Notes: a model not told the origin generated them from the sequence alone. A DNA stretch of 64,000 bases from a virus (IMGVR_UViG_3300031972_002122:1-64000), one strand, 5' to 3'. Positions 1-64,000 are shown, counted from the stretch's first letter. A program made the numbers and translations.

Positions 1-5
1 TATGT

Positions 6-1670
6 ATGGCGATCCCATCAGTATTTGCAGTAGTAAAACCACAAGACTTCACATTGAAGCCATTCAAGGCTTACAAGAAGTTTAACTTATCAAGCACAGA
101 CTTGACCAGTACTGCTAGTGGGTATAACTTAGTGGACGCCGTACACACTTCACTAAAAACTCCAATCGGATCAGCTAAGGCTGGAAACGATCCAACGAAT
201 TCATTTGACGGATCGTATCAACATATAATATGGCAATCATTCAACCACCTTTATTATAAAGACCCATACAACCCATTCGCTACATTTGAGCACTCAAATC
301 GAAGGTACACGTATAAATTTTTAAACTACTCGGCTAGTATCCTATCCACACCTTATAACGATTATGGTGAGATGATGAAGCCGCGGAGTATTTCTATTAA
401 CAATGCCACACATGGATTTGAATTGATCGACGATGGTAACGGTAATATTTATGATCGTGCTATTGATAGTTCAAGTTTTAAACCTAACTACGAATTAGTT
501 GGGTATTGGGGATTTAATAATGAATTTAGGCGAGCTAAATACCGAGCTAGTAATGTACTGAGGGGGAATCTTAAGTACGAATCTAGGGTATTTGAGCCTG
601 ATGACATGAGTGGTATCAAGAATATTAGATTCGATACTGGAGTGGCTAACACGGGCATGCACGCCGAATTCGATGGAACATCTTACATAATAACTCAGGA
701 TCGTCCAGAATTTAATCCAGACATAGACGAGACATTCGGGATTTCATTTTGGGTAAAGGCACCTGTAAGTCAATCGAACGAAGCAACCCAGTATAATTCG
801 ATTATATCTAAACGTGGCGTTATATCTAAGCGTGTGTTAGGAGTCAATCAGAAATATAATCAGAGTGATCAACTCATATCAACTAAGCATATATCTTCAT
901 CAATTTCGGACACATTGACTGACGTGTATGCGTACGATATCGAATTCATAAACTCGTCGGGTGGGAGTGATGCAGGTAAATTGCGTGTTCGATATTCCGA
1001 CGGAATTACCGTACAATCAATGACATCGTCAGTTGTTATTAGTGATGGGGACTATCACCACGTTGCTGTGAACATAGGGACTGGGAGTACTGGATTGTAT
1101 GTGGATGGTGCACTCGAATCGTCTATAAGTGGAAGGGCTGAAATATATAATAACCATGACTTAATGTTTGGTGCACTTAATCGGGCTGGCGATCAAGGAT
1201 TTTCTGGATCGTTAGACGAGATTAGAATATATAACAATGAAATCAGTAATGACGAATTAGCAACATTAGTTGATAGCAGTAGCATGGCTATGTATCAGAC
1301 TGCAGTCGTTGGTAATGTATTTTACCGACAGGGAAATATTGTCATAAGTCCATTACAACCATCGTATCTAAACGCATTCAAGAATACGTGGTCATCGAGT
1401 TACCGAGGAACCCATACTATTTATCAGTACGAGGCGTTATGTAGGGTTAAGAAGGGCTCATTTAATTTATCATACAATCCTACAGCTAGACGATCGTTCA
1501 AGTCTGACATGATCATAAACGACATGACTGGATCAGTTTTATATCCATATGCAACTACGATAGGGCTATATAATTCTGAAGGAGATATGGTGGCAGTTGC
1601 TAAACTCGGACAGGCAGTTCAAATGAGATCAGACACAGACATACATTTTTTAGTTAGATGGGACGCATAA
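6..1670 (+). CDS. Virion structural protein with LamG/concanavalin A-like domain
   Basis: ORF track; LamG-type motifs (ISFWVK, YHHVAV, LYVDG, FSGSLDEIRIYN); C-terminal TTIGLYN...VAVAKL end typical of phage virion proteins. Confidence 0.7.
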   Translation: MAIPSVFAVVKPQDFTLKPFKAYKKFNLSSTDLTSTASGYNLVDAVHTSLKTPIGSAKAGNDPTNSFDGSYQHIIWQSFNHLYYKDPYNPFATFEHSNRRYTYKFLNYSASILSTPYNDYGEMMKPRSISINNATHGFELIDDGNGNIYDRAIDSSSFKPNYELVGYWGFNNEFRRAKYRASNVLRGNLKYESRVFEPDDMSGIKNIRFDTGVANTGMHAEFDGTSYIITQDRPEFNPDIDETFGISFWVKAPVSQSNEATQYNSIISKRGVISKRVLGVNQKYNQSDQLISTKHISSSISDTLTDVYAYDIEFINSSGGSDAGKLRVRYSDGITVQSMTSSVVISDGDYHHVAVNIGTGSTGLYVDGALESSISGRAEIYNNHDLMFGALNRAGDQGFSGSLDEIRIYNNEISNDELATLVDSSSMAMYQTAVVGNVFYRQGNIVISPLQPSYLNAFKNTWSSSYRGTHTIYQYEALCRVKKGSFNLSYNPTARRSFKSDMIINDMTGSVLYPYATTIGLYNSEGDMVAVAKLGQAVQMRSDTDIHFLVRWDA

Positions 1671-1671
1671 C

Positions 1672-2400
1672 GTGAAGTATAAGGATTATGATATTACTCG
1701 ATATATTGATTTTTTAAATGAGTGTACTGTTACCGATAATTGTAATATACACAAGCATCACATAATACCAAAATTTATGGGAGGTACTGATGATGTGAGT
1801 AATTTAAAAGAGTTGACGTATGAAGATCATCAAAATGCGCACATGATATTAGGTAAATGTTTTCCAACAGAAAGTCATTATTTTAAAGGTAACATACATT
1901 CGGCACAATTAATACAAAAATGGATAGATTATCCAAATGATGAGTTGCGAATGTTAATAAGTAAAGTACATAAAAATCGCGTGGTATCTCAGGAATCAAT
2001 TAATAAGATGGTTCAAACTAGACATAAAAATAACTCATGGAAACATAGTCCATGTACTAAGCGAACTATGTCATTAGTACGTAAAGGTACTAATATGGGA
2101 ATTAACAATCCGAGGTATGGTAAACAGGTGTCAACTGAAACCCGTGAAAAAATAAGTAAAGCAGTTTCTGGTAAATCTAATGGCATGTATGGGAGAAAGC
2201 ACTCAACTGAAACTATTGAAAAAATGAAAAAGAGCTTGATTGGTAAACGTTCTGGTTGGATGAATGGTAGATCACGTGCAGTCAAAAATGTAGAGACTGG
2301 TGAAATTTATAAATATTTGGGAGAGGCTTCGGACACGATGGGGATAAGTTATTATAAAATTAGAAAACTAATTAGTAGCGGGGCATTGATTTATATATGA
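1672..2400 (+). CDS. Free-standing HNH homing endonuclease with NUMOD3-type repeats
   Basis: HKHHIIPK.MGG.D...NL..LT..DH..AH HNH motif; repeated basic H/VS.ET..K.S and N.MYG.KHS segments; GTG start. Confidence 0.85.
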   Translation: MKYKDYDITRYIDFLNECTVTDNCNIHKHHIIPKFMGGTDDVSNLKELTYEDHQNAHMILGKCFPTESHYFKGNIHSAQLIQKWIDYPNDELRMLISKVHKNRVVSQESINKMVQTRHKNNSWKHSPCTKRTMSLVRKGTNMGINNPRYGKQVSTETREKISKAVSGKSNGMYGRKHSTETIEKMKKSLIGKRSGWMNGRSRAVKNVETGEIYKYLGEASDTMGISYYKIRKLISSGALIYI

Positions 2401-2956
2401 TCAAACTAACCGACATATTGCGTGAGGTTCTGAAGCGGAACATGATCACATCTTTCGATATCACGAAGGATCAGTTGAGTATGTTGGTACATGCGTCTAA
2501 GGATGAAGAGTATGAAGGACTTGGTATGGCGTATGGGGATTGGTTGGACGATGGTGCAACTCACGAAGAAATCGTCGATGATATGTGGAATTGGTTCTTT
2601 GAAAAGGATTTCCCAGAGGGCTTTAGAAATGTACCTGATCCGATTCCACTGAAGAGATATATAATGGCAAAGAGTGTAGACGATATTAATCTGGATGATA
2701 TAGGACAGTCTTGGTTTGCTACCGAGGGTGATGGATTCGATCAGGCACTTGCACATTTAGGTAAGGATCGAGATCGAGGTCACAATAAATTTATGATCAG
2801 CGCAGATGTTCCAATGCGTAATGTAAACATACCATATACGATAATGATCAGGAATATTAAATCGTATGAGAATGAGTTTGTTGTGGATAAACAGCAGGGC
2901 ATCAAAAATATTAAGGTAGAAGCTGTATGATCAAACTAACCGACATATTGCGTGAG
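2396..2956 (+). repeat. 31-bp perfect direct repeat TATGATCAAACTAACCGACATATTGCGTGAG at 2396-2426 and 2926-2956
   Basis: Read directly; each copy spans the start of a gene and encodes MIKLTDILRE. Confidence 0.95.
2397..2930 (+). CDS. Putative R-S-E ADP-ribosyltransferase-fold protein with N-terminal MIKLTDILRE tag
   Basis: PLKRYI ... IGQSW ... YENEF follows the R / S / ExE order of ART folds; N-terminal 10 aa identical to the next ORF. Confidence 0.5.
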   Translation: MIKLTDILREVLKRNMITSFDITKDQLSMLVHASKDEEYEGLGMAYGDWLDDGATHEEIVDDMWNWFFEKDFPEGFRNVPDPIPLKRYIMAKSVDDINLDDIGQSWFATEGDGFDQALAHLGKDRDRGHNKFMISADVPMRNVNIPYTIMIRNIKSYENEFVVDKQQGIKNIKVEAV

Positions 2957-3691
2957 ATACTCATCGAGAACGACTACGATGATTCCCAATACGACCGAAA
3001 TTACCTTGATCAACGGCGAGAAAGGCTAATAGCCAAAATACGTAAAGATGTTAAGGATTATATAGCTGCTATGGAAAAAAAGTATGGAGATTCATACTAT
3101 GATGAAATGTCTACAGAAGAAAAGAACATATATAGTAAATTGAATAAAATTGCATACGGAGATTCACGGATGCGTGGTTCGTTTTCGATGAAGGCAATCC
3201 ATCAGTGGACTATGGCACTTAAAAAATTACGAAAAAAATACCCAAATATGGATGGGATTCGTGGTGATATAAAGTCTAAATATGCATATCATTACACTAT
3301 ATATGACAATTTAGATTCTATTTTTACAAGTAACACATTGTATACAAGTGGTGGGTCGGTGTCATTAACTACTAATAAAGATTTGATGAAGCGTAAGCCA
3401 ACTTTCTGGTATGGGGCAGTAAATCATAAGACGTTGGCTGTAAAATTCGTTCTGGATTTGCAAAAAATAATTAGAGATGGATATGAAATTTTAGTTGGTG
3501 ATGATGACCTTGGGACTCTTGAGGGTGAGGAAGAATTGAGATTGCGTCGTGATTTAAAGAATTTACGTAAGTATATTGTGAAGGTGATTGTATATAAATC
3601 GAACATATCCAGTAGTGAGTTAAAATCTACAATCGACCTTCTTAAGCAGAAAAACATACCGTATTATATAAATACTCGAGACTTTGAATGA
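2927..3691 (+). CDS. Putative ADP-ribosyltransferase-fold protein (HxT...SLT...ExE) with N-terminal MIKLTDILRE tag
   Basis: YAYHYT...L.SI....L, VSLTT, V.FVLD..KI, EGEEE: ART-superfamily-like pattern in the C-terminal half. Confidence 0.55.
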   Translation: MIKLTDILREILIENDYDDSQYDRNYLDQRRERLIAKIRKDVKDYIAAMEKKYGDSYYDEMSTEEKNIYSKLNKIAYGDSRMRGSFSMKAIHQWTMALKKLRKKYPNMDGIRGDIKSKYAYHYTIYDNLDSIFTSNTLYTSGGSVSLTTNKDLMKRKPTFWYGAVNHKTLAVKFVLDLQKIIRDGYEILVGDDDLGTLEGEEELRLRRDLKNLRKYIVKVIVYKSNISSSELKSTIDLLKQKNIPYYINTRDFE

Positions 3692-3764
3692 TCAAAAAAC
3701 TATACTTATAATAAATAACAATTAGTTATCCTCGTGAATGGTTATAAATTAACTGAGGATTGAT

Positions 3765-3995
3765 ATGCCAAACGTAAATGAATTTAACAAAAAAATTGAA
3801 ATTAGTATTGGGGCGATTGCTTTTATTATTGCGATCACCTTCTCTGCGACCAAGATATATTCATCCCTCACGACTATGGAGACGCGGATGGATAAACGAT
3901 ATCAGCGGCACGAACAGCATTTCGAAATGCTCGACGAACGTGTGAACAATTTAGAGATCAGGTTTAACGACCACGAGAAGTGTCCAGATCGGTAA
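3765..3995 (+). CDS. Small single-TM coiled-coil protein (possible holin/lysis accessory)
   Basis: Hydrophobic ISIGAIAFIIAITFSA followed by a charged coiled coil; ATACTTATA motif and GAGG upstream. Confidence 0.4.
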   Translation: MPNVNEFNKKIEISIGAIAFIIAITFSATKIYSSLTTMETRMDKRYQRHEQHFEMLDERVNNLEIRFNDHEKCPDR

Positions 3996-4013
3996 TTAAA
4001 AGGGATATGTAAA

Positions 4014-4436
4014 ATGCTTAAGAACATTATAAAGGAAGTACTACAACTTTCAGAAGCTAAAGAAATAAAGAAAGATTCGTTCGAATATTTTTACATGGAC
4101 GAAGTGAAGGACATCGATAATATTAATGACGTCGAAGACTTAGGTGACCTTAAGAATGTTGAGGTATTTTTGATTACAGATAAGACGTATAAGAAAGATG
4201 ACCCCGGTACTGGTGAGTGGTTCAAAATCGACACCGAGAAGATTATAAAATATCTAGAGACATCGGTAGATAAATATTCAGCGGGTGATTATCTAGATTT
4301 TGGCGGATCGTTTACACTTGAGAACTGCCTTAATAAATTCATTGAACTAGAGTATGAATCTAAATGCTTTACCAATTGGGATGATTTCGTGGGTACGATG
4401 GACGGCGAAGTTGATAACGATCTTAATAAACTCTAA
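4014..4436 (+). CDS. Acidic hypothetical protein with N-terminal LKNIIKE..LSE tag
   Basis: ORF track; N-terminal amphipathic segment ending LSE. Confidence 0.6.
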   Translation: MLKNIIKEVLQLSEAKEIKKDSFEYFYMDEVKDIDNINDVEDLGDLKNVEVFLITDKTYKKDDPGTGEWFKIDTEKIIKYLETSVDKYSAGDYLDFGGSFTLENCLNKFIELEYESKCFTNWDDFVGTMDGEVDNDLNKL

Positions 4437-4446
4437 ATAAAAAGTT

Positions 4447-4941
4447 ATGATATTAGCAATCGATCCGGGTTGCACTGAATCTGGTTACGTTGTAGTCGAT
4501 ACCGACTATAAAGTTTATGAACACGGAGTTGTAAGTAATGGAGAACTCTTATCGATCGTTTCCGACTTAGTGAATACTAGAATAGATACAGTCGTCATTG
4601 AGATGATGACTAGTTATGGGATGCCTATTGGGAAAACCTCCATGGACACACTGGTTTGGGTTGGACGATATTTTCAAGCGGTACCGTTTAATAATGTTTT
4701 CCTGATGGCGCGGTCTAAAATAAAAAGACATCTATGTAATAATATGCACGCTAAGGATAAAAATATTACCGTAGCTGTTAAGAATAGGTACCAACCAACT
4801 GGTGGTGGTGCTGACCCATTTAAAGGGACAAAAAAACAACAGGGCCCACTCTACGGTCTTAAGTCCCACACATTCGCAGCACTCGCTGTAGCAATAGCTT
4901 ATATTGAAAATCCTGAATTAATTTACGATATGAGTAGATAA
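4447..4941 (+). CDS. RuvC-like Holliday junction resolvase
   Basis: MILAIDPG...G start, VVIE second acidic motif, RNase H-fold size. Confidence 0.75.
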   Translation: MILAIDPGCTESGYVVVDTDYKVYEHGVVSNGELLSIVSDLVNTRIDTVVIEMMTSYGMPIGKTSMDTLVWVGRYFQAVPFNNVFLMARSKIKRHLCNNMHAKDKNITVAVKNRYQPTGGGADPFKGTKKQQGPLYGLKSHTFAALAVAIAYIENPELIYDMSR

Positions 4942-4946
4942 TTTTG

Positions 4947-4954
4947 TATATTTG
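4947..4954 (+). promoter_or_regulatory. Bacteroidota sigma70-type -7 box (TATATTTG) 5 nt before the primase ATG
   Basis: Exact match to the TAnnTTTG consensus, intergenic. Confidence 0.55.
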
Positions 4955-4959
4955 CGCAT

Positions 4960-6009
4960 ATGAAGCATAAAATATTGTCATTGCTAATATCGATTCTTGG
5001 TGAATCGCATAACACTACAGGTGACAATCATTCGTTTCGATGTCCAAATTGTAATCACCGAAAGAAAAAATTAGAAGTTGACATATTGAAGGGGTTATGG
5101 CACTGTTGGGTGTGTAACAGAGGTGGTAAGAATTTTTTCTCATTATTAAAGTGGATTAAGGCTGGTCGAGATAAGATGGATTCACTCGAAACCATTCTCA
5201 AAACTAAGCGACGAATTTATGATTCTAAAAGTGAGTATGTTGAAGCTAGTTGTGATCTACCCAAGGAATTTATACCATTATGGGAAATGCATCCTGAAAG
5301 TTTTTTTTGGAGAGCTGCTATAAATTACTTAAAGTCTAGAGATGTTCATATCGGCGATATTCTGAAATATGGAATTGGTTATTGTGATTCTGGTGTATAC
5401 AAGAACATGGTCATTATTCCAAGTTATGATGGATGTGGGCAGTTGAATTATTTCCAGTCTAGATCATTCATACCGAATGCTAGGATGAAGTTTAAGAATC
5501 CGCCCGTGAAGCGGAATGTTGTAGGGTTCGAGTTGATGATCAATTGGGACGAACCGATTGTGTTGGTAGAAAGCGCATTTGACGCTATCACAGTTAGGCG
5601 TAACGCCATACCGTTATTCGGTAAATCTATACCTAAAAAGCTTAAACGGAGAATTATTGATCATGGCGTGAAGCAAGTCAATATATGTCTAGACGCCGAC
5701 GCAATATCAGATGCGATCAATCATGCTAGTTATTTTCTAGGTAATGGTGTGGAAGTCAAACTAACCGAACTGTCGGGTGAGGATGACCCATCCAGTCTTG
5801 GGTATGGCGAGATATGGAAAAAACTAAACAACGCTATTCAATTTGATGAAAGTGTATTATTTGAACGGAGAATAAAAGATCATTTAGATGGAGAAGGTAA
5901 AACGTATTTACCACGTAGGAGACATTCACTGTCGACTATTTCAACGGCACAGCGAGTATCGGGAAGTTTTCGACCGAATGTTCAACATAATCAGGGAAAC
6001 AGGTACTGA
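4960..6009 (+). CDS. DnaG-type DNA primase (Zn finger + TOPRIM)
   Basis: CPNC...WHCWVC zinc finger; VESAFDA and CLDADA TOPRIM motifs; DDPS motif. Confidence 0.85.
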   Translation: MKHKILSLLISILGESHNTTGDNHSFRCPNCNHRKKKLEVDILKGLWHCWVCNRGGKNFFSLLKWIKAGRDKMDSLETILKTKRRIYDSKSEYVEASCDLPKEFIPLWEMHPESFFWRAAINYLKSRDVHIGDILKYGIGYCDSGVYKNMVIIPSYDGCGQLNYFQSRSFIPNARMKFKNPPVKRNVVGFELMINWDEPIVLVESAFDAITVRRNAIPLFGKSIPKKLKRRIIDHGVKQVNICLDADAISDAINHASYFLGNGVEVKLTELSGEDDPSSLGYGEIWKKLNNAIQFDESVLFERRIKDHLDGEGKTYLPRRRHSLSTISTAQRVSGSFRPNVQHNQGNRY

Positions 6010-9004
6010 TGATGCTATAATTGTAGTCACTGGGGATATTGTTCATGGAAAGACTGATATGTCACCAGAGTTAATTTCCTTAGTATCTTATTTTTTCACT
6101 GGATGTGCGGATTTATGTACGACGTTGGTTATTGCTGGAAACCATGATTTTAATTTGGCAAATCCAAGTCGACTCGACGCATTAACACCGATCGTCGAAG
6201 CACTTAACCATGATAACTTAATATATTGGAAAGAATCTGGTGTTAAGACAGTTGGGAATGTTGCATTTTTTCATCACTCGATTATGGATGATGATTGGCA
6301 AGTTAACCTATCCAGTACGCTAGACCTCCCAGAACACGTGGATACTAAAATCGCACTATATCATGGAGCAGTTTCAGGGGCTACTACTGACATAGGATTC
6401 TCAGACTTTGCTGACGCTATCCCACGGAATAACTTTGATGCGTATGATATCACAATGCTTGGAGATATCCACAAAACTCAATACTTGGACGCTGACGAGA
6501 CTATAGCGTATTGTGGATCACTTATCCAGCAGGACTATGGGGAGCTACCAGAGCGAGGATTTTTACTTTGGGATGTACCAACACGGAAATCTACTTTCGT
6601 GTCCGTACCGAACGATTATGCGTACGTGACGATTAAAATAAATGGTGGGAAGATAATCGATCTTCCAGAACCACCACCTAAAGCTAGGATGCGTGTTATC
6701 CACGAGAATACTGATAAGTCAGTAGTTAAAGAAATTGTAGACAAAATAAAAGATCAATATTCGGTAAGTGAATTGCGTGTTACTGGAATAAAAAGTGAGA
6801 AATCACACCAAACTATTCAAGTTGATGATGTGATTAACTCTAGGAAGAGTGAAGTCCAAATGAAGTTGTATAGGGAATTTCTAGCTAATGAGGATTTAGA
6901 TGAAGACGTTTGGAAGGAGATTGATGCTATTAATAATGATCTAAATTCTCAAATACGAAACGTTGAAGTTTCTGGACGTGGAATAAACTGGATTCCGTTG
7001 GAATTTGAATTTTCAAATATGTTCTCGTACGGTACTGGTAATTTCATAGACTTCAGTGATATAGAAGGTATAGTTGGATTATTTGCACCTAACGCTAGTG
7101 GGAAATCTACATTGTTAGATTCGATTGTATTTTGTGTGTTTGATAAGTGTAGTCGGACTAGCAAGGCGGTCAATGTTATGAATAACCAATCTAGTGAATT
7201 TCATTGTAGATTCAAGTTTGCTATCGGTGACGAGGTATTTGAAATTATTAGAAATGCTAAACGTAACACAAATGGATCAGTTTCGGTTGCCGTTGATTTT
7301 TATAAAGGAGACGAATGCCTTAATGGTAAGCGGCGAGACGAAACCAATAAAATTATTCGAGACTACATCGGGACGTATGATGATTTTATACTAACGACAA
7401 TGTCAACCCAGAATGATAATCGATCGTTCATCGACATGACTAAAAAAGATCGCCAAGAATTATTGTATAGATTCTTGGACATTTACGTATTTATCGATCT
7501 GTTTAAATTAGCTAAGGAAGAGTCTAGGGATTTATCGTCACAAATTAAGTTACTTGGTGCCAATGATTTTAATCGAAATATTGAGAAATACCAGAATGAA
7601 ATAAAGATACTGAGTGATGAGTTGGTGATAGTTGACACCCAGATCGCTAAACTTACATCTAGCATCGATGAACTTACGATTGAGATCGAAAGTGCAAGTC
7701 AAAAAATGTATAACCTAGGCACTGTACTGGATATGGATGATTTGATTAGAGATCGTAAGCGAACCGTGGAGATGCTTGAAAGTGAACATGCGGCGATCCA
7801 GACCATAACTAATGAACTTGAAAGGGCTAAAAAAGATTTATCTGACTACACCGCAAAAAATCCAGTACAGGATGATACACCACTGACTGAGATGTTGGGT
7901 AAGTTAAATGATGCTAAGGCGTTAGTATTAGATGATAAGTTTAAACTCAACTCACTGCAGAAGGAACGTGAGCATTTACAATCTAAAGTTAAATCTCTAG
8001 ATACTCACGAGTACGATCCTAACTGTAAATATTGCGTACAAAATCCGTTCGTAAAAGATGCGCAAAAAGCTGAGAATCAGTTAGTTATAGTTAATGAAAC
8101 TATTTCTGAATTGGAGAAAAAGGTTATAGCTGAGGCTGAAATTGATCGCCGAATTACTACAATACAATCCCAACTCAGTGAACGACGCGCAGTTGTGGAC
8201 ACCATCGCAATATTGACTCGGGACTGTGAACGACAACAGAGTGGGTTAGACTTAGCCACATCTCAAATAAAAATAGTGGAATCCAAATTAGCACAAATTG
8301 ATGAAAACTTACAGAGATGTAAGAGTCAGCAAGCTCAGGTAGAGGAAAATGCAAAAATACAAGCTGAAATTTCTAGAACCCAGATGGCTAGAAAAGAACT
8401 ACAGGTTGAGTATTACAGTTTGGTTTCAGAGTCTAAGCAAAAAACTTCTGGGTTGAGTGCGCTTGAAGGTTCATTGAAGGGTGCACTTCAGGTTAAAGAA
8501 GACTACTTGAGGGCTACTAAAAAATATAAGGGGTACGAATATTTCATGAAGGCAGTTAATCGGGATGGTGTACCATACATGATACTTAAGAGGATACTCC
8601 CAGTTATTGAAAACGAGGTGAACGAGGTTCTGGAAGGTATTGTGGACTTTACATTCCAATTGAGTGTAGGTGAAAACGATGTCATTGAGGGGACTATACA
8701 GTATGGTGATAATCGATGGGCTATCGAGTTAATAAGTGGTATGGAAAGGTTTATCCTATCTATAGCTATTCGGAGTAGTCTCATACGATTGTCTGGACTT
8801 CCAAAGCCAAATTTCTTAGCTATCGATGAGGGGTTTGGTGTTCTAGATACTGACAAGTTAAATTCCATAAATATTTTATTCCAATATCTTAAGTCTCATT
8901 TTGATTTCGTACTTTGTATTAGCCACATATCAGAATTTAAAGATTATGTAGATCAACTTATTTCTATAAAGAAAATCGACGGGAGGAGCAAAATAACTTT
9001 GTAG
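5888..9004 (+). CDS. Fused Mre11/SbcD nuclease - Rad50/SbcC ATPase (gp47-gp46 fusion)
   Basis: GDIH, GD, GNHD, GDIH phosphoesterase motifs; Walker A APNASGKS; CKYC zinc hook in a coiled coil; SGMERF signature; LAIDEGFG Walker B. Confidence 0.92.
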   Translation: MEKVKRIYHVGDIHCRLFQRHSEYREVFDRMFNIIRETGTDDAIIVVTGDIVHGKTDMSPELISLVSYFFTGCADLCTTLVIAGNHDFNLANPSRLDALTPIVEALNHDNLIYWKESGVKTVGNVAFFHHSIMDDDWQVNLSSTLDLPEHVDTKIALYHGAVSGATTDIGFSDFADAIPRNNFDAYDITMLGDIHKTQYLDADETIAYCGSLIQQDYGELPERGFLLWDVPTRKSTFVSVPNDYAYVTIKINGGKIIDLPEPPPKARMRVIHENTDKSVVKEIVDKIKDQYSVSELRVTGIKSEKSHQTIQVDDVINSRKSEVQMKLYREFLANEDLDEDVWKEIDAINNDLNSQIRNVEVSGRGINWIPLEFEFSNMFSYGTGNFIDFSDIEGIVGLFAPNASGKSTLLDSIVFCVFDKCSRTSKAVNVMNNQSSEFHCRFKFAIGDEVFEIIRNAKRNTNGSVSVAVDFYKGDECLNGKRRDETNKIIRDYIGTYDDFILTTMSTQNDNRSFIDMTKKDRQELLYRFLDIYVFIDLFKLAKEESRDLSSQIKLLGANDFNRNIEKYQNEIKILSDELVIVDTQIAKLTSSIDELTIEIESASQKMYNLGTVLDMDDLIRDRKRTVEMLESEHAAIQTITNELERAKKDLSDYTAKNPVQDDTPLTEMLGKLNDAKALVLDDKFKLNSLQKEREHLQSKVKSLDTHEYDPNCKYCVQNPFVKDAQKAENQLVIVNETISELEKKVIAEAEIDRRITTIQSQLSERRAVVDTIAILTRDCERQQSGLDLATSQIKIVESKLAQIDENLQRCKSQQAQVEENAKIQAEISRTQMARKELQVEYYSLVSESKQKTSGLSALEGSLKGALQVKEDYLRATKKYKGYEYFMKAVNRDGVPYMILKRILPVIENEVNEVLEGIVDFTFQLSVGENDVIEGTIQYGDNRWAIELISGMERFILSIAIRSSLIRLSGLPKPNFLAIDEGFGVLDTDKLNSINILFQYLKSHFDFVLCISHISEFKDYVDQLISIKKIDGRSKITL

Positions 9005-9028
9005 TCGATATTTATAGTAAAAGTCTAA

Positions 9029-11575
9029 ATGATAAAATATACTAGGACAGGTAACGGTCTTCAAGACTTTGCTTCACAGATACCATTTATAGACACTGAT
9101 CAGGTTTCCAAAAACTACTTCAGGGTCAGTGGATTTCCAGATAGACTCTATGTTGGTAAGAATTCATTTCGAATATCTGGGAATGGTGATACACTAGTTC
9201 GTGGGTCTCGCATATATATTGACGTCGTGGATTCTAATGGTAATTTAATTTATCATGAAGTACTAAATATTGTCAATCGTGACAAAAGTAAACTAATAGT
9301 AATTCATGTATACCCAGACACGCCAGTAGGTGCTGCTACAGTTTATATAGCTGGGAGGGTTTTACGTGACCCTAGAACACAGGAAATGTTACAACAGTCT
9401 AGTGACCCATTCAGTACTGATCATAAATTGTATCCGAATGTGATGTGGGTCGGAAAAACTGTAGTCGTCCAAGGAGAGCAGAATAACACTCCAGTGTTTT
9501 TTGCGGGGGAGCCTAAGATAACATTTGGCGAGAAGTTTGTATCATATACCTCGGTGTCTGGATCATCTAGGTTGGTTGAAGTTACTGGTAGTGGGGGTGT
9601 TACTCTTTCATCTACCTCACGTATTATACCCAATCAATACTCGGATAAAAGTGTATTTAGTGATCAAATTATTGAGGGTGGGAGACGTGTTCGAAGATTT
9701 CCAGAAATAGAAAACAATTCTGGAAATTCGGATGGTGATATACAAGTGCCTGAGTTTTTCAAATTATCTAGAATTCAGGCTGGGTCGGCGTTATTTACCA
9801 AATCTATGGAAGGTGGTAAGATTACTATAACAGATATAGATGTTAGTAGGTATACACCAGACGATTACACTTCACCTCCACTTATCCCAGATTACTCAGC
9901 TAGTATAGTTGAAGTGATCAATGATACTACTATAGAGGTAGATAATCCATTTAATATAGCACGTGAATACACTAGCCCCACTGGTGAAAATAAACGCGTG
10001 ATATTTAATTCATTCATCAATCAACCATCGTATTCTATTTCGTATTATGACGATTCAGTAACTACACTGACAACTGACTCTTCAGAGTCTTTTGCTACTA
10101 TCGAATTTATGGGTTTAGAGCCATCCGCTGGACAAGTTGATCGTGTGAAGATTTCGTACAAACCCGTTGGGTCTTTTGGAGATTTTATTAATATTGGTGA
10201 GTTTCCAATAATAGAATCTAATTTTTTAGTTGATACTGATGTACATGTAATGACTCTGGATTCTGGACTTACGGAGAAACAGATTGGGTACCCAAAAGAT
10301 ACTAATGACGTGATACTGTATTGGACTGGTTCGAGTACTACCGTGACTGGTGTGGATTTAATAAAATCTGATAGTAAAATATCTGATGGATTTACCATTA
10401 CACATGATGGTATAGATAGTTCAGATAAGCACGTTGTGGTGACTGTCAATGATGACGCTAATATTAGTCTTATAACGGTCAAAAACACCGAATATAAATT
10501 AAAATTTAAGTCTCACCACGGCGGGGACACTGCAGGTTCTAATTCGTGGAGTGCCCCATATATGGACGTGTATGTATCTGGGTCTGGACTGGTTACTGAT
10601 CAGATACGTGGTGGTGGGAGTGCAAATCCATTGAACGATCTTTCATTGGGAACGTATATTGGGACGGTAGACTCTAAGTTTGGTAGAAAGCAAGATAGTG
10701 AGTTTTATTTTATAGCTAAAGATCGAAAAAATATTAAACCAATATTTGTCATTCGGTCTGGCGTGTGGGATATTGGGCAAATTGAACTGCTACCTAGAAA
10801 GGATAATGGATTCTCACCAAATCAGTCACGGTTGTCGATACCGTTAAATAATTTGAGACAGCGATCTGAACTTGTGATGGATTTTAAATATCTAAATGTT
10901 GATGGTCGACCTGCGAATGTAGATAGTCGAATTTACGGTGTCTATTTCGAGGGAGCTACCGACATACTTTCACAGTCGGTGTCGGCGGATATATCTACTA
11001 TTAAAACTGATATAAATGTCATATCTGGGAGTTTGAATCTGTTAAGTGGGTCATTTGAATCTTTCAGTGGATCATACAGTACTAGGGTAACTACACTGGA
11101 GACATCCCCCACTTTCCAAGGATTCATCGGCGACTTTGACCTTGTGGGGCAAGTATCATCGAGCTTCAATGTTGACTTGGGAACGCCGATCGAATGGAAC
11201 CCCCGAGCTTATAACGGATGTAGCATTAGTGGGAGTGAAATTACATTCGATTCGTCAATCGATAGTTCTTCACTATTTACACTCAATGCTCAAATGAATA
11301 TACGGGTTAGTGATGGTGCGAATTTTATAATGAAAACCGTTGGAAGTTCAACCCAATACCAAACGCTTGGTCTATTCACATCAGCTCTACATACGTCGGC
11401 ATCTGTTTCATTATCAACAACATTTGTTGTGAATCCGAATGACACGTTTGAGATGGGATTTATACATAAAAATGGATCGGTGGGTGGAGTTATAACAGAG
11501 CAGAATACAAATAGTAATCAGGGAATTATCAACACGATTGAAATAATCGGACGTGGTGTGGTAGTTATTCCATAA
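9029..11575 (+). CDS. Large virion structural protein (tail/baseplate-associated)
   Basis: 848 aa, beta-rich, S/G/T-rich with SGS repeats; ATATTTATA motif upstream. Confidence 0.55.
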   Translation: MIKYTRTGNGLQDFASQIPFIDTDQVSKNYFRVSGFPDRLYVGKNSFRISGNGDTLVRGSRIYIDVVDSNGNLIYHEVLNIVNRDKSKLIVIHVYPDTPVGAATVYIAGRVLRDPRTQEMLQQSSDPFSTDHKLYPNVMWVGKTVVVQGEQNNTPVFFAGEPKITFGEKFVSYTSVSGSSRLVEVTGSGGVTLSSTSRIIPNQYSDKSVFSDQIIEGGRRVRRFPEIENNSGNSDGDIQVPEFFKLSRIQAGSALFTKSMEGGKITITDIDVSRYTPDDYTSPPLIPDYSASIVEVINDTTIEVDNPFNIAREYTSPTGENKRVIFNSFINQPSYSISYYDDSVTTLTTDSSESFATIEFMGLEPSAGQVDRVKISYKPVGSFGDFINIGEFPIIESNFLVDTDVHVMTLDSGLTEKQIGYPKDTNDVILYWTGSSTTVTGVDLIKSDSKISDGFTITHDGIDSSDKHVVVTVNDDANISLITVKNTEYKLKFKSHHGGDTAGSNSWSAPYMDVYVSGSGLVTDQIRGGGSANPLNDLSLGTYIGTVDSKFGRKQDSEFYFIAKDRKNIKPIFVIRSGVWDIGQIELLPRKDNGFSPNQSRLSIPLNNLRQRSELVMDFKYLNVDGRPANVDSRIYGVYFEGATDILSQSVSADISTIKTDINVISGSLNLLSGSFESFSGSYSTRVTTLETSPTFQGFIGDFDLVGQVSSSFNVDLGTPIEWNPRAYNGCSISGSEITFDSSIDSSSLFTLNAQMNIRVSDGANFIMKTVGSSTQYQTLGLFTSALHTSASVSLSTTFVVNPNDTFEMGFIHKNGSVGGVITEQNTNSNQGIINTIEIIGRGVVVIP

Positions 11576-11583
11576 TTATTAAT

Positions 11584-13320
11584 ATGAACAAGATGAATGA
11601 AAATAATAGTACGCAGAGTGGTGGTGTTGATGACGGGCCACGCTTCATGTATGGAAATCGTGCGACATACATGAAATTCGCACGTCGTATGGCGGACAGT
11701 CTAGGAATGTCTATCGAGGATTGGATCATGGATATGGAGAAAGAATTCGATATCGGTGCTGGTCGAGACGTTGCAGATACGGTATCATATTTCCCAACTG
11801 GGGATGCTGACGCCGTGAATCATGGTACGAATTACCACTCAGACGTATCCAGTGAGCAGGCGCATACTCTATGGGCAGCTCGCGCTGAACGGATTGCTAA
11901 GATCGCAAACTTAGATATCGAAGTTGTCGACGACATAGATGCTGACGAATCTAAGAAAGAGCCGATCGCCGAGGGGGTTATTTCGGAAAAACGTATTGGT
12001 GGATATCGGTTAGATAAATTTGAATTGCATAAATATAATGCTTTTAACGATTCTCCAACTCCAGAATTTAAAGGCGTGAAAGATTACGTACCTAGTGGGT
12101 ATCGACTTTATAGTGGTAGAATTTCTGTTACCTTGGATATTCATGGTGACTCATTGCCAATATCATTTGATTATGGGATTGGTCGAAATGTACCGGGCAA
12201 CATTACCCGTGACGAATTGATCAAATATCAACACGTGGACGCTAATATTAGTAATTATATACATAATGAAGATGATTTAGATCATGAAACACTATATCGA
12301 TCTATAGCTGATTTTATCGTCGAGTTGTATGAAGAATTTCCATTTGGTAGTATAACTGCGGACTGGCATTCAAAGGCTGGTCAAGTGTGGGATAATGTTC
12401 TAAATGTCCTACAATCGATTTTACCTTCAAACAAACGGGATGGAAATACATTATCTATCAGTGAAGGGCTATCAAATAATAATGTAGACGACACAGCCAC
12501 CGTGGATGAAGAACTCGGAACTGATGACAGAGAAGAGTTTGATAACGAAGATATACTTATACCTCCCGATTCTGAACGTAGTGGTGACGGTTCTGAGGAG
12601 GAAGAGCACGATTTCATACCAGCCGATGAAATAGAACCCGAAGATGGTGAAGACCCAACTAATCTTGGTGATGGATTTATCCCAGTTGAAGGTGGGTATG
12701 TGCAATATATTAGAGAAAATTTAGACGATCTAGGGATCGATACGTTGATGACGTTATGGGAAGATCAGTTGATTGAAGAGCATCACACGATTAAAGACGA
12801 ACAGATCGATTCTATCATTGAGGGGAATCTGGTTCATATAATTGGGGAAAAGTCATATAAAGATTTGAGGAGGAATGCCCCGCACTTCTTAAACATACGG
12901 GGCAAGTCGAAGGACACGCCCGGTTCCCGTTTCGTTAACATAGACGAAAAGAACATATGCCACTTTAAGACACCATCCCACACGCATGCTGGTGTGACGT
13001 ACGATCAGCAAGTTCATCTCATAGATTTGGAAGAAATAATGAAAACTCAGGGGGGGATTAAAAAACCACTAGAAATTATACGATTGGCATTGGAGGGTAA
13101 CATCGCAGTTCACTGTACTGATCCGTCGTGGAAGTTTTGGGGATTTCAATATATAGGAACCAAAGAAAAGTATGCAATAACTAAGGAACCTAGATACCCG
13201 AAGGTTAGAAATCCACGATTGAAGGGGTCGGTGTGTAAGCATTTGGATAACGTGTTATTTGTATTACCGTTCCAGAATACCAAGATTTTGAGAGATTTAA
13301 GACGTCAAAAACGTTTATGA
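11584..13320 (+). CDS. Modular acidic protein with a possible GNAT-like middle and SWIM-like zinc-finger C-terminus
   Basis: C-terminal VHCTDP..KFWG..Y...RNP...GSVCKHL; acidic linkers with ISE/IRE/IEE sites. Confidence 0.55.
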   Translation: MNKMNENNSTQSGGVDDGPRFMYGNRATYMKFARRMADSLGMSIEDWIMDMEKEFDIGAGRDVADTVSYFPTGDADAVNHGTNYHSDVSSEQAHTLWAARAERIAKIANLDIEVVDDIDADESKKEPIAEGVISEKRIGGYRLDKFELHKYNAFNDSPTPEFKGVKDYVPSGYRLYSGRISVTLDIHGDSLPISFDYGIGRNVPGNITRDELIKYQHVDANISNYIHNEDDLDHETLYRSIADFIVELYEEFPFGSITADWHSKAGQVWDNVLNVLQSILPSNKRDGNTLSISEGLSNNNVDDTATVDEELGTDDREEFDNEDILIPPDSERSGDGSEEEEHDFIPADEIEPEDGEDPTNLGDGFIPVEGGYVQYIRENLDDLGIDTLMTLWEDQLIEEHHTIKDEQIDSIIEGNLVHIIGEKSYKDLRRNAPHFLNIRGKSKDTPGSRFVNIDEKNICHFKTPSHTHAGVTYDQQVHLIDLEEIMKTQGGIKKPLEIIRLALEGNIAVHCTDPSWKFWGFQYIGTKEKYAITKEPRYPKVRNPRLKGSVCKHLDNVLFVLPFQNTKILRDLRRQKRL

Positions 13321-13362
13321 TAAATTAACTGATACTTATTTATAAAAAGAGGATGTATACTA

Positions 13363-13944
13363 ATGGCTAAAAAAATGAAAAAAGAGCTAGAAGAAAGATT
13401 GCGTGAAGTTATTAAGAGTAAAATTCGGAGACTTCGAGAAGCACCAGTAATGCCTGATGAAGAGGAAGATGATGAATTTCAGCAAACTTCAGCTCCAGAC
13501 GTTAAAAGATCAAAGCCTGCGCCTGTAGATGGAAATGATTCCCAAGCACCTCAAGCTCCAGTCGAGCCGTCGAAAGCTGGATTTTCATCGGAACCATCAG
13601 CGTCCCCAGATGTGGCACCGTCTGAAGTACCGCCAGAACCAACATCGCCAGAAGTACCCGCGATGGATGAACCAGCGGCTGATGCTCCCGAGAGTGGTGA
13701 TGAAAAAATACGACAGGCTAAAGTTCGATTGTTTTTTGATAAAATGGCTGCCAATCCAACACTTATGAATTTATTGAAATTTACAAGTCCATTGGAACAG
13801 GCAGAAGCTATACATCAATTCGCTACTATGGTCGGTGTACCTAAAAGTCAAGTATTACCATTACTTAAGCAAATTAAAGACACGTCTATGGAACCAGAAA
13901 CTGATCCAAATCCTGTGGAGCGTGTAACACGAAGAAGAAGATAA
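13363..13944 (+). CDS. Pro/acid-rich hypothetical protein (possible internal head protein)
   Basis: N-terminal LREVIKSKIRRLRE followed by a disordered P/E/A/S linker; own promoter motif and GAGG. Confidence 0.6.
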   Translation: MAKKMKKELEERLREVIKSKIRRLREAPVMPDEEEDDEFQQTSAPDVKRSKPAPVDGNDSQAPQAPVEPSKAGFSSEPSASPDVAPSEVPPEPTSPEVPAMDEPAADAPESGDEKIRQAKVRLFFDKMAANPTLMNLLKFTSPLEQAEAIHQFATMVGVPKSQVLPLLKQIKDTSMEPETDPNPVERVTRRRR

Positions 13945-13945
13945 T

Positions 13946-14638
13946 ATGGCAAATAAGTTACAAAATATAAAAGCACTCAAGCAGATGCTTTCTGGGAATC
14001 ACCACTCACAAACTAAAAAAACATTCTACTTCGGTAGGAATGAAAAGAAGTTAGAGTTTGAGGATAAGAAGCGGTCTGCGAAGGTAGGCGACGCTATAGT
14101 TCAGGAATTGACAACTACAAATGGCATGACTAGCTACAGGACACATTTTTGTATTGGACTGAATTCATTCCATACAGTGTCTGGTAAGTGGAAGTCTAAG
14201 GAAGAATACGATACTCACCAGAAAGAGATACGGGATATCCTAAATCCATTTAAGGCATGCAATCCTGACAACGAATCGTGTACTAAGAGTCATCCTAGTA
14301 AGATTGATGAGAAGTTGGCTAGGAAGACTGGTATGTGTGATTCGTGCTTGGCTAAATTCGAACTGCAGTTGCAGATTGGTGGGAAGTTTAATAATTACGC
14401 CATGGAAAAGATGCGTAACAATCTAAAGTCATGGATGCGCGATCAAGAGATAGAGTTAACTAAATGGAAAGAAGACCTTCAATCTGGTGTATCTTATTTG
14501 AATAATTCTGAGGGGAATGAGAGCTCTATGGAAAACTGGGAAGGTGATGTGGATGGTGTTATTAAGCGATTTGAGACTGAATTTTACGAAATGAAGAAGA
14601 TGATGTTTGATAACTATGGGATTAGCGAAGATGAATAA
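13946..14638 (+). CDS. Hypothetical protein with Cys cluster (C...C...CxxC)
   Basis: ORF track; ACNP...SC...GMCDSC. Confidence 0.65.
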   Translation: MANKLQNIKALKQMLSGNHHSQTKKTFYFGRNEKKLEFEDKKRSAKVGDAIVQELTTTNGMTSYRTHFCIGLNSFHTVSGKWKSKEEYDTHQKEIRDILNPFKACNPDNESCTKSHPSKIDEKLARKTGMCDSCLAKFELQLQIGGKFNNYAMEKMRNNLKSWMRDQEIELTKWKEDLQSGVSYLNNSEGNESSMENWEGDVDGVIKRFETEFYEMKKMMFDNYGISEDE

Positions 14639-14942
14639 TTATCGTAACAGACAGTTGGTGTGGATAGTTATCATACTTATTGTGTCACTTGGTGGGTATA
14701 TTTTAGCATTCTTTCAATTTAGGACTAATGCATCGCTAGCGGATCGGTTACTGAGTGATGATATGAATCGGATTGGTGTCATTGATGACGAATTATCAGC
14801 GATTAGGACGGATACGGCGATTACTATGGAAGAGTTGAAAAAGTCCCAGAATAAGATTAATAAACTTATCGAGGAAGCTCTTAAGCGTGATACTACTTCA
14901 CTCAATTTAGATGATGCGTTAAAAATTATAAATGAGTTATGA
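14631..14942 (+). CDS. N-terminal TM + coiled-coil protein (i-spanin-like)
   Basis: ATG at 14631 overlaps the upstream stop; LVWIVIILIVSLGGYILAFF TM then a heptad-rich region. Confidence 0.45.
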   Translation: MNNYRNRQLVWIVIILIVSLGGYILAFFQFRTNASLADRLLSDDMNRIGVIDDELSAIRTDTAITMEELKKSQNKINKLIEEALKRDTTSLNLDDALKIINEL

Positions 14943-15310
14943 TGCGGTTAATACTATTCATACTATTAATGCCCACGATTGGGATAGCACAGATAGATTC
15001 CACGGTGGTATCGATTCAAAGTATTATAAATGCTGCTGAGACGATAAACATGCAAAAAGATAGTATCGCGGAGTTGAACTCCATAATTGACGAGATGGTC
15101 AATGAAAATAGAATTCAATCTATATTATTTGAACAGCAAGCCGCAGAACTTGACCTGATGTCAAAACGGGTAGTAATTTCTGATGGAATAGTAGACCGAT
15201 ATTTGGGACATGTTGAACCTGATAAGTGGTTTGATAGACCAAATATTCGTTTTATGATTGGTCTGTTAACTGCATACGTATCATCACTCATATACAAAAA
15301 CATACGATGA
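14939..15310 (+). CDS. Secreted coiled-coil protein with C-terminal TM (spanin-like)
   Basis: Signal peptide MMRLILFILLMPTIGIA/Q, coiled coil, KWF..P then a hydrophobic C-terminus. Confidence 0.45.
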   Translation: MMRLILFILLMPTIGIAQIDSTVVSIQSIINAAETINMQKDSIAELNSIIDEMVNENRIQSILFEQQAAELDLMSKRVVISDGIVDRYLGHVEPDKWFDRPNIRFMIGLLTAYVSSLIYKNIR

Positions 15311-15319
15311 GGATGATGA

Positions 15320-16939
15320 ATGTCAACTAAAAAACCAACACAGCAACAAATTATACAACAACGTATACGGGAAGAGTATGTGCGGTGTGCTCAAGATTCT
15401 GTTCACTTTTTTAAAAAGTATGCGATTATTCAACACCCGAAGCGTGGTAAGATTAATTTTAATCTTTACGAATTTCAAGAGAAGACACTCCCACAATTTC
15501 AAAATAATCGATATAACATCGTACTGAAGGGTAGGCAACTTGGATTGTCAACACTAACTGCTGGGTATGCATTGTGGCGCATGTTATTTACCGATGACTT
15601 CAAGGTACTTGTTATAGCGACCACACAGGACGTTGCTAAAGAATTAGTATCCAAGGTTCAACTAATGTATGAAAAGCTCCCAGTGTGGCTAAAAAAGACC
15701 GCTAAGGAGGATGTGTTCAATAAGCTAGAACTTACATTTAAAAACGGGTCATCAATTAAAGCAGTTTCTAGTTCTGAGAAATCAGCCAGATCGCCATCTA
15801 TTTCTCTCTTACTGGTAGATGAGGCAGCATTTATAGATAAGATGGATGATATTTGGACTGCAGCTCAAGCTACACTAGCGACTGGTGGGGATGCTATCTT
15901 ATTATCTACACCAAATGGTATGGGTAATTTATTTCATCAAAAGTGGATGGAGGCTGTTGAGGGCACGTTTGACGATTTAGACGAGCCATTTAATGCTATA
16001 ATGCTCCCATGGCACTTACACCCAGACCGTGACGAGAAATGGGCTAAGAGTGAAAAGTCTAAACTTGGTGCTCGTAAATTTGCACAAGAGCATGATTGTG
16101 ATTTTATAAGTTCTGGACACACTGTTATTGAGGGTGAAATACTTCAATATTATAAAGAAAATATGGTCGTCGATCCGTTAGAGAAGCGGTATAGTGGCGA
16201 TTTATGGATTTGGGACTTCCCCAATTATAGTAAGAGTTATATGGTACTTGCCGATGTTGCTCGGGGTGATGGTGCGGATTATAGTACATTTCACATTTTT
16301 GATGTCGAGACTATGGATCAGGTGGCTGAATACAAAGCTAAGATTGGTACACGAGAGTTTGGACACATGCTCGTTAGTATCTCGATGGAATATAATCAAG
16401 CACTACTGGTTATTGATAATAAGAATATGGGATGGGATGTTGTGCAGGTTGCACTTGATCGTGGATACCCTAACCTGTACTACAGTTATAAAAATGATCC
16501 ATTTTTCGATGAAAATATTCACTTGCGGAAGAATTACGATTTGAAAAACAAGAAGGATATGGTACCGGGCATGACAGTTGGTCATAAAATCAGAATGAAT
16601 CTTATATCTAAATTGGAGATATATTTCCGCGAGAAAGCCATAGGGCTAAAAAGTATTAGAACGATTAATGAACTGTTTGTATTTCTTTGGGTAAATGGTA
16701 AAGCTCAGGCACAGAGTGGGTATAATGACGACTTGGTAATGGCACTAGCCATGGGGTTATTCGTTAGAGACACTGCATTGCGGATGCGGCAGGTTGGGAT
16801 TGATCTGACTAAGAAGTCGTTAAGTCAAAGTCATAAATTAGTTTACACTGCTAAGCGGACTGGTGACGACACATGGAAGATGGATTTGGGTGGAAATAAG
16901 GGTACTGAAGATGTGAGGTGGCTTTTAGGGCGTAAATAA
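15320..16939 (+). CDS. terL: Terminase large subunit (T4 gp17-like)
   Basis: LYEFQ adenine motif, KGRQLGLST Walker A, LLVDEAAF Walker B, STPNG coupling motif, ADVARG.G.DYS and NDDLVMA nuclease motifs. Confidence 0.97.
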   Translation: MSTKKPTQQQIIQQRIREEYVRCAQDSVHFFKKYAIIQHPKRGKINFNLYEFQEKTLPQFQNNRYNIVLKGRQLGLSTLTAGYALWRMLFTDDFKVLVIATTQDVAKELVSKVQLMYEKLPVWLKKTAKEDVFNKLELTFKNGSSIKAVSSSEKSARSPSISLLLVDEAAFIDKMDDIWTAAQATLATGGDAILLSTPNGMGNLFHQKWMEAVEGTFDDLDEPFNAIMLPWHLHPDRDEKWAKSEKSKLGARKFAQEHDCDFISSGHTVIEGEILQYYKENMVVDPLEKRYSGDLWIWDFPNYSKSYMVLADVARGDGADYSTFHIFDVETMDQVAEYKAKIGTREFGHMLVSISMEYNQALLVIDNKNMGWDVVQVALDRGYPNLYYSYKNDPFFDENIHLRKNYDLKNKKDMVPGMTVGHKIRMNLISKLEIYFREKAIGLKSIRTINELFVFLWVNGKAQAQSGYNDDLVMALAMGLFVRDTALRMRQVGIDLTKKSLSQSHKLVYTAKRTGDDTWKMDLGGNKGTEDVRWLLGRK

Positions 16940-16955
16940 TAATACTTATTATAAA

Positions 16956-18773
16956 ATGGCGTCATTTAGAGAAACTTTATCAAGACTATTCAGTCGTAAT
17001 GTGATAATTAAGCGTATGCCGGGCAACCGCCTCAAGGCATTCGATGTAACAAAATCGCAATCGGCTGGTGCTAGATCGATGAAATATGATCGACATGGGT
17101 GGCATCGATCTAAAAATACACTATCCGTTACTGGTTGGGGAACTGGGTACACGTCTGCTGAGATTGAAGCAGTTAGAAAACACATGTACGATGATTATGA
17201 AAATATGGATACTGACGGTATCATATCTTCAGCACTTGACATATACGCTGACGAGGCTACGACTCGGGACGCCAACGGTGAGCTACTAACGATCCGATCT
17301 CAGAACCCACAGGTTAAAAAAATCCTATATAATTTATTTTATGATGTATTGAACATCCAGAACAACTTATGGAGTTGGGTTAGGGGTGCGTGTAAGTATG
17401 GGGATTTCGTACTTTATCTTGTACTGAAAGAAGAAATTGGTGTAGTTAATGTTATACCTATTCATCCGTCTGTAGTTGAGCGGGAGGAAGGGTTCGATCC
17501 TGATAATCCAGAAAAATATCGATTCAGATATACTGGGGAAGCACTAAATATGTTGGAGAAGGATTACTTCGAAGAATACGAGGTAGCACATATTAGGATA
17601 TTGACCGATACCAATTATTTACCGTACGGTCGTTCAATTATTGAGCCGGGACGGCGTGAATACAAAAAACTTACATTACTAGAGGATGCGATGCTTATTA
17701 GCCGTATAATGCGGGCACCTGAGCGTCGAGTTTTTTATGTGGATATTGGGAACATTGCACCTGAAGAAGTTGATGGGTATATGCGCGATTTCATAGACGC
17801 CATGAAAAAGACGCCATTTATTGATCCCGTGACTGGTGATTATAATTTGAAGTATAATATTCAAAATATGCTAGAGGATTACCACATCCCTAGACGTGGA
17901 TCAGATTCTGGGATGGAGGTGGATACGTTACCCGGATTACAGAATGAAGGTCAAATAAATGATGTCGAGTATGTTAAGTCTAAATTACTCGCTGCTATTA
18001 AAATCCCGAAGGCTTGGTTAGGTTTTGATGAAAACGTTGAGGGTAAGGCAACGTTAGCTGCAGAGGATATTAGATTTGCGAGGACTACTGAACGAATCCA
18101 AAATTTTATTGTAGCTGAGCTATACAAGATTGCGGTAACGCATTTATACATACAGGGATTTGCGTCTGATGAGTTGCTAGACTTTGAGTTAACTCTGGCA
18201 AATCCATCAACTATTTACAAACGTCAGCAAATTGACCTCCTTAACGAGAAAATGAATTTAGCCACAAACATGATGGAATCTAGATTATTTTCTAACAAGT
18301 ATATTTATGAAAGGATATTCGATCTAAGTACAGACGAGTGGAAGGCTGAGCATGATCAAGTTATTGAAGACCTTAAGGAGACATTCCGTAAAGAACAGAT
18401 TTTCACGGAAGGTAATGATCCGAAGGTTACTGGAAAATCGTTCGGTACACCACATGATATGGCATCACTACAGATGGCGTCTAAATTGGACGGTGATGAA
18501 ATTAAAAATTTGTACACTACCGACGGTCGAGAAGATAATGAAGGACAGCCAGAGGCGACTGGTACGTTTGGTACGGATCGTGATAAAGCATTTGGTAGAG
18601 ACCCTGATGGTCGGAAGACCAATGATTCGGCAATCGATGTAAATTTGCAGGCTCATAACATGAGTCAACTGAATAAGTTTAAGGCAGTTAAACAATCCAT
18701 GATTCTCAACGAGGATACATCAAAGCATATAAAAATGTTAGATGAAAGTTCGTTGCTAGGTGATGAAGATTAA
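16956..18773 (+). CDS. Portal protein (T4 gp20-like)
   Basis: LLEDAMLI.RI.RAPERRVFYVDIGN, MLEDY.IP.RG, DTLPG motifs of the gp20 family. Confidence 0.97.
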   Translation: MASFRETLSRLFSRNVIIKRMPGNRLKAFDVTKSQSAGARSMKYDRHGWHRSKNTLSVTGWGTGYTSAEIEAVRKHMYDDYENMDTDGIISSALDIYADEATTRDANGELLTIRSQNPQVKKILYNLFYDVLNIQNNLWSWVRGACKYGDFVLYLVLKEEIGVVNVIPIHPSVVEREEGFDPDNPEKYRFRYTGEALNMLEKDYFEEYEVAHIRILTDTNYLPYGRSIIEPGRREYKKLTLLEDAMLISRIMRAPERRVFYVDIGNIAPEEVDGYMRDFIDAMKKTPFIDPVTGDYNLKYNIQNMLEDYHIPRRGSDSGMEVDTLPGLQNEGQINDVEYVKSKLLAAIKIPKAWLGFDENVEGKATLAAEDIRFARTTERIQNFIVAELYKIAVTHLYIQGFASDELLDFELTLANPSTIYKRQQIDLLNEKMNLATNMMESRLFSNKYIYERIFDLSTDEWKAEHDQVIEDLKETFRKEQIFTEGNDPKVTGKSFGTPHDMASLQMASKLDGDEIKNLYTTDGREDNEGQPEATGTFGTDRDKAFGRDPDGRKTNDSAIDVNLQAHNMSQLNKFKAVKQSMILNEDTSKHIKMLDESSLLGDED

Positions 18774-18821
18774 GCTTTGATCATAAAAAGTAATATTTAT
18801 AAAAAACACGTTTGGTACAAT

Positions 18822-19661
18822 ATGAAAAAACTCAAGCACTCTAAGTATAAAAATACAGGAATTATATTCGAGATTTTGTCTCGAAATATAGTTAATGAGG
18901 TATTGAACAAGAAAAACTCTGTAAGTTTAGGAATGGTTAAGCGATATTTCTCGGAGGGTACCGAGCTATACAAAGAGCTTAAATATTATCAAACTTTGCA
19001 AGAGATCAATAAAAAGATTCGTAGGGTTGATAGCTTAATTGATGTCGTGATTGAAAGCTACGGAAAAACTATAAACCATGAAAAATTGGCTAGTGAGAAG
19101 TATCGACTGATTGGTGAAATTAAGAAGCATTACGATTTTGAGACTTTTTTCAATTCTAGAGTTTCTAATTATAAGTTATTAGCATCTGTGTACAAAATTC
19201 TGGAACACTCTGTGTCGGATAATCCGGGCGATTATATGAATTGTCGAGATGTTATCGCTGAACATATTAGCGGTGAAGATCAGAATGAAAATATATTAAC
19301 GGAAGTTCAGACTGTTTGGAAGACTGAAAACCCAGATATAAAAAGGTTAGCACAAAAAATTGTGGTTGAGAAATTCAACTCTAAATATCACGGATTGGGA
19401 TCGAAGCAAAAAGCTTTACTCAAGAAATTTATACATGAAGACGTGGAATCTACTAGTTTTAGAGATTATGTATACGGTGAAGTTTCTAATCTGAAAACTA
19501 AACTTACTCGAATTTCTAATGGCATTCAAAATAAAGTAATGCAAATTAAGTTGATGGAATGTATTAATCTGATGGATATTATCGTGTCGTCTAAATCAGT
19601 AAAGAACGAACACCTATCGTCTATGCTGAAATACTACGAATTAGTTGAGGAGCTATCATAA
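18822..19661 (+). CDS. Head-cluster protein (possible prohead core component)
   Basis: ATG at 18822 after ATATTTATA; KHSKYKNTG.IFE.L start; helical; lies between portal and protease. Confidence 0.6.
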   Translation: MKKLKHSKYKNTGIIFEILSRNIVNEVLNKKNSVSLGMVKRYFSEGTELYKELKYYQTLQEINKKIRRVDSLIDVVIESYGKTINHEKLASEKYRLIGEIKKHYDFETFFNSRVSNYKLLASVYKILEHSVSDNPGDYMNCRDVIAEHISGEDQNENILTEVQTVWKTENPDIKRLAQKIVVEKFNSKYHGLGSKQKALLKKFIHEDVESTSFRDYVYGEVSNLKTKLTRISNGIQNKVMQIKLMECINLMDIIVSSKSVKNEHLSSMLKYYELVEELS

Positions 19662-20356
19662 TGGGATTACTACAAATCATAAATGGAATTGATGATCGCT
19701 TTATCAACGAGGCTCAGGAAACATTCACAGTCGGCTATGAGCGAGACGGGAAGGAATATTCTCGTAATGTGAAGGCTAACAGTGAGTCTGACGCTAGGAA
19801 TAAATTTAAAGATATGATGGACGCCGATAACAATGACGTCAATGATTATAGAATTAAAGGTATTTTCAAAGCTACAGGGATGGACGAAGAGTTGGAGGAG
19901 ATGAACGTTACAGCTAATCTGGACGGTGGTGCTGGACAACCTAAAGTTCCTCACGCATTTCAGAAAAATAATCCAACTAAAAAGGATAAAGAGAAAGAAT
20001 ACAGTAATGCTACTAGTTCGACTGGATATGGTGTGGCACCCAAAACTAATAATTACATCAAGCGTCGAGATGAGATGTTTAATAGGGCTGAACATTTAAT
20101 TAATACCATTGATGAGGGTAAGTACACGGATTATCGTAATGATGATACTATGACACCTAAGAAGAAAATAAACACATCAATTAAAGAAGTGAACAGGCGA
20201 CTATATGAAATTGAGACTATGATTAACCATGCGATGCGTCTAAAGACTGAGACTGGTATGGAAGATGTGTTTTGGAAATCTACTAAGTCTAGATTCGCTA
20301 AAATATCAGAACGGATGCTTAGAATTGGAACAAAATTAAGAGAGTTTAATAAATGA
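19661..20356 (+). CDS. Head-cluster hypothetical protein
   Basis: ORF track; segments bounded by INE, LEE, IDE; helical C-terminal region. Confidence 0.65.
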   Translation: MGLLQIINGIDDRFINEAQETFTVGYERDGKEYSRNVKANSESDARNKFKDMMDADNNDVNDYRIKGIFKATGMDEELEEMNVTANLDGGAGQPKVPHAFQKNNPTKKDKEKEYSNATSSTGYGVAPKTNNYIKRRDEMFNRAEHLINTIDEGKYTDYRNDDTMTPKKKINTSIKEVNRRLYEIETMINHAMRLKTETGMEDVFWKSTKSRFAKISERMLRIGTKLREFNK

Positions 20357-20916
20357 GAAACTACCCTAAAGGAATGCAACCATTTGTAAGTATTGCGTTG
20401 AGGTCGGATAATGCACTAGATGCCTACCATGCTGCTAAGGGAATTAAAGGCGTATCAAAACAAGACGCAAAATGGTTTGGTGACACGTTTGGTCGGGGTG
20501 AATCTGGTGAGCGTGTGGATATGAAAAGGGCTTTCGAATTATTCTATGACGAAGTCCAGAAGGGTCAGTATGTTATGGAGGGTGAGCTCGAGCGAATTAA
20601 GGAGATAATCAAGGAAGAGTTGTTGAAGGAGCAGGTTGAGGATTATATCAAGGCGTATCGATCTTTCGATTCTACGTACATGATGAGTGACGATCCTAGG
20701 GCATATAGTAGTGGGAGAGCTCAGGAACAAAAAATAAAAGATATCTATAACAACTTGAGTGATGTTGAGAAACGTCAGGCGGCGATATGGTATCGGGATT
20801 ATTTTGTGGAGAATGATATGTGGAGTGGGAGTGATATGAACAGATCAGTAACTAGGTGGAGACCTGAACAGGATTTCGATCCAGATTCATTTGACGGGAT
20901 TCACTATAGAGGATAA
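20353..20916 (+). CDS. Two-domain hypothetical protein with IKEIIKEELLKE linker
   Basis: ORF track; C-terminal FD.TYMMSDD.R.Y..G domain. Confidence 0.65.
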   Translation: MRNYPKGMQPFVSIALRSDNALDAYHAAKGIKGVSKQDAKWFGDTFGRGESGERVDMKRAFELFYDEVQKGQYVMEGELERIKEIIKEELLKEQVEDYIKAYRSFDSTYMMSDDPRAYSSGRAQEQKIKDIYNNLSDVEKRQAAIWYRDYFVENDMWSGSDMNRSVTRWRPEQDFDPDSFDGIHYRG

Positions 20917-20922
20917 AATAAT

Positions 20923-21570
20923 ATGGCAAAACAATTATTAATTGAATATTTACCATTTACAATTAAGCCAAGCTTAATCAATGAGTCTACTGACCGTAAT
21001 GGTGGGCGTCTTATTGTTTCTGGGGTATTACAACGAGCTAATGCTAAGAATCAAAATGGTAGAGTATATCCACGTGGGATTCTTGAGAGGGAGATCACGC
21101 GATATATTGATACGGAAATTGCTCAAAAGAGAGCACTTGGAGAGTTAGACCATCCAGAAAGTTCGGTTGTGAACTTGCGAAATGTAAGCCACAATATATT
21201 GGAATGTGAGTGGGATGGTGATGACCTTATTGGTAAAGTAGAAATACTTGGTACGCCGTCTGGTAATATTTTGAAAGAATTATTTAAGGCTGGGGTTACG
21301 CTAGGTATCTCATCTAGAGGTCTAGGGTCTGTGAAAGAATTACATGAAAGTGATGGTACTGTCGAAGTCCAACCAGATTTCGAACTGATCACTTTTGATT
21401 TTGTATCAAATCCGTCTACCCACGGTGCGTTCCTATCACCAGTTGGTGAGAAGTCACTCGGGGAGGGAATGGTGAATGAGAGTATGATGAGAGAATTAAA
21501 CGAGTATGCCAAAGCAGAAACTTTGGTACGTGACATCATCTGCGAGCTATCAGGCGTGTGTTGTTACTAA
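20923..21570 (+). CDS. Prohead core protease (T4 gp21-like)
   Basis: NQNGRVYP, ALGELDHP (His), GISSRGLGS (Ser), DFVSNPS. Confidence 0.97.
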   Translation: MAKQLLIEYLPFTIKPSLINESTDRNGGRLIVSGVLQRANAKNQNGRVYPRGILEREITRYIDTEIAQKRALGELDHPESSVVNLRNVSHNILECEWDGDDLIGKVEILGTPSGNILKELFKAGVTLGISSRGLGSVKELHESDGTVEVQPDFELITFDFVSNPSTHGAFLSPVGEKSLGEGMVNESMMRELNEYAKAETLVRDIICELSGVCCY

Positions 21571-21586
21571 TCAATGAATTATACAT

Positions 21587-22378
21587 ATGAAATATTTAAT
21601 ATATAAAATAACAAACACAATTAACAGTAAAATATACATTGGGTGTCACATGACTGATAATGTAAATGATGGGTATATGGGGTCTGGAACTATACTTAAA
21701 AGAGCTTTTAATAAATATGGTAAAACAAGATTTAAAAAAGAAATACTTTTCGAATGTAATTCATATGAAGACATGATTTATAAAGAATCAAATCTCGTTG
21801 ATAAAGATTTTATAGAAAGGTCTGACACGTATAATTTAGTTACTGGTGGTATTGCGAGTAAAAAATATTCGAAAGATGTTATTGAACGAATGTCTGGAAA
21901 GGTTCCAGTCCTCGATAATCTTGGTTGTAAGTTTAAGGTATCGGTAGATGACCCTAAATATTTAAGTGGTGAATTGATACATACTAGTGTTGGGCAAACG
22001 CGAACTAAAGCAACTAAGAATAAAATTAGAAATAAAGCGATTGGGAGAAAAGTTAGTGAGGCGACGAAAAATAAAATAAGTGAATCTACTAGGGGTGAGA
22101 AAAACCATTTTTATGGTAAACGGCATAGTGCTGAAACTAAGAAACTTATTAGTAAGAATACTGTGGGTAGAACTCATGATTTTACTGATGACCATCGTAA
22201 AAATTTGAGTTTGGCTATGGTTGGAAATAAAAATGGCATAGATTCTACTCGGGGAACTATTTGGATAACACATCCCATATTAAAGAAGTTAAAAAGAATA
22301 CAACCAGTTGATTTATCTATATTTATTAATGATGGTTGGATACAAGGAAGAAAATTATGTCTGGTAAGAAAAAATTAA
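21587..22378 (+). CDS. Free-standing GIY-YIG homing endonuclease with NUMOD3 repeats
   Basis: LIYKITN.IN.KIYIG.H...Y.GSG..L..A..KYG...F.KEIL; NHFYGKRHSAETK repeats. Confidence 0.92.
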   Translation: MKYLIYKITNTINSKIYIGCHMTDNVNDGYMGSGTILKRAFNKYGKTRFKKEILFECNSYEDMIYKESNLVDKDFIERSDTYNLVTGGIASKKYSKDVIERMSGKVPVLDNLGCKFKVSVDDPKYLSGELIHTSVGQTRTKATKNKIRNKAIGRKVSEATKNKISESTRGEKNHFYGKRHSAETKKLISKNTVGRTHDFTDDHRKNLSLAMVGNKNGIDSTRGTIWITHPILKKLKRIQPVDLSIFINDGWIQGRKLCLVRKN

Positions 22379-22752
22379 GCCTATTATCACTGTACGAACG
22401 TGCTGGTAAGGATATGTTCGATAAGGAATTCGAATACACGAAAGAAGAGCGTGGTGCGTTCATGGAAGCCGTTAAAAACTACGAGGCGTATGGTGAAGTA
22501 ATTCGTGGGTCGGAAATGTTAGGGGAAACAATTAAAGAAATATCCGAGCTAGTTGAGTTGGCTGGTGGATTTACGTTGAAGGAAACCGATGGTTGGTTCG
22601 ATAATGTAACTGCGACTAGACACGTCAAGCAGATGAAGGAAGCCGTAAAGGTTCTCCAGAAGGAAGCTCAGGAAATCATGAGCCGTCAACAGCGATTGGA
22701 AGCGGCGTATGAAGATGTTGGATCATTATTAGGGAGATATTACGATGTCTAA
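22357..22752 (+). CDS. Head-cluster helical hypothetical protein
   Basis: ATG at 22357 with AAGGAAG upstream; DGWFD.VT..R..K, YED.G..L.RYY end. Confidence 0.7.
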   Translation: MSGKKKLSLLSLYERAGKDMFDKEFEYTKEERGAFMEAVKNYEAYGEVIRGSEMLGETIKEISELVELAGGFTLKETDGWFDNVTATRHVKQMKEAVKVLQKEAQEIMSRQQRLEAAYEDVGSLLGRYYDV

Positions 22753-24208
22753 ACGTGTGGGTGATGAAATTAAGACTATCAAGGGTAAGAGTTTGGGGGT
22801 TATTGTTAAGCAGGGTAAATCCAAAAAGCGAAAAATAGTTAGAGTTTTAAAACTAGGAAATCAATACAGAGTACAGTACGGAAATTCTGTTTATGATATA
22901 GATAAATCTGAGATTGACTCTGAATTCAATACATTGATGGGAGAAAATAAAATGTCTAAGAAAAAATTAAGTTTAATGGAGGCTTATTACTCATTACGTG
23001 GTAAGACTCTTAACGAATCTGGTGGTACACTTAACCGTGGTGATTTTGCTTATCGTATAGTTGATAGTAAAAACGGCAAGTATATGTCATTGTTCCATGG
23101 AACTAAAGGATCGCGTACAATTCCAGTTGGTAAGTGGGTTGATGCTGATGTGATGCAGGTTAAGAACCCGGGCACGTCTAAGAATTTTTTTAAATCTGGA
23201 TGGCATGTAACTCCAAGTTTTGAAGAGGCGGCTGGATATTTAACTAACTTCAGGTCTAAAGCTAGTGAAAAGTATGTACTAGCCAAGGTTCAGGTGGATG
23301 GCGAAATCCGTAGAAAGCCACGGTCTAGAGCCAATGTGTGGCTTGCTGAAAAAATGAAAATAGTTGAAATACTAGGTAGACCTACTGTTGAAGGTATCGA
23401 TGAGGTTAATGCCGCAGATGCTTACGAGTTGATGGACATTAGTCCAATCGATGGTGGTGATGAGTTTGGGCGTGAAGATGAAACTCGACGAGGTACTGTT
23501 GAACAGAGTGTCAATGAATCGGATAGAGCTGAAGACTTTGCACAGAAATATAACCCAGAATACAAATATATCGTTTTTATCGATGGGACTCCTAAATCTG
23601 GTTGGGAATACTTTAGAGATGCTATAACTGATGGAATCCTAGATAGTGCATGGGGATATAACGAGAGTGAACTGGAAGATGAGAATCCCGAAGCTTTAAA
23701 TATACTCAATCGAATATTTGACGAATTCGGTGATGATATCGGGTTGGAGGATTTTTCTGAAATTAACGATATGATATCTAGTTTTAACCGAGCCATGTCT
23801 CCTGACGAGAGTGATGATAATGTTCGGATAGAACCAGTACCCTCTAACTTTGGTGGGGATCGAGACGGTCAATACGAAAGTGTAAACAGTCTAGATGGAT
23901 ACAAAAAATTGTTTACTGAAAATCTAAATAGATTAAATTCTGTGGGTCATAATAAATACAACATGGTTCGTGAGGATTATAAAGGTTGGCGGAATCGTGA
24001 GACGTGGAATGTAGCGTTGTGGCTTACGAAAGATAGCGGACTACGTTCGGCGGCTAAAGAATTCAACGAATCTTATAGGGGAAATCAACCATATCGAGAT
24101 TTCATTCAGTACATTGGGTTGGCTGGTGAGCGGACTCGGGATGCCGTTGATTGGATCAATCCACAATTGGATTATAGTTCATTGAATAAAATGATGGAGA
24201 AAATATAA
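22745..24208 (+). CDS. Multidomain (polyvalent-like) protein with (L/I/V)xE linkers; possible internal start at 22952
   Basis: Distinct segments: ART-like AYR...SLF...GKW...SGWH; acidic linker; C-terminal YKGWRNRETWNVALW domain. Confidence 0.65.
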   Translation: MSKRVGDEIKTIKGKSLGVIVKQGKSKKRKIVRVLKLGNQYRVQYGNSVYDIDKSEIDSEFNTLMGENKMSKKKLSLMEAYYSLRGKTLNESGGTLNRGDFAYRIVDSKNGKYMSLFHGTKGSRTIPVGKWVDADVMQVKNPGTSKNFFKSGWHVTPSFEEAAGYLTNFRSKASEKYVLAKVQVDGEIRRKPRSRANVWLAEKMKIVEILGRPTVEGIDEVNAADAYELMDISPIDGGDEFGREDETRRGTVEQSVNESDRAEDFAQKYNPEYKYIVFIDGTPKSGWEYFRDAITDGILDSAWGYNESELEDENPEALNILNRIFDEFGDDIGLEDFSEINDMISSFNRAMSPDESDDNVRIEPVPSNFGGDRDGQYESVNSLDGYKKLFTENLNRLNSVGHNKYNMVREDYKGWRNRETWNVALWLTKDSGLRSAAKEFNESYRGNQPYRDFIQYIGLAGERTRDAVDWINPQLDYSSLNKMMEKI

Positions 24209-24639
24209 TGGAAGATTTTAAAAAAGATTCATTAATAGAAAATTATAATAGAATCGTTAGGGCTAAAAATAATCGTCTTAATGAGGCTGGGATGTTTTTT
24301 GGTCAGGGATTTATTAAAGAGAATAAAGTGTCTGGTGATGGGTTCGAAGCAATCGACCGTGGGGTTATATCTGGGTATGAAGAAGACAGTAAACTTGAAG
24401 GTGACGGCTTCCATGAGTGGGATGTTACTCTAAGTCGTCCATTGAATCTAGGTAACAATTACACTGATGACCATTTCGCGGAGGCATTGAAAGATGCTTA
24501 TGGTGATTCTGAGCTTTTAGATAATTTTCTAGAAACTGAAGTATCTCTGTCAGATACGATAAATTTTATTTACCGAGGAAATTACGGGAAACACAAAGAC
24601 ACGTGGGGTATGTCAGACCTGTCAGATTTCTTGAGATAA
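24208..24639 (+). CDS. Acidic hypothetical protein with N-terminal ...RLNE tag
   Basis: ORF track; LIENYNRIV...RLNE. Confidence 0.6.
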   Translation: MEDFKKDSLIENYNRIVRAKNNRLNEAGMFFGQGFIKENKVSGDGFEAIDRGVISGYEEDSKLEGDGFHEWDVTLSRPLNLGNNYTDDHFAEALKDAYGDSELLDNFLETEVSLSDTINFIYRGNYGKHKDTWGMSDLSDFLR

Positions 24640-24685
24640 TAATACATATATGAGTTTAAAAAATAATAGTTATAAAAAAAGAAAA

Positions 24686-24919
24686 ATGAGTAAGAAAAAG
24701 CGTGAGTTTTTATCAATCTCACCCGGGAATCCAACGGGTGTCGATGTAGTCGATGGTGATATAAATTATGCACTTAGGGTGTGGAAGCGAAATGTTAAGG
24801 ATAGCGGCATCATGTACGAGTTGTATAAACGTCGCGATTACACAAAACCAACGACCGCACGTAGAAAGGTGAAGTTGGATGCGATATATAAACAGCGAAT
24901 TGGGAGTAAAACTAAATGA
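24686..24919 (+). CDS. rpsU: Phage-encoded ribosomal protein bS21
   Basis: V.V.DGDINYALRVWKR.VKDSGI..EL..RRDYTKP...RR pattern of bS21; in-frame ATG at 24686 (ORF track starts 24650). Confidence 0.9.
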   Translation: MSKKKREFLSISPGNPTGVDVVDGDINYALRVWKRNVKDSGIMYELYKRRDYTKPTTARRKVKLDAIYKQRIGSKTK

Positions 24920-25221
24920 TAAATAATTCATCGAAAAAGTCTAAAAAGTTCTCGATGGCGAATGTCGCCAAATCTGTTATACATGATCTACCATTGAATG
25001 AGTATGGTGAGGGTCGTGAAGTTGACATGACATCGGACATTGGTAATACTTGGTTCAATCCAGAAGATATTACCAAAGATGTACTAGCATATTTGATGCA
25101 GGAGTATGAGAATTCTACTGAAGATAACTCTAAGATGAACGCTGATTTTATCGATATCGAAGATGCAATTAATGCTATGGAACGTGGTATTAAAGAATTT
25201 AGGAAGATTACTGGAGTATAA
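24916..25221 (+). CDS. Hypothetical acidic protein
   Basis: ORF track; N-terminal segment ending PLNE. Confidence 0.6.
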   Translation: MINNSSKKSKKFSMANVAKSVIHDLPLNEYGEGREVDMTSDIGNTWFNPEDITKDVLAYLMQEYENSTEDNSKMNADFIDIEDAINAMERGIKEFRKITGV

Positions 25222-25620
25222 ATGAAAATTGCTGAAGAGTATAGAAGATTGTTGCGTGAAAAGAAGATCAAGTACGACATGCAAAATGTCAATGGTGGAT
25301 TTTCAGGCGGTGTCGATATCGAGCCCGGACAACATGCTGGTGTGATGAACATATCAGTAAATATTTATGGCGGTAGTCAATCTACAGCACATGCGTATGA
25401 AGTGCCCCCAAGAATAAAAGAACTACAAGAAGCATTTATAGCGGCACGTCAGAAGGGCGATCCCGTAGCTGGTGAGCTCCATTCAGAACTCAAGGAATAC
25501 TATAGTAATCTAAAGCGTGCTATATCATTACACGTTGTAAAAGCTATGCAAATATTTGATCAACAAGCTAGTTCATCAATACAAGCAGCTATACAATCTA
25601 TCAACGCGAAATATCAGTAA
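25222..25620 (+). CDS. Hypothetical protein
   Basis: ORF track; GGAG upstream; MKIAEEYRRLLRE N-terminus. Confidence 0.65.
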   Translation: MKIAEEYRRLLREKKIKYDMQNVNGGFSGGVDIEPGQHAGVMNISVNIYGGSQSTAHAYEVPPRIKELQEAFIAARQKGDPVAGELHSELKEYYSNLKRAISLHVVKAMQIFDQQASSSIQAAIQSINAKYQ

Positions 25621-25665
25621 AATAACGTTTTACTAAAATTTCGCATATATATTATCGAACGTTAT

Positions 25666-25731
25666 TACTGGATTCCAATATCCAGTACACGATATAAAAA
25701 AACCTATCCATTAAGATTCTCAATAATCTTA
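25666..25731 (+). promoter_or_regulatory. Twin stem-loops in the 5' leader of the scaffold/capsid operon
   Basis: TACTGGAT-TCCAAT-ATCCAGTA (25666-25687) and TAAGATT-CTCAAT-AATCTTA (25712-25731), perfect stems with related loops. Confidence 0.6.
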
Positions 25732-25759
25732 CTAATTACAAATATGGAGTATTTGTACA

Positions 25760-26731
25760 ATGAGCAAAAGTTCAAATCTATTGCAAGAAGCGATCGCGGA
25801 CGCTAATAAGGTAAAGGAGATTGCCTACGAAAACGCGAAAGCTGCAATTGAAGAGGCATTTCAACCTAAGATTCAACGAATGATTTCTACGAAATTAGCC
25901 GAGGAAGACTATGAAGAAGAGATGCCACCAGAAATGGAACCAGAATTAGCACCTGAAGAGGAAGCTATGATGGGCGAAGAATACATTGATGATGGCAAAA
26001 ACGGAACGCCAGACAATCCACTTAAAAACGACGGTGACGCACAAACTGGTCTCGATGAGGAAGAAATCGACGAAGAGTTTGACAAAATTATCCGTGAATT
26101 AGAAGGTGGAATTGACAGTATTCAAGAAAAAGATGATGCTTACGATGAGAAAGCTGGTAACAGTAAGAAAAACATCGGAGAAATGGACATGCCAGTTGAC
26201 GGCGCAGAATCTGAAGAAGAGGGCGACGATCTGGATAATCTAAATCTAGAAGCATTGATCAAAAAACTTGAAGAGGAAGAGTTTGGTATGGAGCCAGAAC
26301 CAGCAGAAGCTGAAGATCAACCATTTGACACTATGCAAGCAGAAAATGCGCGATTGAAAGAAGAGAATCAGCAAGCTTTTAAAGCTTTAGCCGAGATGAA
26401 ATCGACTATGAATGAAGTGAACTTACTTAATTCTAAATTAATGTACAGTTCAAAAATTATTCAGTCGTTCGATCTTACTGAAGTGCAGCAAGTTAAAATT
26501 CTTGAAACTTTCGATAGAGCTAATTCTGTACGTGAAGTTAAATTGATTTACACGACTATTGGTGAGCATTACAGAGGTAAGAGTAGAAAGTCTACTAAAA
26601 AGGCTGTAACTGAGTCTGCATCACGTACAATTCGAACAGTTAAAGGCAACAGACGAGCTAAATCTGAGCAACTTATGGAAGGTGCTGAGAGATGGCAGAT
26701 TATTGCTGGATTAAAACCACTTAACGATTAA
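25760..26731 (+). CDS. Prohead scaffolding protein (T4 gp22-like)
   Basis: Very acidic coiled coil immediately upstream of the major capsid gene; LLQEAIADA, EVNLLNSKL. Confidence 0.8.
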   Translation: MSKSSNLLQEAIADANKVKEIAYENAKAAIEEAFQPKIQRMISTKLAEEDYEEEMPPEMEPELAPEEEAMMGEEYIDDGKNGTPDNPLKNDGDAQTGLDEEEIDEEFDKIIRELEGGIDSIQEKDDAYDEKAGNSKKNIGEMDMPVDGAESEEEGDDLDNLNLEALIKKLEEEEFGMEPEPAEAEDQPFDTMQAENARLKEENQQAFKALAEMKSTMNEVNLLNSKLMYSSKIIQSFDLTEVQQVKILETFDRANSVREVKLIYTTIGEHYRGKSRKSTKKAVTESASRTIRTVKGNRRAKSEQLMEGAERWQIIAGLKPLND

Positions 26732-26750
26732 CAAAAGGGAGAAAATTAAA

Positions 26751-28397
26751 ATGGATTTACAAAATCTATTGCCCAAAAATGAAAATAAGATACAGCGTAA
26801 GCGTGCTCTTGAGCTAACTGGAAAGTGGCAAAGAACAGGTTTGCTTGAAGGTCTTAATGGATATGAAAAGGGCAACATGGCACAGCTTCTTGAAACGCAG
26901 GCTAAGCAGCTTGTAACAGAGGCTAATGCAACTGGTACGTCAAGTAACAGTGAAGAATGGGCTGGAATTGCATTACCGTTGGTAAGACGTATATTTCATG
27001 AAATTTCTGCAAAGGAATTTGTTTCTGTTCAACCGATGAATTTACCATCAGGACTTGTGTTCTGGTTAGATTTCAAATACGGTACAGGACAACCCGGATT
27101 TAACACAGGTGCTGGAAAGGATAGTCAGAATGACTCACTTTTCGGTGTAACAGATGCTACTAAGGGTACATCAACGCACCCATATGCATCAAACGGTACG
27201 CCAAACGAAGGTCTATATGGACCGGGACGATTCGGATACACAGTAAATGATTATTCGTCATCTGCACTTACATTAGCAGCAGCGGCTTCAGCCACTGAGT
27301 ATGCTACTGGATCAGTTTCTGGTGCTAACTACAATTACAATTCTGAGTTTTCTCAGTCACTTGTAGTTGGTGGGTCATCATTAGCTACTGTAACTATTGA
27401 TTTAGACGCAGTAACTACTATCGTTAACCCTGATAAGAAAGGTGTGAGAGCATTTACAATTTCAGGTACAGGTGTAAACGATGTATACCGTGAGTTCACG
27501 AAGATTAGTTCAGATCAATCGCAGATTACTTTTGTAGTATCTGGATCAGGATTTGCAAACGATCTTGTATTGAATTATCACAAACAGCCAACAGACACTA
27601 CTCGTGGTGATTTCGAGGTTGGAAAAACGCAAGAAACGCCAATTGATATTCCAGAAGTGAACCTTGAGTTCCGTTCTGAGCCGATAGTTGCTAAGACTAG
27701 AAAGCTTAAGGCACGTTGGACTCCTGAATTTGCGCAGGATATTAACGCGTATCAAAACATTGATGCTGAGGCTGAATTAACAAGTATTCTTGGGGAATAT
27801 ATCTCACAGGAGATTGACTTTGAAATTCTTGACATGCTTCTTCAGGACGCTCAAACAACTGAATACTGGTCAAGCCGTATCGGATGGGAGTGGAATGGTT
27901 CAAATGGATTTGACACGCAAGCTACAAACGCAACAGCATACAACCAAGGAACATGGTTCCAGACTTTAGGTACTAAGATGCAGAAAGTTTCTAACCAAAT
28001 CCATAAGTTGACTATGCGAGGTGGAGCGAACTTTGCAGTTGTATCACCAGATGTCGCGACAATCCTAGAGAGTATCCCGGGATATGCTGCAGATACTGAC
28101 GGTGACAAGTTTAAGTACGCATTTGGAGTTCAGAAGGTAGGAACACTTAACAGTCGTTTCCAAATCTACAAGAACCCTTATATGATTGAGAATGTAATCC
28201 TTATGGGATTCCGAGGTAGTAACTATCTTGAAACTGGTGCGGTTTACGCTCCATACATTCCATTAATCATGACACCACTTGTCTTAGACCCAGACACATT
28301 CGAACCACGTAAAGGGGTAATGACTCGTTACGCGAAGAAAATGCTTCGTCCTGAGTTCTATGGTAAGATTTACGTAGACGGATTACACAGACTATAA
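26751..28397 (+). CDS. Major capsid protein (T4 gp23-like)
   Basis: KW...GLLEGL, PLVRR, VQPMNLPSGLVF, AKTRKLKARWTPEFAQD, YAPYIPL, F.PRKGVMTRY. Confidence 0.98.
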   Translation: MDLQNLLPKNENKIQRKRALELTGKWQRTGLLEGLNGYEKGNMAQLLETQAKQLVTEANATGTSSNSEEWAGIALPLVRRIFHEISAKEFVSVQPMNLPSGLVFWLDFKYGTGQPGFNTGAGKDSQNDSLFGVTDATKGTSTHPYASNGTPNEGLYGPGRFGYTVNDYSSSALTLAAAASATEYATGSVSGANYNYNSEFSQSLVVGGSSLATVTIDLDAVTTIVNPDKKGVRAFTISGTGVNDVYREFTKISSDQSQITFVVSGSGFANDLVLNYHKQPTDTTRGDFEVGKTQETPIDIPEVNLEFRSEPIVAKTRKLKARWTPEFAQDINAYQNIDAEAELTSILGEYISQEIDFEILDMLLQDAQTTEYWSSRIGWEWNGSNGFDTQATNATAYNQGTWFQTLGTKMQKVSNQIHKLTMRGGANFAVVSPDVATILESIPGYAADTDGDKFKYAFGVQKVGTLNSRFQIYKNPYMIENVILMGFRGSNYLETGAVYAPYIPLIMTPLVLDPDTFEPRKGVMTRYAKKMLRPEFYGKIYVDGLHRL

Positions 28398-28421
28398 GAA
28401 TAGTTTGGTGTGAATATAAAG

Positions 28422-28450
28422 AAGAGGATCAATTTGATCCTCTTTTTTTT
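28422..28450 (+). terminator. Intrinsic terminator after the major capsid gene
   Basis: AAGAGGATCA-ATT-TGATCCTCTT followed by a T run. Confidence 0.9.
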
Positions 28451-28457
28451 GTTTACA

Positions 28458-28489
28458 TTTGTTTTATATGAAAAACTTTTTTATCTTAG
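28458..28489 (+). promoter_or_regulatory. Bacteroidota-type promoter (TTTG-20 nt-TATCTTAG)
   Basis: -33 TTTG and a near-consensus -7 box at canonical spacing, directly after the terminator. Confidence 0.5.
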
Positions 28490-28512
28490 TGTTGTAAACA
28501 AAAAAGAACATT

Positions 28513-28794
28513 ATGACTTATTCTAATTTTAATCGACACGAACATATGACTCCCACGTTAGTATCTGTGGTGAGCGAATTGGGTTATACAATTGAGTGTA
28601 ACGAAACCCGTAATAAAGTTTTGGGATTACTTGATGGTTTTTATTATAACGACCTGTCTGAAAAGATACGAGAGTTATATGAGGACAACGAGATAGATAG
28701 ATTGACGTATAAAGTAGCTAATCATGTGTTATATGTGTGTGGTGGTTATCCTAAGATAACTGAACAGGATGTGCATATGATAAATTTGATGTAA
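28513..28794 (+). CDS. Hypothetical protein
   Basis: ORF track. Confidence 0.6.
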   Translation: MTYSNFNRHEHMTPTLVSVVSELGYTIECNETRNKVLGLLDGFYYNDLSEKIRELYEDNEIDRLTYKVANHVLYVCGGYPKITEQDVHMINLM

Positions 28795-28822
28795 ATTTGA
28801 ATGTTCACAATAAATAGATATT

Positions 28823-29053
28823 ATGCCTAAGAAAAAATTTAATAGTATACGTATGTTTTATTGGCACTCTATGTTTCCAATATCGGGATTCGAAGACATT
28901 CCACATAAAGCAGAATTTCCGTACACGTTAAAAAAACGGAATGAATTAATAAGTCGGTGCTTAGATGCTGGACATCCAGTCATGCTTAAGGAATATGTAG
29001 ATGGTCAGTTAACGGTATGTACGACTAGACATCGTGATTTTAGCCAACGATAA
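28823..29053 (+). CDS. Hypothetical protein
   Basis: ORF track. Confidence 0.55.
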   Translation: MPKKKFNSIRMFYWHSMFPISGFEDIPHKAEFPYTLKKRNELISRCLDAGHPVMLKEYVDGQLTVCTTRHRDFSQR

Positions 29054-29054
29054 T

Positions 29055-29717
29055 ATGTTCAAGACAAAAAAAATATGGATGATCAGCGACACTCATGGTA
29101 GACATAAAAACCTGAACGTCCCGCCAGATATAGATATAGTAATTCATAGTGGAGATGCGAGCGTTAATCGACTTCCAGCGTTAAATGAGCCTGAATATTA
29201 CAGGTTCCTGAATTGGTATAGTAACTTGTATATACCTGTAAAGGTGTTGATCGGGGGAAACCATGACACGGCACTGGAGTCTGGTATGATCGAAATTCCA
29301 GAGGGCATAATTTATTTATATAACGAGTTAGTTTCCATTGATGGTATGACGATATACGGTAGTCCATTTTCTCCAAAATTTGGCGATTGGTCATTCATGC
29401 TGGATAGGTTAAGTCAAAACCTAAAAGATTTGTGGGCACTCATTCCAACCGATGTAGACATATTAGTTACTCACACACCACCTTATGGTATATTGGATGA
29501 TATGGGATATAAACGAGTTGGGTGTGAAGTATTGTCAGATCGACTACAGGACTTAAATGTTGGTATTCACCAGTTTGGTCATATACATGAACAGTGTGGT
29601 CAGATACATAAGGGGAAGTATGATCAAACCATTTACGTAAACGCTACGACCACCGACCTTGGCTATAATTTGATTAATGACGGAGTTATACTGAATTACG
29701 AGTATTATGATGAGTAG
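29055..29717 (+). CDS. Calcineurin-like metallophosphoesterase
   Basis: ISDTHG, HSGD, GNHD, THTPP, FGHIHE motifs; ATG at 29055. Confidence 0.9.
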   Translation: MFKTKKIWMISDTHGRHKNLNVPPDIDIVIHSGDASVNRLPALNEPEYYRFLNWYSNLYIPVKVLIGGNHDTALESGMIEIPEGIIYLYNELVSIDGMTIYGSPFSPKFGDWSFMLDRLSQNLKDLWALIPTDVDILVTHTPPYGILDDMGYKRVGCEVLSDRLQDLNVGIHQFGHIHEQCGQIHKGKYDQTIYVNATTTDLGYNLINDGVILNYEYYDE

Positions 29718-29794
29718 TGAAAGAAATATCTTATTTTTATGGGAATTGGCGGTGTCAATTCCCTTTTTAGTTTTATAAGGGATATTTATAATAA

Positions 29795-30031
29795 ATGGTG
29801 AAGAGTATGGACAATAATACAAACTACACGGTTGTTAGAAATCGTATTAAATCTAAGTATGATTACCAACTTGGAGTCCTACGAGAATCGCTCAAGCGAA
29901 ATGTGGGAGAAGTTGATATTCTGGATATTGAACATCAATTAGAACTCCTAGCATCAACTAAAACTAAGTTGGATATTTTAGACGCTGTGGGGGGTAATTT
30001 GAATTATAACCAAAAACTTTTATTTGATTAA
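29795..30031 (+). CDS. Small hypothetical protein
   Basis: ORF track; ATATTTATA motif upstream. Confidence 0.55.
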   Translation: MVKSMDNNTNYTVVRNRIKSKYDYQLGVLRESLKRNVGEVDILDIEHQLELLASTKTKLDILDAVGGNLNYNQKLLFD

Positions 30032-30039
30032 GGGAAAAT

Positions 30040-30684
30040 ATGGCAAAAAGAGGTCGTTCGGTTAACTTCGACATATCGCTGAATGATGAGCAGGTATTGG
30101 CGAAGGAAAGAATTTTATCAAATCCGTTTAACTTTCTAGAAGGTAAAGCTGGAAGTGGTAAAACGTTACTAGCAGTCCAAATAGCATTGGACAAATTATT
30201 TAAAAGGGAAGTTTCTAAGATAGTTATTACTAGACCTACCGTTGGGACTGAGGACAATGGTTTCTTACCCGGTACGTTTGAAGAAAAGATGGAACCTTGG
30301 ATGGTACCTATCAGAGACAATATGCGAAAAGTTTATAACCACCCAGATAAGTTGACGAAGATGGAGTTGGAGGGTGTTATTGAGTTGGTATCACTAAGTC
30401 ATTTCAGGGGTAGAACCTTTGAGAACGCTGTGTGTATAATCGATGAATTCCAGAACTTGACTAAACAGCAACTTATCATGGCACTGGGTAGACTTGGGAA
30501 AAACAGTGTGATGATATTTTGTGGGGACGAGCAGCAAATTGATTTGAAATTTAATAATGATTCTGCAATACATGTAGTACCAAAGATACAACTGTCGGAG
30601 TTTGTACATCGTACAAAACTACTTGAAAATCATAGACATCCAGCGGTTAACGAAGTTTTAGATTTATTACTTAACTATAACTGA
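30040..30684 (+). CDS. phoH: PhoH-like ATPase
   Basis: GKAGSGKT, ITRP, GFLPG, RGRTF, IDEFQN, GD..QID, HRHP. Confidence 0.95.
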   Translation: MAKRGRSVNFDISLNDEQVLAKERILSNPFNFLEGKAGSGKTLLAVQIALDKLFKREVSKIVITRPTVGTEDNGFLPGTFEEKMEPWMVPIRDNMRKVYNHPDKLTKMELEGVIELVSLSHFRGRTFENAVCIIDEFQNLTKQQLIMALGRLGKNSVMIFCGDEQQIDLKFNNDSAIHVVPKIQLSEFVHRTKLLENHRHPAVNEVLDLLLNYN

Positions 30685-30697
30685 TACTTATAACAGG

Positions 30698-31072
30698 ATG
30701 GCAGCAGGTAGATATTCATTTATAATAGAACAAGGTTCAACATTCACTCGACAGATTCAATATCTGGATGGTACAGGTTCTCCTGTGGATTTAACCGATT
30801 ACAGTGCGCGTATGCAGATTCGACAGAGTCACGACTCATCTACTACGATTGTTAGTTTGACCGATACTATAGGTTCAGATGGCTCTGGACTCGTTATAAC
30901 GGCAGCGTCGGGTACTATTGACATTAAACTGTCTGCATATTCATCTAGCTTATTATCGTTCGGTGGTGAGGCTGTATTCGATCTGGAGATATATAGCGGG
31001 TCTGGGGTAAGCCAGTACACGAAACGACTTATCGAAGGGAAAGTAAAATTAAGTAAAGAGGTAACTAGATAA
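30698..31072 (+). CDS. Small beta-sandwich virion protein
   Basis: IEQGSTF...PVDLT.Y.ARMQIR...FDLEI...RLIEGKV pattern of phage virion adaptor domains. Confidence 0.7.
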   Translation: MAAGRYSFIIEQGSTFTRQIQYLDGTGSPVDLTDYSARMQIRQSHDSSTTIVSLTDTIGSDGSGLVITAASGTIDIKLSAYSSSLLSFGGEAVFDLEIYSGSGVSQYTKRLIEGKVKLSKEVTR

Positions 31073-31692
31073 TGGGATTGGATATCATAAATATCACCGC
31101 AACTGACGGTCGAATAGATATCAACTCCATTGACCCATTTGCAGAATCTAGGATCGTGGTTGATAATAACAATCCGACCGATGTGATTAAGGTATCTGAG
31201 CCTGAACGGATAGTCGTTGACGGTCAAGATATCATAACTGGTAATATTCAGATTATAGCTGAAAATCAGATAGAAGTTATTAGAGTAGTTGAGCGAGGTC
31301 AGCAAGGGTCTAAGGGTGACAAAGGTGAAAAGGGTGACGTTGGACTATCTGGTGCTGGTAAGCCATTCTACGAAATACTTGAGGGTGAATTATACCAATC
31401 AACTGCATCTGTTTCAATATTTAGTAATTTCATGGTTACTGGGTCAGCATACATTACACAGGATTTAATAACTTACGGGAATATTGGAATAAATACAGCC
31501 AATCCATCATCGTTGTTTAGTGTAGTATCCGACGATGGTGCGCAAGATTTAGTAACAATACAGAGTCAGTCGGTGGATTATTTTAAGATAAATAATCAGG
31601 GAGTGGCGGTATTTGGTGAATTTGGATTCACACCAGACCCAATAACTGGTGGTATGTATTATGACGCGACGGGTTTTTATGTCGGAATTTAA
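31072..31692 (+). CDS. Virion protein with a short collagen-like (Gly-X-Y) stretch
   Basis: GQQGSKGDKGEKGDVGLSGAG; GNIGINTANP fibre motif. Confidence 0.6.
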   Translation: MGLDIINITATDGRIDINSIDPFAESRIVVDNNNPTDVIKVSEPERIVVDGQDIITGNIQIIAENQIEVIRVVERGQQGSKGDKGEKGDVGLSGAGKPFYEILEGELYQSTASVSIFSNFMVTGSAYITQDLITYGNIGINTANPSSLFSVVSDDGAQDLVTIQSQSVDYFKINNQGVAVFGEFGFTPDPITGGMYYDATGFYVGI

Positions 31693-31720
31693 CTATTTAT
31701 AACAAACAGGAAAATAAAAG

Positions 31721-32992
31721 ATGGCAGAATGGAAAAAGCTGATCCACTCGGGGTCGGATGCCGAACTTAATAGTTTAACACTTAGCACTGCACTTAGTAC
31801 TGCAAACGGTGGTACTGGTGTGACATCGTTGAGCGATGTTACTGGTGATGGTAAAATAATAGTAACTGGTGGTACTGAGTCTGTCATTGGTGGTAATGTG
31901 ACACTAACAGTGGGCGGTGACGTAGCGTCTGGTTCATCACTGAATGATATTGCTGGATTGTCTAGTGCGGATGGTAATTTTATAGTTGGTAGTGCAACTG
32001 GGTGGGTTGTCGAAAGTGGTGCAACTGCTAGGACTTCCATAGGACTTGGCACTTCTGATAATGTGGAATTTGCGAATATAACAGTTAACGAATTAGTTAA
32101 CGATAGTACAGTCGCTGGAACACAACTTACAGGATCATTCAGTGGATCATTTACGGGTGACGGTTCCCAACTTACTGGATTACCTTCTGCGCCAATTTCG
32201 TCATATACCAATGCTGGTGATAATAGAATTGTTACTTCCGTAGATGCTACAACAGTTAATTCTGAGGTTAATCTAAAGTTTGATGGTACGAGGCTTGATG
32301 TTACTGGTGATTTAAAAGTTTCGAATGGTATTTCAGCTTCTGGATCATCGACATTTGGTTTTGGACCGGATACATTTACAGTGAACAGTACTGGGATTAA
32401 TGTTCCAAATTTACCGGGCGGTACTGACGACTCAGTTGTAATCCTTACCGCGGCAGGTGCGTTAGCTACTGACGAGATTGATTCTAGAGTGTGGGGAAGT
32501 TCACTTGTTGATGGTAGTGGTGGAGCTTCTAGAGTTACATATTGGAATGATACTAATTCGGTAACTAGTAATGCATCATTTACATTTGATGGTACTGACC
32601 TGACCGTTGGTTCGTCTGTATTTGGAACTGATGTAAATATCGCAGGTGACTTAGTCGTGCAAGGTACTGCATCATTTCAACACACCGATAGTCTATTAGT
32701 ATCTGATAAGTTTATACTGCTAAATTCGGGGTCTGCAACTGGTGATGGTGGTATAATAATTCAGTCTGGTTCTAATGGTTTTGGTAATGCGATTGGGTGG
32801 GATGATAGTGCACGTCGATTCGCATTCCAGATGGAGACTGTTATGGATGCTGGATTGTCTACGATGACGCCAGATGCATATGTAGCCGCAGTTATTGATG
32901 TGGATACTGCTGGTTTTGACAAAAATTCGTCAGTTCATCAAGTGGCTGGTAACATAATGGTATCAGGTTCTGAGGCTTGGATTTACATTTAA
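31721..32992 (+). CDS. Tail fibre / fibre-like virion protein
   Basis: G/S/T-rich beta repeats; MAEWKKLIHSGSDAEL N-terminus. Confidence 0.7.
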   Translation: MAEWKKLIHSGSDAELNSLTLSTALSTANGGTGVTSLSDVTGDGKIIVTGGTESVIGGNVTLTVGGDVASGSSLNDIAGLSSADGNFIVGSATGWVVESGATARTSIGLGTSDNVEFANITVNELVNDSTVAGTQLTGSFSGSFTGDGSQLTGLPSAPISSYTNAGDNRIVTSVDATTVNSEVNLKFDGTRLDVTGDLKVSNGISASGSSTFGFGPDTFTVNSTGINVPNLPGGTDDSVVILTAAGALATDEIDSRVWGSSLVDGSGGASRVTYWNDTNSVTSNASFTFDGTDLTVGSSVFGTDVNIAGDLVVQGTASFQHTDSLLVSDKFILLNSGSATGDGGIIIQSGSNGFGNAIGWDDSARRFAFQMETVMDAGLSTMTPDAYVAAVIDVDTAGFDKNSSVHQVAGNIMVSGSEAWIYI

Positions 32993-33006
32993 TGTGATTT
33001 GATGAT

Positions 33007-33198
33007 ATGGGATTGGTCGAAAAAGAAAAAAAGAAAATAAACAGTGAGTTAGGTGTTGAAATTAAAAACAATCTAACGTTAGAAGAGGTTGAGATCATCA
33101 TTCGGGTGATGGGCTCGGCATCATTCCCAGTCAAGGATATTGAACCATTGTACAGGGCTATATATAAATTACAAGAGTTACGAAACAAATTAAAATAA
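33007..33198 (+). CDS. Small hypothetical protein (possible fibre chaperone)
   Basis: ORF between fibre genes; resembles the next ORF in its helix-F/I-x-x-K-D-helix layout. Confidence 0.55.
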   Translation: MGLVEKEKKKINSELGVEIKNNLTLEEVEIIIRVMGSASFPVKDIEPLYRAIYKLQELRNKLK

Positions 33199-33199
33199 C

Positions 33200-33385
33200 A
33201 TGCAACATAGGTTAACATTTACAACAAACGAATTACTAGTTATAAGAGAGTCAGTCCACGCTATAACGATAAAGGGTGTAGACGCACCAGTCGTTGCGGG
33301 AGTTCTAGACAAAGTCTATAAAGGAATTGAAAAAGCCGCTACCGCGACTGAACAGTCTAAAACGGATGAAAAACCTAAATCCTAA
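33200..33385 (+). CDS. Small hypothetical protein (possible fibre chaperone)
   Basis: ORF; ITIKGVDAPVVA.VLDKV. Confidence 0.55.
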   Translation: MQHRLTFTTNELLVIRESVHAITIKGVDAPVVAGVLDKVYKGIEKAATATEQSKTDEKPKS

Positions 33386-33432
33386 ATTGTGGTGTTATTT
33401 TCACCAAACGATTGCCTTAATAAATTGTAACA

Positions 33433-35154
33433 ATGACGAATTGGAAACGACTTATAGTATCTGGTTCAGACGCTAGTCTGAAGTCACTAGCCATATCTGG
33501 TGGTGACGTTATCATTGATGATGGTGATCGATTAGCTATTGGTAATGCTAATCCATTACATGATATTCATATTGGTAGTGCGAGTGGGTCGTTGGTAAGT
33601 CCAGCGGCTGATATATTCGTGAATAACGATGGGCGTGCCGATATCGTATTACGAAATAGTTTAAATGATATAGAATTTTCGTTATCTGCTGGTGAGGTGA
33701 ATAATTTCTTCATCGCTCGGGGCGATGCTGGTATGTCATTTGTCACGGCTGGTGCTGGTGCCATAGCATTCGATGCTGGTAGTGGTACGGATGAGGTTGA
33801 AGTAACTAATGGGGTAGTTGACATTAATGGTCGACTCGACGTCAATGGGCAATTATATTATTCCACACAAGGAAGTACAGCCACTTCACTAGTTGGTCGT
33901 GACTCTACTGGAAAACTTACCACGGATGTTTCTGGAATAACTTCAGGATTTGGTGGTGGTGAGTGGGGTCGTACTGGAACTACAATTTATTATAATAGTG
34001 GGTCAGTTGGTATAGATACTGAAACGCCAACAACTCTACTAGAGGTGAGTGGTACATTTAAAGCGACTGATAATTCATCGATCGGTGGTGAGCCATCGTC
34101 GGTCGCAACTTTCAGAATAGTTCGGGGCGAAAGCGTTCCTAAAGTTTGGACAGATGCAGCATTTTATGCGAATACGCCATTAGTAATTGAACGAAATGAT
34201 AATGCGTATGTGACGTTTTTGGGTAGTAGTAGTAAAACGAGTGGGTTTGTATTTTCCGATGAGGATGCATGGCTCAGAGGATCAATGATTTATAAGCATG
34301 CGACTGATATGTTGGTGTTTAGAGCGGGCGGTACAGAAACTCTATGGAATAGAAACGGTAATGTCGGAATTAAAACAGACGATCCACAAGCTTCATTAGA
34401 TGTTGGTGGGGATACTGATGAGACTATACATTTGGGAAGGGCTAAATTCGGTTCATATGTCACTGATTATATGTATTTGTCACACTTCGATAATGGGTCG
34501 GGTACGAATTATGCTATAAAGCAAGCTGCTGGAGGCTCCACAACGGTGAACGCAGCTTCAGGACAAGACGTGGAGCTGGCGATTAATAATGATCCAATTC
34601 TAGGTGTCTATGGGGCAACTAACCGAGTTGGAATTAATACGAACACGCCAACCGCATCGTTGCATGTGAGTGGTGGGGCTCATATTGATGGTGATACGTC
34701 TATGATCGGGGGACTACAGATAAATGCTGTATCACCCGGGGAATCAACTCATAAACTATTAACTTGGAATAGTTTAGGGGGTGCCGTTACATATTCGACT
34801 TCGAGTCTTAACCTCGATGGTGGTGCGACGATGACGATCGAACGTCCAGTAACCAATTATATTGATTATCCAATATTTAGAGCACCTTACGATTTAACGA
34901 TTTCTGAAGTTAATGCGGTGATTTATGGTGGGACGTCGGTGGACGCGTTATTAGTTTTTGGTACGGATAGGTCTAATCTCACTTCAAAATTGATTAGCTC
35001 GTCACATACAGTTGACTCGGCAACTGTTGGGAACACGTTGACATCGTTTAGTACGGCATCGATGCCGATGGATAGTTTTTTAATCTGTTCGATGAGTTCG
35101 AATGTGGGGAGCGTGCAACTATTAACTATATCAGTGAAATATAAAAAAGATTAA
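33433..35154 (+). CDS. Tail fibre / receptor-binding protein
   Basis: Repeated G.VGI.T..P...L.V.G fibre motifs; MTNWKRLIVSGSDASL N-terminus. Confidence 0.75.
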   Translation: MTNWKRLIVSGSDASLKSLAISGGDVIIDDGDRLAIGNANPLHDIHIGSASGSLVSPAADIFVNNDGRADIVLRNSLNDIEFSLSAGEVNNFFIARGDAGMSFVTAGAGAIAFDAGSGTDEVEVTNGVVDINGRLDVNGQLYYSTQGSTATSLVGRDSTGKLTTDVSGITSGFGGGEWGRTGTTIYYNSGSVGIDTETPTTLLEVSGTFKATDNSSIGGEPSSVATFRIVRGESVPKVWTDAAFYANTPLVIERNDNAYVTFLGSSSKTSGFVFSDEDAWLRGSMIYKHATDMLVFRAGGTETLWNRNGNVGIKTDDPQASLDVGGDTDETIHLGRAKFGSYVTDYMYLSHFDNGSGTNYAIKQAAGGSTTVNAASGQDVELAINNDPILGVYGATNRVGINTNTPTASLHVSGGAHIDGDTSMIGGLQINAVSPGESTHKLLTWNSLGGAVTYSTSSLNLDGGATMTIERPVTNYIDYPIFRAPYDLTISEVNAVIYGGTSVDALLVFGTDRSNLTSKLISSSHTVDSATVGNTLTSFSTASMPMDSFLICSMSSNVGSVQLLTISVKYKKD

Positions 35155-35176
35155 TATATAACAAAAAGAATATATA

Positions 35177-35521
35177 ATGGCATTAAAGACAAACTACGAA
35201 TTAGATAATGTGATTTACAGCGACGCGTACTTACGAATTCACAAGATACGAACAGTTGCAGTTGATTATGAATATTTTGAAAACGTCGACGATCCAGAGC
35301 GACCAGATATTGCACAGGAACTGAAATGGAAGATTCGCTTAGAATCCTCAGCTACTGCATATGTATGGAACGGTAAAGAGTCTAGAGATAATAGAGCACA
35401 GCCACTTAAATGGTTTAGTTTTGAGTTTGAATATGATCTTGATAGTCCCAAAAATATATACGCACAGGCATACGATGCACTTAAAACTGCGAAGGAGTTT
35501 AGTGACGCTGTAGATGTTTAA
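35177..35521 (+). CDS. Tail fibre assembly-like protein
   Basis: MALK...DAYLRI...NIYAQAYDALK...F.DAVDV; directly after a fibre gene. Confidence 0.55.
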   Translation: MALKTNYELDNVIYSDAYLRIHKIRTVAVDYEYFENVDDPERPDIAQELKWKIRLESSATAYVWNGKESRDNRAQPLKWFSFEFEYDLDSPKNIYAQAYDALKTAKEFSDAVDV

Positions 35522-35558
35522 GACCATGATGCCATATTTATAATAAAGGAAATAATAT

Positions 35559-36728
35559 ATGGCTTCTGATCCTACAATATACGCTGGCTCGGCGAGTTTC
35601 TTCCCGGGCGACACCCCGTTTGGGTTCTACGACAACGACACACAGTTTCAATACGATGCTGAGAAGATGGCTAACTATTGCGCTAGGCGGTTAGGATATC
35701 CCGTTGTGGAAGTTGAACTAAATGAACTTCAATTCTTTTCAGCATTCGAGGCTGCAATCACGGAATACGGAAATCAGGTAAATACGTACAGTGCTAGGGA
35801 TAATATTTTAAATTTGATGGGATTCGATACTGGATCACAAGATATAAATCAAAAATATGTAGAGCCAACACTTCGTGGGTTATTTAGACTAGCTAAGCAG
35901 TACGGTAGTGAAGTTGGTGTTGGCGGTAATCTTACGTGGTTTTCTGGGAGTATTTCATTAGAGCCTAATAAGCAAGTATACGATTTAATATCAGATGCTA
36001 CTATCGAGACTGGTAGTTTCAGTACCGACGCATTTACTATACGTAAGGTATTTCATGAAGCTACGCCAAGTATTATGAAATATTTCGACCCACACCTTGG
36101 TACTGGTCTAGGTTCTCAACAATTTCTAAGTCAATTCGGTTGGGGTGGATTTTCAGCACCAATGAATTTCTTACTCATGCCGATGCATTATGATCTACTT
36201 AGAATGCAAGCTATTGAATTTAATGACCAGATTCGAAAGAGTGGATATTCATTCAAACTGACGAATAATCGCTTACGTATATTTCCAGTACCTCGTCAGG
36301 AAATGAAACTGTGGTTCAATTATACGTTGGACGCTGAGGCTGGACCGGGCGGTATCGGCGGTCAAGGTACTGACGGTGATGGTAAAATATCAGATCACAG
36401 TAATATACCTTACGGTAGACTTGTATATAGACATGTCAATGAGATCGGACGACAGTGGATTAGAAAATATACTCTAGCTATCTGTAAAGAAATGTTGGGG
36501 TATATTCGAGGTAAACACCAAAATATACCAGTTCCAGATGATGATACGACACTTAATCATGCCGATCTGATATCCGCTGCCGAGAATGAAAAAACCCAGC
36601 TAATAGAAGAATTGAGGGAAATGTTAGATCAGATGTCTAGACAATCACAGTTAGAGCGAAAGCAAGCTGAAGCTGACGTGTTAGCACAACAATTAGCAAA
36701 AGTACCATTGAAAATTTATATAGGATAA
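35559..36728 (+). CDS. Neck protein (T4 gp13-like head-tail adaptor)
   Basis: RRLGYPVVEVEL...Q; W.RKY.LA..KEMLG..RGK...P....LN. Confidence 0.85.
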   Translation: MASDPTIYAGSASFFPGDTPFGFYDNDTQFQYDAEKMANYCARRLGYPVVEVELNELQFFSAFEAAITEYGNQVNTYSARDNILNLMGFDTGSQDINQKYVEPTLRGLFRLAKQYGSEVGVGGNLTWFSGSISLEPNKQVYDLISDATIETGSFSTDAFTIRKVFHEATPSIMKYFDPHLGTGLGSQQFLSQFGWGGFSAPMNFLLMPMHYDLLRMQAIEFNDQIRKSGYSFKLTNNRLRIFPVPRQEMKLWFNYTLDAEAGPGGIGGQGTDGDGKISDHSNIPYGRLVYRHVNEIGRQWIRKYTLAICKEMLGYIRGKHQNIPVPDDDTTLNHADLISAAENEKTQLIEELREMLDQMSRQSQLERKQAEADVLAQQLAKVPLKIYIG

Positions 36729-36733
36729 ACAAC

Positions 36734-37285
36734 ATGCCGTTATATGGTGGCCCGAGAGATCGTGCATTAATTCGAAGAATAAATAATGAACTACTCCAAC
36801 GTATTATTGGGGTGGAGGTTGCTGTGTATAAACTAGCCGTAGCGGATATGGACTCCAACATTTATGGAGAATCTAGTGAAAAGCGGTACTACAATCCAAT
36901 GCGTGTGCATGCACTTGTTAGGCGAGATGACTCGATAGTTAACTTATCGGAGACGGGAGAGATCAGTAAGGATAAGACCTTGTCTATAGGATTCTTACGA
37001 GATGAGTTAGTTAATCTAAATCTTGTCATGGAAGTGTCTGATATCATCGAGTGGGATGGTGGGTACTATCAGGTAGACAATGTGCGGCAGTCATCAGGTC
37101 AGTGGTGGGGACGTAATCCAGATACCTCAATACCAATTGCTGAAGGAGATTCTGGGGATCATGGATATTCAGTGTCTGTTATTGTTGAAGTTCATAGAAC
37201 ATCAACGTCAAACCTTAATTTGGTGGAGACTCGGTCTGGGATCAATAGTCTAACTACTAAATCTAAATTGCCGAGGAATTTATAA
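36734..37285 (+). CDS. Neck/head-closure protein (gp14-like)
   Basis: SNIYGES..K.Y; position between the gp13-like and gp15-like genes. Confidence 0.65.
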   Translation: MPLYGGPRDRALIRRINNELLQRIIGVEVAVYKLAVADMDSNIYGESSEKRYYNPMRVHALVRRDDSIVNLSETGEISKDKTLSIGFLRDELVNLNLVMEVSDIIEWDGGYYQVDNVRQSSGQWWGRNPDTSIPIAEGDSGDHGYSVSVIVEVHRTSTSNLNLVETRSGINSLTTKSKLPRNL

Positions 37286-38169
37286 TGGCACGTAACCAAG
37301 AAAGAATACCACCATTCGAAGAAGGATATCAGGCTGGTGAGTTGAATAGAGCAACCCAGATGCGTAGGGATACCGACACGGTAAAAATCCCAAAGGTAAC
37401 CTTATACGATATTGACTATGCGATTATGTATCATCTATCAACCAATATGAAACTAAAGGTTAGAGAAGACAATCGGATGATCGACGTCCCAGTACTGTAT
37501 GCTGACGGTGAGAAGTGGGCACAAATAAGATCGCGTGGATTTCTAAGGGATGAAAAAAATAAAGTGATGGCACCTATGATAGCCATTAGAAGGTCTAGTG
37601 TTGAACCAGACTCTAGATTACCATACCCAGATTTAAACAATTATGTACCATTCAGGAAGTTTTACCCATATAAGACTATGAACATGCAGTATGATAAGTT
37701 ATCTGGGCAAACGCTTAGAAAACCATCGTATGACTTTTACATGGTCGATGTACCTAATTATGTTAGAGTTCAGTACGACCTGATCATATGGACGAACATG
37801 GTTGAACAGATGAACGGATTAGTTCAAGCTATTGTGGCGGTTTCTAACCACTTGTGGGGGGACTACCACACATTTAGGGCAGTTGTTAATAACGCATCGA
37901 TGAACACCACAAATAATGTGGGGGAGGATAGGGTCGTATCAACTACGATATCTATGCAAGTTGATGGGTGGTTGCAGGAAGAATTTGAGTACCATGAGCC
38001 TACTATGCGGAAGGCACATACAGTTAAGACGGTAAAGTTCGAAAACGAGAAGGAAGAATTTGATTTTTACACAGAGATGCCGTCTCCGTTTTTTCCAAAT
38101 AAGCACATAAGCTCAGAACCCAAGCATATCCAGCTCATGAATAAGCGGCGAAATTTGAGATATCGATAG
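37285..38169 (+). CDS. Tail terminator / sheath stabiliser (gp15-like)
   Basis: VPVLYA..EKW, P.IAI.R, P.YV...YDL.IWT..VEQMN..V; immediately upstream of the sheath gene. Confidence 0.7.
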   Translation: MARNQERIPPFEEGYQAGELNRATQMRRDTDTVKIPKVTLYDIDYAIMYHLSTNMKLKVREDNRMIDVPVLYADGEKWAQIRSRGFLRDEKNKVMAPMIAIRRSSVEPDSRLPYPDLNNYVPFRKFYPYKTMNMQYDKLSGQTLRKPSYDFYMVDVPNYVRVQYDLIIWTNMVEQMNGLVQAIVAVSNHLWGDYHTFRAVVNNASMNTTNNVGEDRVVSTTISMQVDGWLQEEFEYHEPTMRKAHTVKTVKFENEKEEFDFYTEMPSPFFPNKHISSEPKHIQLMNKRRNLRYR

Positions 38170-38218
38170 TGTTTGGATTTTTTGAAACATATTTATTACA
38201 AAAAGAGGATAGTTTAGA

Positions 38219-40054
38219 ATGGCAAAGAATGTATTTTTATCTCCGGGTGTATTTACCAGAGAATTCGATCTAAGCTTTATGCAAGACCCAATCGCACCAG
38301 TGGGTGCTGCAGTTATTGGGCCAGCGGTTCGTGGACCGGCTCTTGTACCTACCCCAATCTCTACATACTCAGAGTATATTCGTTGGTTTGGAGATACATT
38401 TACATCGGGGTCTGGACAACTTGAGCAAGAGTATAAATACTTGACATCGTATGCGGTACAGGAATATTTAAGATACGGTGAGGTAATTACTGTAGTTAGA
38501 ATTTTGGCAGGTGCTTACACCCCAGCATATTCGAATGTAATTAATTCATCATCATACCAATTAGAACTTGCAGGATCAGGCGCGTATGCAGCTAGTAATA
38601 TGTCGTTCAAGTTGGAAGCACTTACAGATGGTGACATCACAAATAGTGGTCAAAACTTAGCATCTATTTCTGGATCAGGATTTGACGCGGATAATGGAAC
38701 TGACGGTTTATTAGTTTCTGGATCGAAGTATAATATTCGGTGGGAAATTTCTGGAGTTGATGAGGCTAGAGGTACGTTTGATTTATTGATTAGACGTGGT
38801 GATGACTATAATTCTAGAAAGATCGTTCTAGAACAGTATTCTCAGCTTTCGTTAGACCCTAGCACGGCTAATTATGTTACACGTGTTATTGGTGATCAAC
38901 AATGGACACTAAGATACGATTCTGGTGGAGAACCATATCTTCAGAAATCTGGATCATATCCTAATAGATCGAGATTTATACGTGTTAAGGATGTACAAAA
39001 TACGTTAAATTATATAGATAACTCTGGACAAGTTAGAGATAGTTCATTGACTGGTTCATTACCATCTATAGTATCTGGAACATTCGGATATGGTAACGAA
39101 GGTAATGTGGCGCATCCACGTGCTATGTATCATGCTATATGGAACAACAATACACAAGGATTCAATCCAGCATCTGCTTCTGCGGGTAAAACTGCATACG
39201 AAGATGCGATCGACATCCTAGCAAATAAAGATCAATTTGACATCAACTTGTTGATGACTCCGGGTCTAGTCGAAGGTGGAGCAGATCATGCTAAAATAAT
39301 CACACGTGCAATTAATATGTGTGAAGATCGTGGTGATATTTTCTACATCATCGATCCGACTACATTTGGATCGACAGTAGGTCAAGCACAGTTAGCGGCT
39401 GAAGGTCGTAACACTAACTATGCGGGTATGTATTACCCATGGGTACAGATTCCTGATCCAGACTTAGGTCGTTCAGTATGGATACCACCATCTGCTATCG
39501 TACCGGGCGTGTTCTCATTCAATGACCTTGTAAGACATCCATGGTTTGCACCAGCGGGTCTTAACAGAGGTGGGTTAGATATCGCAGTACAAACTGAAAG
39601 ATTGATGACTCAGAATGATCGAGATAATTTGTACATTAAATCTGTGAATCCAATCGCAACTTTCCCACGTACTGGTGTAGTTGTTTGGGGTCAGAAAACA
39701 TTACAGAAGAAAAGATCAGCACTTGATAGAATCAACGTTAGAAGACTTCTTATCGATGCGAAGAGATTCGTAGCACAAACAGTTAAGTGGTTAGTATTTG
39801 AGCAGAATACGGTTGAGACACGTGCTAGATTTATAGAGTTAGTTGAACCTTATTTTAGAAGAGTCAAAAACCAGCAAGGGCTTTATGACTATCGAATTGT
39901 GATTGACGAGCGTAACAACACTCCAGATGTGATCGATAGAAATGAAATGCGTGCGAACATTTACTTAAAGCCAGCTAAGACTGCAGAATTCATTATAGTT
40001 GATTTCGTAGTTCTTCCAACTGGTGCATTGTTCCCACTTGACTCACAGGAATAA
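38219..40054 (+). CDS. Contractile tail sheath protein (gp18-like)
   Basis: SPGVFTRE.D, YYPWV, PWFAPAG..RG, WGQKTL, RINVRRL, FEQN, P.KTAEFI. Confidence 0.97.
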   Translation: MAKNVFLSPGVFTREFDLSFMQDPIAPVGAAVIGPAVRGPALVPTPISTYSEYIRWFGDTFTSGSGQLEQEYKYLTSYAVQEYLRYGEVITVVRILAGAYTPAYSNVINSSSYQLELAGSGAYAASNMSFKLEALTDGDITNSGQNLASISGSGFDADNGTDGLLVSGSKYNIRWEISGVDEARGTFDLLIRRGDDYNSRKIVLEQYSQLSLDPSTANYVTRVIGDQQWTLRYDSGGEPYLQKSGSYPNRSRFIRVKDVQNTLNYIDNSGQVRDSSLTGSLPSIVSGTFGYGNEGNVAHPRAMYHAIWNNNTQGFNPASASAGKTAYEDAIDILANKDQFDINLLMTPGLVEGGADHAKIITRAINMCEDRGDIFYIIDPTTFGSTVGQAQLAAEGRNTNYAGMYYPWVQIPDPDLGRSVWIPPSAIVPGVFSFNDLVRHPWFAPAGLNRGGLDIAVQTERLMTQNDRDNLYIKSVNPIATFPRTGVVVWGQKTLQKKRSALDRINVRRLLIDAKRFVAQTVKWLVFEQNTVETRARFIELVEPYFRRVKNQQGLYDYRIVIDERNNTPDVIDRNEMRANIYLKPAKTAEFIIVDFVVLPTGALFPLDSQE

Positions 40055-40096
40055 AATTTGATTTAACTGATATTTATTAGAAAAGAGGAATATTAA

Positions 40097-40576
40097 ATGC
40101 CAAGAATAGTAGTACCTGATGCGCACCATCCGAGTTTGCAGTTTCGTTACCAAGTAACTACATCGAAGTTACCGAGTGCGCAACTTTATGCAAGATCGGC
40201 TCAACAGCCATCATTCGACAACGCTCCAGTGAGTGTAGAGCATATTAATTACTACTTCAAAGTGAAGGGTAAGACTCGGTGGAATGACATCACACTATCT
40301 TGCTATCAGTTTGAAGGAATAACAGCAAAAGAACTTTGGGATTATCTTAACGGTAGTCACCAAGAAGTTGAGGGTGCAGTTGACATGTACGCTCCATCAT
40401 ACAAGCATGATATGCAGCTAATGATATTAGCCCCAGACGGATCAACTCCAGTAGGGACATGGAAACTAGTAGGCGCATTCATTGCTAACGCATCGTGGGG
40501 TGACATGGATTGGGGAACTGATGACGTTATCCAATGTGATATTACCATATCATATGACTACGCAACTTTCAGCTAA
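40097..40576 (+). CDS. Tail tube protein (gp19-like), copy 1
   Basis: Follows sheath; KGKTRWNDITL, W.L.GAF....WGD.DW, ITISYDYA. Confidence 0.9.
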   Translation: MPRIVVPDAHHPSLQFRYQVTTSKLPSAQLYARSAQQPSFDNAPVSVEHINYYFKVKGKTRWNDITLSCYQFEGITAKELWDYLNGSHQEVEGAVDMYAPSYKHDMQLMILAPDGSTPVGTWKLVGAFIANASWGDMDWGTDDVIQCDITISYDYATFS

Positions 40577-40608
40577 TAAGTTAATTAATTAAACGAGGAA
40601 TTTTAAAA

Positions 40609-40836
40609 ATGAATGAAACTACTAAATCACTAATTAGACACATATTAACCGCAGTTGGTACTGTGTTGGTATTGGTTGGTGTAAACGGGGCAGTCCCAAT
40701 CGTAGACTTTTTACAAGAAAATCTTGACAGTATGTGGGAAGCAATCGTAGCGATTGTAGGTTTTGTAACTACATTGATTGGATTTTTTACAGATAAAGGT
40801 AAGCGGTTCGAGGTTAGAGCTGCCGAGAAATCGTAA
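40609..40836 (+). CDS. Small two-TM membrane protein (holin-like)
   Basis: SLIRHILTAVG.VLV..G and a second hydrophobic helix; charged C-terminus. Confidence 0.55.
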   Translation: MNETTKSLIRHILTAVGTVLVLVGVNGAVPIVDFLQENLDSMWEAIVAIVGFVTTLIGFFTDKGKRFEVRAAEKS

Positions 40837-40860
40837 ACTGAAAAGTTCGGAATGGATATA

Positions 40861-40891
40861 AAGGCATTTGCTACGGCAGATGCCTTTTTTT
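40861..40891 (+). terminator. Intrinsic terminator with C(UACG)G tetraloop
   Basis: AAGGCATTTGC-TACG-GCAGATGCCTT then a T run. Confidence 0.9.
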
Positions 40892-40927
40892 GTTGTATGG
40901 CTATTTATTATAAATGAAGAGTATCAA

Positions 40928-41404
40928 ATGCCTAGATTAGCACAACCTGATGTATTTCACCCTAGATTGCAATTCCGTTATACGTGGTTTACGTCCCACT
41001 TACCGGGCATCTCGATATACGCAAGGTCAGCTCAACAACCATCGTTTGATAATAATCCAGTTACGGTGGATTTTATGAGTAGTTATTACAAACTAAAAGG
41101 TAAGACTCGGTGGAATGACATCACACTGACATGTTACCAGTTTGAAGGGATTACTGGTCGGGAGTTATATCAGTATTTGAATAATGATCATTTTAATGTT
41201 AGCGATGCCGTAGAAAACTTTGCAGATGAATATAAACATAAGATGCAATTGTTTTTACTTAACCCATTGGGAGTTCCGACTGGGATATGGACGTTGGAGG
41301 GAGCATTTATTGCGAATGCGTCATGGGGTAGTATGGATTATGGGTCGGACGAAGTTATGGAATGTGAAATAACTATTTCATACGATTATGCGGAGTTTTT
41401 ATAA
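40928..41404 (+). CDS. Tail tube protein (gp19-like), copy 2
   Basis: Close paralogue of copy 1 (ARSAQQPSFDN, KGKTRWNDITL.CYQFEGIT); ATG at 40928. Confidence 0.88.
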   Translation: MPRLAQPDVFHPRLQFRYTWFTSHLPGISIYARSAQQPSFDNNPVTVDFMSSYYKLKGKTRWNDITLTCYQFEGITGRELYQYLNNDHFNVSDAVENFADEYKHKMQLFLLNPLGVPTGIWTLEGAFIANASWGSMDYGSDEVMECEITISYDYAEFL

Positions 41405-41415
41405 AAGGAAAAATA

Positions 41416-41907
41416 ATGGCAAGATTATCACCATCTAGTTATAAACCAATTTTACAATATCACTTCAGTGTGAATTTTACGAAATACCCACTTCAGTTGC
41501 CGTTGCAAAATACTGCAAATTATGCGCGGGGTACCGATTTACCGTCAGCGGATAATAATCCAGTATTGGTTGAGTATGGTAATACCTACATGTATGTGAA
41601 GGGTAAGACTCGATGGAATGCTATTACTATGCAATTTTATTCATTATCAGACCCAGATACGAATAAGCAGATGTGGGATTATTTAGGAGTCCATCAAGAT
41701 TCTGACACGGGAGCTGATAGTTTCAAGGCAGATTATGCTGGTGATGTTGCTATAACCCTATTAAATCCAGACGAAACACCTGTAGGGACATGGACACTAG
41801 TCAATGCGTTCATTTCGAATATTAACTGGGGTAATGTTGATTGGGCATCTGAAGATGTAATTCAGCCTGAGATTACATTTGTGTATGATCATGCGGTCTG
41901 GTCTTGA
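41416..41907 (+). CDS. Tail tube protein (gp19-like), copy 3
   Basis: KGKTRWNAIT, PVGTWTLVNAFI..INWG.VDW, ITFVYDHA. Confidence 0.85.
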   Translation: MARLSPSSYKPILQYHFSVNFTKYPLQLPLQNTANYARGTDLPSADNNPVLVEYGNTYMYVKGKTRWNAITMQFYSLSDPDTNKQMWDYLGVHQDSDTGADSFKADYAGDVAITLLNPDETPVGTWTLVNAFISNINWGNVDWASEDVIQPEITFVYDHAVWS

Positions 41908-41949
41908 TATAAATTATTTTACATACTTATACAAAAGAGGTAATTAGTT

Positions 41950-42873
41950 ATGACAAACGTTGTTAATCCAATCCCTAACGGGGATGCAAATGAGCGTGCG
42001 ACCGCTGAACAGTCGGTAGCAAATGCTCAGGCTGAAATTCAAAAAAGAATGGACGCGTTGAAATCTGGTGAAGCTACTCCAGAAGAATTTAAGGAAATAC
42101 ATAAGCAGGAAATTGTTGAGGGTAACAAAAAATCAAAATACCCGACACTTATCGTAGACTTGCCTAGTAAGGGATTGTTATACCCCGAAAACGATCCACT
42201 GTCGGCGGGTACCGTGGAGATGAAATATATGACCGCTAAGGAAGAAGATATTTTGACCACTGAATCTTATATTAAGAAAGGTGTGGTTTTGGATAAATTA
42301 TTTCAATCATTAATTATTTCAAAAATCAATTACGATAATATGCTGATCGGTGACCGAGACGCTGTCATGATAGCAGCTAGAATCTACGGGTATGGTGAGG
42401 AGTATACGACCAAAGTCACAAGTCCGTCTGGAAATACGATGACGGTACCTATCGATCTTAACGAGGTTCCACATAAAGAAATAGACGAATCCATGTATGT
42501 GGGGCGGGAGAATAAATTCTTCTATACAACTATGGACGGGACTGAGATTGAATTTAAACTATTGACCAACGGAGACCAGAAAGAAATTCAAGCTAATTTG
42601 AAGAAAGTTAGACGGGGTGACTCACGGGATACGCAACTTACTTCTAGATTGTACCAAATGATACAAGCCATTGGTGGGAACAGAGATCGTAAGTTTATTA
42701 AGACGTGGGTCGAAAATGACTTTAGAGCAATTGATAGTCGGAAGTTTCGAGAGTATGTGAATGAGATACAACCGGGCATCGACATGTCCATCGAAATTAT
42801 CGATGAGGACACGGGGGAGCCCTTTCGTACTAACATTGCCATCGGACTCGACTTTTTTTGGACTAACATTTGA
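41950..42873 (+). CDS. Baseplate hub / tail assembly chaperone (gp26-like)
   Basis: VDLPSKG..YP, MTAKEEDIL, GDR.A..IAARI..YG..Y; ends GLDFFW. Confidence 0.8.
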   Translation: MTNVVNPIPNGDANERATAEQSVANAQAEIQKRMDALKSGEATPEEFKEIHKQEIVEGNKKSKYPTLIVDLPSKGLLYPENDPLSAGTVEMKYMTAKEEDILTTESYIKKGVVLDKLFQSLIISKINYDNMLIGDRDAVMIAARIYGYGEEYTTKVTSPSGNTMTVPIDLNEVPHKEIDESMYVGRENKFFYTTMDGTEIEFKLLTNGDQKEIQANLKKVRRGDSRDTQLTSRLYQMIQAIGGNRDRKFIKTWVENDFRAIDSRKFREYVNEIQPGIDMSIEIIDEDTGEPFRTNIAIGLDFFWTNI

Positions 42874-43063
42874 GTATAACCAACGAGTCTACGACCAGAT
42901 ATTTGACATAGCATTTTACGGTCAGGGTGGAATGACGTACGATGAGGTATTTAATATGCCAGTTAATTTACGGTCGTATTACTACGCTAAACTTGCGGAT
43001 ATAATGGAGTCTAGGCGTAAAGATGCAGAGCAAGCGAAAAACAATGCGGGACGCAAACGATGA
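42854..43063 (+). CDS. gp51-like chaperone extension, probably reached by a +1 frameshift from the gp26-like gene
   Basis: T7 run at 42853-42859; +1 frame reads FFGL...MTYDEVFNMPVNLRSYY; lies upstream of the tape measure gene. Confidence 0.65.
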   Translation, partial: FFGLTFEYNQRVYDQIFDIAFYGQGGMTYDEVFNMPVNLRSYYYAKLADIMESRRKDAEQAKNNAGRKR

Positions 43064-43078
43064 TGTTTGTCGTCCCGT
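43046..43078 (+). terminator. Strong hairpin over the gp51-like stop codon (terminator or processing site)
   Basis: GCGGGACGCAAAC-GATGAT-GTTTG(T)CGTCCCGT, followed by an AT tract and the next promoter motif. Confidence 0.5.
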
Positions 43079-43104
43079 TAATATTTATTATAAAGGACAT
43101 TACA

Positions 43105-43368
43105 ATGGCTGATAAAATTAAAGTATATACCGAGGGTGTTTTCTCGTCAATTCTTAAGATGATTGGTGGTGGGAAGTTTCGAAAGGAAATGAGAAAGATA
43201 GAGAAGATGGCTAAAGACGATCCAGAGTTACAGGCATCGATAGAATCCGTTGCCAATCAAAATAAAGAACTACAACGTAGAATAAAGAATTTCTGCAAGC
43301 GAAATCCTCACCACGATATCTGTACAGGGAAGGGTGGGAAGTCTAAATTGATAGATGTGGAATATTAA
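43105..43368 (+). CDS. Small hypothetical protein
   Basis: ATG at 43105 after ATATTTATT and AAGG. Confidence 0.6.
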   Translation: MADKIKVYTEGVFSSILKMIGGGKFRKEMRKIEKMAKDDPELQASIESVANQNKELQRRIKNFCKRNPHHDICTGKGGKSKLIDVEY

Positions 43369-43383
43369 ATAGGAGTATAAATT

Positions 43384-46300
43384 TTGGCACTCGACCCGAA
43401 AACTGTAGCAGAACTTAATAGAATTATCAAGATACTTGCCTCAACTGGTAGTGAGGTTGGTAATAAGTCTCGTGAACTAGTCACGTTGATGTACGCAATC
43501 CAACAGGGATTTGTTGACGTCGGCGACAAGATGGATCAGGTATTATCTGATGTTGCTAGTGGTAAGTTTGAGAAAAAGAACTTCACGGCGTATGTTAAGA
43601 CGTTGGGTGTCACGAAAAAACAGTTAGTAGCTATCAGAAACATCCACGCAGAGGTTGGGAAGTTGACTGATGACCAGATTATAAAAGCTCGGGACTATGG
43701 TAGAATTCTCGATGATATAAACTCTAGCGATCGTGAGCGATATGATCTAACCACACTTACGTTAAGTGCGTTCGACAACATGAATTCCCAATTGAAGCAA
43801 CAACGTAAACTGGTCGATTCGATTGGTATCTCGTTCGGGGACAACGCTGGCTTGATTAATAAACAAATAAAGAAACATAAAGAACTGAGTAATGTGTTTC
43901 AGAACGAATTCCTACCAACTAAAGAGATTGAAGATCATTTATCAACTATAAATGACGTTGTTGATAATATTACTGGTAATAAATTTACACTAGAGGGGAT
44001 CGGGACTGTATCACCAGACGAAGCAATTAACGTTTTAGGTACTATATCTGATGAGCAACTTAGATTACTTCAAGTTGAGGCAGATGTTCGTAAGAAAAAA
44101 TTAAAAGAGTTTGCTGCTTATGCTTCGGGAAAAACTATTGATATTAAAACTGGTGAGATTTTCGGAAAAGATAAATTTAAAGCACTAAGTGGTGCTGCGT
44201 TGGCGAGTACTGACAAGATGCTCGAAAAGATGACAGCTAACTATGAGTCGATCGTTGAGCAAGCAATTGAACATGGTAGCCTGACAGAAGAGTTATTGGA
44301 TGGGTTGACGGATATTGAGAAAGAAGCTGTTAAGCACTTATACGTCATAACCGACGCCAATCAGATATATGAGAAGCAGTTAGAATTAACGAAAGAGAAT
44401 GCCAAGCATTTACTGAAATTCAGACCAGCACTAAGTGCTGCCGAGGATGCTTCGCGTGGGTTTGCTAACAGTTTAAAGGGTGCACTGGATGTTATTCCAA
44501 AGGGATTGCAAAAAATATTAGGTATAGAAAATGCTGTAGCTGACGTGGAAGCGTCTGGTAAAAAGGCTATTGGAGTATTCAAATCGAAGTTGATAGAAAC
44601 TGGTAGTGCTTCAGAAGCTGTCGGTGCGTCGATTAAAGCTTGGGGTAGAGGTATTAGTAGCTCCGTTGGATTCCTAGGTGGATTCGTAATACTATTAGGT
44701 GGATTATTTAAGTTAACTTCATCCATAGAGGGAAAATACAAAGATTTAGCACATCATCTTCACATATCTACAGGACAGGCTAAAGAGCTATATGCGGCTA
44801 ATTTGAAATTGGTAGCATCACAGAAGAACCAATTCTTGACGCTAAAGGACATATCAGACGTTCAGGCGGCTTATGTGCATGCGACTGGGCAAGTATTCGA
44901 TTTAACAGAGAAGGGCGGTCAGAAGCTCGCTATGAGCCTCGGTGAAATGGGTAAAGCGTTTGGGTATGGTGCCGAAACTGCCGTGGAAATATATGAAGTG
45001 TTCTCACAACTAGGTGCTGATAAGAAATTAGCGAATAAATTGCAGGCAGAATTGGGATTCATGAGTGAGATGGCAGGGCTATCTCCAAATATTATAGCAC
45101 ATGATCTTATAGAGTCTGCCGATATTGTAGCTACCTATTTTGGCGGAATGCCAGAAGCTGCTGGTAGAGCGGCTATCGAGGTACGTCGAATGGGTATGAA
45201 CCTGAAAACGGCTGGTGAGATATCTAGGAAGATGACACATGGGATGGAAGGGTTCATGACTGATATGTTTGAACTCGCAGCTATGGGTGGCCCAGACCTC
45301 TCCGCGGCGTTCGAACTCGGAGTCCGTGGCGATATCGAAGGGATGACAAAAGCTATTATGGAAAGTATCGGATCGTTAAGTGAATTTAACGATATGGACT
45401 TTTTACAAAAAGAAAAAATAGCAGCAACATTGGGAATGACTTCAGCCGAACTTGGTAAATCACTCATGTTGCGTGAAAAAATGGCTGGTATGAGTAAGAC
45501 TGAGCAGGATATTGTAAACTCTAATTTAGCATCGTTCGGTAATATAGCTGATATGGATCAGCAAGCAATTCGAGATAGAATAGCACAAGTTGAATCAACT
45601 CAGCGGCTGACAGTTGCGTGGGACAAAATTAAGGCGGTGTTTATTAAAGCTTTACTCCCAGCGGTTGAATCATTCGCTGATATGTTGACTGGAGCAGCAC
45701 CCGCAATCAATGCTATAATATGGGGGTTAGGTATTGTAGCCAAATTGGTGAAGGGTATATCGTGGTTTGTGGGTGGTATGTTAACTCCATTTAAAACAAT
45801 ATCTGGTATAGTTGACGGAACAACCGAAGGGTTGGAAGGCGTATTAAAAACATTAGGATCGATATTTATAGCATGGAAACTTTTAATAAAGCCTGCCTTC
45901 AAGTTCGTTAGACTTCTTAGAAATGGGAAAGGTATAATTAAATCAATGGGTGCATTCACGAAACCACTAGGTAGTATATTTTCTAAGATAATACCTAAAG
46001 GTTTCATGAAATCACTGGGCGGTATAAAATCCAAAGTTGGTGAATTATTATCAATGTCGGGTGGTAAGGGTGGCGGTGTGTCTGGGACTGTAACTGAGAC
46101 ATTGGCTGGGACTGTAACTGAGAAAGTCAAGGGTGGTAAGGCGAGTGGTATGGTTCCCGAGGTAGATTTACCCAAAGCTACTAGGGGGGCGGATAAAGTT
46201 AAATCTGGAATGGGTGACAACTTACGTAATTTCTTCAGTGGGTTGGGTGATGGATTAAAATCTATGAGTGGCACTAAAGTATTATCTGGCGCACTCAATC

Positions 46301-47460
46301 TAATCCCAGCATCGATTGGACTTGTGACAATGATACCCGGTGTCGTTGGTGCCAAACTAATATCAATGATAGATGGGGGTAGGTTAGAAAGTGGTCTCGC
46401 TGGAATGGCTAAGGGTTTGAGTGTGATGGGTAAAGGTAAAGTATTAGTTGGAAGTTTAGCACTGATAGCTGCCAGTGTCGGGTTTATAGCAATGATTCCT
46501 GCATCGATTGGTATGGCATTGTTGGGTGCTACAGCTCCATTAGCTGCCGCTGGGTTGGCTGTATTGGGACCGGCAATTGCAACATTCGGTGGGATTATGA
46601 TGTCTGGGGCTGGTGCCGTTGGATTGATAGCATTTGTTGCTGCTGCTATAGGATTGGGATATGCATTAAAATTAGCAGCTCCAGCGATCGCAGCATTTAT
46701 TCCAATAGTGGAGACATTTGGTACCATCATTCGCGCTGCATTTGATGGTCTAGGTACGGTTATAACTTCGATTGCAACTGGATTTGCAACTATGATGAAA
46801 GCTGTTACTATGGAACGTGTGGTAGCTATGACTGCGATGGGGCCAGCACTTATGAGTGCTGCCGCTGGTATTTTAGCAATTTCTGCGGCTATGGCTGGTG
46901 GATCGATAGCATCATTTTTCGGTGGTCGAGTATTAGATGATTTGGAATCATTGGCATCTATCGCAAATCCATTAGGTATAGCATCTAAAGCAATCGCATT
47001 ATTAGGTGAATCAATTAGACATTTAACTGAGGCATTAGCTGCAGCAGACTTCACTAAGCTGAGTGAATTCGAAAAACTTAAGGGAATAGCTGAGAATGTT
47101 GGTATTGGATTCAAAATGCGTGGTGGGGATGCTGGTGTAATACAACCCCCATCGTCAGAGTCTACAGCACAAAACGTGGCGGTGGCAGAACCACCAGCAC
47201 CAGAAACTACCGCACAGAATGTAGTTATTAAAGAGGTACCAGTATCGACAACTCAAGAATCGAGCACTACACTCGATCCAATACAACAAGCTGTTTCTGG
47301 GTTTGGGAGTGGTGGTAGTACTAAAAAGATTGAGTTGTTACTTGGTCAATTGATAAATGAGATGCGTGGGTTGAATCAACGACCGATTGTTGTTGATTTT
47401 GGTGATGGGACGTTGAAGACCTTAAACCAGAAGATGAAAGGAATGAATAATAATAGGTAA
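43384..47460 (+). CDS. Tail tape measure protein
   Basis: 1358 aa, helical, A/G-rich with hydrophobic segments; follows the chaperone pair; TTG start with AGGAG. Confidence 0.88.
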   Translation: MALDPKTVAELNRIIKILASTGSEVGNKSRELVTLMYAIQQGFVDVGDKMDQVLSDVASGKFEKKNFTAYVKTLGVTKKQLVAIRNIHAEVGKLTDDQIIKARDYGRILDDINSSDRERYDLTTLTLSAFDNMNSQLKQQRKLVDSIGISFGDNAGLINKQIKKHKELSNVFQNEFLPTKEIEDHLSTINDVVDNITGNKFTLEGIGTVSPDEAINVLGTISDEQLRLLQVEADVRKKKLKEFAAYASGKTIDIKTGEIFGKDKFKALSGAALASTDKMLEKMTANYESIVEQAIEHGSLTEELLDGLTDIEKEAVKHLYVITDANQIYEKQLELTKENAKHLLKFRPALSAAEDASRGFANSLKGALDVIPKGLQKILGIENAVADVEASGKKAIGVFKSKLIETGSASEAVGASIKAWGRGISSSVGFLGGFVILLGGLFKLTSSIEGKYKDLAHHLHISTGQAKELYAANLKLVASQKNQFLTLKDISDVQAAYVHATGQVFDLTEKGGQKLAMSLGEMGKAFGYGAETAVEIYEVFSQLGADKKLANKLQAELGFMSEMAGLSPNIIAHDLIESADIVATYFGGMPEAAGRAAIEVRRMGMNLKTAGEISRKMTHGMEGFMTDMFELAAMGGPDLSAAFELGVRGDIEGMTKAIMESIGSLSEFNDMDFLQKEKIAATLGMTSAELGKSLMLREKMAGMSKTEQDIVNSNLASFGNIADMDQQAIRDRIAQVESTQRLTVAWDKIKAVFIKALLPAVESFADMLTGAAPAINAIIWGLGIVAKLVKGISWFVGGMLTPFKTISGIVDGTTEGLEGVLKTLGSIFIAWKLLIKPAFKFVRLLRNGKGIIKSMGAFTKPLGSIFSKIIPKGFMKSLGGIKSKVGELLSMSGGKGGGVSGTVTETLAGTVTEKVKGGKASGMVPEVDLPKATRGADKVKSGMGDNLRNFFSGLGDGLKSMSGTKVLSGALNLIPASIGLVTMIPGVVGAKLISMIDGGRLESGLAGMAKGLSVMGKGKVLVGSLALIAASVGFIAMIPASIGMALLGATAPLAAAGLAVLGPAIATFGGIMMSGAGAVGLIAFVAAAIGLGYALKLAAPAIAAFIPIVETFGTIIRAAFDGLGTVITSIATGFATMMKAVTMERVVAMTAMGPALMSAAAGILAISAAMAGGSIASFFGGRVLDDLESLASIANPLGIASKAIALLGESIRHLTEALAAADFTKLSEFEKLKGIAENVGIGFKMRGGDAGVIQPPSSESTAQNVAVAEPPAPETTAQNVVIKEVPVSTTQESSTTLDPIQQAVSGFGSGGSTKKIELLLGQLINEMRGLNQRPIVVDFGDGTLKTLNQKMKGMNNNR

Positions 47461-47465
47461 TTTTT

Positions 47466-47996
47466 ATGCCAAGACCTAGAGGTGGATTAGGATCGGAATT
47501 GTTTTACTTTAGACCAGCGTTGCCCGGGAAGGGGCTTCAGCCTAAGATATCATTTGATGCTCATATCACTGGTTTGACGGACTCTAGTAGCCCGGGGTGG
47601 GGTGAAAGTTATGACATGGGTCGACCCGATCCAGTCATGACATATGGTAATATGTCTAGAAATATTAATATATCGTTCATAGTAACTTCAGTTTCTAAAG
47701 AAGAGCAGACAATAAATTACTTGAAACTTAGAAACTTAGCTAATTTAACTTACCCAATATATGAGCAGGGTAAGGGGTATAACGCTCCACATGTGTATTA
47801 CGGTGTTGGGTTTCACTTGAAAGGGTATGGTATTCTCACGTCAATTGATTTTACGTGGGACGGTCAACAGCCGTGGACTGGAACTCCGCCTAGACCATTA
47901 TTTACGGACGTTACATTAAATATTCGTGTACTTGGTGATGATGCTGGGCAGCGACCAGAGTATCTTAATGGTGATTATAATTATTTTGGGGATTAA
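47466..47996 (+). CDS. Baseplate tube-initiator-like protein
   Basis: F.AHIT.LTD...P.W....MGR.DP...Y....R.I.ISF; follows the tape measure gene. Confidence 0.65.
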   Translation: MPRPRGGLGSELFYFRPALPGKGLQPKISFDAHITGLTDSSSPGWGESYDMGRPDPVMTYGNMSRNINISFIVTSVSKEEQTINYLKLRNLANLTYPIYEQGKGYNAPHVYYGVGFHLKGYGILTSIDFTWDGQQPWTGTPPRPLFTDVTLNIRVLGDDAGQRPEYLNGDYNYFGD

Positions 47997-47998
47997 TA

Positions 47999-48307
47999 AT
48001 GCAGAGATACGAGAAATATGCAAACATAATAAAAACCGAGACGCAGCGAAAGCGTAGATACAGTACTATGTACTACCCATCTATTGAACGAAAGACTTCG
48101 GATATATACATAATTACTAGAAATAACGATCGGCTAGATTTACTTGCTAATAATTATTATGGTGATCCTAGATTGTGGGTTATTTTGGCGAAAGCTAACA
48201 AATTACATGCTGGGACGCTTAGGATACCAGCGGGTAGTCGACTGCGAATACCATACCCGTTAGATCGTGGTGATGTATTCAAACAATTTACAGATAAACA
48301 ATTTTAA
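47999..48307 (+). CDS. LysM-like baseplate wedge protein (gp53/tail X-like)
   Basis: DRLDLLANNYYGDPRLWVILAKAN...G.RLRIP. Confidence 0.85.
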   Translation: MQRYEKYANIIKTETQRKRRYSTMYYPSIERKTSDIYIITRNNDRLDLLANNYYGDPRLWVILAKANKLHAGTLRIPAGSRLRIPYPLDRGDVFKQFTDKQF

Positions 48308-48312
48308 AAGTT

Positions 48313-50352
48313 ATGGCAGAATCTTTATACAGACGTAGTCCTAAAGATATTTTCACTAAGACTGTTCAAGGTAGGTCTAAATTACTGAACGAGGCTCAAA
48401 CTATTGGTGGTAAATCAATTCAGATGGTTAACCCAGCGTGGATACAGATAACTGGTGTTTGTAACATGTGTAGTGGTAAGGTTGAAGCGATGACACTGCC
48501 TAAAGAAAAGGGAAATTGGGACGATCTGTATAAGATCAATGGACTCAAACCATCTCCAATACTTGAGAATGTAACGATAACGTATGGTGGTGATTGGGGA
48601 CTAGCACAAAAACTTACGGCAAATATAAAATGTTTTGATTTGGACACGTTCGATGCTGTTCGAAAAGCATTCTTAATGCCCGGTAACGAGATTTCCGCTG
48701 AATTTGGATACTCAACGTCTAATCAGTGGAATTCGCCAGAGCAAGAACATAATACTGTTGTTGGATTTAGAGTAGCGGTATTTTCATTTTCTGCTGGCGA
48801 CGATGGGACTTGGATTGGGTCATTCACTGCAGTATCTTCGGCGGAGGCTATAAAATCTATAGACTTGATGCAGGGGTTGTCCGACGATGGGTTAAAGTAT
48901 GACGTTGCTGGGAATATGGAGTCTAAGGAGCGGGTTGAAGTTAAGTCAATTGCGGAATTAGTAGCGTCAGATGCTCAACGTAATGGTTCTGAAAGTTTGA
49001 ACCGTGTAACTGATAGCAAAAGCGGATACGTTATCAGTGATTTTGCCAAATATGACCCTACCGACAGGGATACCATGCAAGCTTCTATGGTTTTGTATAC
49101 ATCGAAGCATTTATATCAGTGGGGTAAAATTAGTGAAGCAGGGGCTTCTATTAGAAGGTATTGGAAACGGTACTGGAATACGTGGGATGAGGCTGAGCAT
49201 ACAATTCATCAAGTGTATGTTACCTTGGGTTATATAGTCGATAGAGTTATAAACGACAAAATAAAAAAATCAGTCGAGTCGGCGATTCTTGGTGATGATC
49301 TTGAAAAATTTAAAAAGTTAAAAATCAGATTTCATAAAGAATTCTCACAGTCTAGGCTTCCACCGCTTGTAGAATCTGGTGATCCACTTTCTGTATTAAT
49401 ATTGGGTGACGGTGTTGGGTATTTTAAGGGAGAGAATGGTCGGGAGATGAGTTTCAATCACCTTAGAGGGCAGGATGAGGGAAAGCAGGAGCATGTTAGA
49501 GCACTCACTGGGTTGGATTTAAGGCTAGATAAAATACTTATCCATCGGGATGTGATGATGGGTGCACTTGGGGATGCTACTGATGAGAAGGTAAATGAGT
49601 CCGAGACAGTTGATCCGAAGGATACACAAGATACCGTCATCAATTTGAATGATTTCTTTAAAAAAATATTTAGCATAATAAAGGAATGTACGGGTGGTGC
49701 CCTAGCACTTAGACTTGTATACGATCCAGATGACGAATCTCGGGAGACGTTATTAGTAGTCGATCAGAACTATGGTGGAGATTCTGAAATTCCTTGCTTT
49801 ATTTTTAATCCAATCGACGGTGATGGGTCGACAATTTCGTGTAACATATCATCGAATGGTGGGTCGGGAGAATATCGAACTTCGATGTATTTAGCTAACT
49901 CTAAGAAGGGTGACGTTGCAGCTCGTATGCGTAATTGTGAACCAGAACTAGATGATGGTCGAAAAGTTAAGCGTGGTAAGGCTGAAGATCGTTATGGGGA
50001 AATTGTGTTATCACCGGGTCACATGCTATCGTACAGTTTCAGCGAAAAACAAATAGATGCACTGAAGGGTGTGATGGTAGACTTAACTAGATATTCGGGA
50101 AAGGCTCATGAACCGTTCGAGAATGTACACTGGCCGGGTATGACAATTGAATTAAAAATACATGGAGCGTGGGGTATTATACCGGGATGCGCTATAATGA
50201 CAACACAGGCACCCGTGGAATGGAGAGTCGGTGGGAAGAATATATATTTCATGGTTACTGAAGTTACTCATAATTTTAATCAATCGGTATGGACTACGGA
50301 TATCCGAGGGATCATGTCATTTTACGATAACCTAACAGAAGTAAAATTATAA
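48313..50352 (+). CDS. Baseplate hub protein (gp27-like)
   Basis: Position after the LysM gene; C-terminal L.IHG..GI.PG......P......F.VTEVTH......WTT.I. Confidence 0.6.
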   Translation: MAESLYRRSPKDIFTKTVQGRSKLLNEAQTIGGKSIQMVNPAWIQITGVCNMCSGKVEAMTLPKEKGNWDDLYKINGLKPSPILENVTITYGGDWGLAQKLTANIKCFDLDTFDAVRKAFLMPGNEISAEFGYSTSNQWNSPEQEHNTVVGFRVAVFSFSAGDDGTWIGSFTAVSSAEAIKSIDLMQGLSDDGLKYDVAGNMESKERVEVKSIAELVASDAQRNGSESLNRVTDSKSGYVISDFAKYDPTDRDTMQASMVLYTSKHLYQWGKISEAGASIRRYWKRYWNTWDEAEHTIHQVYVTLGYIVDRVINDKIKKSVESAILGDDLEKFKKLKIRFHKEFSQSRLPPLVESGDPLSVLILGDGVGYFKGENGREMSFNHLRGQDEGKQEHVRALTGLDLRLDKILIHRDVMMGALGDATDEKVNESETVDPKDTQDTVINLNDFFKKIFSIIKECTGGALALRLVYDPDDESRETLLVVDQNYGGDSEIPCFIFNPIDGDGSTISCNISSNGGSGEYRTSMYLANSKKGDVAARMRNCEPELDDGRKVKRGKAEDRYGEIVLSPGHMLSYSFSEKQIDALKGVMVDLTRYSGKAHEPFENVHWPGMTIELKIHGAWGIIPGCAIMTTQAPVEWRVGGKNIYFMVTEVTHNFNQSVWTTDIRGIMSFYDNLTEVKL

Positions 50353-50918
50353 TGCCACTTAAAAGACCATATTACGCACTACATCAAATTGTATCTGGTA
50401 AATATACTGCTGGAAACGAATTCGTATTATCCGATGGTAGCGATTATATAGGGTCGTACCATATTTTACCAAACACTCAGGTATTTACAATGCCTATTCC
50501 TAAACTTGATAGTGAGGAATTGTTTGCGAAACGAACTGACATCAGTGAGGTGGTGAAGCGATACAATCTGATAACTCAGCAGGACGCTAGTCGTTACGTT
50601 TCCCCTATATCACAGCAACCGATGCCGTCGACTGATGATTATGAATTTGGTGAGATACAACGATTTTTTGTACAGAAACGAAACAATCCTAGAATAACGA
50701 TTATGGAAATCGATGAGCCGCAGTTCAATAAAATCAATCAGACCAATGATCCGGGAATCAACGGCGTAATATGGAACAGCATACTAATACCGTGGGTTAT
50801 ATCTAAAATTCCACCAGAGGATGCTAGCATTATAAATCAACGATCACTAATTACCGCCGAGCGATCGTTTAGATGGATCAGTCGTTATGTTTCAAATTTC
50901 TTGGAATTCTACAAATAA
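50352..50918 (+). CDS. Hypothetical baseplate-region protein
   Basis: YTAGNEF...Y.G.YH, P..DDY..G.I.RFF; ends EFYK. Confidence 0.6.
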   Translation: MPLKRPYYALHQIVSGKYTAGNEFVLSDGSDYIGSYHILPNTQVFTMPIPKLDSEELFAKRTDISEVVKRYNLITQQDASRYVSPISQQPMPSTDDYEFGEIQRFFVQKRNNPRITIMEIDEPQFNKINQTNDPGINGVIWNSILIPWVISKIPPEDASIINQRSLITAERSFRWISRYVSNFLEFYK

Positions 50919-50935
50919 TTTTGCATTTTTGCTAG

Positions 50936-52267
50936 ATGGTGAATCTAATAACGTCTAAAAATGCGAATGACGTATTGTCAAACTTATCACGTGAAACTTT
51001 CTGGGTACCTATCCAGTCCGACTGGACGCTACATCATACACAGAACAGAATCAGTTCGATGTATATCTACGACATTCAGACTGAAAATGAGTATATCGTA
51101 GGGTTCCACTCGGTTGATATGGATAATATTGACTTTGATTGGTTTATGGATCGTCTCCCGAATGGTAGACGTTTCTGTTATAGATTGAGATATCTAAAGA
51201 CGGATACACCATTCGAGGACGCCGACATGTTAGTATGGTATAATACTGGAAAGCCAATAGAGCTTGATCAGGACGCGACCATGATATTCAGAAATTATCA
51301 CAGACGTTATAAGGGCATTAAAAATATAAATGATTGTATACCAATCATGAAAATTCTAGAATATTGTCGGAGTGTTAGAAATAAATTCGTATCGTATGGA
51401 TTAGATTACATTCATGTAAACTCTAAGGGCTATTTATTTTATAATGACGTGTACCTAAAATCGTTACACACAATAGAACTTGCTGGTATTTGTGTAGATA
51501 GTGAATTATTCAACGCTAGGTATAACAAAGATACTGATCCAATTGTATACACGGAATACAACCCATACACACTCACTGGTAGACCTAGTTCTAGATTTGG
51601 TGGGATTAATTTCAACTCATTGAATAAGAAGGATGGGTCACGGGCGATGATCGTTAGTAGGTTCGAAGGTGGGAGACTGTTTGAGATTGATTATGATAGC
51701 TATCACGTTAGACTGATCGGGAATATTATAGGTTTTGAACTACCAGACGGAAACTTACACGAACATTTTGCTAGGATATATTTCGGGAGGGATGATATAA
51801 CACCCGAGTTGTATGAAAAAAGTAAAACGATAACATTCCAGCAACTATATGGTAAAGTTAAGCCAGAATACAGTCATATAGAATTTTTTAAACGAATACA
51901 AGAGTTCATAGATAGTCAGTGGAATGATTACGAAACTGTGGGCTATTTTAGTAGTCCATTGTCTGGTCGTAAATTCAGGGAGGGGTGGTTTGATAGTATG
52001 AATAAATCTAAGATGTTCAATTATATCATACAATGTTTCGAGTCTGAGGTTAATGCTGTAGTGCTTAGTGATATTTTACAATATTTATATCAGAGAACCA
52101 GTAAAGTTATTATGTATACGTATGATGCGATAGTAATAGATTACGATCCGTTGGATGGTATTGATGTTATTAGGGGTATTATGAAACGGATGACCAAATT
52201 TGGATATCCAGTACACATACAAGCTGGACTTAATTATAATGATATGATTGATGTTAAAATCGACTAA
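50936..52267 (+). CDS. Reduced family A DNA polymerase-like protein
   Basis: TLTGRPSS, motif A DYDSYHVR, motif B K..TF..LYG, NY.IQ, motif C YTYDA; only 443 aa. Confidence 0.75.
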   Translation: MVNLITSKNANDVLSNLSRETFWVPIQSDWTLHHTQNRISSMYIYDIQTENEYIVGFHSVDMDNIDFDWFMDRLPNGRRFCYRLRYLKTDTPFEDADMLVWYNTGKPIELDQDATMIFRNYHRRYKGIKNINDCIPIMKILEYCRSVRNKFVSYGLDYIHVNSKGYLFYNDVYLKSLHTIELAGICVDSELFNARYNKDTDPIVYTEYNPYTLTGRPSSRFGGINFNSLNKKDGSRAMIVSRFEGGRLFEIDYDSYHVRLIGNIIGFELPDGNLHEHFARIYFGRDDITPELYEKSKTITFQQLYGKVKPEYSHIEFFKRIQEFIDSQWNDYETVGYFSSPLSGRKFREGWFDSMNKSKMFNYIIQCFESEVNAVVLSDILQYLYQRTSKVIMYTYDAIVIDYDPLDGIDVIRGIMKRMTKFGYPVHIQAGLNYNDMIDVKID

Positions 52268-52280
52268 CTCGGGGCTATGA

Positions 52281-52664
52281 ATGGATTCATTGTTATTGTG
52301 CACGTTTGCACACAATTCGGATATAAAGCTAATAACTGACTACATATACCAGAACTACGAACTCGAGCGTGGGTCTATATTTGTTTTCGAGAACGAAGAC
52401 GATCCCGATGAAATGTTTTGTACTTATAATGTAGTGTCCGTTGACCATTTCATCGAAAATACTATAATGATTCATCGTAAAAAGGAATCTAACACGTTAT
52501 ACACTATAAACGCGTTGAATGAGATTATAAAGTTAGCTAATGGTGGCTACCTAGATAAAAATTTCATCGTAGACTGGACACTATACATCAACTCCATGTT
52601 ACTCTCAACAGACCAGTCAGTACGGGTAGTTCCACTCGTTCTAAAACACATCCTCAGAAAATAA
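52281..52664 (+). CDS. Hypothetical protein in the replication block
   Basis: LLCTF...CTYN...HRKKESNTLYTINALN. Confidence 0.7.
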   Translation: MDSLLLCTFAHNSDIKLITDYIYQNYELERGSIFVFENEDDPDEMFCTYNVVSVDHFIENTIMIHRKKESNTLYTINALNEIIKLANGGYLDKNFIVDWTLYINSMLLSTDQSVRVVPLVLKHILRK

Positions 52665-52768
52665 TTGTATTTTTTTTACCTTTTTTCTTGTTAATTCGGA
52701 ATTATAATTGGATATTGCAGCCAATAACGATATTTTATTTTATTTATTAATTAAAACTTGGAATAATT

Positions 52769-53578
52769 ATGGACATTAGTCTTTTGCAATCAAAGTTAAA
52801 AGAGTTGAAATCTCAGAGCGGTGAGCGGAGAATTCTTTGGAAACCGAAGCCGGGCAAGCAGGTAGTTAGAATCGTACCTTATAAGCACAATCCTAACTGG
52901 CCCTTTGTCGAACTGTATTTTCACTACAACATCGCTAGTAAGACGATGATTTCTCCATCTTCATTTGGGAAACGTGATCCTATTAAGGAATTTTCTGAAA
53001 AATTACAATCGACTGGTGATCGTGACGATTGGAAGCATGGTAAACGAATCGAACCTAAGCGACGTACGTATGTGCCAATATTAGTACGTGGTGAGGAGAG
53101 TGAAGGTGTTAAATTTTGGGGATTTGGAACCCAAATTTATGAACAATTGCTCATGAAAATTGACGACCCAGATTGGGGAGATATTACACACCCAATGGAA
53201 GGTAGAGATATTACTGTGATGTTTGAAAAGGCGTCCGGTCCGAATTCCTACCCAAAAACTACGATCGACGTGAAGCCTAATCAAACGGTTGTTACTGAAA
53301 ATCGTGAAGTTTTAGAGTCTATGAAAGATATGCCAGAACTACCTACACTGTGGGATGAACCTTCATATGAAGAGTTAAAGGCTATCTTAGATGAGTATGT
53401 TGAGACTGGTGAGACTGTTCAGGGAAATACTGGTGCGAGTACGAATGCTGAAACTGACACTGCAACTACTGAAGCGGTAGCTACTGGAACTAAACCAGTG
53501 TCAACTGAAAATTCGACGTCTACCAAATCTGACGTTATGGAAGCGTTTGGTTCTTATTTTGACAAAAAAGGATCGTAA
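52769..53578 (+). CDS. Single-stranded DNA-binding protein (gp32-like)
   Basis: WKP..GKQ.VRIVP, ELYFHY, GVKFWGFG..IY, DITHP.EGRDI; acidic/flexible C-terminal tail. Confidence 0.85.
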   Translation: MDISLLQSKLKELKSQSGERRILWKPKPGKQVVRIVPYKHNPNWPFVELYFHYNIASKTMISPSSFGKRDPIKEFSEKLQSTGDRDDWKHGKRIEPKRRTYVPILVRGEESEGVKFWGFGTQIYEQLLMKIDDPDWGDITHPMEGRDITVMFEKASGPNSYPKTTIDVKPNQTVVTENREVLESMKDMPELPTLWDEPSYEELKAILDEYVETGETVQGNTGASTNAETDTATTEAVATGTKPVSTENSTSTKSDVMEAFGSYFDKKGS

Positions 53579-53580
53579 TC

Positions 53581-54765
53581 ATGGCTAGAAAAAAGAAAGC
53601 AACTGGGGTATCGATGGTAGACGTGACCAAGAATGTATCTGCTAGTTTACAGAAGATGTTCAAAAACACGGGCATTAATATTCAGAGTGGTATCACTGCG
53701 GATAGTTCTGCAAATGTAACTACGTGGATACCTACAGGATGTAGACCTTTAGACCTAGCTATTAGTAATTTACCAGACCGCGGGGGTTTTCCTTGCGGTC
53801 GGATTACTATCCTATATGGACCGGAGCAATCAGGTAAGTCATTACTAGCTATGCATGCGATCGCCAATACACAAAAGCTCGGTGGTAAAGCAGTTTACAT
53901 AGACGCCGAGTTTTCAATCCATGAGGAGTTCGCGAAGTCTATAGGAGTAGACCTAACTCAGTTAGATTATCTAGCTGAGAATCAGGCGGAAACGATTATG
54001 GTACTGGTTGAAGGGTATTGTTCAGAATTTAGAAAGAACTTCCCAGATACGCCACTGACGATTGTTGTAGATTCCATCGCTAGTATGGTCACTGAAGACA
54101 ATCTAAAGAATGGTCACAATTCAGTTGGTTATGATACGTCGTTATCTAAACTGTTATCAACTAGCTTGAAAGTGTTGGGTAGAGTTGTATCTGAGCATAA
54201 TGTTGCACTGATATTTACCAATCAGGCTAGGATGAAAATGAATATACAGAATCCTAGAGAGAATCCGTACAAGCCATTTGGCGGTCAGGCAGCACCACAC
54301 TACGCATCGCTGATAATCTTCATGGAGAAATCTTCGAAGATTAAGGGTAAGGTGAAGGGTGAGGAACGGTTGATTGGGAGATCGGCTAGAGTTCGGACTA
54401 TTAAGAATAGGCTAGCACCTCCAGAGGTATCGTTAGTACTCGATATATACTTTGACCGAGGTATCGACGACTTTGAGAGTTGGTACAACATGGTTAAAGC
54501 GTTCGGTAACGTTACGTTTAACGGTGCTTGGATATCTTACACGTCGAAAGACGGTCGTGAATTTAAGGAAAATGGTTGGAATAAGTTTTGTAAAAAAGTT
54601 TTAGAACCAAATCCAGACATAGCTGAAGAAATTTGGTTACATACAGCTAATGAGTTTATCGTCAAGTATAAAAATAGGGACGAGGATACTGAAGGCATGG
54701 AAATTGTTAGGGAGTCTGAATTAGACACACCAGCGAATAAACTGAATAGTGATGGAGGCAAATAG
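53581..54765 (+). CDS. uvsX: RecA/UvsX recombinase
   Basis: TG...LD, G.P.GRIT.LYGPEQSGKS, YIDAE, IVVDSIA, IFTNQ.R, GG.A..HYAS, KNR..PP. Confidence 0.95.
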   Translation: MARKKKATGVSMVDVTKNVSASLQKMFKNTGINIQSGITADSSANVTTWIPTGCRPLDLAISNLPDRGGFPCGRITILYGPEQSGKSLLAMHAIANTQKLGGKAVYIDAEFSIHEEFAKSIGVDLTQLDYLAENQAETIMVLVEGYCSEFRKNFPDTPLTIVVDSIASMVTEDNLKNGHNSVGYDTSLSKLLSTSLKVLGRVVSEHNVALIFTNQARMKMNIQNPRENPYKPFGGQAAPHYASLIIFMEKSSKIKGKVKGEERLIGRSARVRTIKNRLAPPEVSLVLDIYFDRGIDDFESWYNMVKAFGNVTFNGAWISYTSKDGREFKENGWNKFCKKVLEPNPDIAEEIWLHTANEFIVKYKNRDEDTEGMEIVRESELDTPANKLNSDGGK

Positions 54766-55810
54766 ACTCAAGAATCTTTTTTCTAAATTTAAAGAGGAAC
54801 AAGACGCTATTAAGGACAGAAATAGTCGTGTGTTGATCGTGGATGGTTTGAATATGTTTATTCGATCATTCGCGGCATCACCCGCTATGAATGAGCGTGG
54901 TGAGCACATCGGTGGGACAATTGGGTTTATGAAGTCATTCTTCGCTGTTATTAGACGCTTCCGACCAACACGGTGTGTGTTAGTGTTTGATGGGTTAGAT
55001 GGCGGTGCTAGACGTAGAAAGAAGTTTCCAGAATATAAATCTGGACGTAAAAATCGTGACAGATTGAATAGATTTTTTGAACTTGATGGTCATCTAACCG
55101 AAGGTGACTCATTCCAAATTCAGTTCGGTAATCTAGAACAATTACTGAACACGTTACCAATAACCATGATGTCAATCGATTATATAGAAGCGGATGACGT
55201 TATCGGGTATATATCGAAAGAATATTATAGTTATACAGATGTTGGGGATATTATAATTGTGTCCGCCGACAAGGATTTCTTGCAGTTGGTCGATGAGCGT
55301 GTTACCGTTTACAGCCCAATAAAAAAGAAATTATACGATATTGATCTCGTTAAAAAGGAGTTCAACATATCACCAAACAATTATCTCACTTTTAGGACTT
55401 TAACAGGCGATGTGTCTGATAGCATACCCGGTGTCAAGGGTGTTGGGTTAAAAACCCTACTGAAGTATTTTCCAGAGATTATAGAAGGGGACGTCGATCC
55501 ACGGGGAATAGTTCAGTTAGCTAATCAGAAAATCGAGGAGGGTAGTAAGCGCAAGACCTATCAAAATGTGGTCAATGCGGCAGATCAAATTGATGTGAAC
55601 TGGGACTTGATGCAATTATCAAATGTGGATATCCCAGACGCTAAACGGACTATAATACGTAGTATTATGGATGCGGAGGTTTATAAGTTAGATAAGCTTA
55701 GACTTAAGAAGCTTATTTATAAACATGGTCTCAACGACCACATACCACGATTTGATGAATGGATATACTCATCATTAACACAGTTAGACTTATATGCAGA
55801 ATCTGAGTAG
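54749..55810 (+). CDS. 5'-3' exonuclease / flap endonuclease (T4 RNase H-like)
   Basis: LIVDG.N, VFDG, YK.GR, EADDVIG, SADKDFLQL, GD.SD.IPGVKGVG.KT. Confidence 0.95.
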   Translation: MMEANRLKNLFSKFKEEQDAIKDRNSRVLIVDGLNMFIRSFAASPAMNERGEHIGGTIGFMKSFFAVIRRFRPTRCVLVFDGLDGGARRRKKFPEYKSGRKNRDRLNRFFELDGHLTEGDSFQIQFGNLEQLLNTLPITMMSIDYIEADDVIGYISKEYYSYTDVGDIIIVSADKDFLQLVDERVTVYSPIKKKLYDIDLVKKEFNISPNNYLTFRTLTGDVSDSIPGVKGVGLKTLLKYFPEIIEGDVDPRGIVQLANQKIEEGSKRKTYQNVVNAADQIDVNWDLMQLSNVDIPDAKRTIIRSIMDAEVYKLDKLRLKKLIYKHGLNDHIPRFDEWIYSSLTQLDLYAESE

Positions 55811-57167
55811 ATACGGACATGGTTTTCAAGTAAAGTTATTGGCTTGTTTATTGACTGATGTTCATTTTAGTAGTAGGATTTTTGATATTCTGAGATCGGA
55901 ATATTTCGATTCTGAAGCACTTGCATGGTTATGTGACGTGGTACTTAAGTATTATCAAACATATCACTGTATAGCGACTATGGACGTCCTTAAAGTAGAA
56001 ATTGATAGCATTTCAGATGAAAACTTAAAGGCTGAGGTTGTGAAAGTGCTTCGGGAGTCTTACGGTAGCGTGGAATCTTCCGACTTACAATTTGTGAAGG
56101 AGTCTACAATCGAATTTTGTAGAAATCAGGAATTGCAGTTTGCCATTATGGATTCCGTTGATATGATCAAAACTGGAAATTTTGAAGGTATTAAAAAACG
56201 CGTTGATGAGGCATTAAAAAAGGGTGAAGACACTAACGTTGGGTTGGATTATTTGACGGAGATTGATCTTCGGTATGAAGATATGGCGCGGTCACCTGTT
56301 ACTACTGGTTTTCCTTACGTAGATTTTTTAACTCAAGGCGGATTGTCTGGTGGTGAGCTGGGTATTATTGTCGGTCCGGGTGGGTCGGGGAAGTCTTGGG
56401 TACTGGCTACGATGTGTGCCAATGCAATGATCGCAGGGCATAAAACATTATACATAACGTTGGAACTTGGTGAGGCATACGTAGGCGTCAGGATCGATTG
56501 TATATTAACGAGTATTCCGATGAACGAACTTAAAGAGAATCGGGAGATTATTAAGAATAGACTGAAGCGAGTGACTGGTTCACTTAAAATTCAATGGTAC
56601 CCCACTAGAAATTTATCTACAGTTGGGTTGAGATCATTATTAGATCGGATGTCTTTGCTTGGAGAAATGCCCGAGGTTATCTATCTAGATTATGCGGATT
56701 TGATGCGGCTTAGTAGCTCAAAGTCTAAGCGGAAGGATGAAGAGTTGCAGGAATTGTATGAAGAGATACGTGGTATTGGCGGTGAGTACGACATACCAAT
56801 ATGGTCAGCATCTCAAGCTAATAGATCGAGTCATGCTGATGAGGTTGAGTTTGTGGACGCTGGAATGATATCTGAAAGTATGGGAAAGCACTTCACCGCA
56901 GATTTTATGATGTCTATTTTAAGAAAAGAAAAGGATAAAATGTCGGACACTGCCAAATTTCATATTATAAAAAATAGATTTGGGGAGGATGGTGTGACAT
57001 TACTGTCTAAGATGGATACTCAACATGGCGTACTTGAGATTTATAGACCTAATAGTCAGAAGAGCAGAGACTTAGAGGATAAGATAATTGAGAATGAGAC
57101 TAAGCCAGATATTAAGCTGAAGGGGCATTATGAAAAATTCTTCGGCGATCAGGAGGCTAAAGCATGA
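55794..57167 (+). CDS. Replicative DnaB-type helicase (gp41-like)
   Basis: GPGGSGKS Walker A, YITLE, LDYADL, WSASQANR, KNRFG. Confidence 0.95.
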   Translation: MQNLSRYGHGFQVKLLACLLTDVHFSSRIFDILRSEYFDSEALAWLCDVVLKYYQTYHCIATMDVLKVEIDSISDENLKAEVVKVLRESYGSVESSDLQFVKESTIEFCRNQELQFAIMDSVDMIKTGNFEGIKKRVDEALKKGEDTNVGLDYLTEIDLRYEDMARSPVTTGFPYVDFLTQGGLSGGELGIIVGPGGSGKSWVLATMCANAMIAGHKTLYITLELGEAYVGVRIDCILTSIPMNELKENREIIKNRLKRVTGSLKIQWYPTRNLSTVGLRSLLDRMSLLGEMPEVIYLDYADLMRLSSSKSKRKDEELQELYEEIRGIGGEYDIPIWSASQANRSSHADEVEFVDAGMISESMGKHFTADFMMSILRKEKDKMSDTAKFHIIKNRFGEDGVTLLSKMDTQHGVLEIYRPNSQKSRDLEDKIIENETKPDIKLKGHYEKFFGDQEAKA

Positions 57168-57383
57168 TATAACTTAAACCTATTGTTTGTAACGATGAAA
57201 AAATATATGATTTTTTTTACTCAAAACGGAGGTGAAAGGTGTTACTCGTGCATATTTATTAACGAAACGGAGCAATTTCGCTCTGGAAATTTTAACCATA
57301 GAATATTTGAGGGGGGCTATTAATTGGTGTATTTGTATAGATACGCCCCTAAATACTATTATCTAATTTTAAAGGAGAATTTA

Positions 57384-59237
57384 ATGAACGTTGGTCAAGA
57401 AATACTATCCGACATCACGGTACACATGAAATATGCTAGGTACGTACCAGAACTGAATAGACGAGAAAACTGGTCTGAACTTATAGATCGAAATGTTGCT
57501 ATGCATAAAGAACGATACCCAAAATTGGTGGACGAGATCGATTCCGCTTACAAATTTGTGAGGGATAAGAAAATTTTACCATCAATGCGTAGTCTTCAAT
57601 TTGCTGGAAAACCCATTGAGATAAGTCCTAATCGTGTTTACAATTGTGCTTATCTACCAATAGACGATTGGCGAGCATTTTCTGAGGTTATGTTTCTATT
57701 ACTCGGTGGGACTGGTGTTGGGTATAGTGTTCAGCAACATCATGTTGACGAATTGCCAGATATTCTTAGACCTAGGGAGGACAGAACTCGGCGATACCTA
57801 ATAGGTGATTCTATTGAAGGATGGGCAGATGCTATTAAGGTTTTGATGAAATCGTATTTTTATGGTGGGTCGAGGTTGAAGTTTGACTTTAGTGATATCC
57901 GACCGAAGGGTGCTAGATTGGTTACTAGTGGTGGTAAAGCACCCGGACCACAACCTCTACGAGAATGCTTAGTAAAAGTCGAGGGGATTTTAAGTTCAAA
58001 ACAAACTGGAGACCGATTAACACCCATCGAGGTTCATGACGTGGTTTGTCATATAGCTGATGCAGTTCTAGCTGGTGGTATTCGGAGAGCTGCATTGATA
58101 TCATTATTTAGTGCGACTGATGAAGAAATGCTTGCAGCTAAGTCTGGGAACTGGTGGGAATTGAATCCACAGCGTGGTAGAGCAAACAACTCCGCAGTAC
58201 TTCTTCGGTATAAAGTTGATAAGGATTTCTTTTTAGAATTGTGGGAGAAGATACAAGCATCGGGTGCTGGTGAGCCGGGCATTTATTTTTCGAATGATAA
58301 AGACTGGGGAACGAATCCATGCTGTGAGATCGCATTACGACCATTTCAATTTTGTAATTTGACTGAAGTTAACGTTAGCGACGTTGAAAGTCAGGAAGAG
58401 TTGAATGCTAGAGTTAGTGCCGCGTCACTGATCGGGACATTACAAGCTGGCTATACAGATTTCCACTATCTCCGACCAGTATGGCGACGTGTTACTGAGA
58501 AGGACGCGTTGGTAGGTGTTAGTATGACTGGAATTGGGTCAAATAAGTTGGTGGAATTAGACTTGAAAGAAGCTGCTAAGATAGTTAAAGACGAAAATAA
58601 ACGAGTCGCATCTCTTATTGGAATAAATACTGCAGCTCGATGTACAACTGTAAAGCCTGCGGGTACTACATCGTTGGTGTTGGGATGTTCGTCGGGTATC
58701 CATGCTTGGCACGATGAATATTATATAAGAAGAATTCGTGTTGGTAAAAATGAAGCAATCTATACATACTTATTAGAGAACCACCCAGAACTTGTTGAGG
58801 ATGAATACTTTAGACCTCATGATACTGCGGTAATATCAGTACCTCAGAAATCTCCAATCGGGTCGATACTTAGGAGTGAATCTCCAATCCAATTGTTGGA
58901 GAGGGTTAAGCGTGTATACGGCGAGTGGGTTAAACCGGGTCATCGACGTGGGAATAACACACACAATATATCCGCGACTGTTAGTATCCGTGAACATGAA
59001 TGGGCTGCGGTAGGTGAGTGGATGTGGGAGAATAGACTGTCTTACAACGGACTTTCAGTACTGCCATACAACGGTGGGACTTACACACAAGCACCATTTG
59101 AGACGTGTGATCAAGAAACGTATGAAACCATGATGCAAACTTTACAAGAAGTGGATTTAAACAATATCATCGAATACGATGACAATACAGACCTTAAGGG
59201 TGAAGTCGCTTGTGCTGGTGGAGCCTGTGAAATTTAA
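57384..59237 (+). CDS. nrdJ: Class II (adenosylcobalamin-dependent) ribonucleotide reductase
   Basis: PSMR.LQFAG, YNC, GGTGVG, GGIRRAA.I, TNPCCEI, FCNLTE, TTVKPAGT.S, C-terminal CAGGAC; ATG at 57384 with AAGGAG. Confidence 0.93.
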   Translation: MNVGQEILSDITVHMKYARYVPELNRRENWSELIDRNVAMHKERYPKLVDEIDSAYKFVRDKKILPSMRSLQFAGKPIEISPNRVYNCAYLPIDDWRAFSEVMFLLLGGTGVGYSVQQHHVDELPDILRPREDRTRRYLIGDSIEGWADAIKVLMKSYFYGGSRLKFDFSDIRPKGARLVTSGGKAPGPQPLRECLVKVEGILSSKQTGDRLTPIEVHDVVCHIADAVLAGGIRRAALISLFSATDEEMLAAKSGNWWELNPQRGRANNSAVLLRYKVDKDFFLELWEKIQASGAGEPGIYFSNDKDWGTNPCCEIALRPFQFCNLTEVNVSDVESQEELNARVSAASLIGTLQAGYTDFHYLRPVWRRVTEKDALVGVSMTGIGSNKLVELDLKEAAKIVKDENKRVASLIGINTAARCTTVKPAGTTSLVLGCSSGIHAWHDEYYIRRIRVGKNEAIYTYLLENHPELVEDEYFRPHDTAVISVPQKSPIGSILRSESPIQLLERVKRVYGEWVKPGHRRGNNTHNISATVSIREHEWAAVGEWMWENRLSYNGLSVLPYNGGTYTQAPFETCDQETYETMMQTLQEVDLNNIIEYDDNTDLKGEVACAGGACEI

Positions 59238-59251
59238 TAAAATTAAGAATT

Positions 59252-59641
59252 ATGAATAGTTACAATGTAAAAGTCAATTCAGACACAACGATCAATTTGG
59301 AGTACAACTCTGGTTTAATCTCTTTAGGGATGAAGGAACCAGATAGTGCTCCAAATTATCATCGGGTAAATTTTAAAATAGTATTTTCTGGAACTGAATA
59401 TAATATCGCAGAAGACGTTAAGAGTCTAGATTTAGAATCTTGGATACCTGCCGCATTTGATAATACTCTTATTATAGATTCGACTGATAAGGAATCGATT
59501 CTAGGTGTGCGTGTAATTGTCGCTGAACGTAGAACACTCGTTTATGTTGGTAAGCTTTTGATGAGTATGTTGCAGGCTAAGCTGGACGTAGTGGGTAATG
59601 CGACTACTATCGACAGTGTGACGTTTGTTGAATTAAATTAA
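59252..59641 (+). CDS. Degenerate QueD/6-PTPS-like (T-fold) protein
   Basis: NYHRVNFKI, FDNTLIID..D, RT..YVG..L, IDSVTFVE parallel QueD HGH.Y, FDH..L, PTAE, V.SV.V.E, but metal ligands appear lost. Confidence 0.35.
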   Translation: MNSYNVKVNSDTTINLEYNSGLISLGMKEPDSAPNYHRVNFKIVFSGTEYNIAEDVKSLDLESWIPAAFDNTLIIDSTDKESILGVRVIVAERRTLVYVGKLLMSMLQAKLDVVGNATTIDSVTFVELN

Positions 59642-59648
59642 AGGAATT

Positions 59649-61256
59649 ATGGGTAAGTTTAAAAAGTTATCAGATGAAGATATTGAATATATCAAAGCCA
59701 TCTATTTTACTAATATATCACATCAGGAAAAGTTAGATATACTAACTGCTAAACACGGTGTTGTTGGTCGGACAGTTCGTCAATGGTGGATTAAATTAGA
59801 ACTGACTGAGGCTGGTCGTATTAGAAAACTGCCAAAGGTTTTACGTGATGCTCGGGAGAAAGAGATTGATGTTGAAACTGAAATCATTATGGTTACTGCA
59901 GCTCAAAATAAGACTATCGCTAACAGACCTATGTATGAAAATATGCAGGCTTATGGAAAGTTTATGGAGAGTGAATTTGGGAAGAAATCTCAAATCGTAA
60001 TAATACCATCTAGGTATAGAAATCCAACATCTCCAGTGGAAGCTGAAAAGAAGAAGGTAGATATGTGGTGGGACTCTTCAGTTGTACCTGATATATACTA
60101 TAATAAGCTTTTATTTGGTGACGTGATGATATCAGCCACTAGTAGGATCAGACCTACTGCTAACATGCCACTTAGTGGTTATGAAAGTTTAGCTTCAGAT
60201 AATCATTTAATAATTGGACACCCACGTTTACATTTAAAGGTTATGCCTAGATTTCGGAATGACGATCTACGTATAATGTGTACTAGTGGCTACGTCACTC
60301 GAAAAAATTATTCGGATTCTAAGGCTGGTGATAAAGGATTTGTACACCATTCATATGGTTTTGTTGTAATTGAGAAAAAACCTGATGGTACATGTTACCC
60401 ACCACGTATTGTTAAAGTTAAAGACGACGGATCATTTATAGACTACAAATACAGTGTTAGTGATGGTGATGTGGCTGTTATTGACGAGGCGGCTGCTTAT
60501 GTTTGGGGTGATATTCACCACCGAGAACTCAATAAGCATAAATACAAGGCTTCCATGAAATTAACTAAGGAGTTAAATCCTGAAAAGACTGTATTTCATG
60601 ATCTTTTTGATGGGTCGACGGTGAATCCTCACGAAAAGGATGATTTGTTCATTCGGAAGCTCAAAATTACTCAAGGGCTACATATAGTTGATGAAGAGGT
60701 GGAGGAAAGTCTTAAATTTCTGAAGAAATTCTCTAAGAAATACAAGGGAGACATATACGTGGTTCAAAGTAACCACGACGACTTCCTAGATAGGTATATT
60801 AATAAGCAAAACTGGAAAAATGATCTACATAACTCAGGGGCTTATCTTAAATATGCAGCTATACAACAGTCAACTGATCTTAGGGAATATGGAAACATTT
60901 ACGGAGCCATTATTTCTGAAAGATTCAAGGGTAAAATAGTATATGTGCGTAATAACGAGTCACTTAAAGTGCAATCGTACCAGTGTGGGTATCACGGTGA
61001 TCACGGTGTAAATGGTGCGCGGGGAAGTATAACTTCATTTAAGCGACTAAACACTAAAATGATTCATGGTCATGGTCACACACCAATTATGATGGATGGG
61101 GTTACTATGGTCGGTGTTTCGTGTAACCTTTGGCAGTATTACAATTCTAAGGGGCTGTCTAGTTGGGCGTATGCTGATTCTATAATTCATAAGAACGGTA
61201 AAAACCAATTAATAATATTTGATGATAAAACTTTTGAGTTTACAAATTTGAGGTAA
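59649..61256 (+). CDS. Large metallophosphoesterase-fold protein with N-terminal HTH (T5 A1-like)
   Basis: VTAAQN, GHP, WGDIH, HDLFDG, SNHD, HGD.G.NGARGS, GHGH.P. Confidence 0.65.
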   Translation: MGKFKKLSDEDIEYIKAIYFTNISHQEKLDILTAKHGVVGRTVRQWWIKLELTEAGRIRKLPKVLRDAREKEIDVETEIIMVTAAQNKTIANRPMYENMQAYGKFMESEFGKKSQIVIIPSRYRNPTSPVEAEKKKVDMWWDSSVVPDIYYNKLLFGDVMISATSRIRPTANMPLSGYESLASDNHLIIGHPRLHLKVMPRFRNDDLRIMCTSGYVTRKNYSDSKAGDKGFVHHSYGFVVIEKKPDGTCYPPRIVKVKDDGSFIDYKYSVSDGDVAVIDEAAAYVWGDIHHRELNKHKYKASMKLTKELNPEKTVFHDLFDGSTVNPHEKDDLFIRKLKITQGLHIVDEEVEESLKFLKKFSKKYKGDIYVVQSNHDDFLDRYINKQNWKNDLHNSGAYLKYAAIQQSTDLREYGNIYGAIISERFKGKIVYVRNNESLKVQSYQCGYHGDHGVNGARGSITSFKRLNTKMIHGHGHTPIMMDGVTMVGVSCNLWQYYNSKGLSSWAYADSIIHKNGKNQLIIFDDKTFEFTNLR

Positions 61257-63793
61257 TGTTTCAGAACATATATTATGATAGATTTAATGAAGAAATACAT
61301 CTGTGGGATGACGAGTTGGGATATAACCGATTCCCATATAAAAAGTATGCATATCTAGTCGACCCAGACGGTAAGTATAAAACCATGGACGGGAAGAATG
61401 TTCGCAAAGTTACTTCGTGGAGTAAGGATGCTGAAACTCTTGGTATGGTTTATGAGGGGGATGTGAAGCCAGAGATGCGAACGCTTATCGACCTATATGG
61501 TGAGAGTGATGAAATATCTACAAATCACTGTGTGTTCTTTTTTGATATTGAGGTTGCCAAGGAGGGGAAGTGGAGCACTCCAGATGAGGCTAAAAATACA
61601 ATCACGTCAATTTCCTACTACGATTCTATTAGTAAACGATATACTTGTCTAATCTTGGACAGGTTGGATAGAATCAAGGACGGGGTAATTGCTGGTAGTG
61701 AAGTGAAGCGATTCAGTACCGAACGGGAAATGTTACTATACTTCATTGAGGTTTGGAATTCGCTACCCATTAGTATCGTGACTGGGTGGAATGTTTTGTG
61801 GTACGATTTAGTGTACCTATATAACCGTATTGAGCGTATAATCGGCAAAGGTCAGGGTAAATGGTTGAGTCCAATTAAACGGGTTGACTATTACACTACT
61901 AGACGTGGTGATAAAGTATTTAAAATCGGTGGAATTAGTATTCTTGATTATATGCAGTTATATAAAGAGTTTACATACACTGAGCAATCTAGTTATGCGC
62001 TAGATGCCATATCTAAATACGAACTTGGAAGGGGTAAAGTAGATTATGAGAAGGATTTAGATCACTTGTTTGAGACTGATCCTGTAAAGTTCATCGAATA
62101 TAACGTTGAAGACGTTAGACTGATCGTCGACTTAGATGATAAGTTAGATTTTATAGCAATAGCGATGGGTACATGTCATAAAGGACACGTCCCATATGAA
62201 GACGTTTTCTTCACATCGAGGTATATGGAAGGTGCGTGTCTTACCGAAACTAAGAAGCGTGGGATCATCGCTACGAGGAGTAATCGGGATAGTGGGGGTA
62301 AGGCTAAGGGGGCATTCGTTAAGTCCAGTAGACCCGGACGATATGAGTGGGTATATGACCTTGATTTAACCTCACTATACCCATCAAATATTATGTCATT
62401 AAATATTTCACCCGAGACTAAAGTTGCTAAGATAATAGACTGGAGCTCGGAAGACTATTTACAAGATGTTGATCGAGATTTCACGATGGAACATTTCTTG
62501 CCTGATGGGGAATCTCAAATGGCTAATATTCCACTTAAAAAAATACGTAAATTTTTAGAAGATACTGGTTACAGTATTGCTGCTAATGGTGTCATATACC
62601 AGACCAAAACTCAGGGATTGATTCCAAGTCTTTTAGATATGTGGTTCGGGGAGCGGAAAGCATATAGGAAACTTGCTAGTGAAGCGCATGAGCGGGGGGA
62701 CATGGAAACGTATGGATATTACAACCGTAAGCAGAAGATTCAAAAAGTATTACTGAACTCACTGTATGGAGTTTTACTACTGCCTGTATTCAGGTTTTAC
62801 GATAAAGATAATGGTGAAGCGGTTACATTGACTGGTCAGCAGTTGATTCACTTCACAACTAAAATGGCTAATCATTTTTATAATAAGGAGTTAGGGACTG
62901 ACGGTATCGATTACTGTTTATATACAGATACCGATTCGGTTTTTTACGAATCCATGCCGATAATTAATCATCGTTATGGTAAGGTAGATGAAGCCGACAT
63001 CCCAGAGCTATCAATTCAAGTAGCAACTGAAGTTCAGAATTTTATCAATAAAGCGTATGATGTGTACGCTGAAAAGTTTCACAACATAACTGAACATCGG
63101 TGGGATATTAAGCAGGAGCTAATAGCTAGGAGGGCGTTCTGGGGTGCTGCGAAGAAGCGGTATGCCATGTGGATTGTTCGTGAGGGTAACGAGGTGAAGG
63201 ATGAGGCTGATATTAAAGGATTTGACTCGGTTAGAAGTAGTTTCCCAAAACTATTTAGATCGTTCATGGAAGAACTTATTATTGACATTTTGCATGATGG
63301 AGACCCAGCGTCGTTAAATAGTAAAATAATTCAATTTAAGCGTCAACTATTTGATTATGATGTCATGGATATAATGAATCCAACTTCGGTGAAAGACATT
63401 GACAAGTGGCGACCTATGAAGAAGGGTATTGATGGGGGTGACGTTGTGGATAAGGGAGTGCGGTTTATGAAATCTACACCGATACATGTAAAATCTGCAA
63501 TGAATTATAATCGACTCATGGAGGCGTTGGGAATAAATTCGGCACCTAATGTTGAGAATGGTGATAAGATATTATGGACATATTTAAAAGATAATCCGTA
63601 CGATTTCAACACAATTTCGCTGATGGGTTATGATGATCCAGAAAAAATTGTTACATTTGTCAACAAGTATATAAATCGGGATAAACTTTTTGATAAGGCA
63701 CTCGGTGGAAAACTTCAATCTATTTGGGATGATTTGGGATGGGGTAGAATTGTGATGAATCCTAATGTATCTAAATTTTTTATATTCGATTAG
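61256..63793 (+). CDS. Family B DNA polymerase (gp43-like)
   Basis: Exo FFDIE, GWN..YD, YN.ED; pol DLTSLYPS, K.LLNSLYG, YTDTDS, KKRY. Confidence 0.97.
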   Translation: MFQNIYYDRFNEEIHLWDDELGYNRFPYKKYAYLVDPDGKYKTMDGKNVRKVTSWSKDAETLGMVYEGDVKPEMRTLIDLYGESDEISTNHCVFFFDIEVAKEGKWSTPDEAKNTITSISYYDSISKRYTCLILDRLDRIKDGVIAGSEVKRFSTEREMLLYFIEVWNSLPISIVTGWNVLWYDLVYLYNRIERIIGKGQGKWLSPIKRVDYYTTRRGDKVFKIGGISILDYMQLYKEFTYTEQSSYALDAISKYELGRGKVDYEKDLDHLFETDPVKFIEYNVEDVRLIVDLDDKLDFIAIAMGTCHKGHVPYEDVFFTSRYMEGACLTETKKRGIIATRSNRDSGGKAKGAFVKSSRPGRYEWVYDLDLTSLYPSNIMSLNISPETKVAKIIDWSSEDYLQDVDRDFTMEHFLPDGESQMANIPLKKIRKFLEDTGYSIAANGVIYQTKTQGLIPSLLDMWFGERKAYRKLASEAHERGDMETYGYYNRKQKIQKVLLNSLYGVLLLPVFRFYDKDNGEAVTLTGQQLIHFTTKMANHFYNKELGTDGIDYCLYTDTDSVFYESMPIINHRYGKVDEADIPELSIQVATEVQNFINKAYDVYAEKFHNITEHRWDIKQELIARRAFWGAAKKRYAMWIVREGNEVKDEADIKGFDSVRSSFPKLFRSFMEELIIDILHDGDPASLNSKIIQFKRQLFDYDVMDIMNPTSVKDIDKWRPMKKGIDGGDVVDKGVRFMKSTPIHVKSAMNYNRLMEALGINSAPNVENGDKILWTYLKDNPYDFNTISLMGYDDPEKIVTFVNKYINRDKLFDKALGGKLQSIWDDLGWGRIVMNPNVSKFFIFD

Positions 63794-63794
63794 T

Positions 63795-64000
63795 ATGGAT
63801 AAAGTGTTATTGCATCGGGTTATAGGTTCTGGTTTTATACGTGGTATTTGCGATCGTGCGGTTTTATTTTTTGATGGTCGTAATCTATGTTGTGAGTTTA
63901 TTTCTGAGAATAAAATATTAACTGGACGTGTTGTGTCTGTTAAATTTAACGACGGTAATAACTTTATAGGAGAGCATAAAATAGGTCTACCGAGTATTGA
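63795..64000 (+). CDS. Partial ORF, possibly sliding clamp (gp45-like), truncated by the window end
   Basis: ATG at 63795 open to the end (MDKVLLHRVIGSGFIRG...); position after PolB; beta-rich. Confidence 0.4.
   Translation, partial: MDKVLLHRVIGSGFIRGICDRAVLFFDGRNLCCEFISENKILTGRVVSVKFNDGNNFIGEHKIGLPSI

Follow-up and report, generated by a model that had tools for sequence, protein, structure and literature searches.

In an uncultured marine, distant T4-like phage and its relatives, otherwise unrelated proteins begin with the same short peptide ending in (L/I)-x-E. The peptide is portable, is linked to the head module, resembles a T4 propeptide and places its Glu at a domain boundary. We infer, with a probability of roughly 0.65, that it belongs to a T4-type capsid-targeting and cleavage system, with docking, cleavage, packaging and injection as its probable steps. 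The 9–10-residue amphipathic N-terminal peptide would serve as a portable address, alongside a longer two-site variant, and would dock the protein into the prohead scaffolding core. The gp21-type serine protease (20923–21570) would cut past the Glu, and frequently again at a second h-x-E, freeing the mature cargo within the head as the scaffold degrades and the capsid protein sheds a 57-residue propeptide; upon infection, the cargo would exit with the DNA. The putative tagged cargos of this genome are the products of genes 2397, 2927 (ADP-ribosyltransferase fold) and 4014 and, outside the 64,000-nt window (the whole stretch of DNA analysed, which is the first half of the 128.6-kb genome), of 111591 and 112225; the head-module proteins 19661, 22357 and 25222 would also be leader-bearing. 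The head genes in the window encode a gp20 portal, a gp21-type S77 protease, a gp22-like scaffold and a gp23 capsid protein. ORF starts are longest-ORF calls made in the present analysis, and all features located below lie on the plus strand. A literature search found no proteomic, cleavage or packaging report for the phage or its relatives, cultured ones included.

The specific tag is real. It has the form M-(I)-K-L-x-D/E-(L/I)-(L/I)-x-E, with the consensus M-I-K-L-K/T-D-L/I-L-x-E over 9–10 residues. Directly past the start codon, the search pattern K[LIVM]x[DE][LIVM][LIVM]x[ED] is found at 31 annotated N-termini among 1144 genes (this genome and 80 protease-anchored loci of relatives), and at six more past an internal start. 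The expected count is 0.09 by composition, and 300 shuffles of residues 2–30 average 0.16 and never exceed 2, so that the strict tag stands ∼200-fold or more above chance at gene starts (31 against ∼0.1 expected). The observation made in an earlier note on this DNA is borne out in part. The last position is Glu in 34 and Asp in three of the 37 distinct tags of the clade, in which Leu4 is invariant, positions 7 and 8 are L, I or M, and position 10 is E. The residue past the Glu varies (K, A, V, S), and a second h-x-E frequently lies a few residues past the first. Conserved positions are written with synonymous codons (Leu as TTA 21, CTT 8, CTA 5 and CTG 1 times; Asp as GAT 15 and GAC 13 times); because these codons vary and the sequence diverges straight past the Glu, selection acts on the peptide and not on the DNA. 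Two results speak against the T4-type reading: helical hydrophobic moments show only a modest excess (0.45 for tags, 0.36 for control segments), and T4 late-promoter motifs, which were also sought, show no enrichment.

It is highly improbable that there is no system at all and that the peptides reflect a Leu/Ile/Lys/Glu-rich composition, AT-rich post-start codons favouring initiation, or recent local duplication. Such a view can point to the generic [LIV]xE motif, which occurs at background frequency, and to the tags of 2397 and 2927, which are identical in DNA, as expected of recent duplication. For the strict tag it is already contradicted by the excess at gene starts (31 against ∼0.1), by amino acids kept through synonymous changes and by non-homologous proteins that share six or more of ten residues, of which there are 492 pairs at positions 2–11 (two control windows give 8 and 6). 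Moreover, at least 129 stretches of viral contigs contain the strict tag, on no fewer than 70 unrelated families, and the reversed pattern has no match in any of the 11 records scanned.

The generic (L/I/V)-x-E motif is uninformative. Genome-wide, [LIV]xE has a frequency of 0.0163 per residue (0.0138 expected by composition), and 60 of 174 proteins (34%) have its Glu at positions 8–30; of 25-residue windows taken from protein interiors, 29.4 ± 3.0% contain the motif. The suggestion that the loose motif marks the N-termini of many non-core genes therefore fails at background level, and what survives of the observation is the narrow N-terminal tag, which closes with (L/I)-x-E and is found far above chance on domains unrelated to one another. 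The peptides quoted as examples are all where they were said to be, but two are internal: IKEIIKEELLKE comprises residues 82–93 of the 20353 protein, and position 22952 is Met70 of ORF 22745, so that MSKKKLSL...TLNE lies inside that protein. Among the other examples, family alignments back the leaders of 22357 and 25222 and the capsid site; several of the listed examples are internal or have no homologues to align.

A scoring matrix picks out four clear tags in this genome (2397, 2927, 111591 and 112225; scores 17–20, null maximum 7.6), the last two beyond the window; all four lie outside the head module, which speaks against the T4-type reading. Gene 2397–2930 opens with the 10-codon tag MIKLTDILRE (2397..2426, score 18.7), retained in close homologues as MKKLTDILRE and MIKLTDILSE. 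Its cargo of 167 aa past the tag (2427..2930) has only two close homologues, no family in Pfam and PHROG searches, and an AlphaFold model with a pLDDT of just 51.7. The same 30 nt open gene 2927–3691, where MIKLTDILRE is followed by a second site, ILIE (2927..2968). The likeness between the two proteins is confined to the first 15 residues, 12 of which are identical; the remainder is unrelated.

The model of the 254-aa 2927 protein (pLDDT 86.8) predicts a helical tag (residues 4–11) and, at about residues 110–254 (3254..3691), a domain with the fold of DarT/Tpt1-like ADP-ribosyltransferases, a likeness at fold level only. Foldseek matches the model best to Tpt1 (7yw4, 1.3e-4) and DarT (7omx, 2e-4), with values ranging to 1e-3 at probability 1.00; VIA-align gives Z scores of 10.9 (110 aligned, rmsd 2.7) and 10.0 (132 aligned, rmsd 3.5), and its top 29 rows all have the ART fold. 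A Pfam search at E <= 0.01 returned no DarT, PTS_2-RNA or other ART family. Across 28 sequences, Y121, H122, T124, E201 and E203 do not vary, and most homologues of the cargo in other phages carry M(I)KL...hxE leaders. The two genes outside the window also resemble enzymes. The 111591 product is S-adenosylmethionine-lyase-like (PF23780 at 27.1 bits, below the cut-off of 28; E = 4.5e-6), and that of 112225 is a zeta/AAA_33-type P-loop kinase with the Walker A motif GGAGSGKT (Zeta_toxin 39.1 bits, cut-off 22.3; AAA_33 40 bits, cut-off 27).

A longer class of leader holds two sites. Gene 4014–4436 begins with the 14-codon leader MLKNIIKE-VLQLSE (4014..4055); the peptide quoted for it earlier, and present there, is MLKNIIKEVLQLSE. 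By the short-tag matrix this gene is not significant (p = 0.054); it fits the long two-site class, which has 23 N-terminal occurrences against 3.0 expected.

The components that such a system would need are encoded in the head module. The gene at 20923..21570 had been read as the protease, and it does encode a gp21-type prohead protease (Peptidase_S77, PF03420 at 8.8e-30) with 34% identity to T4 gp21 over 147 aa. Its H77 and S130 align with H85 and S140 of T4 gp21, which we take to be the catalytic residues, and its N-terminus MAKQLLIE8 parallels MNEPQLLIE9 of the T4 enzyme. The gp22-like acidic scaffold (25760..26731) has 18 [LIV]xE sites in 323 aa and starts with MSKSSNLLQE/AIADA, parallel to MLKEQLIAE/A of T4 gp22; an N-terminus of the form M-x-(D/N)-L-L-K-E/AIADAK is kept across 23 sequences. 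In the gp23-like capsid protein (gene 26751–28397), the predicted maturation site is QLVTE57 (26907..26921), followed by A as had been noted. All 16 clade sequences have hxE at this column, which corresponds to FLTE65/A in the T4 protein, and the Pfam Gp23 match begins at residue 68.

Leaders are also found on conserved proteins of this module. Downstream of the portal gene lies a conserved gene (18777..19661) with homologues in 74 of the relatives' loci, and next to it, just 5' of the protease gene, is 19661..20356, with homologues in 36 loci. Most members of the 19661 family begin with a leader, have hxE within 30 residues and continue with a conserved TGNxDGGxGPPKTP motif; the protein of this phage has FINE17, and its copy of the motif comes after ELEE80. 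By position, this gp67/gp68-like protein is a candidate prohead-core protein. The 22357 protein (22357..22752) has the leader MSGKKKLSLLSLYE, and in 37 of 37 family members [LIVM]xE lies at most 12 residues ahead of the conserved domain. The 25222 protein (25222..25620) has the leader MKIAEEYRRLLRE/KKIKYDM, with RRLLRE13, and in four of four members hxE lies 0–3 residues ahead of a conserved KI(K/R)YDM. Both conserved families bear the tag in some relatives: MKLKKILKE and MAKLKDLLSE occur in the 22357 family, and one relative's copy of 25222 begins MKIKLTDILKSKLLTE.

The tag is spread over many cargos. In the genome and the 80 relatives, 46 tagged genes fall into 26 unrelated cargo families, and a second scan adds 79 tagged ORFs in 44 families; in 77 of its 82 ORFs the ATG follows an in-frame stop by at most 18 codons. 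Cargo families turn over fast between relatives. The six homologues of the kinase, which include those of the cultured Pelagibacter phage HTVC008M and Methylophilales phage Melnitz, have leaders of 8–17 residues that differ in sequence and end, in all six, in hxE immediately ahead of a conserved G(V/L)YDP. In every family tested, the Glu thus sits exactly at the domain boundary (kinase 6/6, 25222 4/4, 22357 37/37).

A real portable N-terminal module could also have another purpose in which the prohead protease plays no part: it might be a helix through which proteins oligomerise or assemble, direct them to another structure (tail, baseplate or membrane), or signal stability. Two records lend themselves to such a purpose. 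One of 207 kb, rated 100% complete, has four tagged genes side by side just ahead of a 764-aa gene, and profile searches detect in it no gp23, S77 protease, HK97-type capsid or S78 protease, which leaves two readings: head genes that have diverged beyond the reach of these profiles, or a tag that works without a T4-type protease. In the other, a 296-kb relative, the tagged genes are mostly paralogues of one family. The residue past the Glu, moreover, is not T4-like. Also against the T4-type reading, a gp23 gene is found in just five of ten long tag-bearing records, though most of the others are fragments. Such a purpose is nevertheless unlikely, given that the S77 protease gene adjoins 30 of the 32 tagged genes in the relatives' protease-anchored loci (1.4–5.8 kb upstream of them), that the Glu falls at the exact domain boundary, that the phage's own scaffold begins with a related xDLLKE/A peptide, and that the T4 gp24 propeptide matches the tag, whose layout is also that of the IPIII capsid-targeting sequence (CTS).

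The T4 set comprises IPI–III, Alt, gp67 and gp68, with Alt a member of the cholera-toxin-like group. Over 50 kb of T4 sequence, the tag pattern matches MAKINELLRE, the propeptide of gp24, and a single interior site. The CTS of IPI, IPII and IPIII and the 10-residue gp24 propeptide are likewise 9–10-residue leaders ending in (L/I)-x-E, with the same layout (hydrophobic 4, 7 and 8; acidic 6; Glu 10), a parallel of sequence only, and in T4, too, one leader is common to otherwise unrelated proteins. The S77 protease, multi-site scaffold and gp23 hxE/A maturation site are common to both phages. The peptides themselves differ, MKTYQEFIAE in T4 and MIKLKDLLxE in the phage, as does the residue past the Glu, which is Ala or Ser at the T4 sites examined and variable in the phage tags, whose leaders frequently have a second hxE. 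Most tagged genes of the relatives are within the head module, bounded by the protease and scaffold genes, whereas the ip genes of T4 sit in another part of its record. With a leader-bearing protein of predicted ADP-ribosyltransferase fold, 2927, the phage would also have a parallel to T4 Alt, an ADP-ribosyltransferase that is packaged and injected, although the model is closest to DarT and Tpt1/KptA (Z 10–10.9) and not to the cholera-toxin-like group (Z ∼6).

Passages of PMC9026906 give the gp21 cleavage motif as L/I-X-E, assign positions 4 and 7 of the IPIII CTS to targeting and 8 and 10 to processing, and describe Alt as processed by gp21 at both termini; together with those of PMC3012670, they report that the CTS packages foreign proteins. 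For the ejection proteins of giant phages (phiKZ, 201phi2-1, SPN3US), passages of PMC5694885 and PMC9026906 describe a gp21-related protease that cuts past Glu at a short motif, paralogues with identical N-terminal 15 residues, and several sites per propeptide. As far as these sources go, the related protease, the Glu-ended motif and the multi-site leaders are shared; the giant-phage sites are S/A-x-E or A-x-E in propeptides mostly longer than 100 residues, whereas the phage leaders have 8–22 residues and, like T4, L/I/V at P3. A system far larger than T4's, as expected earlier, is not what this genome shows: with four strict tags, one long-leader gene and a few leader-bearing head-module proteins, its tag system is about T4's in size, and the large repertoire lies across the clade.

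The tagged proteins might also enter the prohead and be cleaved there, yet serve to help assembly and then be degraded or expelled, as the scaffold is, instead of being delivered as effectors. The 19661 and 22357 families, conserved, acidic and at the positions of T4 gp67, gp68 and gp22, would suit this role, and most cargos have no recognisable enzymatic domain. It is quite improbable for the tagged set, however: the cargos resembling enzymes (ADP-ribosyltransferase fold, zeta/AAA_33-type kinase, S-AdoMet-lyase-like) have no obvious assembly role, their bodies hold few hxE sites against the scaffold's 18, and cargo families turn over fast between relatives, as passages of PMC3012670 describe for the internal proteins of T-even phages.

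Other window genes are weaker candidates at most. The variable cargo-slot gene at 22745..24208 encodes 487 aa with a DUF7249 C-terminus (PF23907 at 7.7e-13) and the internal MSKKKLSLMEAYYSLRGKTLNE at Met70; neither the relatives' loci nor the shorter database proteins yield a homologue, and it does not match the 2927 family profile. Two further variable cargo-slot genes, 24208..24639 (SLIE11, RLNE26; matrix p = 0.014) and 24916..25221 (PLNE29 in its sequence), have no homologues in the relatives' loci, and the view that there is no system would best account for RLNE and PLNE. Gene 13363..13944 (matrix p = 0.018) has an N-terminal leader ending in RLREVIKSKIRRLRE/AP, and the peptide quoted for it earlier, LREVIKSKIRRLRE, comprises residues 13–26. 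Its only two homologues both cover the C-terminal part alone, and an unlinked ORF of one relative begins MNEENLRKAIRTEIRRTLKE/AP; the leader is a weak candidate. The variable gene 20353–20916 has no homologue among the relatives' loci, and its internal leader-like segment MEGELERIKEIIKEELLKE (residues 75–93; 20575..20631) is closely like the N-terminus MKITKSKLEEIIREELLKE of a relative's gene.

The phage is a distant relative of T4. Its record is 128,570 bp long, the window being the first 64 kb, and nearly all genes lie on the + strand. Its genes here include a T4-type large terminase (15320), a gp20 portal (16956; PF07230, 1.6e-69), a Peptidase_S77 prohead protease (20923-21570; PF03420, 8.8e-30), an acidic, gp22-like scaffold (25760) and a gp23 capsid protein (26751; PF07068, 4e-74). 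Identity in the capsid protein is 57% with Microcystis phage Mel-JY01, 53% with Flavobacterium phage immuto and 35% with Rhodothermus phage RM378. The protease shares 34% identity with T4 gp21 over 147 residues, with H77 and S130 aligned to T4 H85 and S140, which we take to be the catalytic residues. Hydrophobic-x-Glu (h-x-E) sequences stand near the start of the protease (MAKQLLIE8) and the scaffold (MSKSSNLLQE10/A) and in the capsid protein (QLVTE57/A). The capsid site is kept as QL(V/I)xE in 16 of 16 clade sequences, in the column aligned with T4 FLTE65/A, and the scaffold start, M-x-(D/N)-L-L-K-E/AIADAK, is conserved across 23 sequences and resembles the second half of the tag described below.

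An earlier note on this DNA proposed that a portable N-terminal tag ending in (L/I/V)-x-E loads effectors into the head, to be released by the protease and injected. The peptides it quoted are all present in the sequence, but two of them, in 20353 (residues 82-93) and at 22952 (Met70 of ORF 22745), are internal. The loose motif is non-discriminating: it occurs at 0.0163 per residue genome-wide against 0.0138 expected from composition, and near the N-terminus of 60 of 174 proteins against 29.4 ± 3.0% of equal-size interior windows (protein statistics exclude the low-complexity end of the record, 126800-128570). What survives of the observation, and lends the interpretation partial support, is a narrower tag that lies far above chance. 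T4-type late-promoter motifs are not enriched (TATAAATA, 12 against 9.6 expected; CTAAATA, 17 against 20.2 expected) and do not single out the tagged genes. At ORF 22745 (487 aa), the sequence from Met70 (MSKKKLSL...) is similar to the start of the preceding gene, 22357 (MSGKKKLSL...); the 69 codons before it (22745-22951) could be a fused small ORF or the product of a mis-set start.

The narrow tag is seen most plainly in the genes starting at 2397 and 2927, whose first 30 nucleotides are identical (MIKLTDILRE) and which have 12 of their first 15 residues in common, but are otherwise unrelated. An HNH/NUMOD3 endonuclease gene (1672-2400) lies immediately 5' of 2397, overlapping its start. Two more tags are found beyond the window, MKLIDILSE (111591) and MKLIDMLIE (112225). 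The pattern K[LIVM]x[DE][LIVM][LIVM]x[ED] was counted in this genome together with 80 loci of relatives that had been fetched by the protease and not by the tag (849,331 nt; 1144 genes, with starts from our own longest-ORF calls). It occupies 31 annotated N-termini, follows an internal in-frame start codon in 6 more cases and lies in the protein interior in 16. Composition predicts 0.09 N-terminal tags, and over 300 shufflings of residues 2-30 the count averaged 0.16 and never exceeded 2. A motif-free test agrees with this count: non-homologous pairs with at least 6 of 10 identical residues number 492 at positions 2-11, against 8 at positions 31-40 and 6 at positions 51-60.

The consensus of 37 distinct tags is M-(I)-K-L-(K 26/37)-(D 30, E 7)-(L/I/M)-(L/I)-x-(E 34, D 3), and the sequences of tagged proteins diverge immediately after its last residue. 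Several synonymous codons are used at the conserved positions (Leu TTA 21, CTT 8, CTA 5, CTG 1; Asp GAT 15, GAC 13; Glu GAA 25, GAG 7), which places selection on the peptide. Structure prediction makes the tag a helix, with low confidence (pLDDT ∼61 across its ten residues at the N-terminus), and its amphipathicity is modest only. A second h-x-E frequently follows 4-9 residues past the first, as in ILIE (2927), TLVTE (112225) and LINE (111591). There is also a class of long two-site leaders, for example MK(I/L)TKSxLKE(I/M)IREE...xE, with 23 N-terminal cases against 3.0 expected from the interior rate; window gene 4014 (MLKNIIKEVLQLSE) belongs to it.

The tag is joined to many different protein bodies. 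Scanning IMG/VR with degenerate DNA for MIKLTDIL(R/S)E gave 9 further loci, in which the tag stands at the ORF start of four or more unrelated bodies, including a homologue of the 2927 cargo and a homologue of the 112225 kinase. Together with the loci anchored on the protease, these make 46 tagged genes in 26 cargo families. A second scan, for MIK(L/F)KD(L/F)(L/F)xE, matched at least 129 stretches; in the 80 loci fetched for analysis it marks 82 distinct ORFs, 77 of which have an in-frame stop no more than 18 codons upstream of the ATG, and the 79 ORFs of at least 50 aa fall into 44 cargo families.

By a scoring matrix, four tags in this genome are clear (17.4-20.3 against a null maximum of 7.6), 104657 (9.2) and 52769 (8.8) are borderline, and the other N-termini, those of 24208, 13363 and 4014 included, are not separable from background. 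Relatives carry 12 tags (a 296-kb record), 4 (a complete 145-kb record), 5 (one 29-kb fragment) or 1 (immuto, where the gene at position 24977 of the record starts MIKLIDLLTE). As a control, the strict pattern was also run in reverse and had no match in any of the 11 records scanned. The 12 in the 296-kb record are mainly paralogues of a single family; at positions 206500-217500 of this T4-like relative stands an array of at least nine tagged genes, mostly paralogues, that start MIKLKD(I/L)LLE-GKPxxIFVPRRMEDRVERMI and continue into leucine-rich-repeat-like sequence. The expectation of a system far larger than that of T4 is not borne out for this genome, where the set (four clear tags, 4014 and the head-module leaders) is roughly T4-sized.

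Nearly all cargos are without Pfam or PHROG annotation, and a search of 27 representatives against both collections gave nothing informative except the kinase. A word-index search for homologues of the 2927 cargo matched only 2927 itself, and its sequence matches no ADP-ribosyltransferase (ART) family in Pfam; exhaustive searching with HMMER brought up 54 relatives of its domain (∼residues 90-250), the proteins ranging in length from 91 to 4974 residues. Most of the 27 fetched start with M(I)KL...h-x-E leaders, and a 28-sequence alignment has G113, Y121, H122, T124, I132, L153, D177, G200, E201 and E203 invariant. The best PDB matches by Foldseek to its AlphaFold model (pLDDT 86.8, pTM 0.75) are Tpt1 (7yw4, 1.3e-4) and DarT (7omx, 2e-4). 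VIA-align gave Z scores of 10.9 (110 aligned, rmsd 2.7) and 10.0 (132 aligned, rmsd 3.5), and its first 29 rows are all ART-fold proteins. The model thus identifies the predicted 2927 cargo as an ART-fold protein, DarT/Tpt1-like. For 2397, an AlphaFold model from three sequences reached a pLDDT of only 51.7, and motifs picked out by eye (R / S-x-F-x-T / E-N-E) could suggest a candidate second ADP-ribosyltransferase; the alignment of the 2397 and 2927 profiles is confined to the tag (17 columns). ORF 22745 was considered as an ART through its LFHGTKG sequence and rejected: its probability against the 2927 family profile is 0.14%, it has no PDB sequence match at E ≤ 5, and its residues 70-300 have no homologues among shorter proteins. 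Beyond the window, 111591 scores 27.1 bits against the S-AdoMet lyase family, just below the cut-off of 28, and 112225 is a Zeta_toxin/AAA_33-type kinase. Immediately 5' of this second tagged-gene cluster lies an adenylosuccinate-synthetase-like gene (109600-110748; phrog_1211 '2-aminooxy adenylosuccinate synthetase', 1.6e-43; Pfam Adenylsucc_synt, 2.4e-35), which may be PurZ-like and would in that case hint at 2-aminoadenine DNA.

The junction between leader and cargo can be followed in the P-loop kinase (112225), of which six distinct versions were compared. The leaders span 8-17 residues and no two are alike: MKLIDMLIETLVTE, MIKLTDILSE, MIKLKDLLMENIDE, MIVWNDSVQNDGTVISE, MIPFILKE in gp129 of the cultured Pelagibacter phage HTVC008M, where GLYDP follows, and MKTFAELQE in gp118 of the cultured Methylophilales phage Melnitz, where GVYDP follows. 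The last two are other variants, the strict pattern having no match in either HTVC008M or Melnitz. In 6 of 6 the h-x-E end stands directly before the conserved G(V/L/I)(Y/R/N)DP. The leaders vary, yet h-x-E is always at the domain boundary, the behaviour expected of a removable propeptide.

Tagged genes are also linked to the head module. In the protease-anchored loci, which reach up to 8 kb to each side, all but 2 of the 32 tagged genes share the strand of the protease gene and follow it at a distance of 1.4-5.8 kb; of the two exceptions, one is between the portal and protease genes and the other upstream. The downstream slot is the place of the window's variable genes, among which 22745, 24208 and 24916 lack homologues throughout the relatives' loci. 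Interspersed with these are conserved genes: 22357 (38 loci), the bS21 ribosomal protein gene (30), 25222 (3) and the scaffold (26). Family 22357 has [LIVM]xE at most 12 residues before the conserved domain in each of its 37 members, and some bear the tag itself (MKLKKILKE, MAKLKDLLSE); in family 25222, h-x-E stands 0-3 residues before a conserved KI(K/R)YDM in 4 of 4 members, and one relative's copy begins MKIKLTDILKSKLLTE. The bS21 gene (24650-24919; PF01165, 2e-12) lies between the protease and scaffold genes, as do its homologues in 30 relatives' loci, and encodes a basic N-terminal extension of ∼30 residues without an h-x-E leader; phage-encoded bS21 is already on record (PMC6375957). A GIY-YIG/NUMOD3 homing endonuclease gene (21587-22378) is inserted directly after the protease gene.

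Comparable leaders are present in the T4 record: MKTYQEFIAE/A in IPII and IPIII, ...ITE19/A in IPI, MAKINELLRE/S in gp24, MNEPQLLIE9 in gp21, MLKEQLIAE/A in gp22 and FLTE65/A in gp23. In 50 kb of T4 the clade-derived tag pattern matches only the gp24 propeptide and one interior place. According to one account, L/I-X-E is the motif behind which gp21 cuts, and 10 N-terminal residues of IPIII are enough for incorporation. In this capsid targeting sequence (CTS), targeting relies on residues 4 and 7 and processing on residues 8 and 10, an Asp at position 10 being reported to prevent processing (PMC9026906); residues 4, 7, 8 and 10 correspond to the constrained tag positions L4, L/I7, L/I8 and E10. 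The same account raises the CTS as perhaps an evolutionary route by which T4-like phages package varied proteins (PMC9026906), and another describes T-even internal proteins as diverse defence proteins with only the CTS in common (PMC3012670).

The best explanation is a T4-type capsid targeting and cleavage system in a new lineage, to which, for targeting plus cleavage, we give a probability of about 65%; injection of the cargos is held with lower confidence. Against a T4-type system stand the variable residue after the tag Glu and the position of this genome's four strict tags, all outside the head module. Among long tag-bearing records, 5 of 10 have a gp23 gene and 2 of 5 tested an S77 protease, most of the others being fragments. 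Four tagged genes stand side by side (101500-107500), upstream of a 764-aa gene, in a 207-kb record that is rated 100% complete, and no gp23, S77 protease (clade profile included), HK97-type capsid or S78 protease was detected in it; the alternatives are head genes that these profiles miss and a tag that needs no T4-type protease.

There is also a broader reading, which we lean against as a whole. The tag and its variants would be a capsid-loading code readable from sequence and in use throughout a very large clade of T4-like phages of aquatic habitats, the cultured HTVC008M, Melnitz and immuto among them. The stretch from the protease gene to the scaffold gene would work as a site of cassette exchange, with the conserved tag as the means of capturing new cargos. 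A DarT/Tpt1-like NAD-dependent enzyme, a zeta-type kinase and a SAM-lyase-like protein would be among the proteins loaded and then injected with the DNA, as first-strike effectors with a takeover or anti-defence role. If this holds, the injected proteome of uncultured marine phages would be predictable from sequence alone.

Should the tag work as in T4, head-carried proteins delivered in the first moment of infection could be listed from sequence alone for a large set of aquatic phages, most of them uncultured. It is among such proteins that anti-defence and host-takeover factors would be sought first, T4 IPI* and Alt being examples; here they would include the ART-fold enzyme, the kinase and the SAM-lyase-like protein. 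The tag might also serve, like the T4 CTS, to package foreign proteins in marine phage systems, and the cultured relatives HTVC008M, Melnitz and immuto make the capsid-loading idea directly testable. In the literature searched, which takes in few subscription journals, neither the tag strings nor a paper applying the CTS idea to uncultured aquatic phages was found, and a search for proteomic data on this phage or its cultured relatives likewise gave none. Judged by titles and the opening of abstracts, the papers listed for 'capsid targeting sequence/signal' concern T4 and derived applications, SPN3US, P1, P22, CBASS activation by phage proteases and DNA modification; uncultured or marine phages are the subject of none of those listed. 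The phrase is absent from the papers listed when marine-phage literature was searched jointly with it.

Two further features of the genome were observed. A single 1038-aa ORF (5888-9004) combines an Mre11-like phosphoesterase (Metallophos, residues 6-195) with a Rad50/SbcC-like ATPase (AAA_23, SMC_N), which in T4 are two separate proteins, gp47 and gp46, and its 5' end overlaps the 3' end of the primase ORF (4960-6009) by ∼120 nt. The record closes, beyond the window, with low-complexity repeat DNA (126800-128570), both strands of which hold open frames whose products are rich in either G, D, V and M or H, I, S and T.
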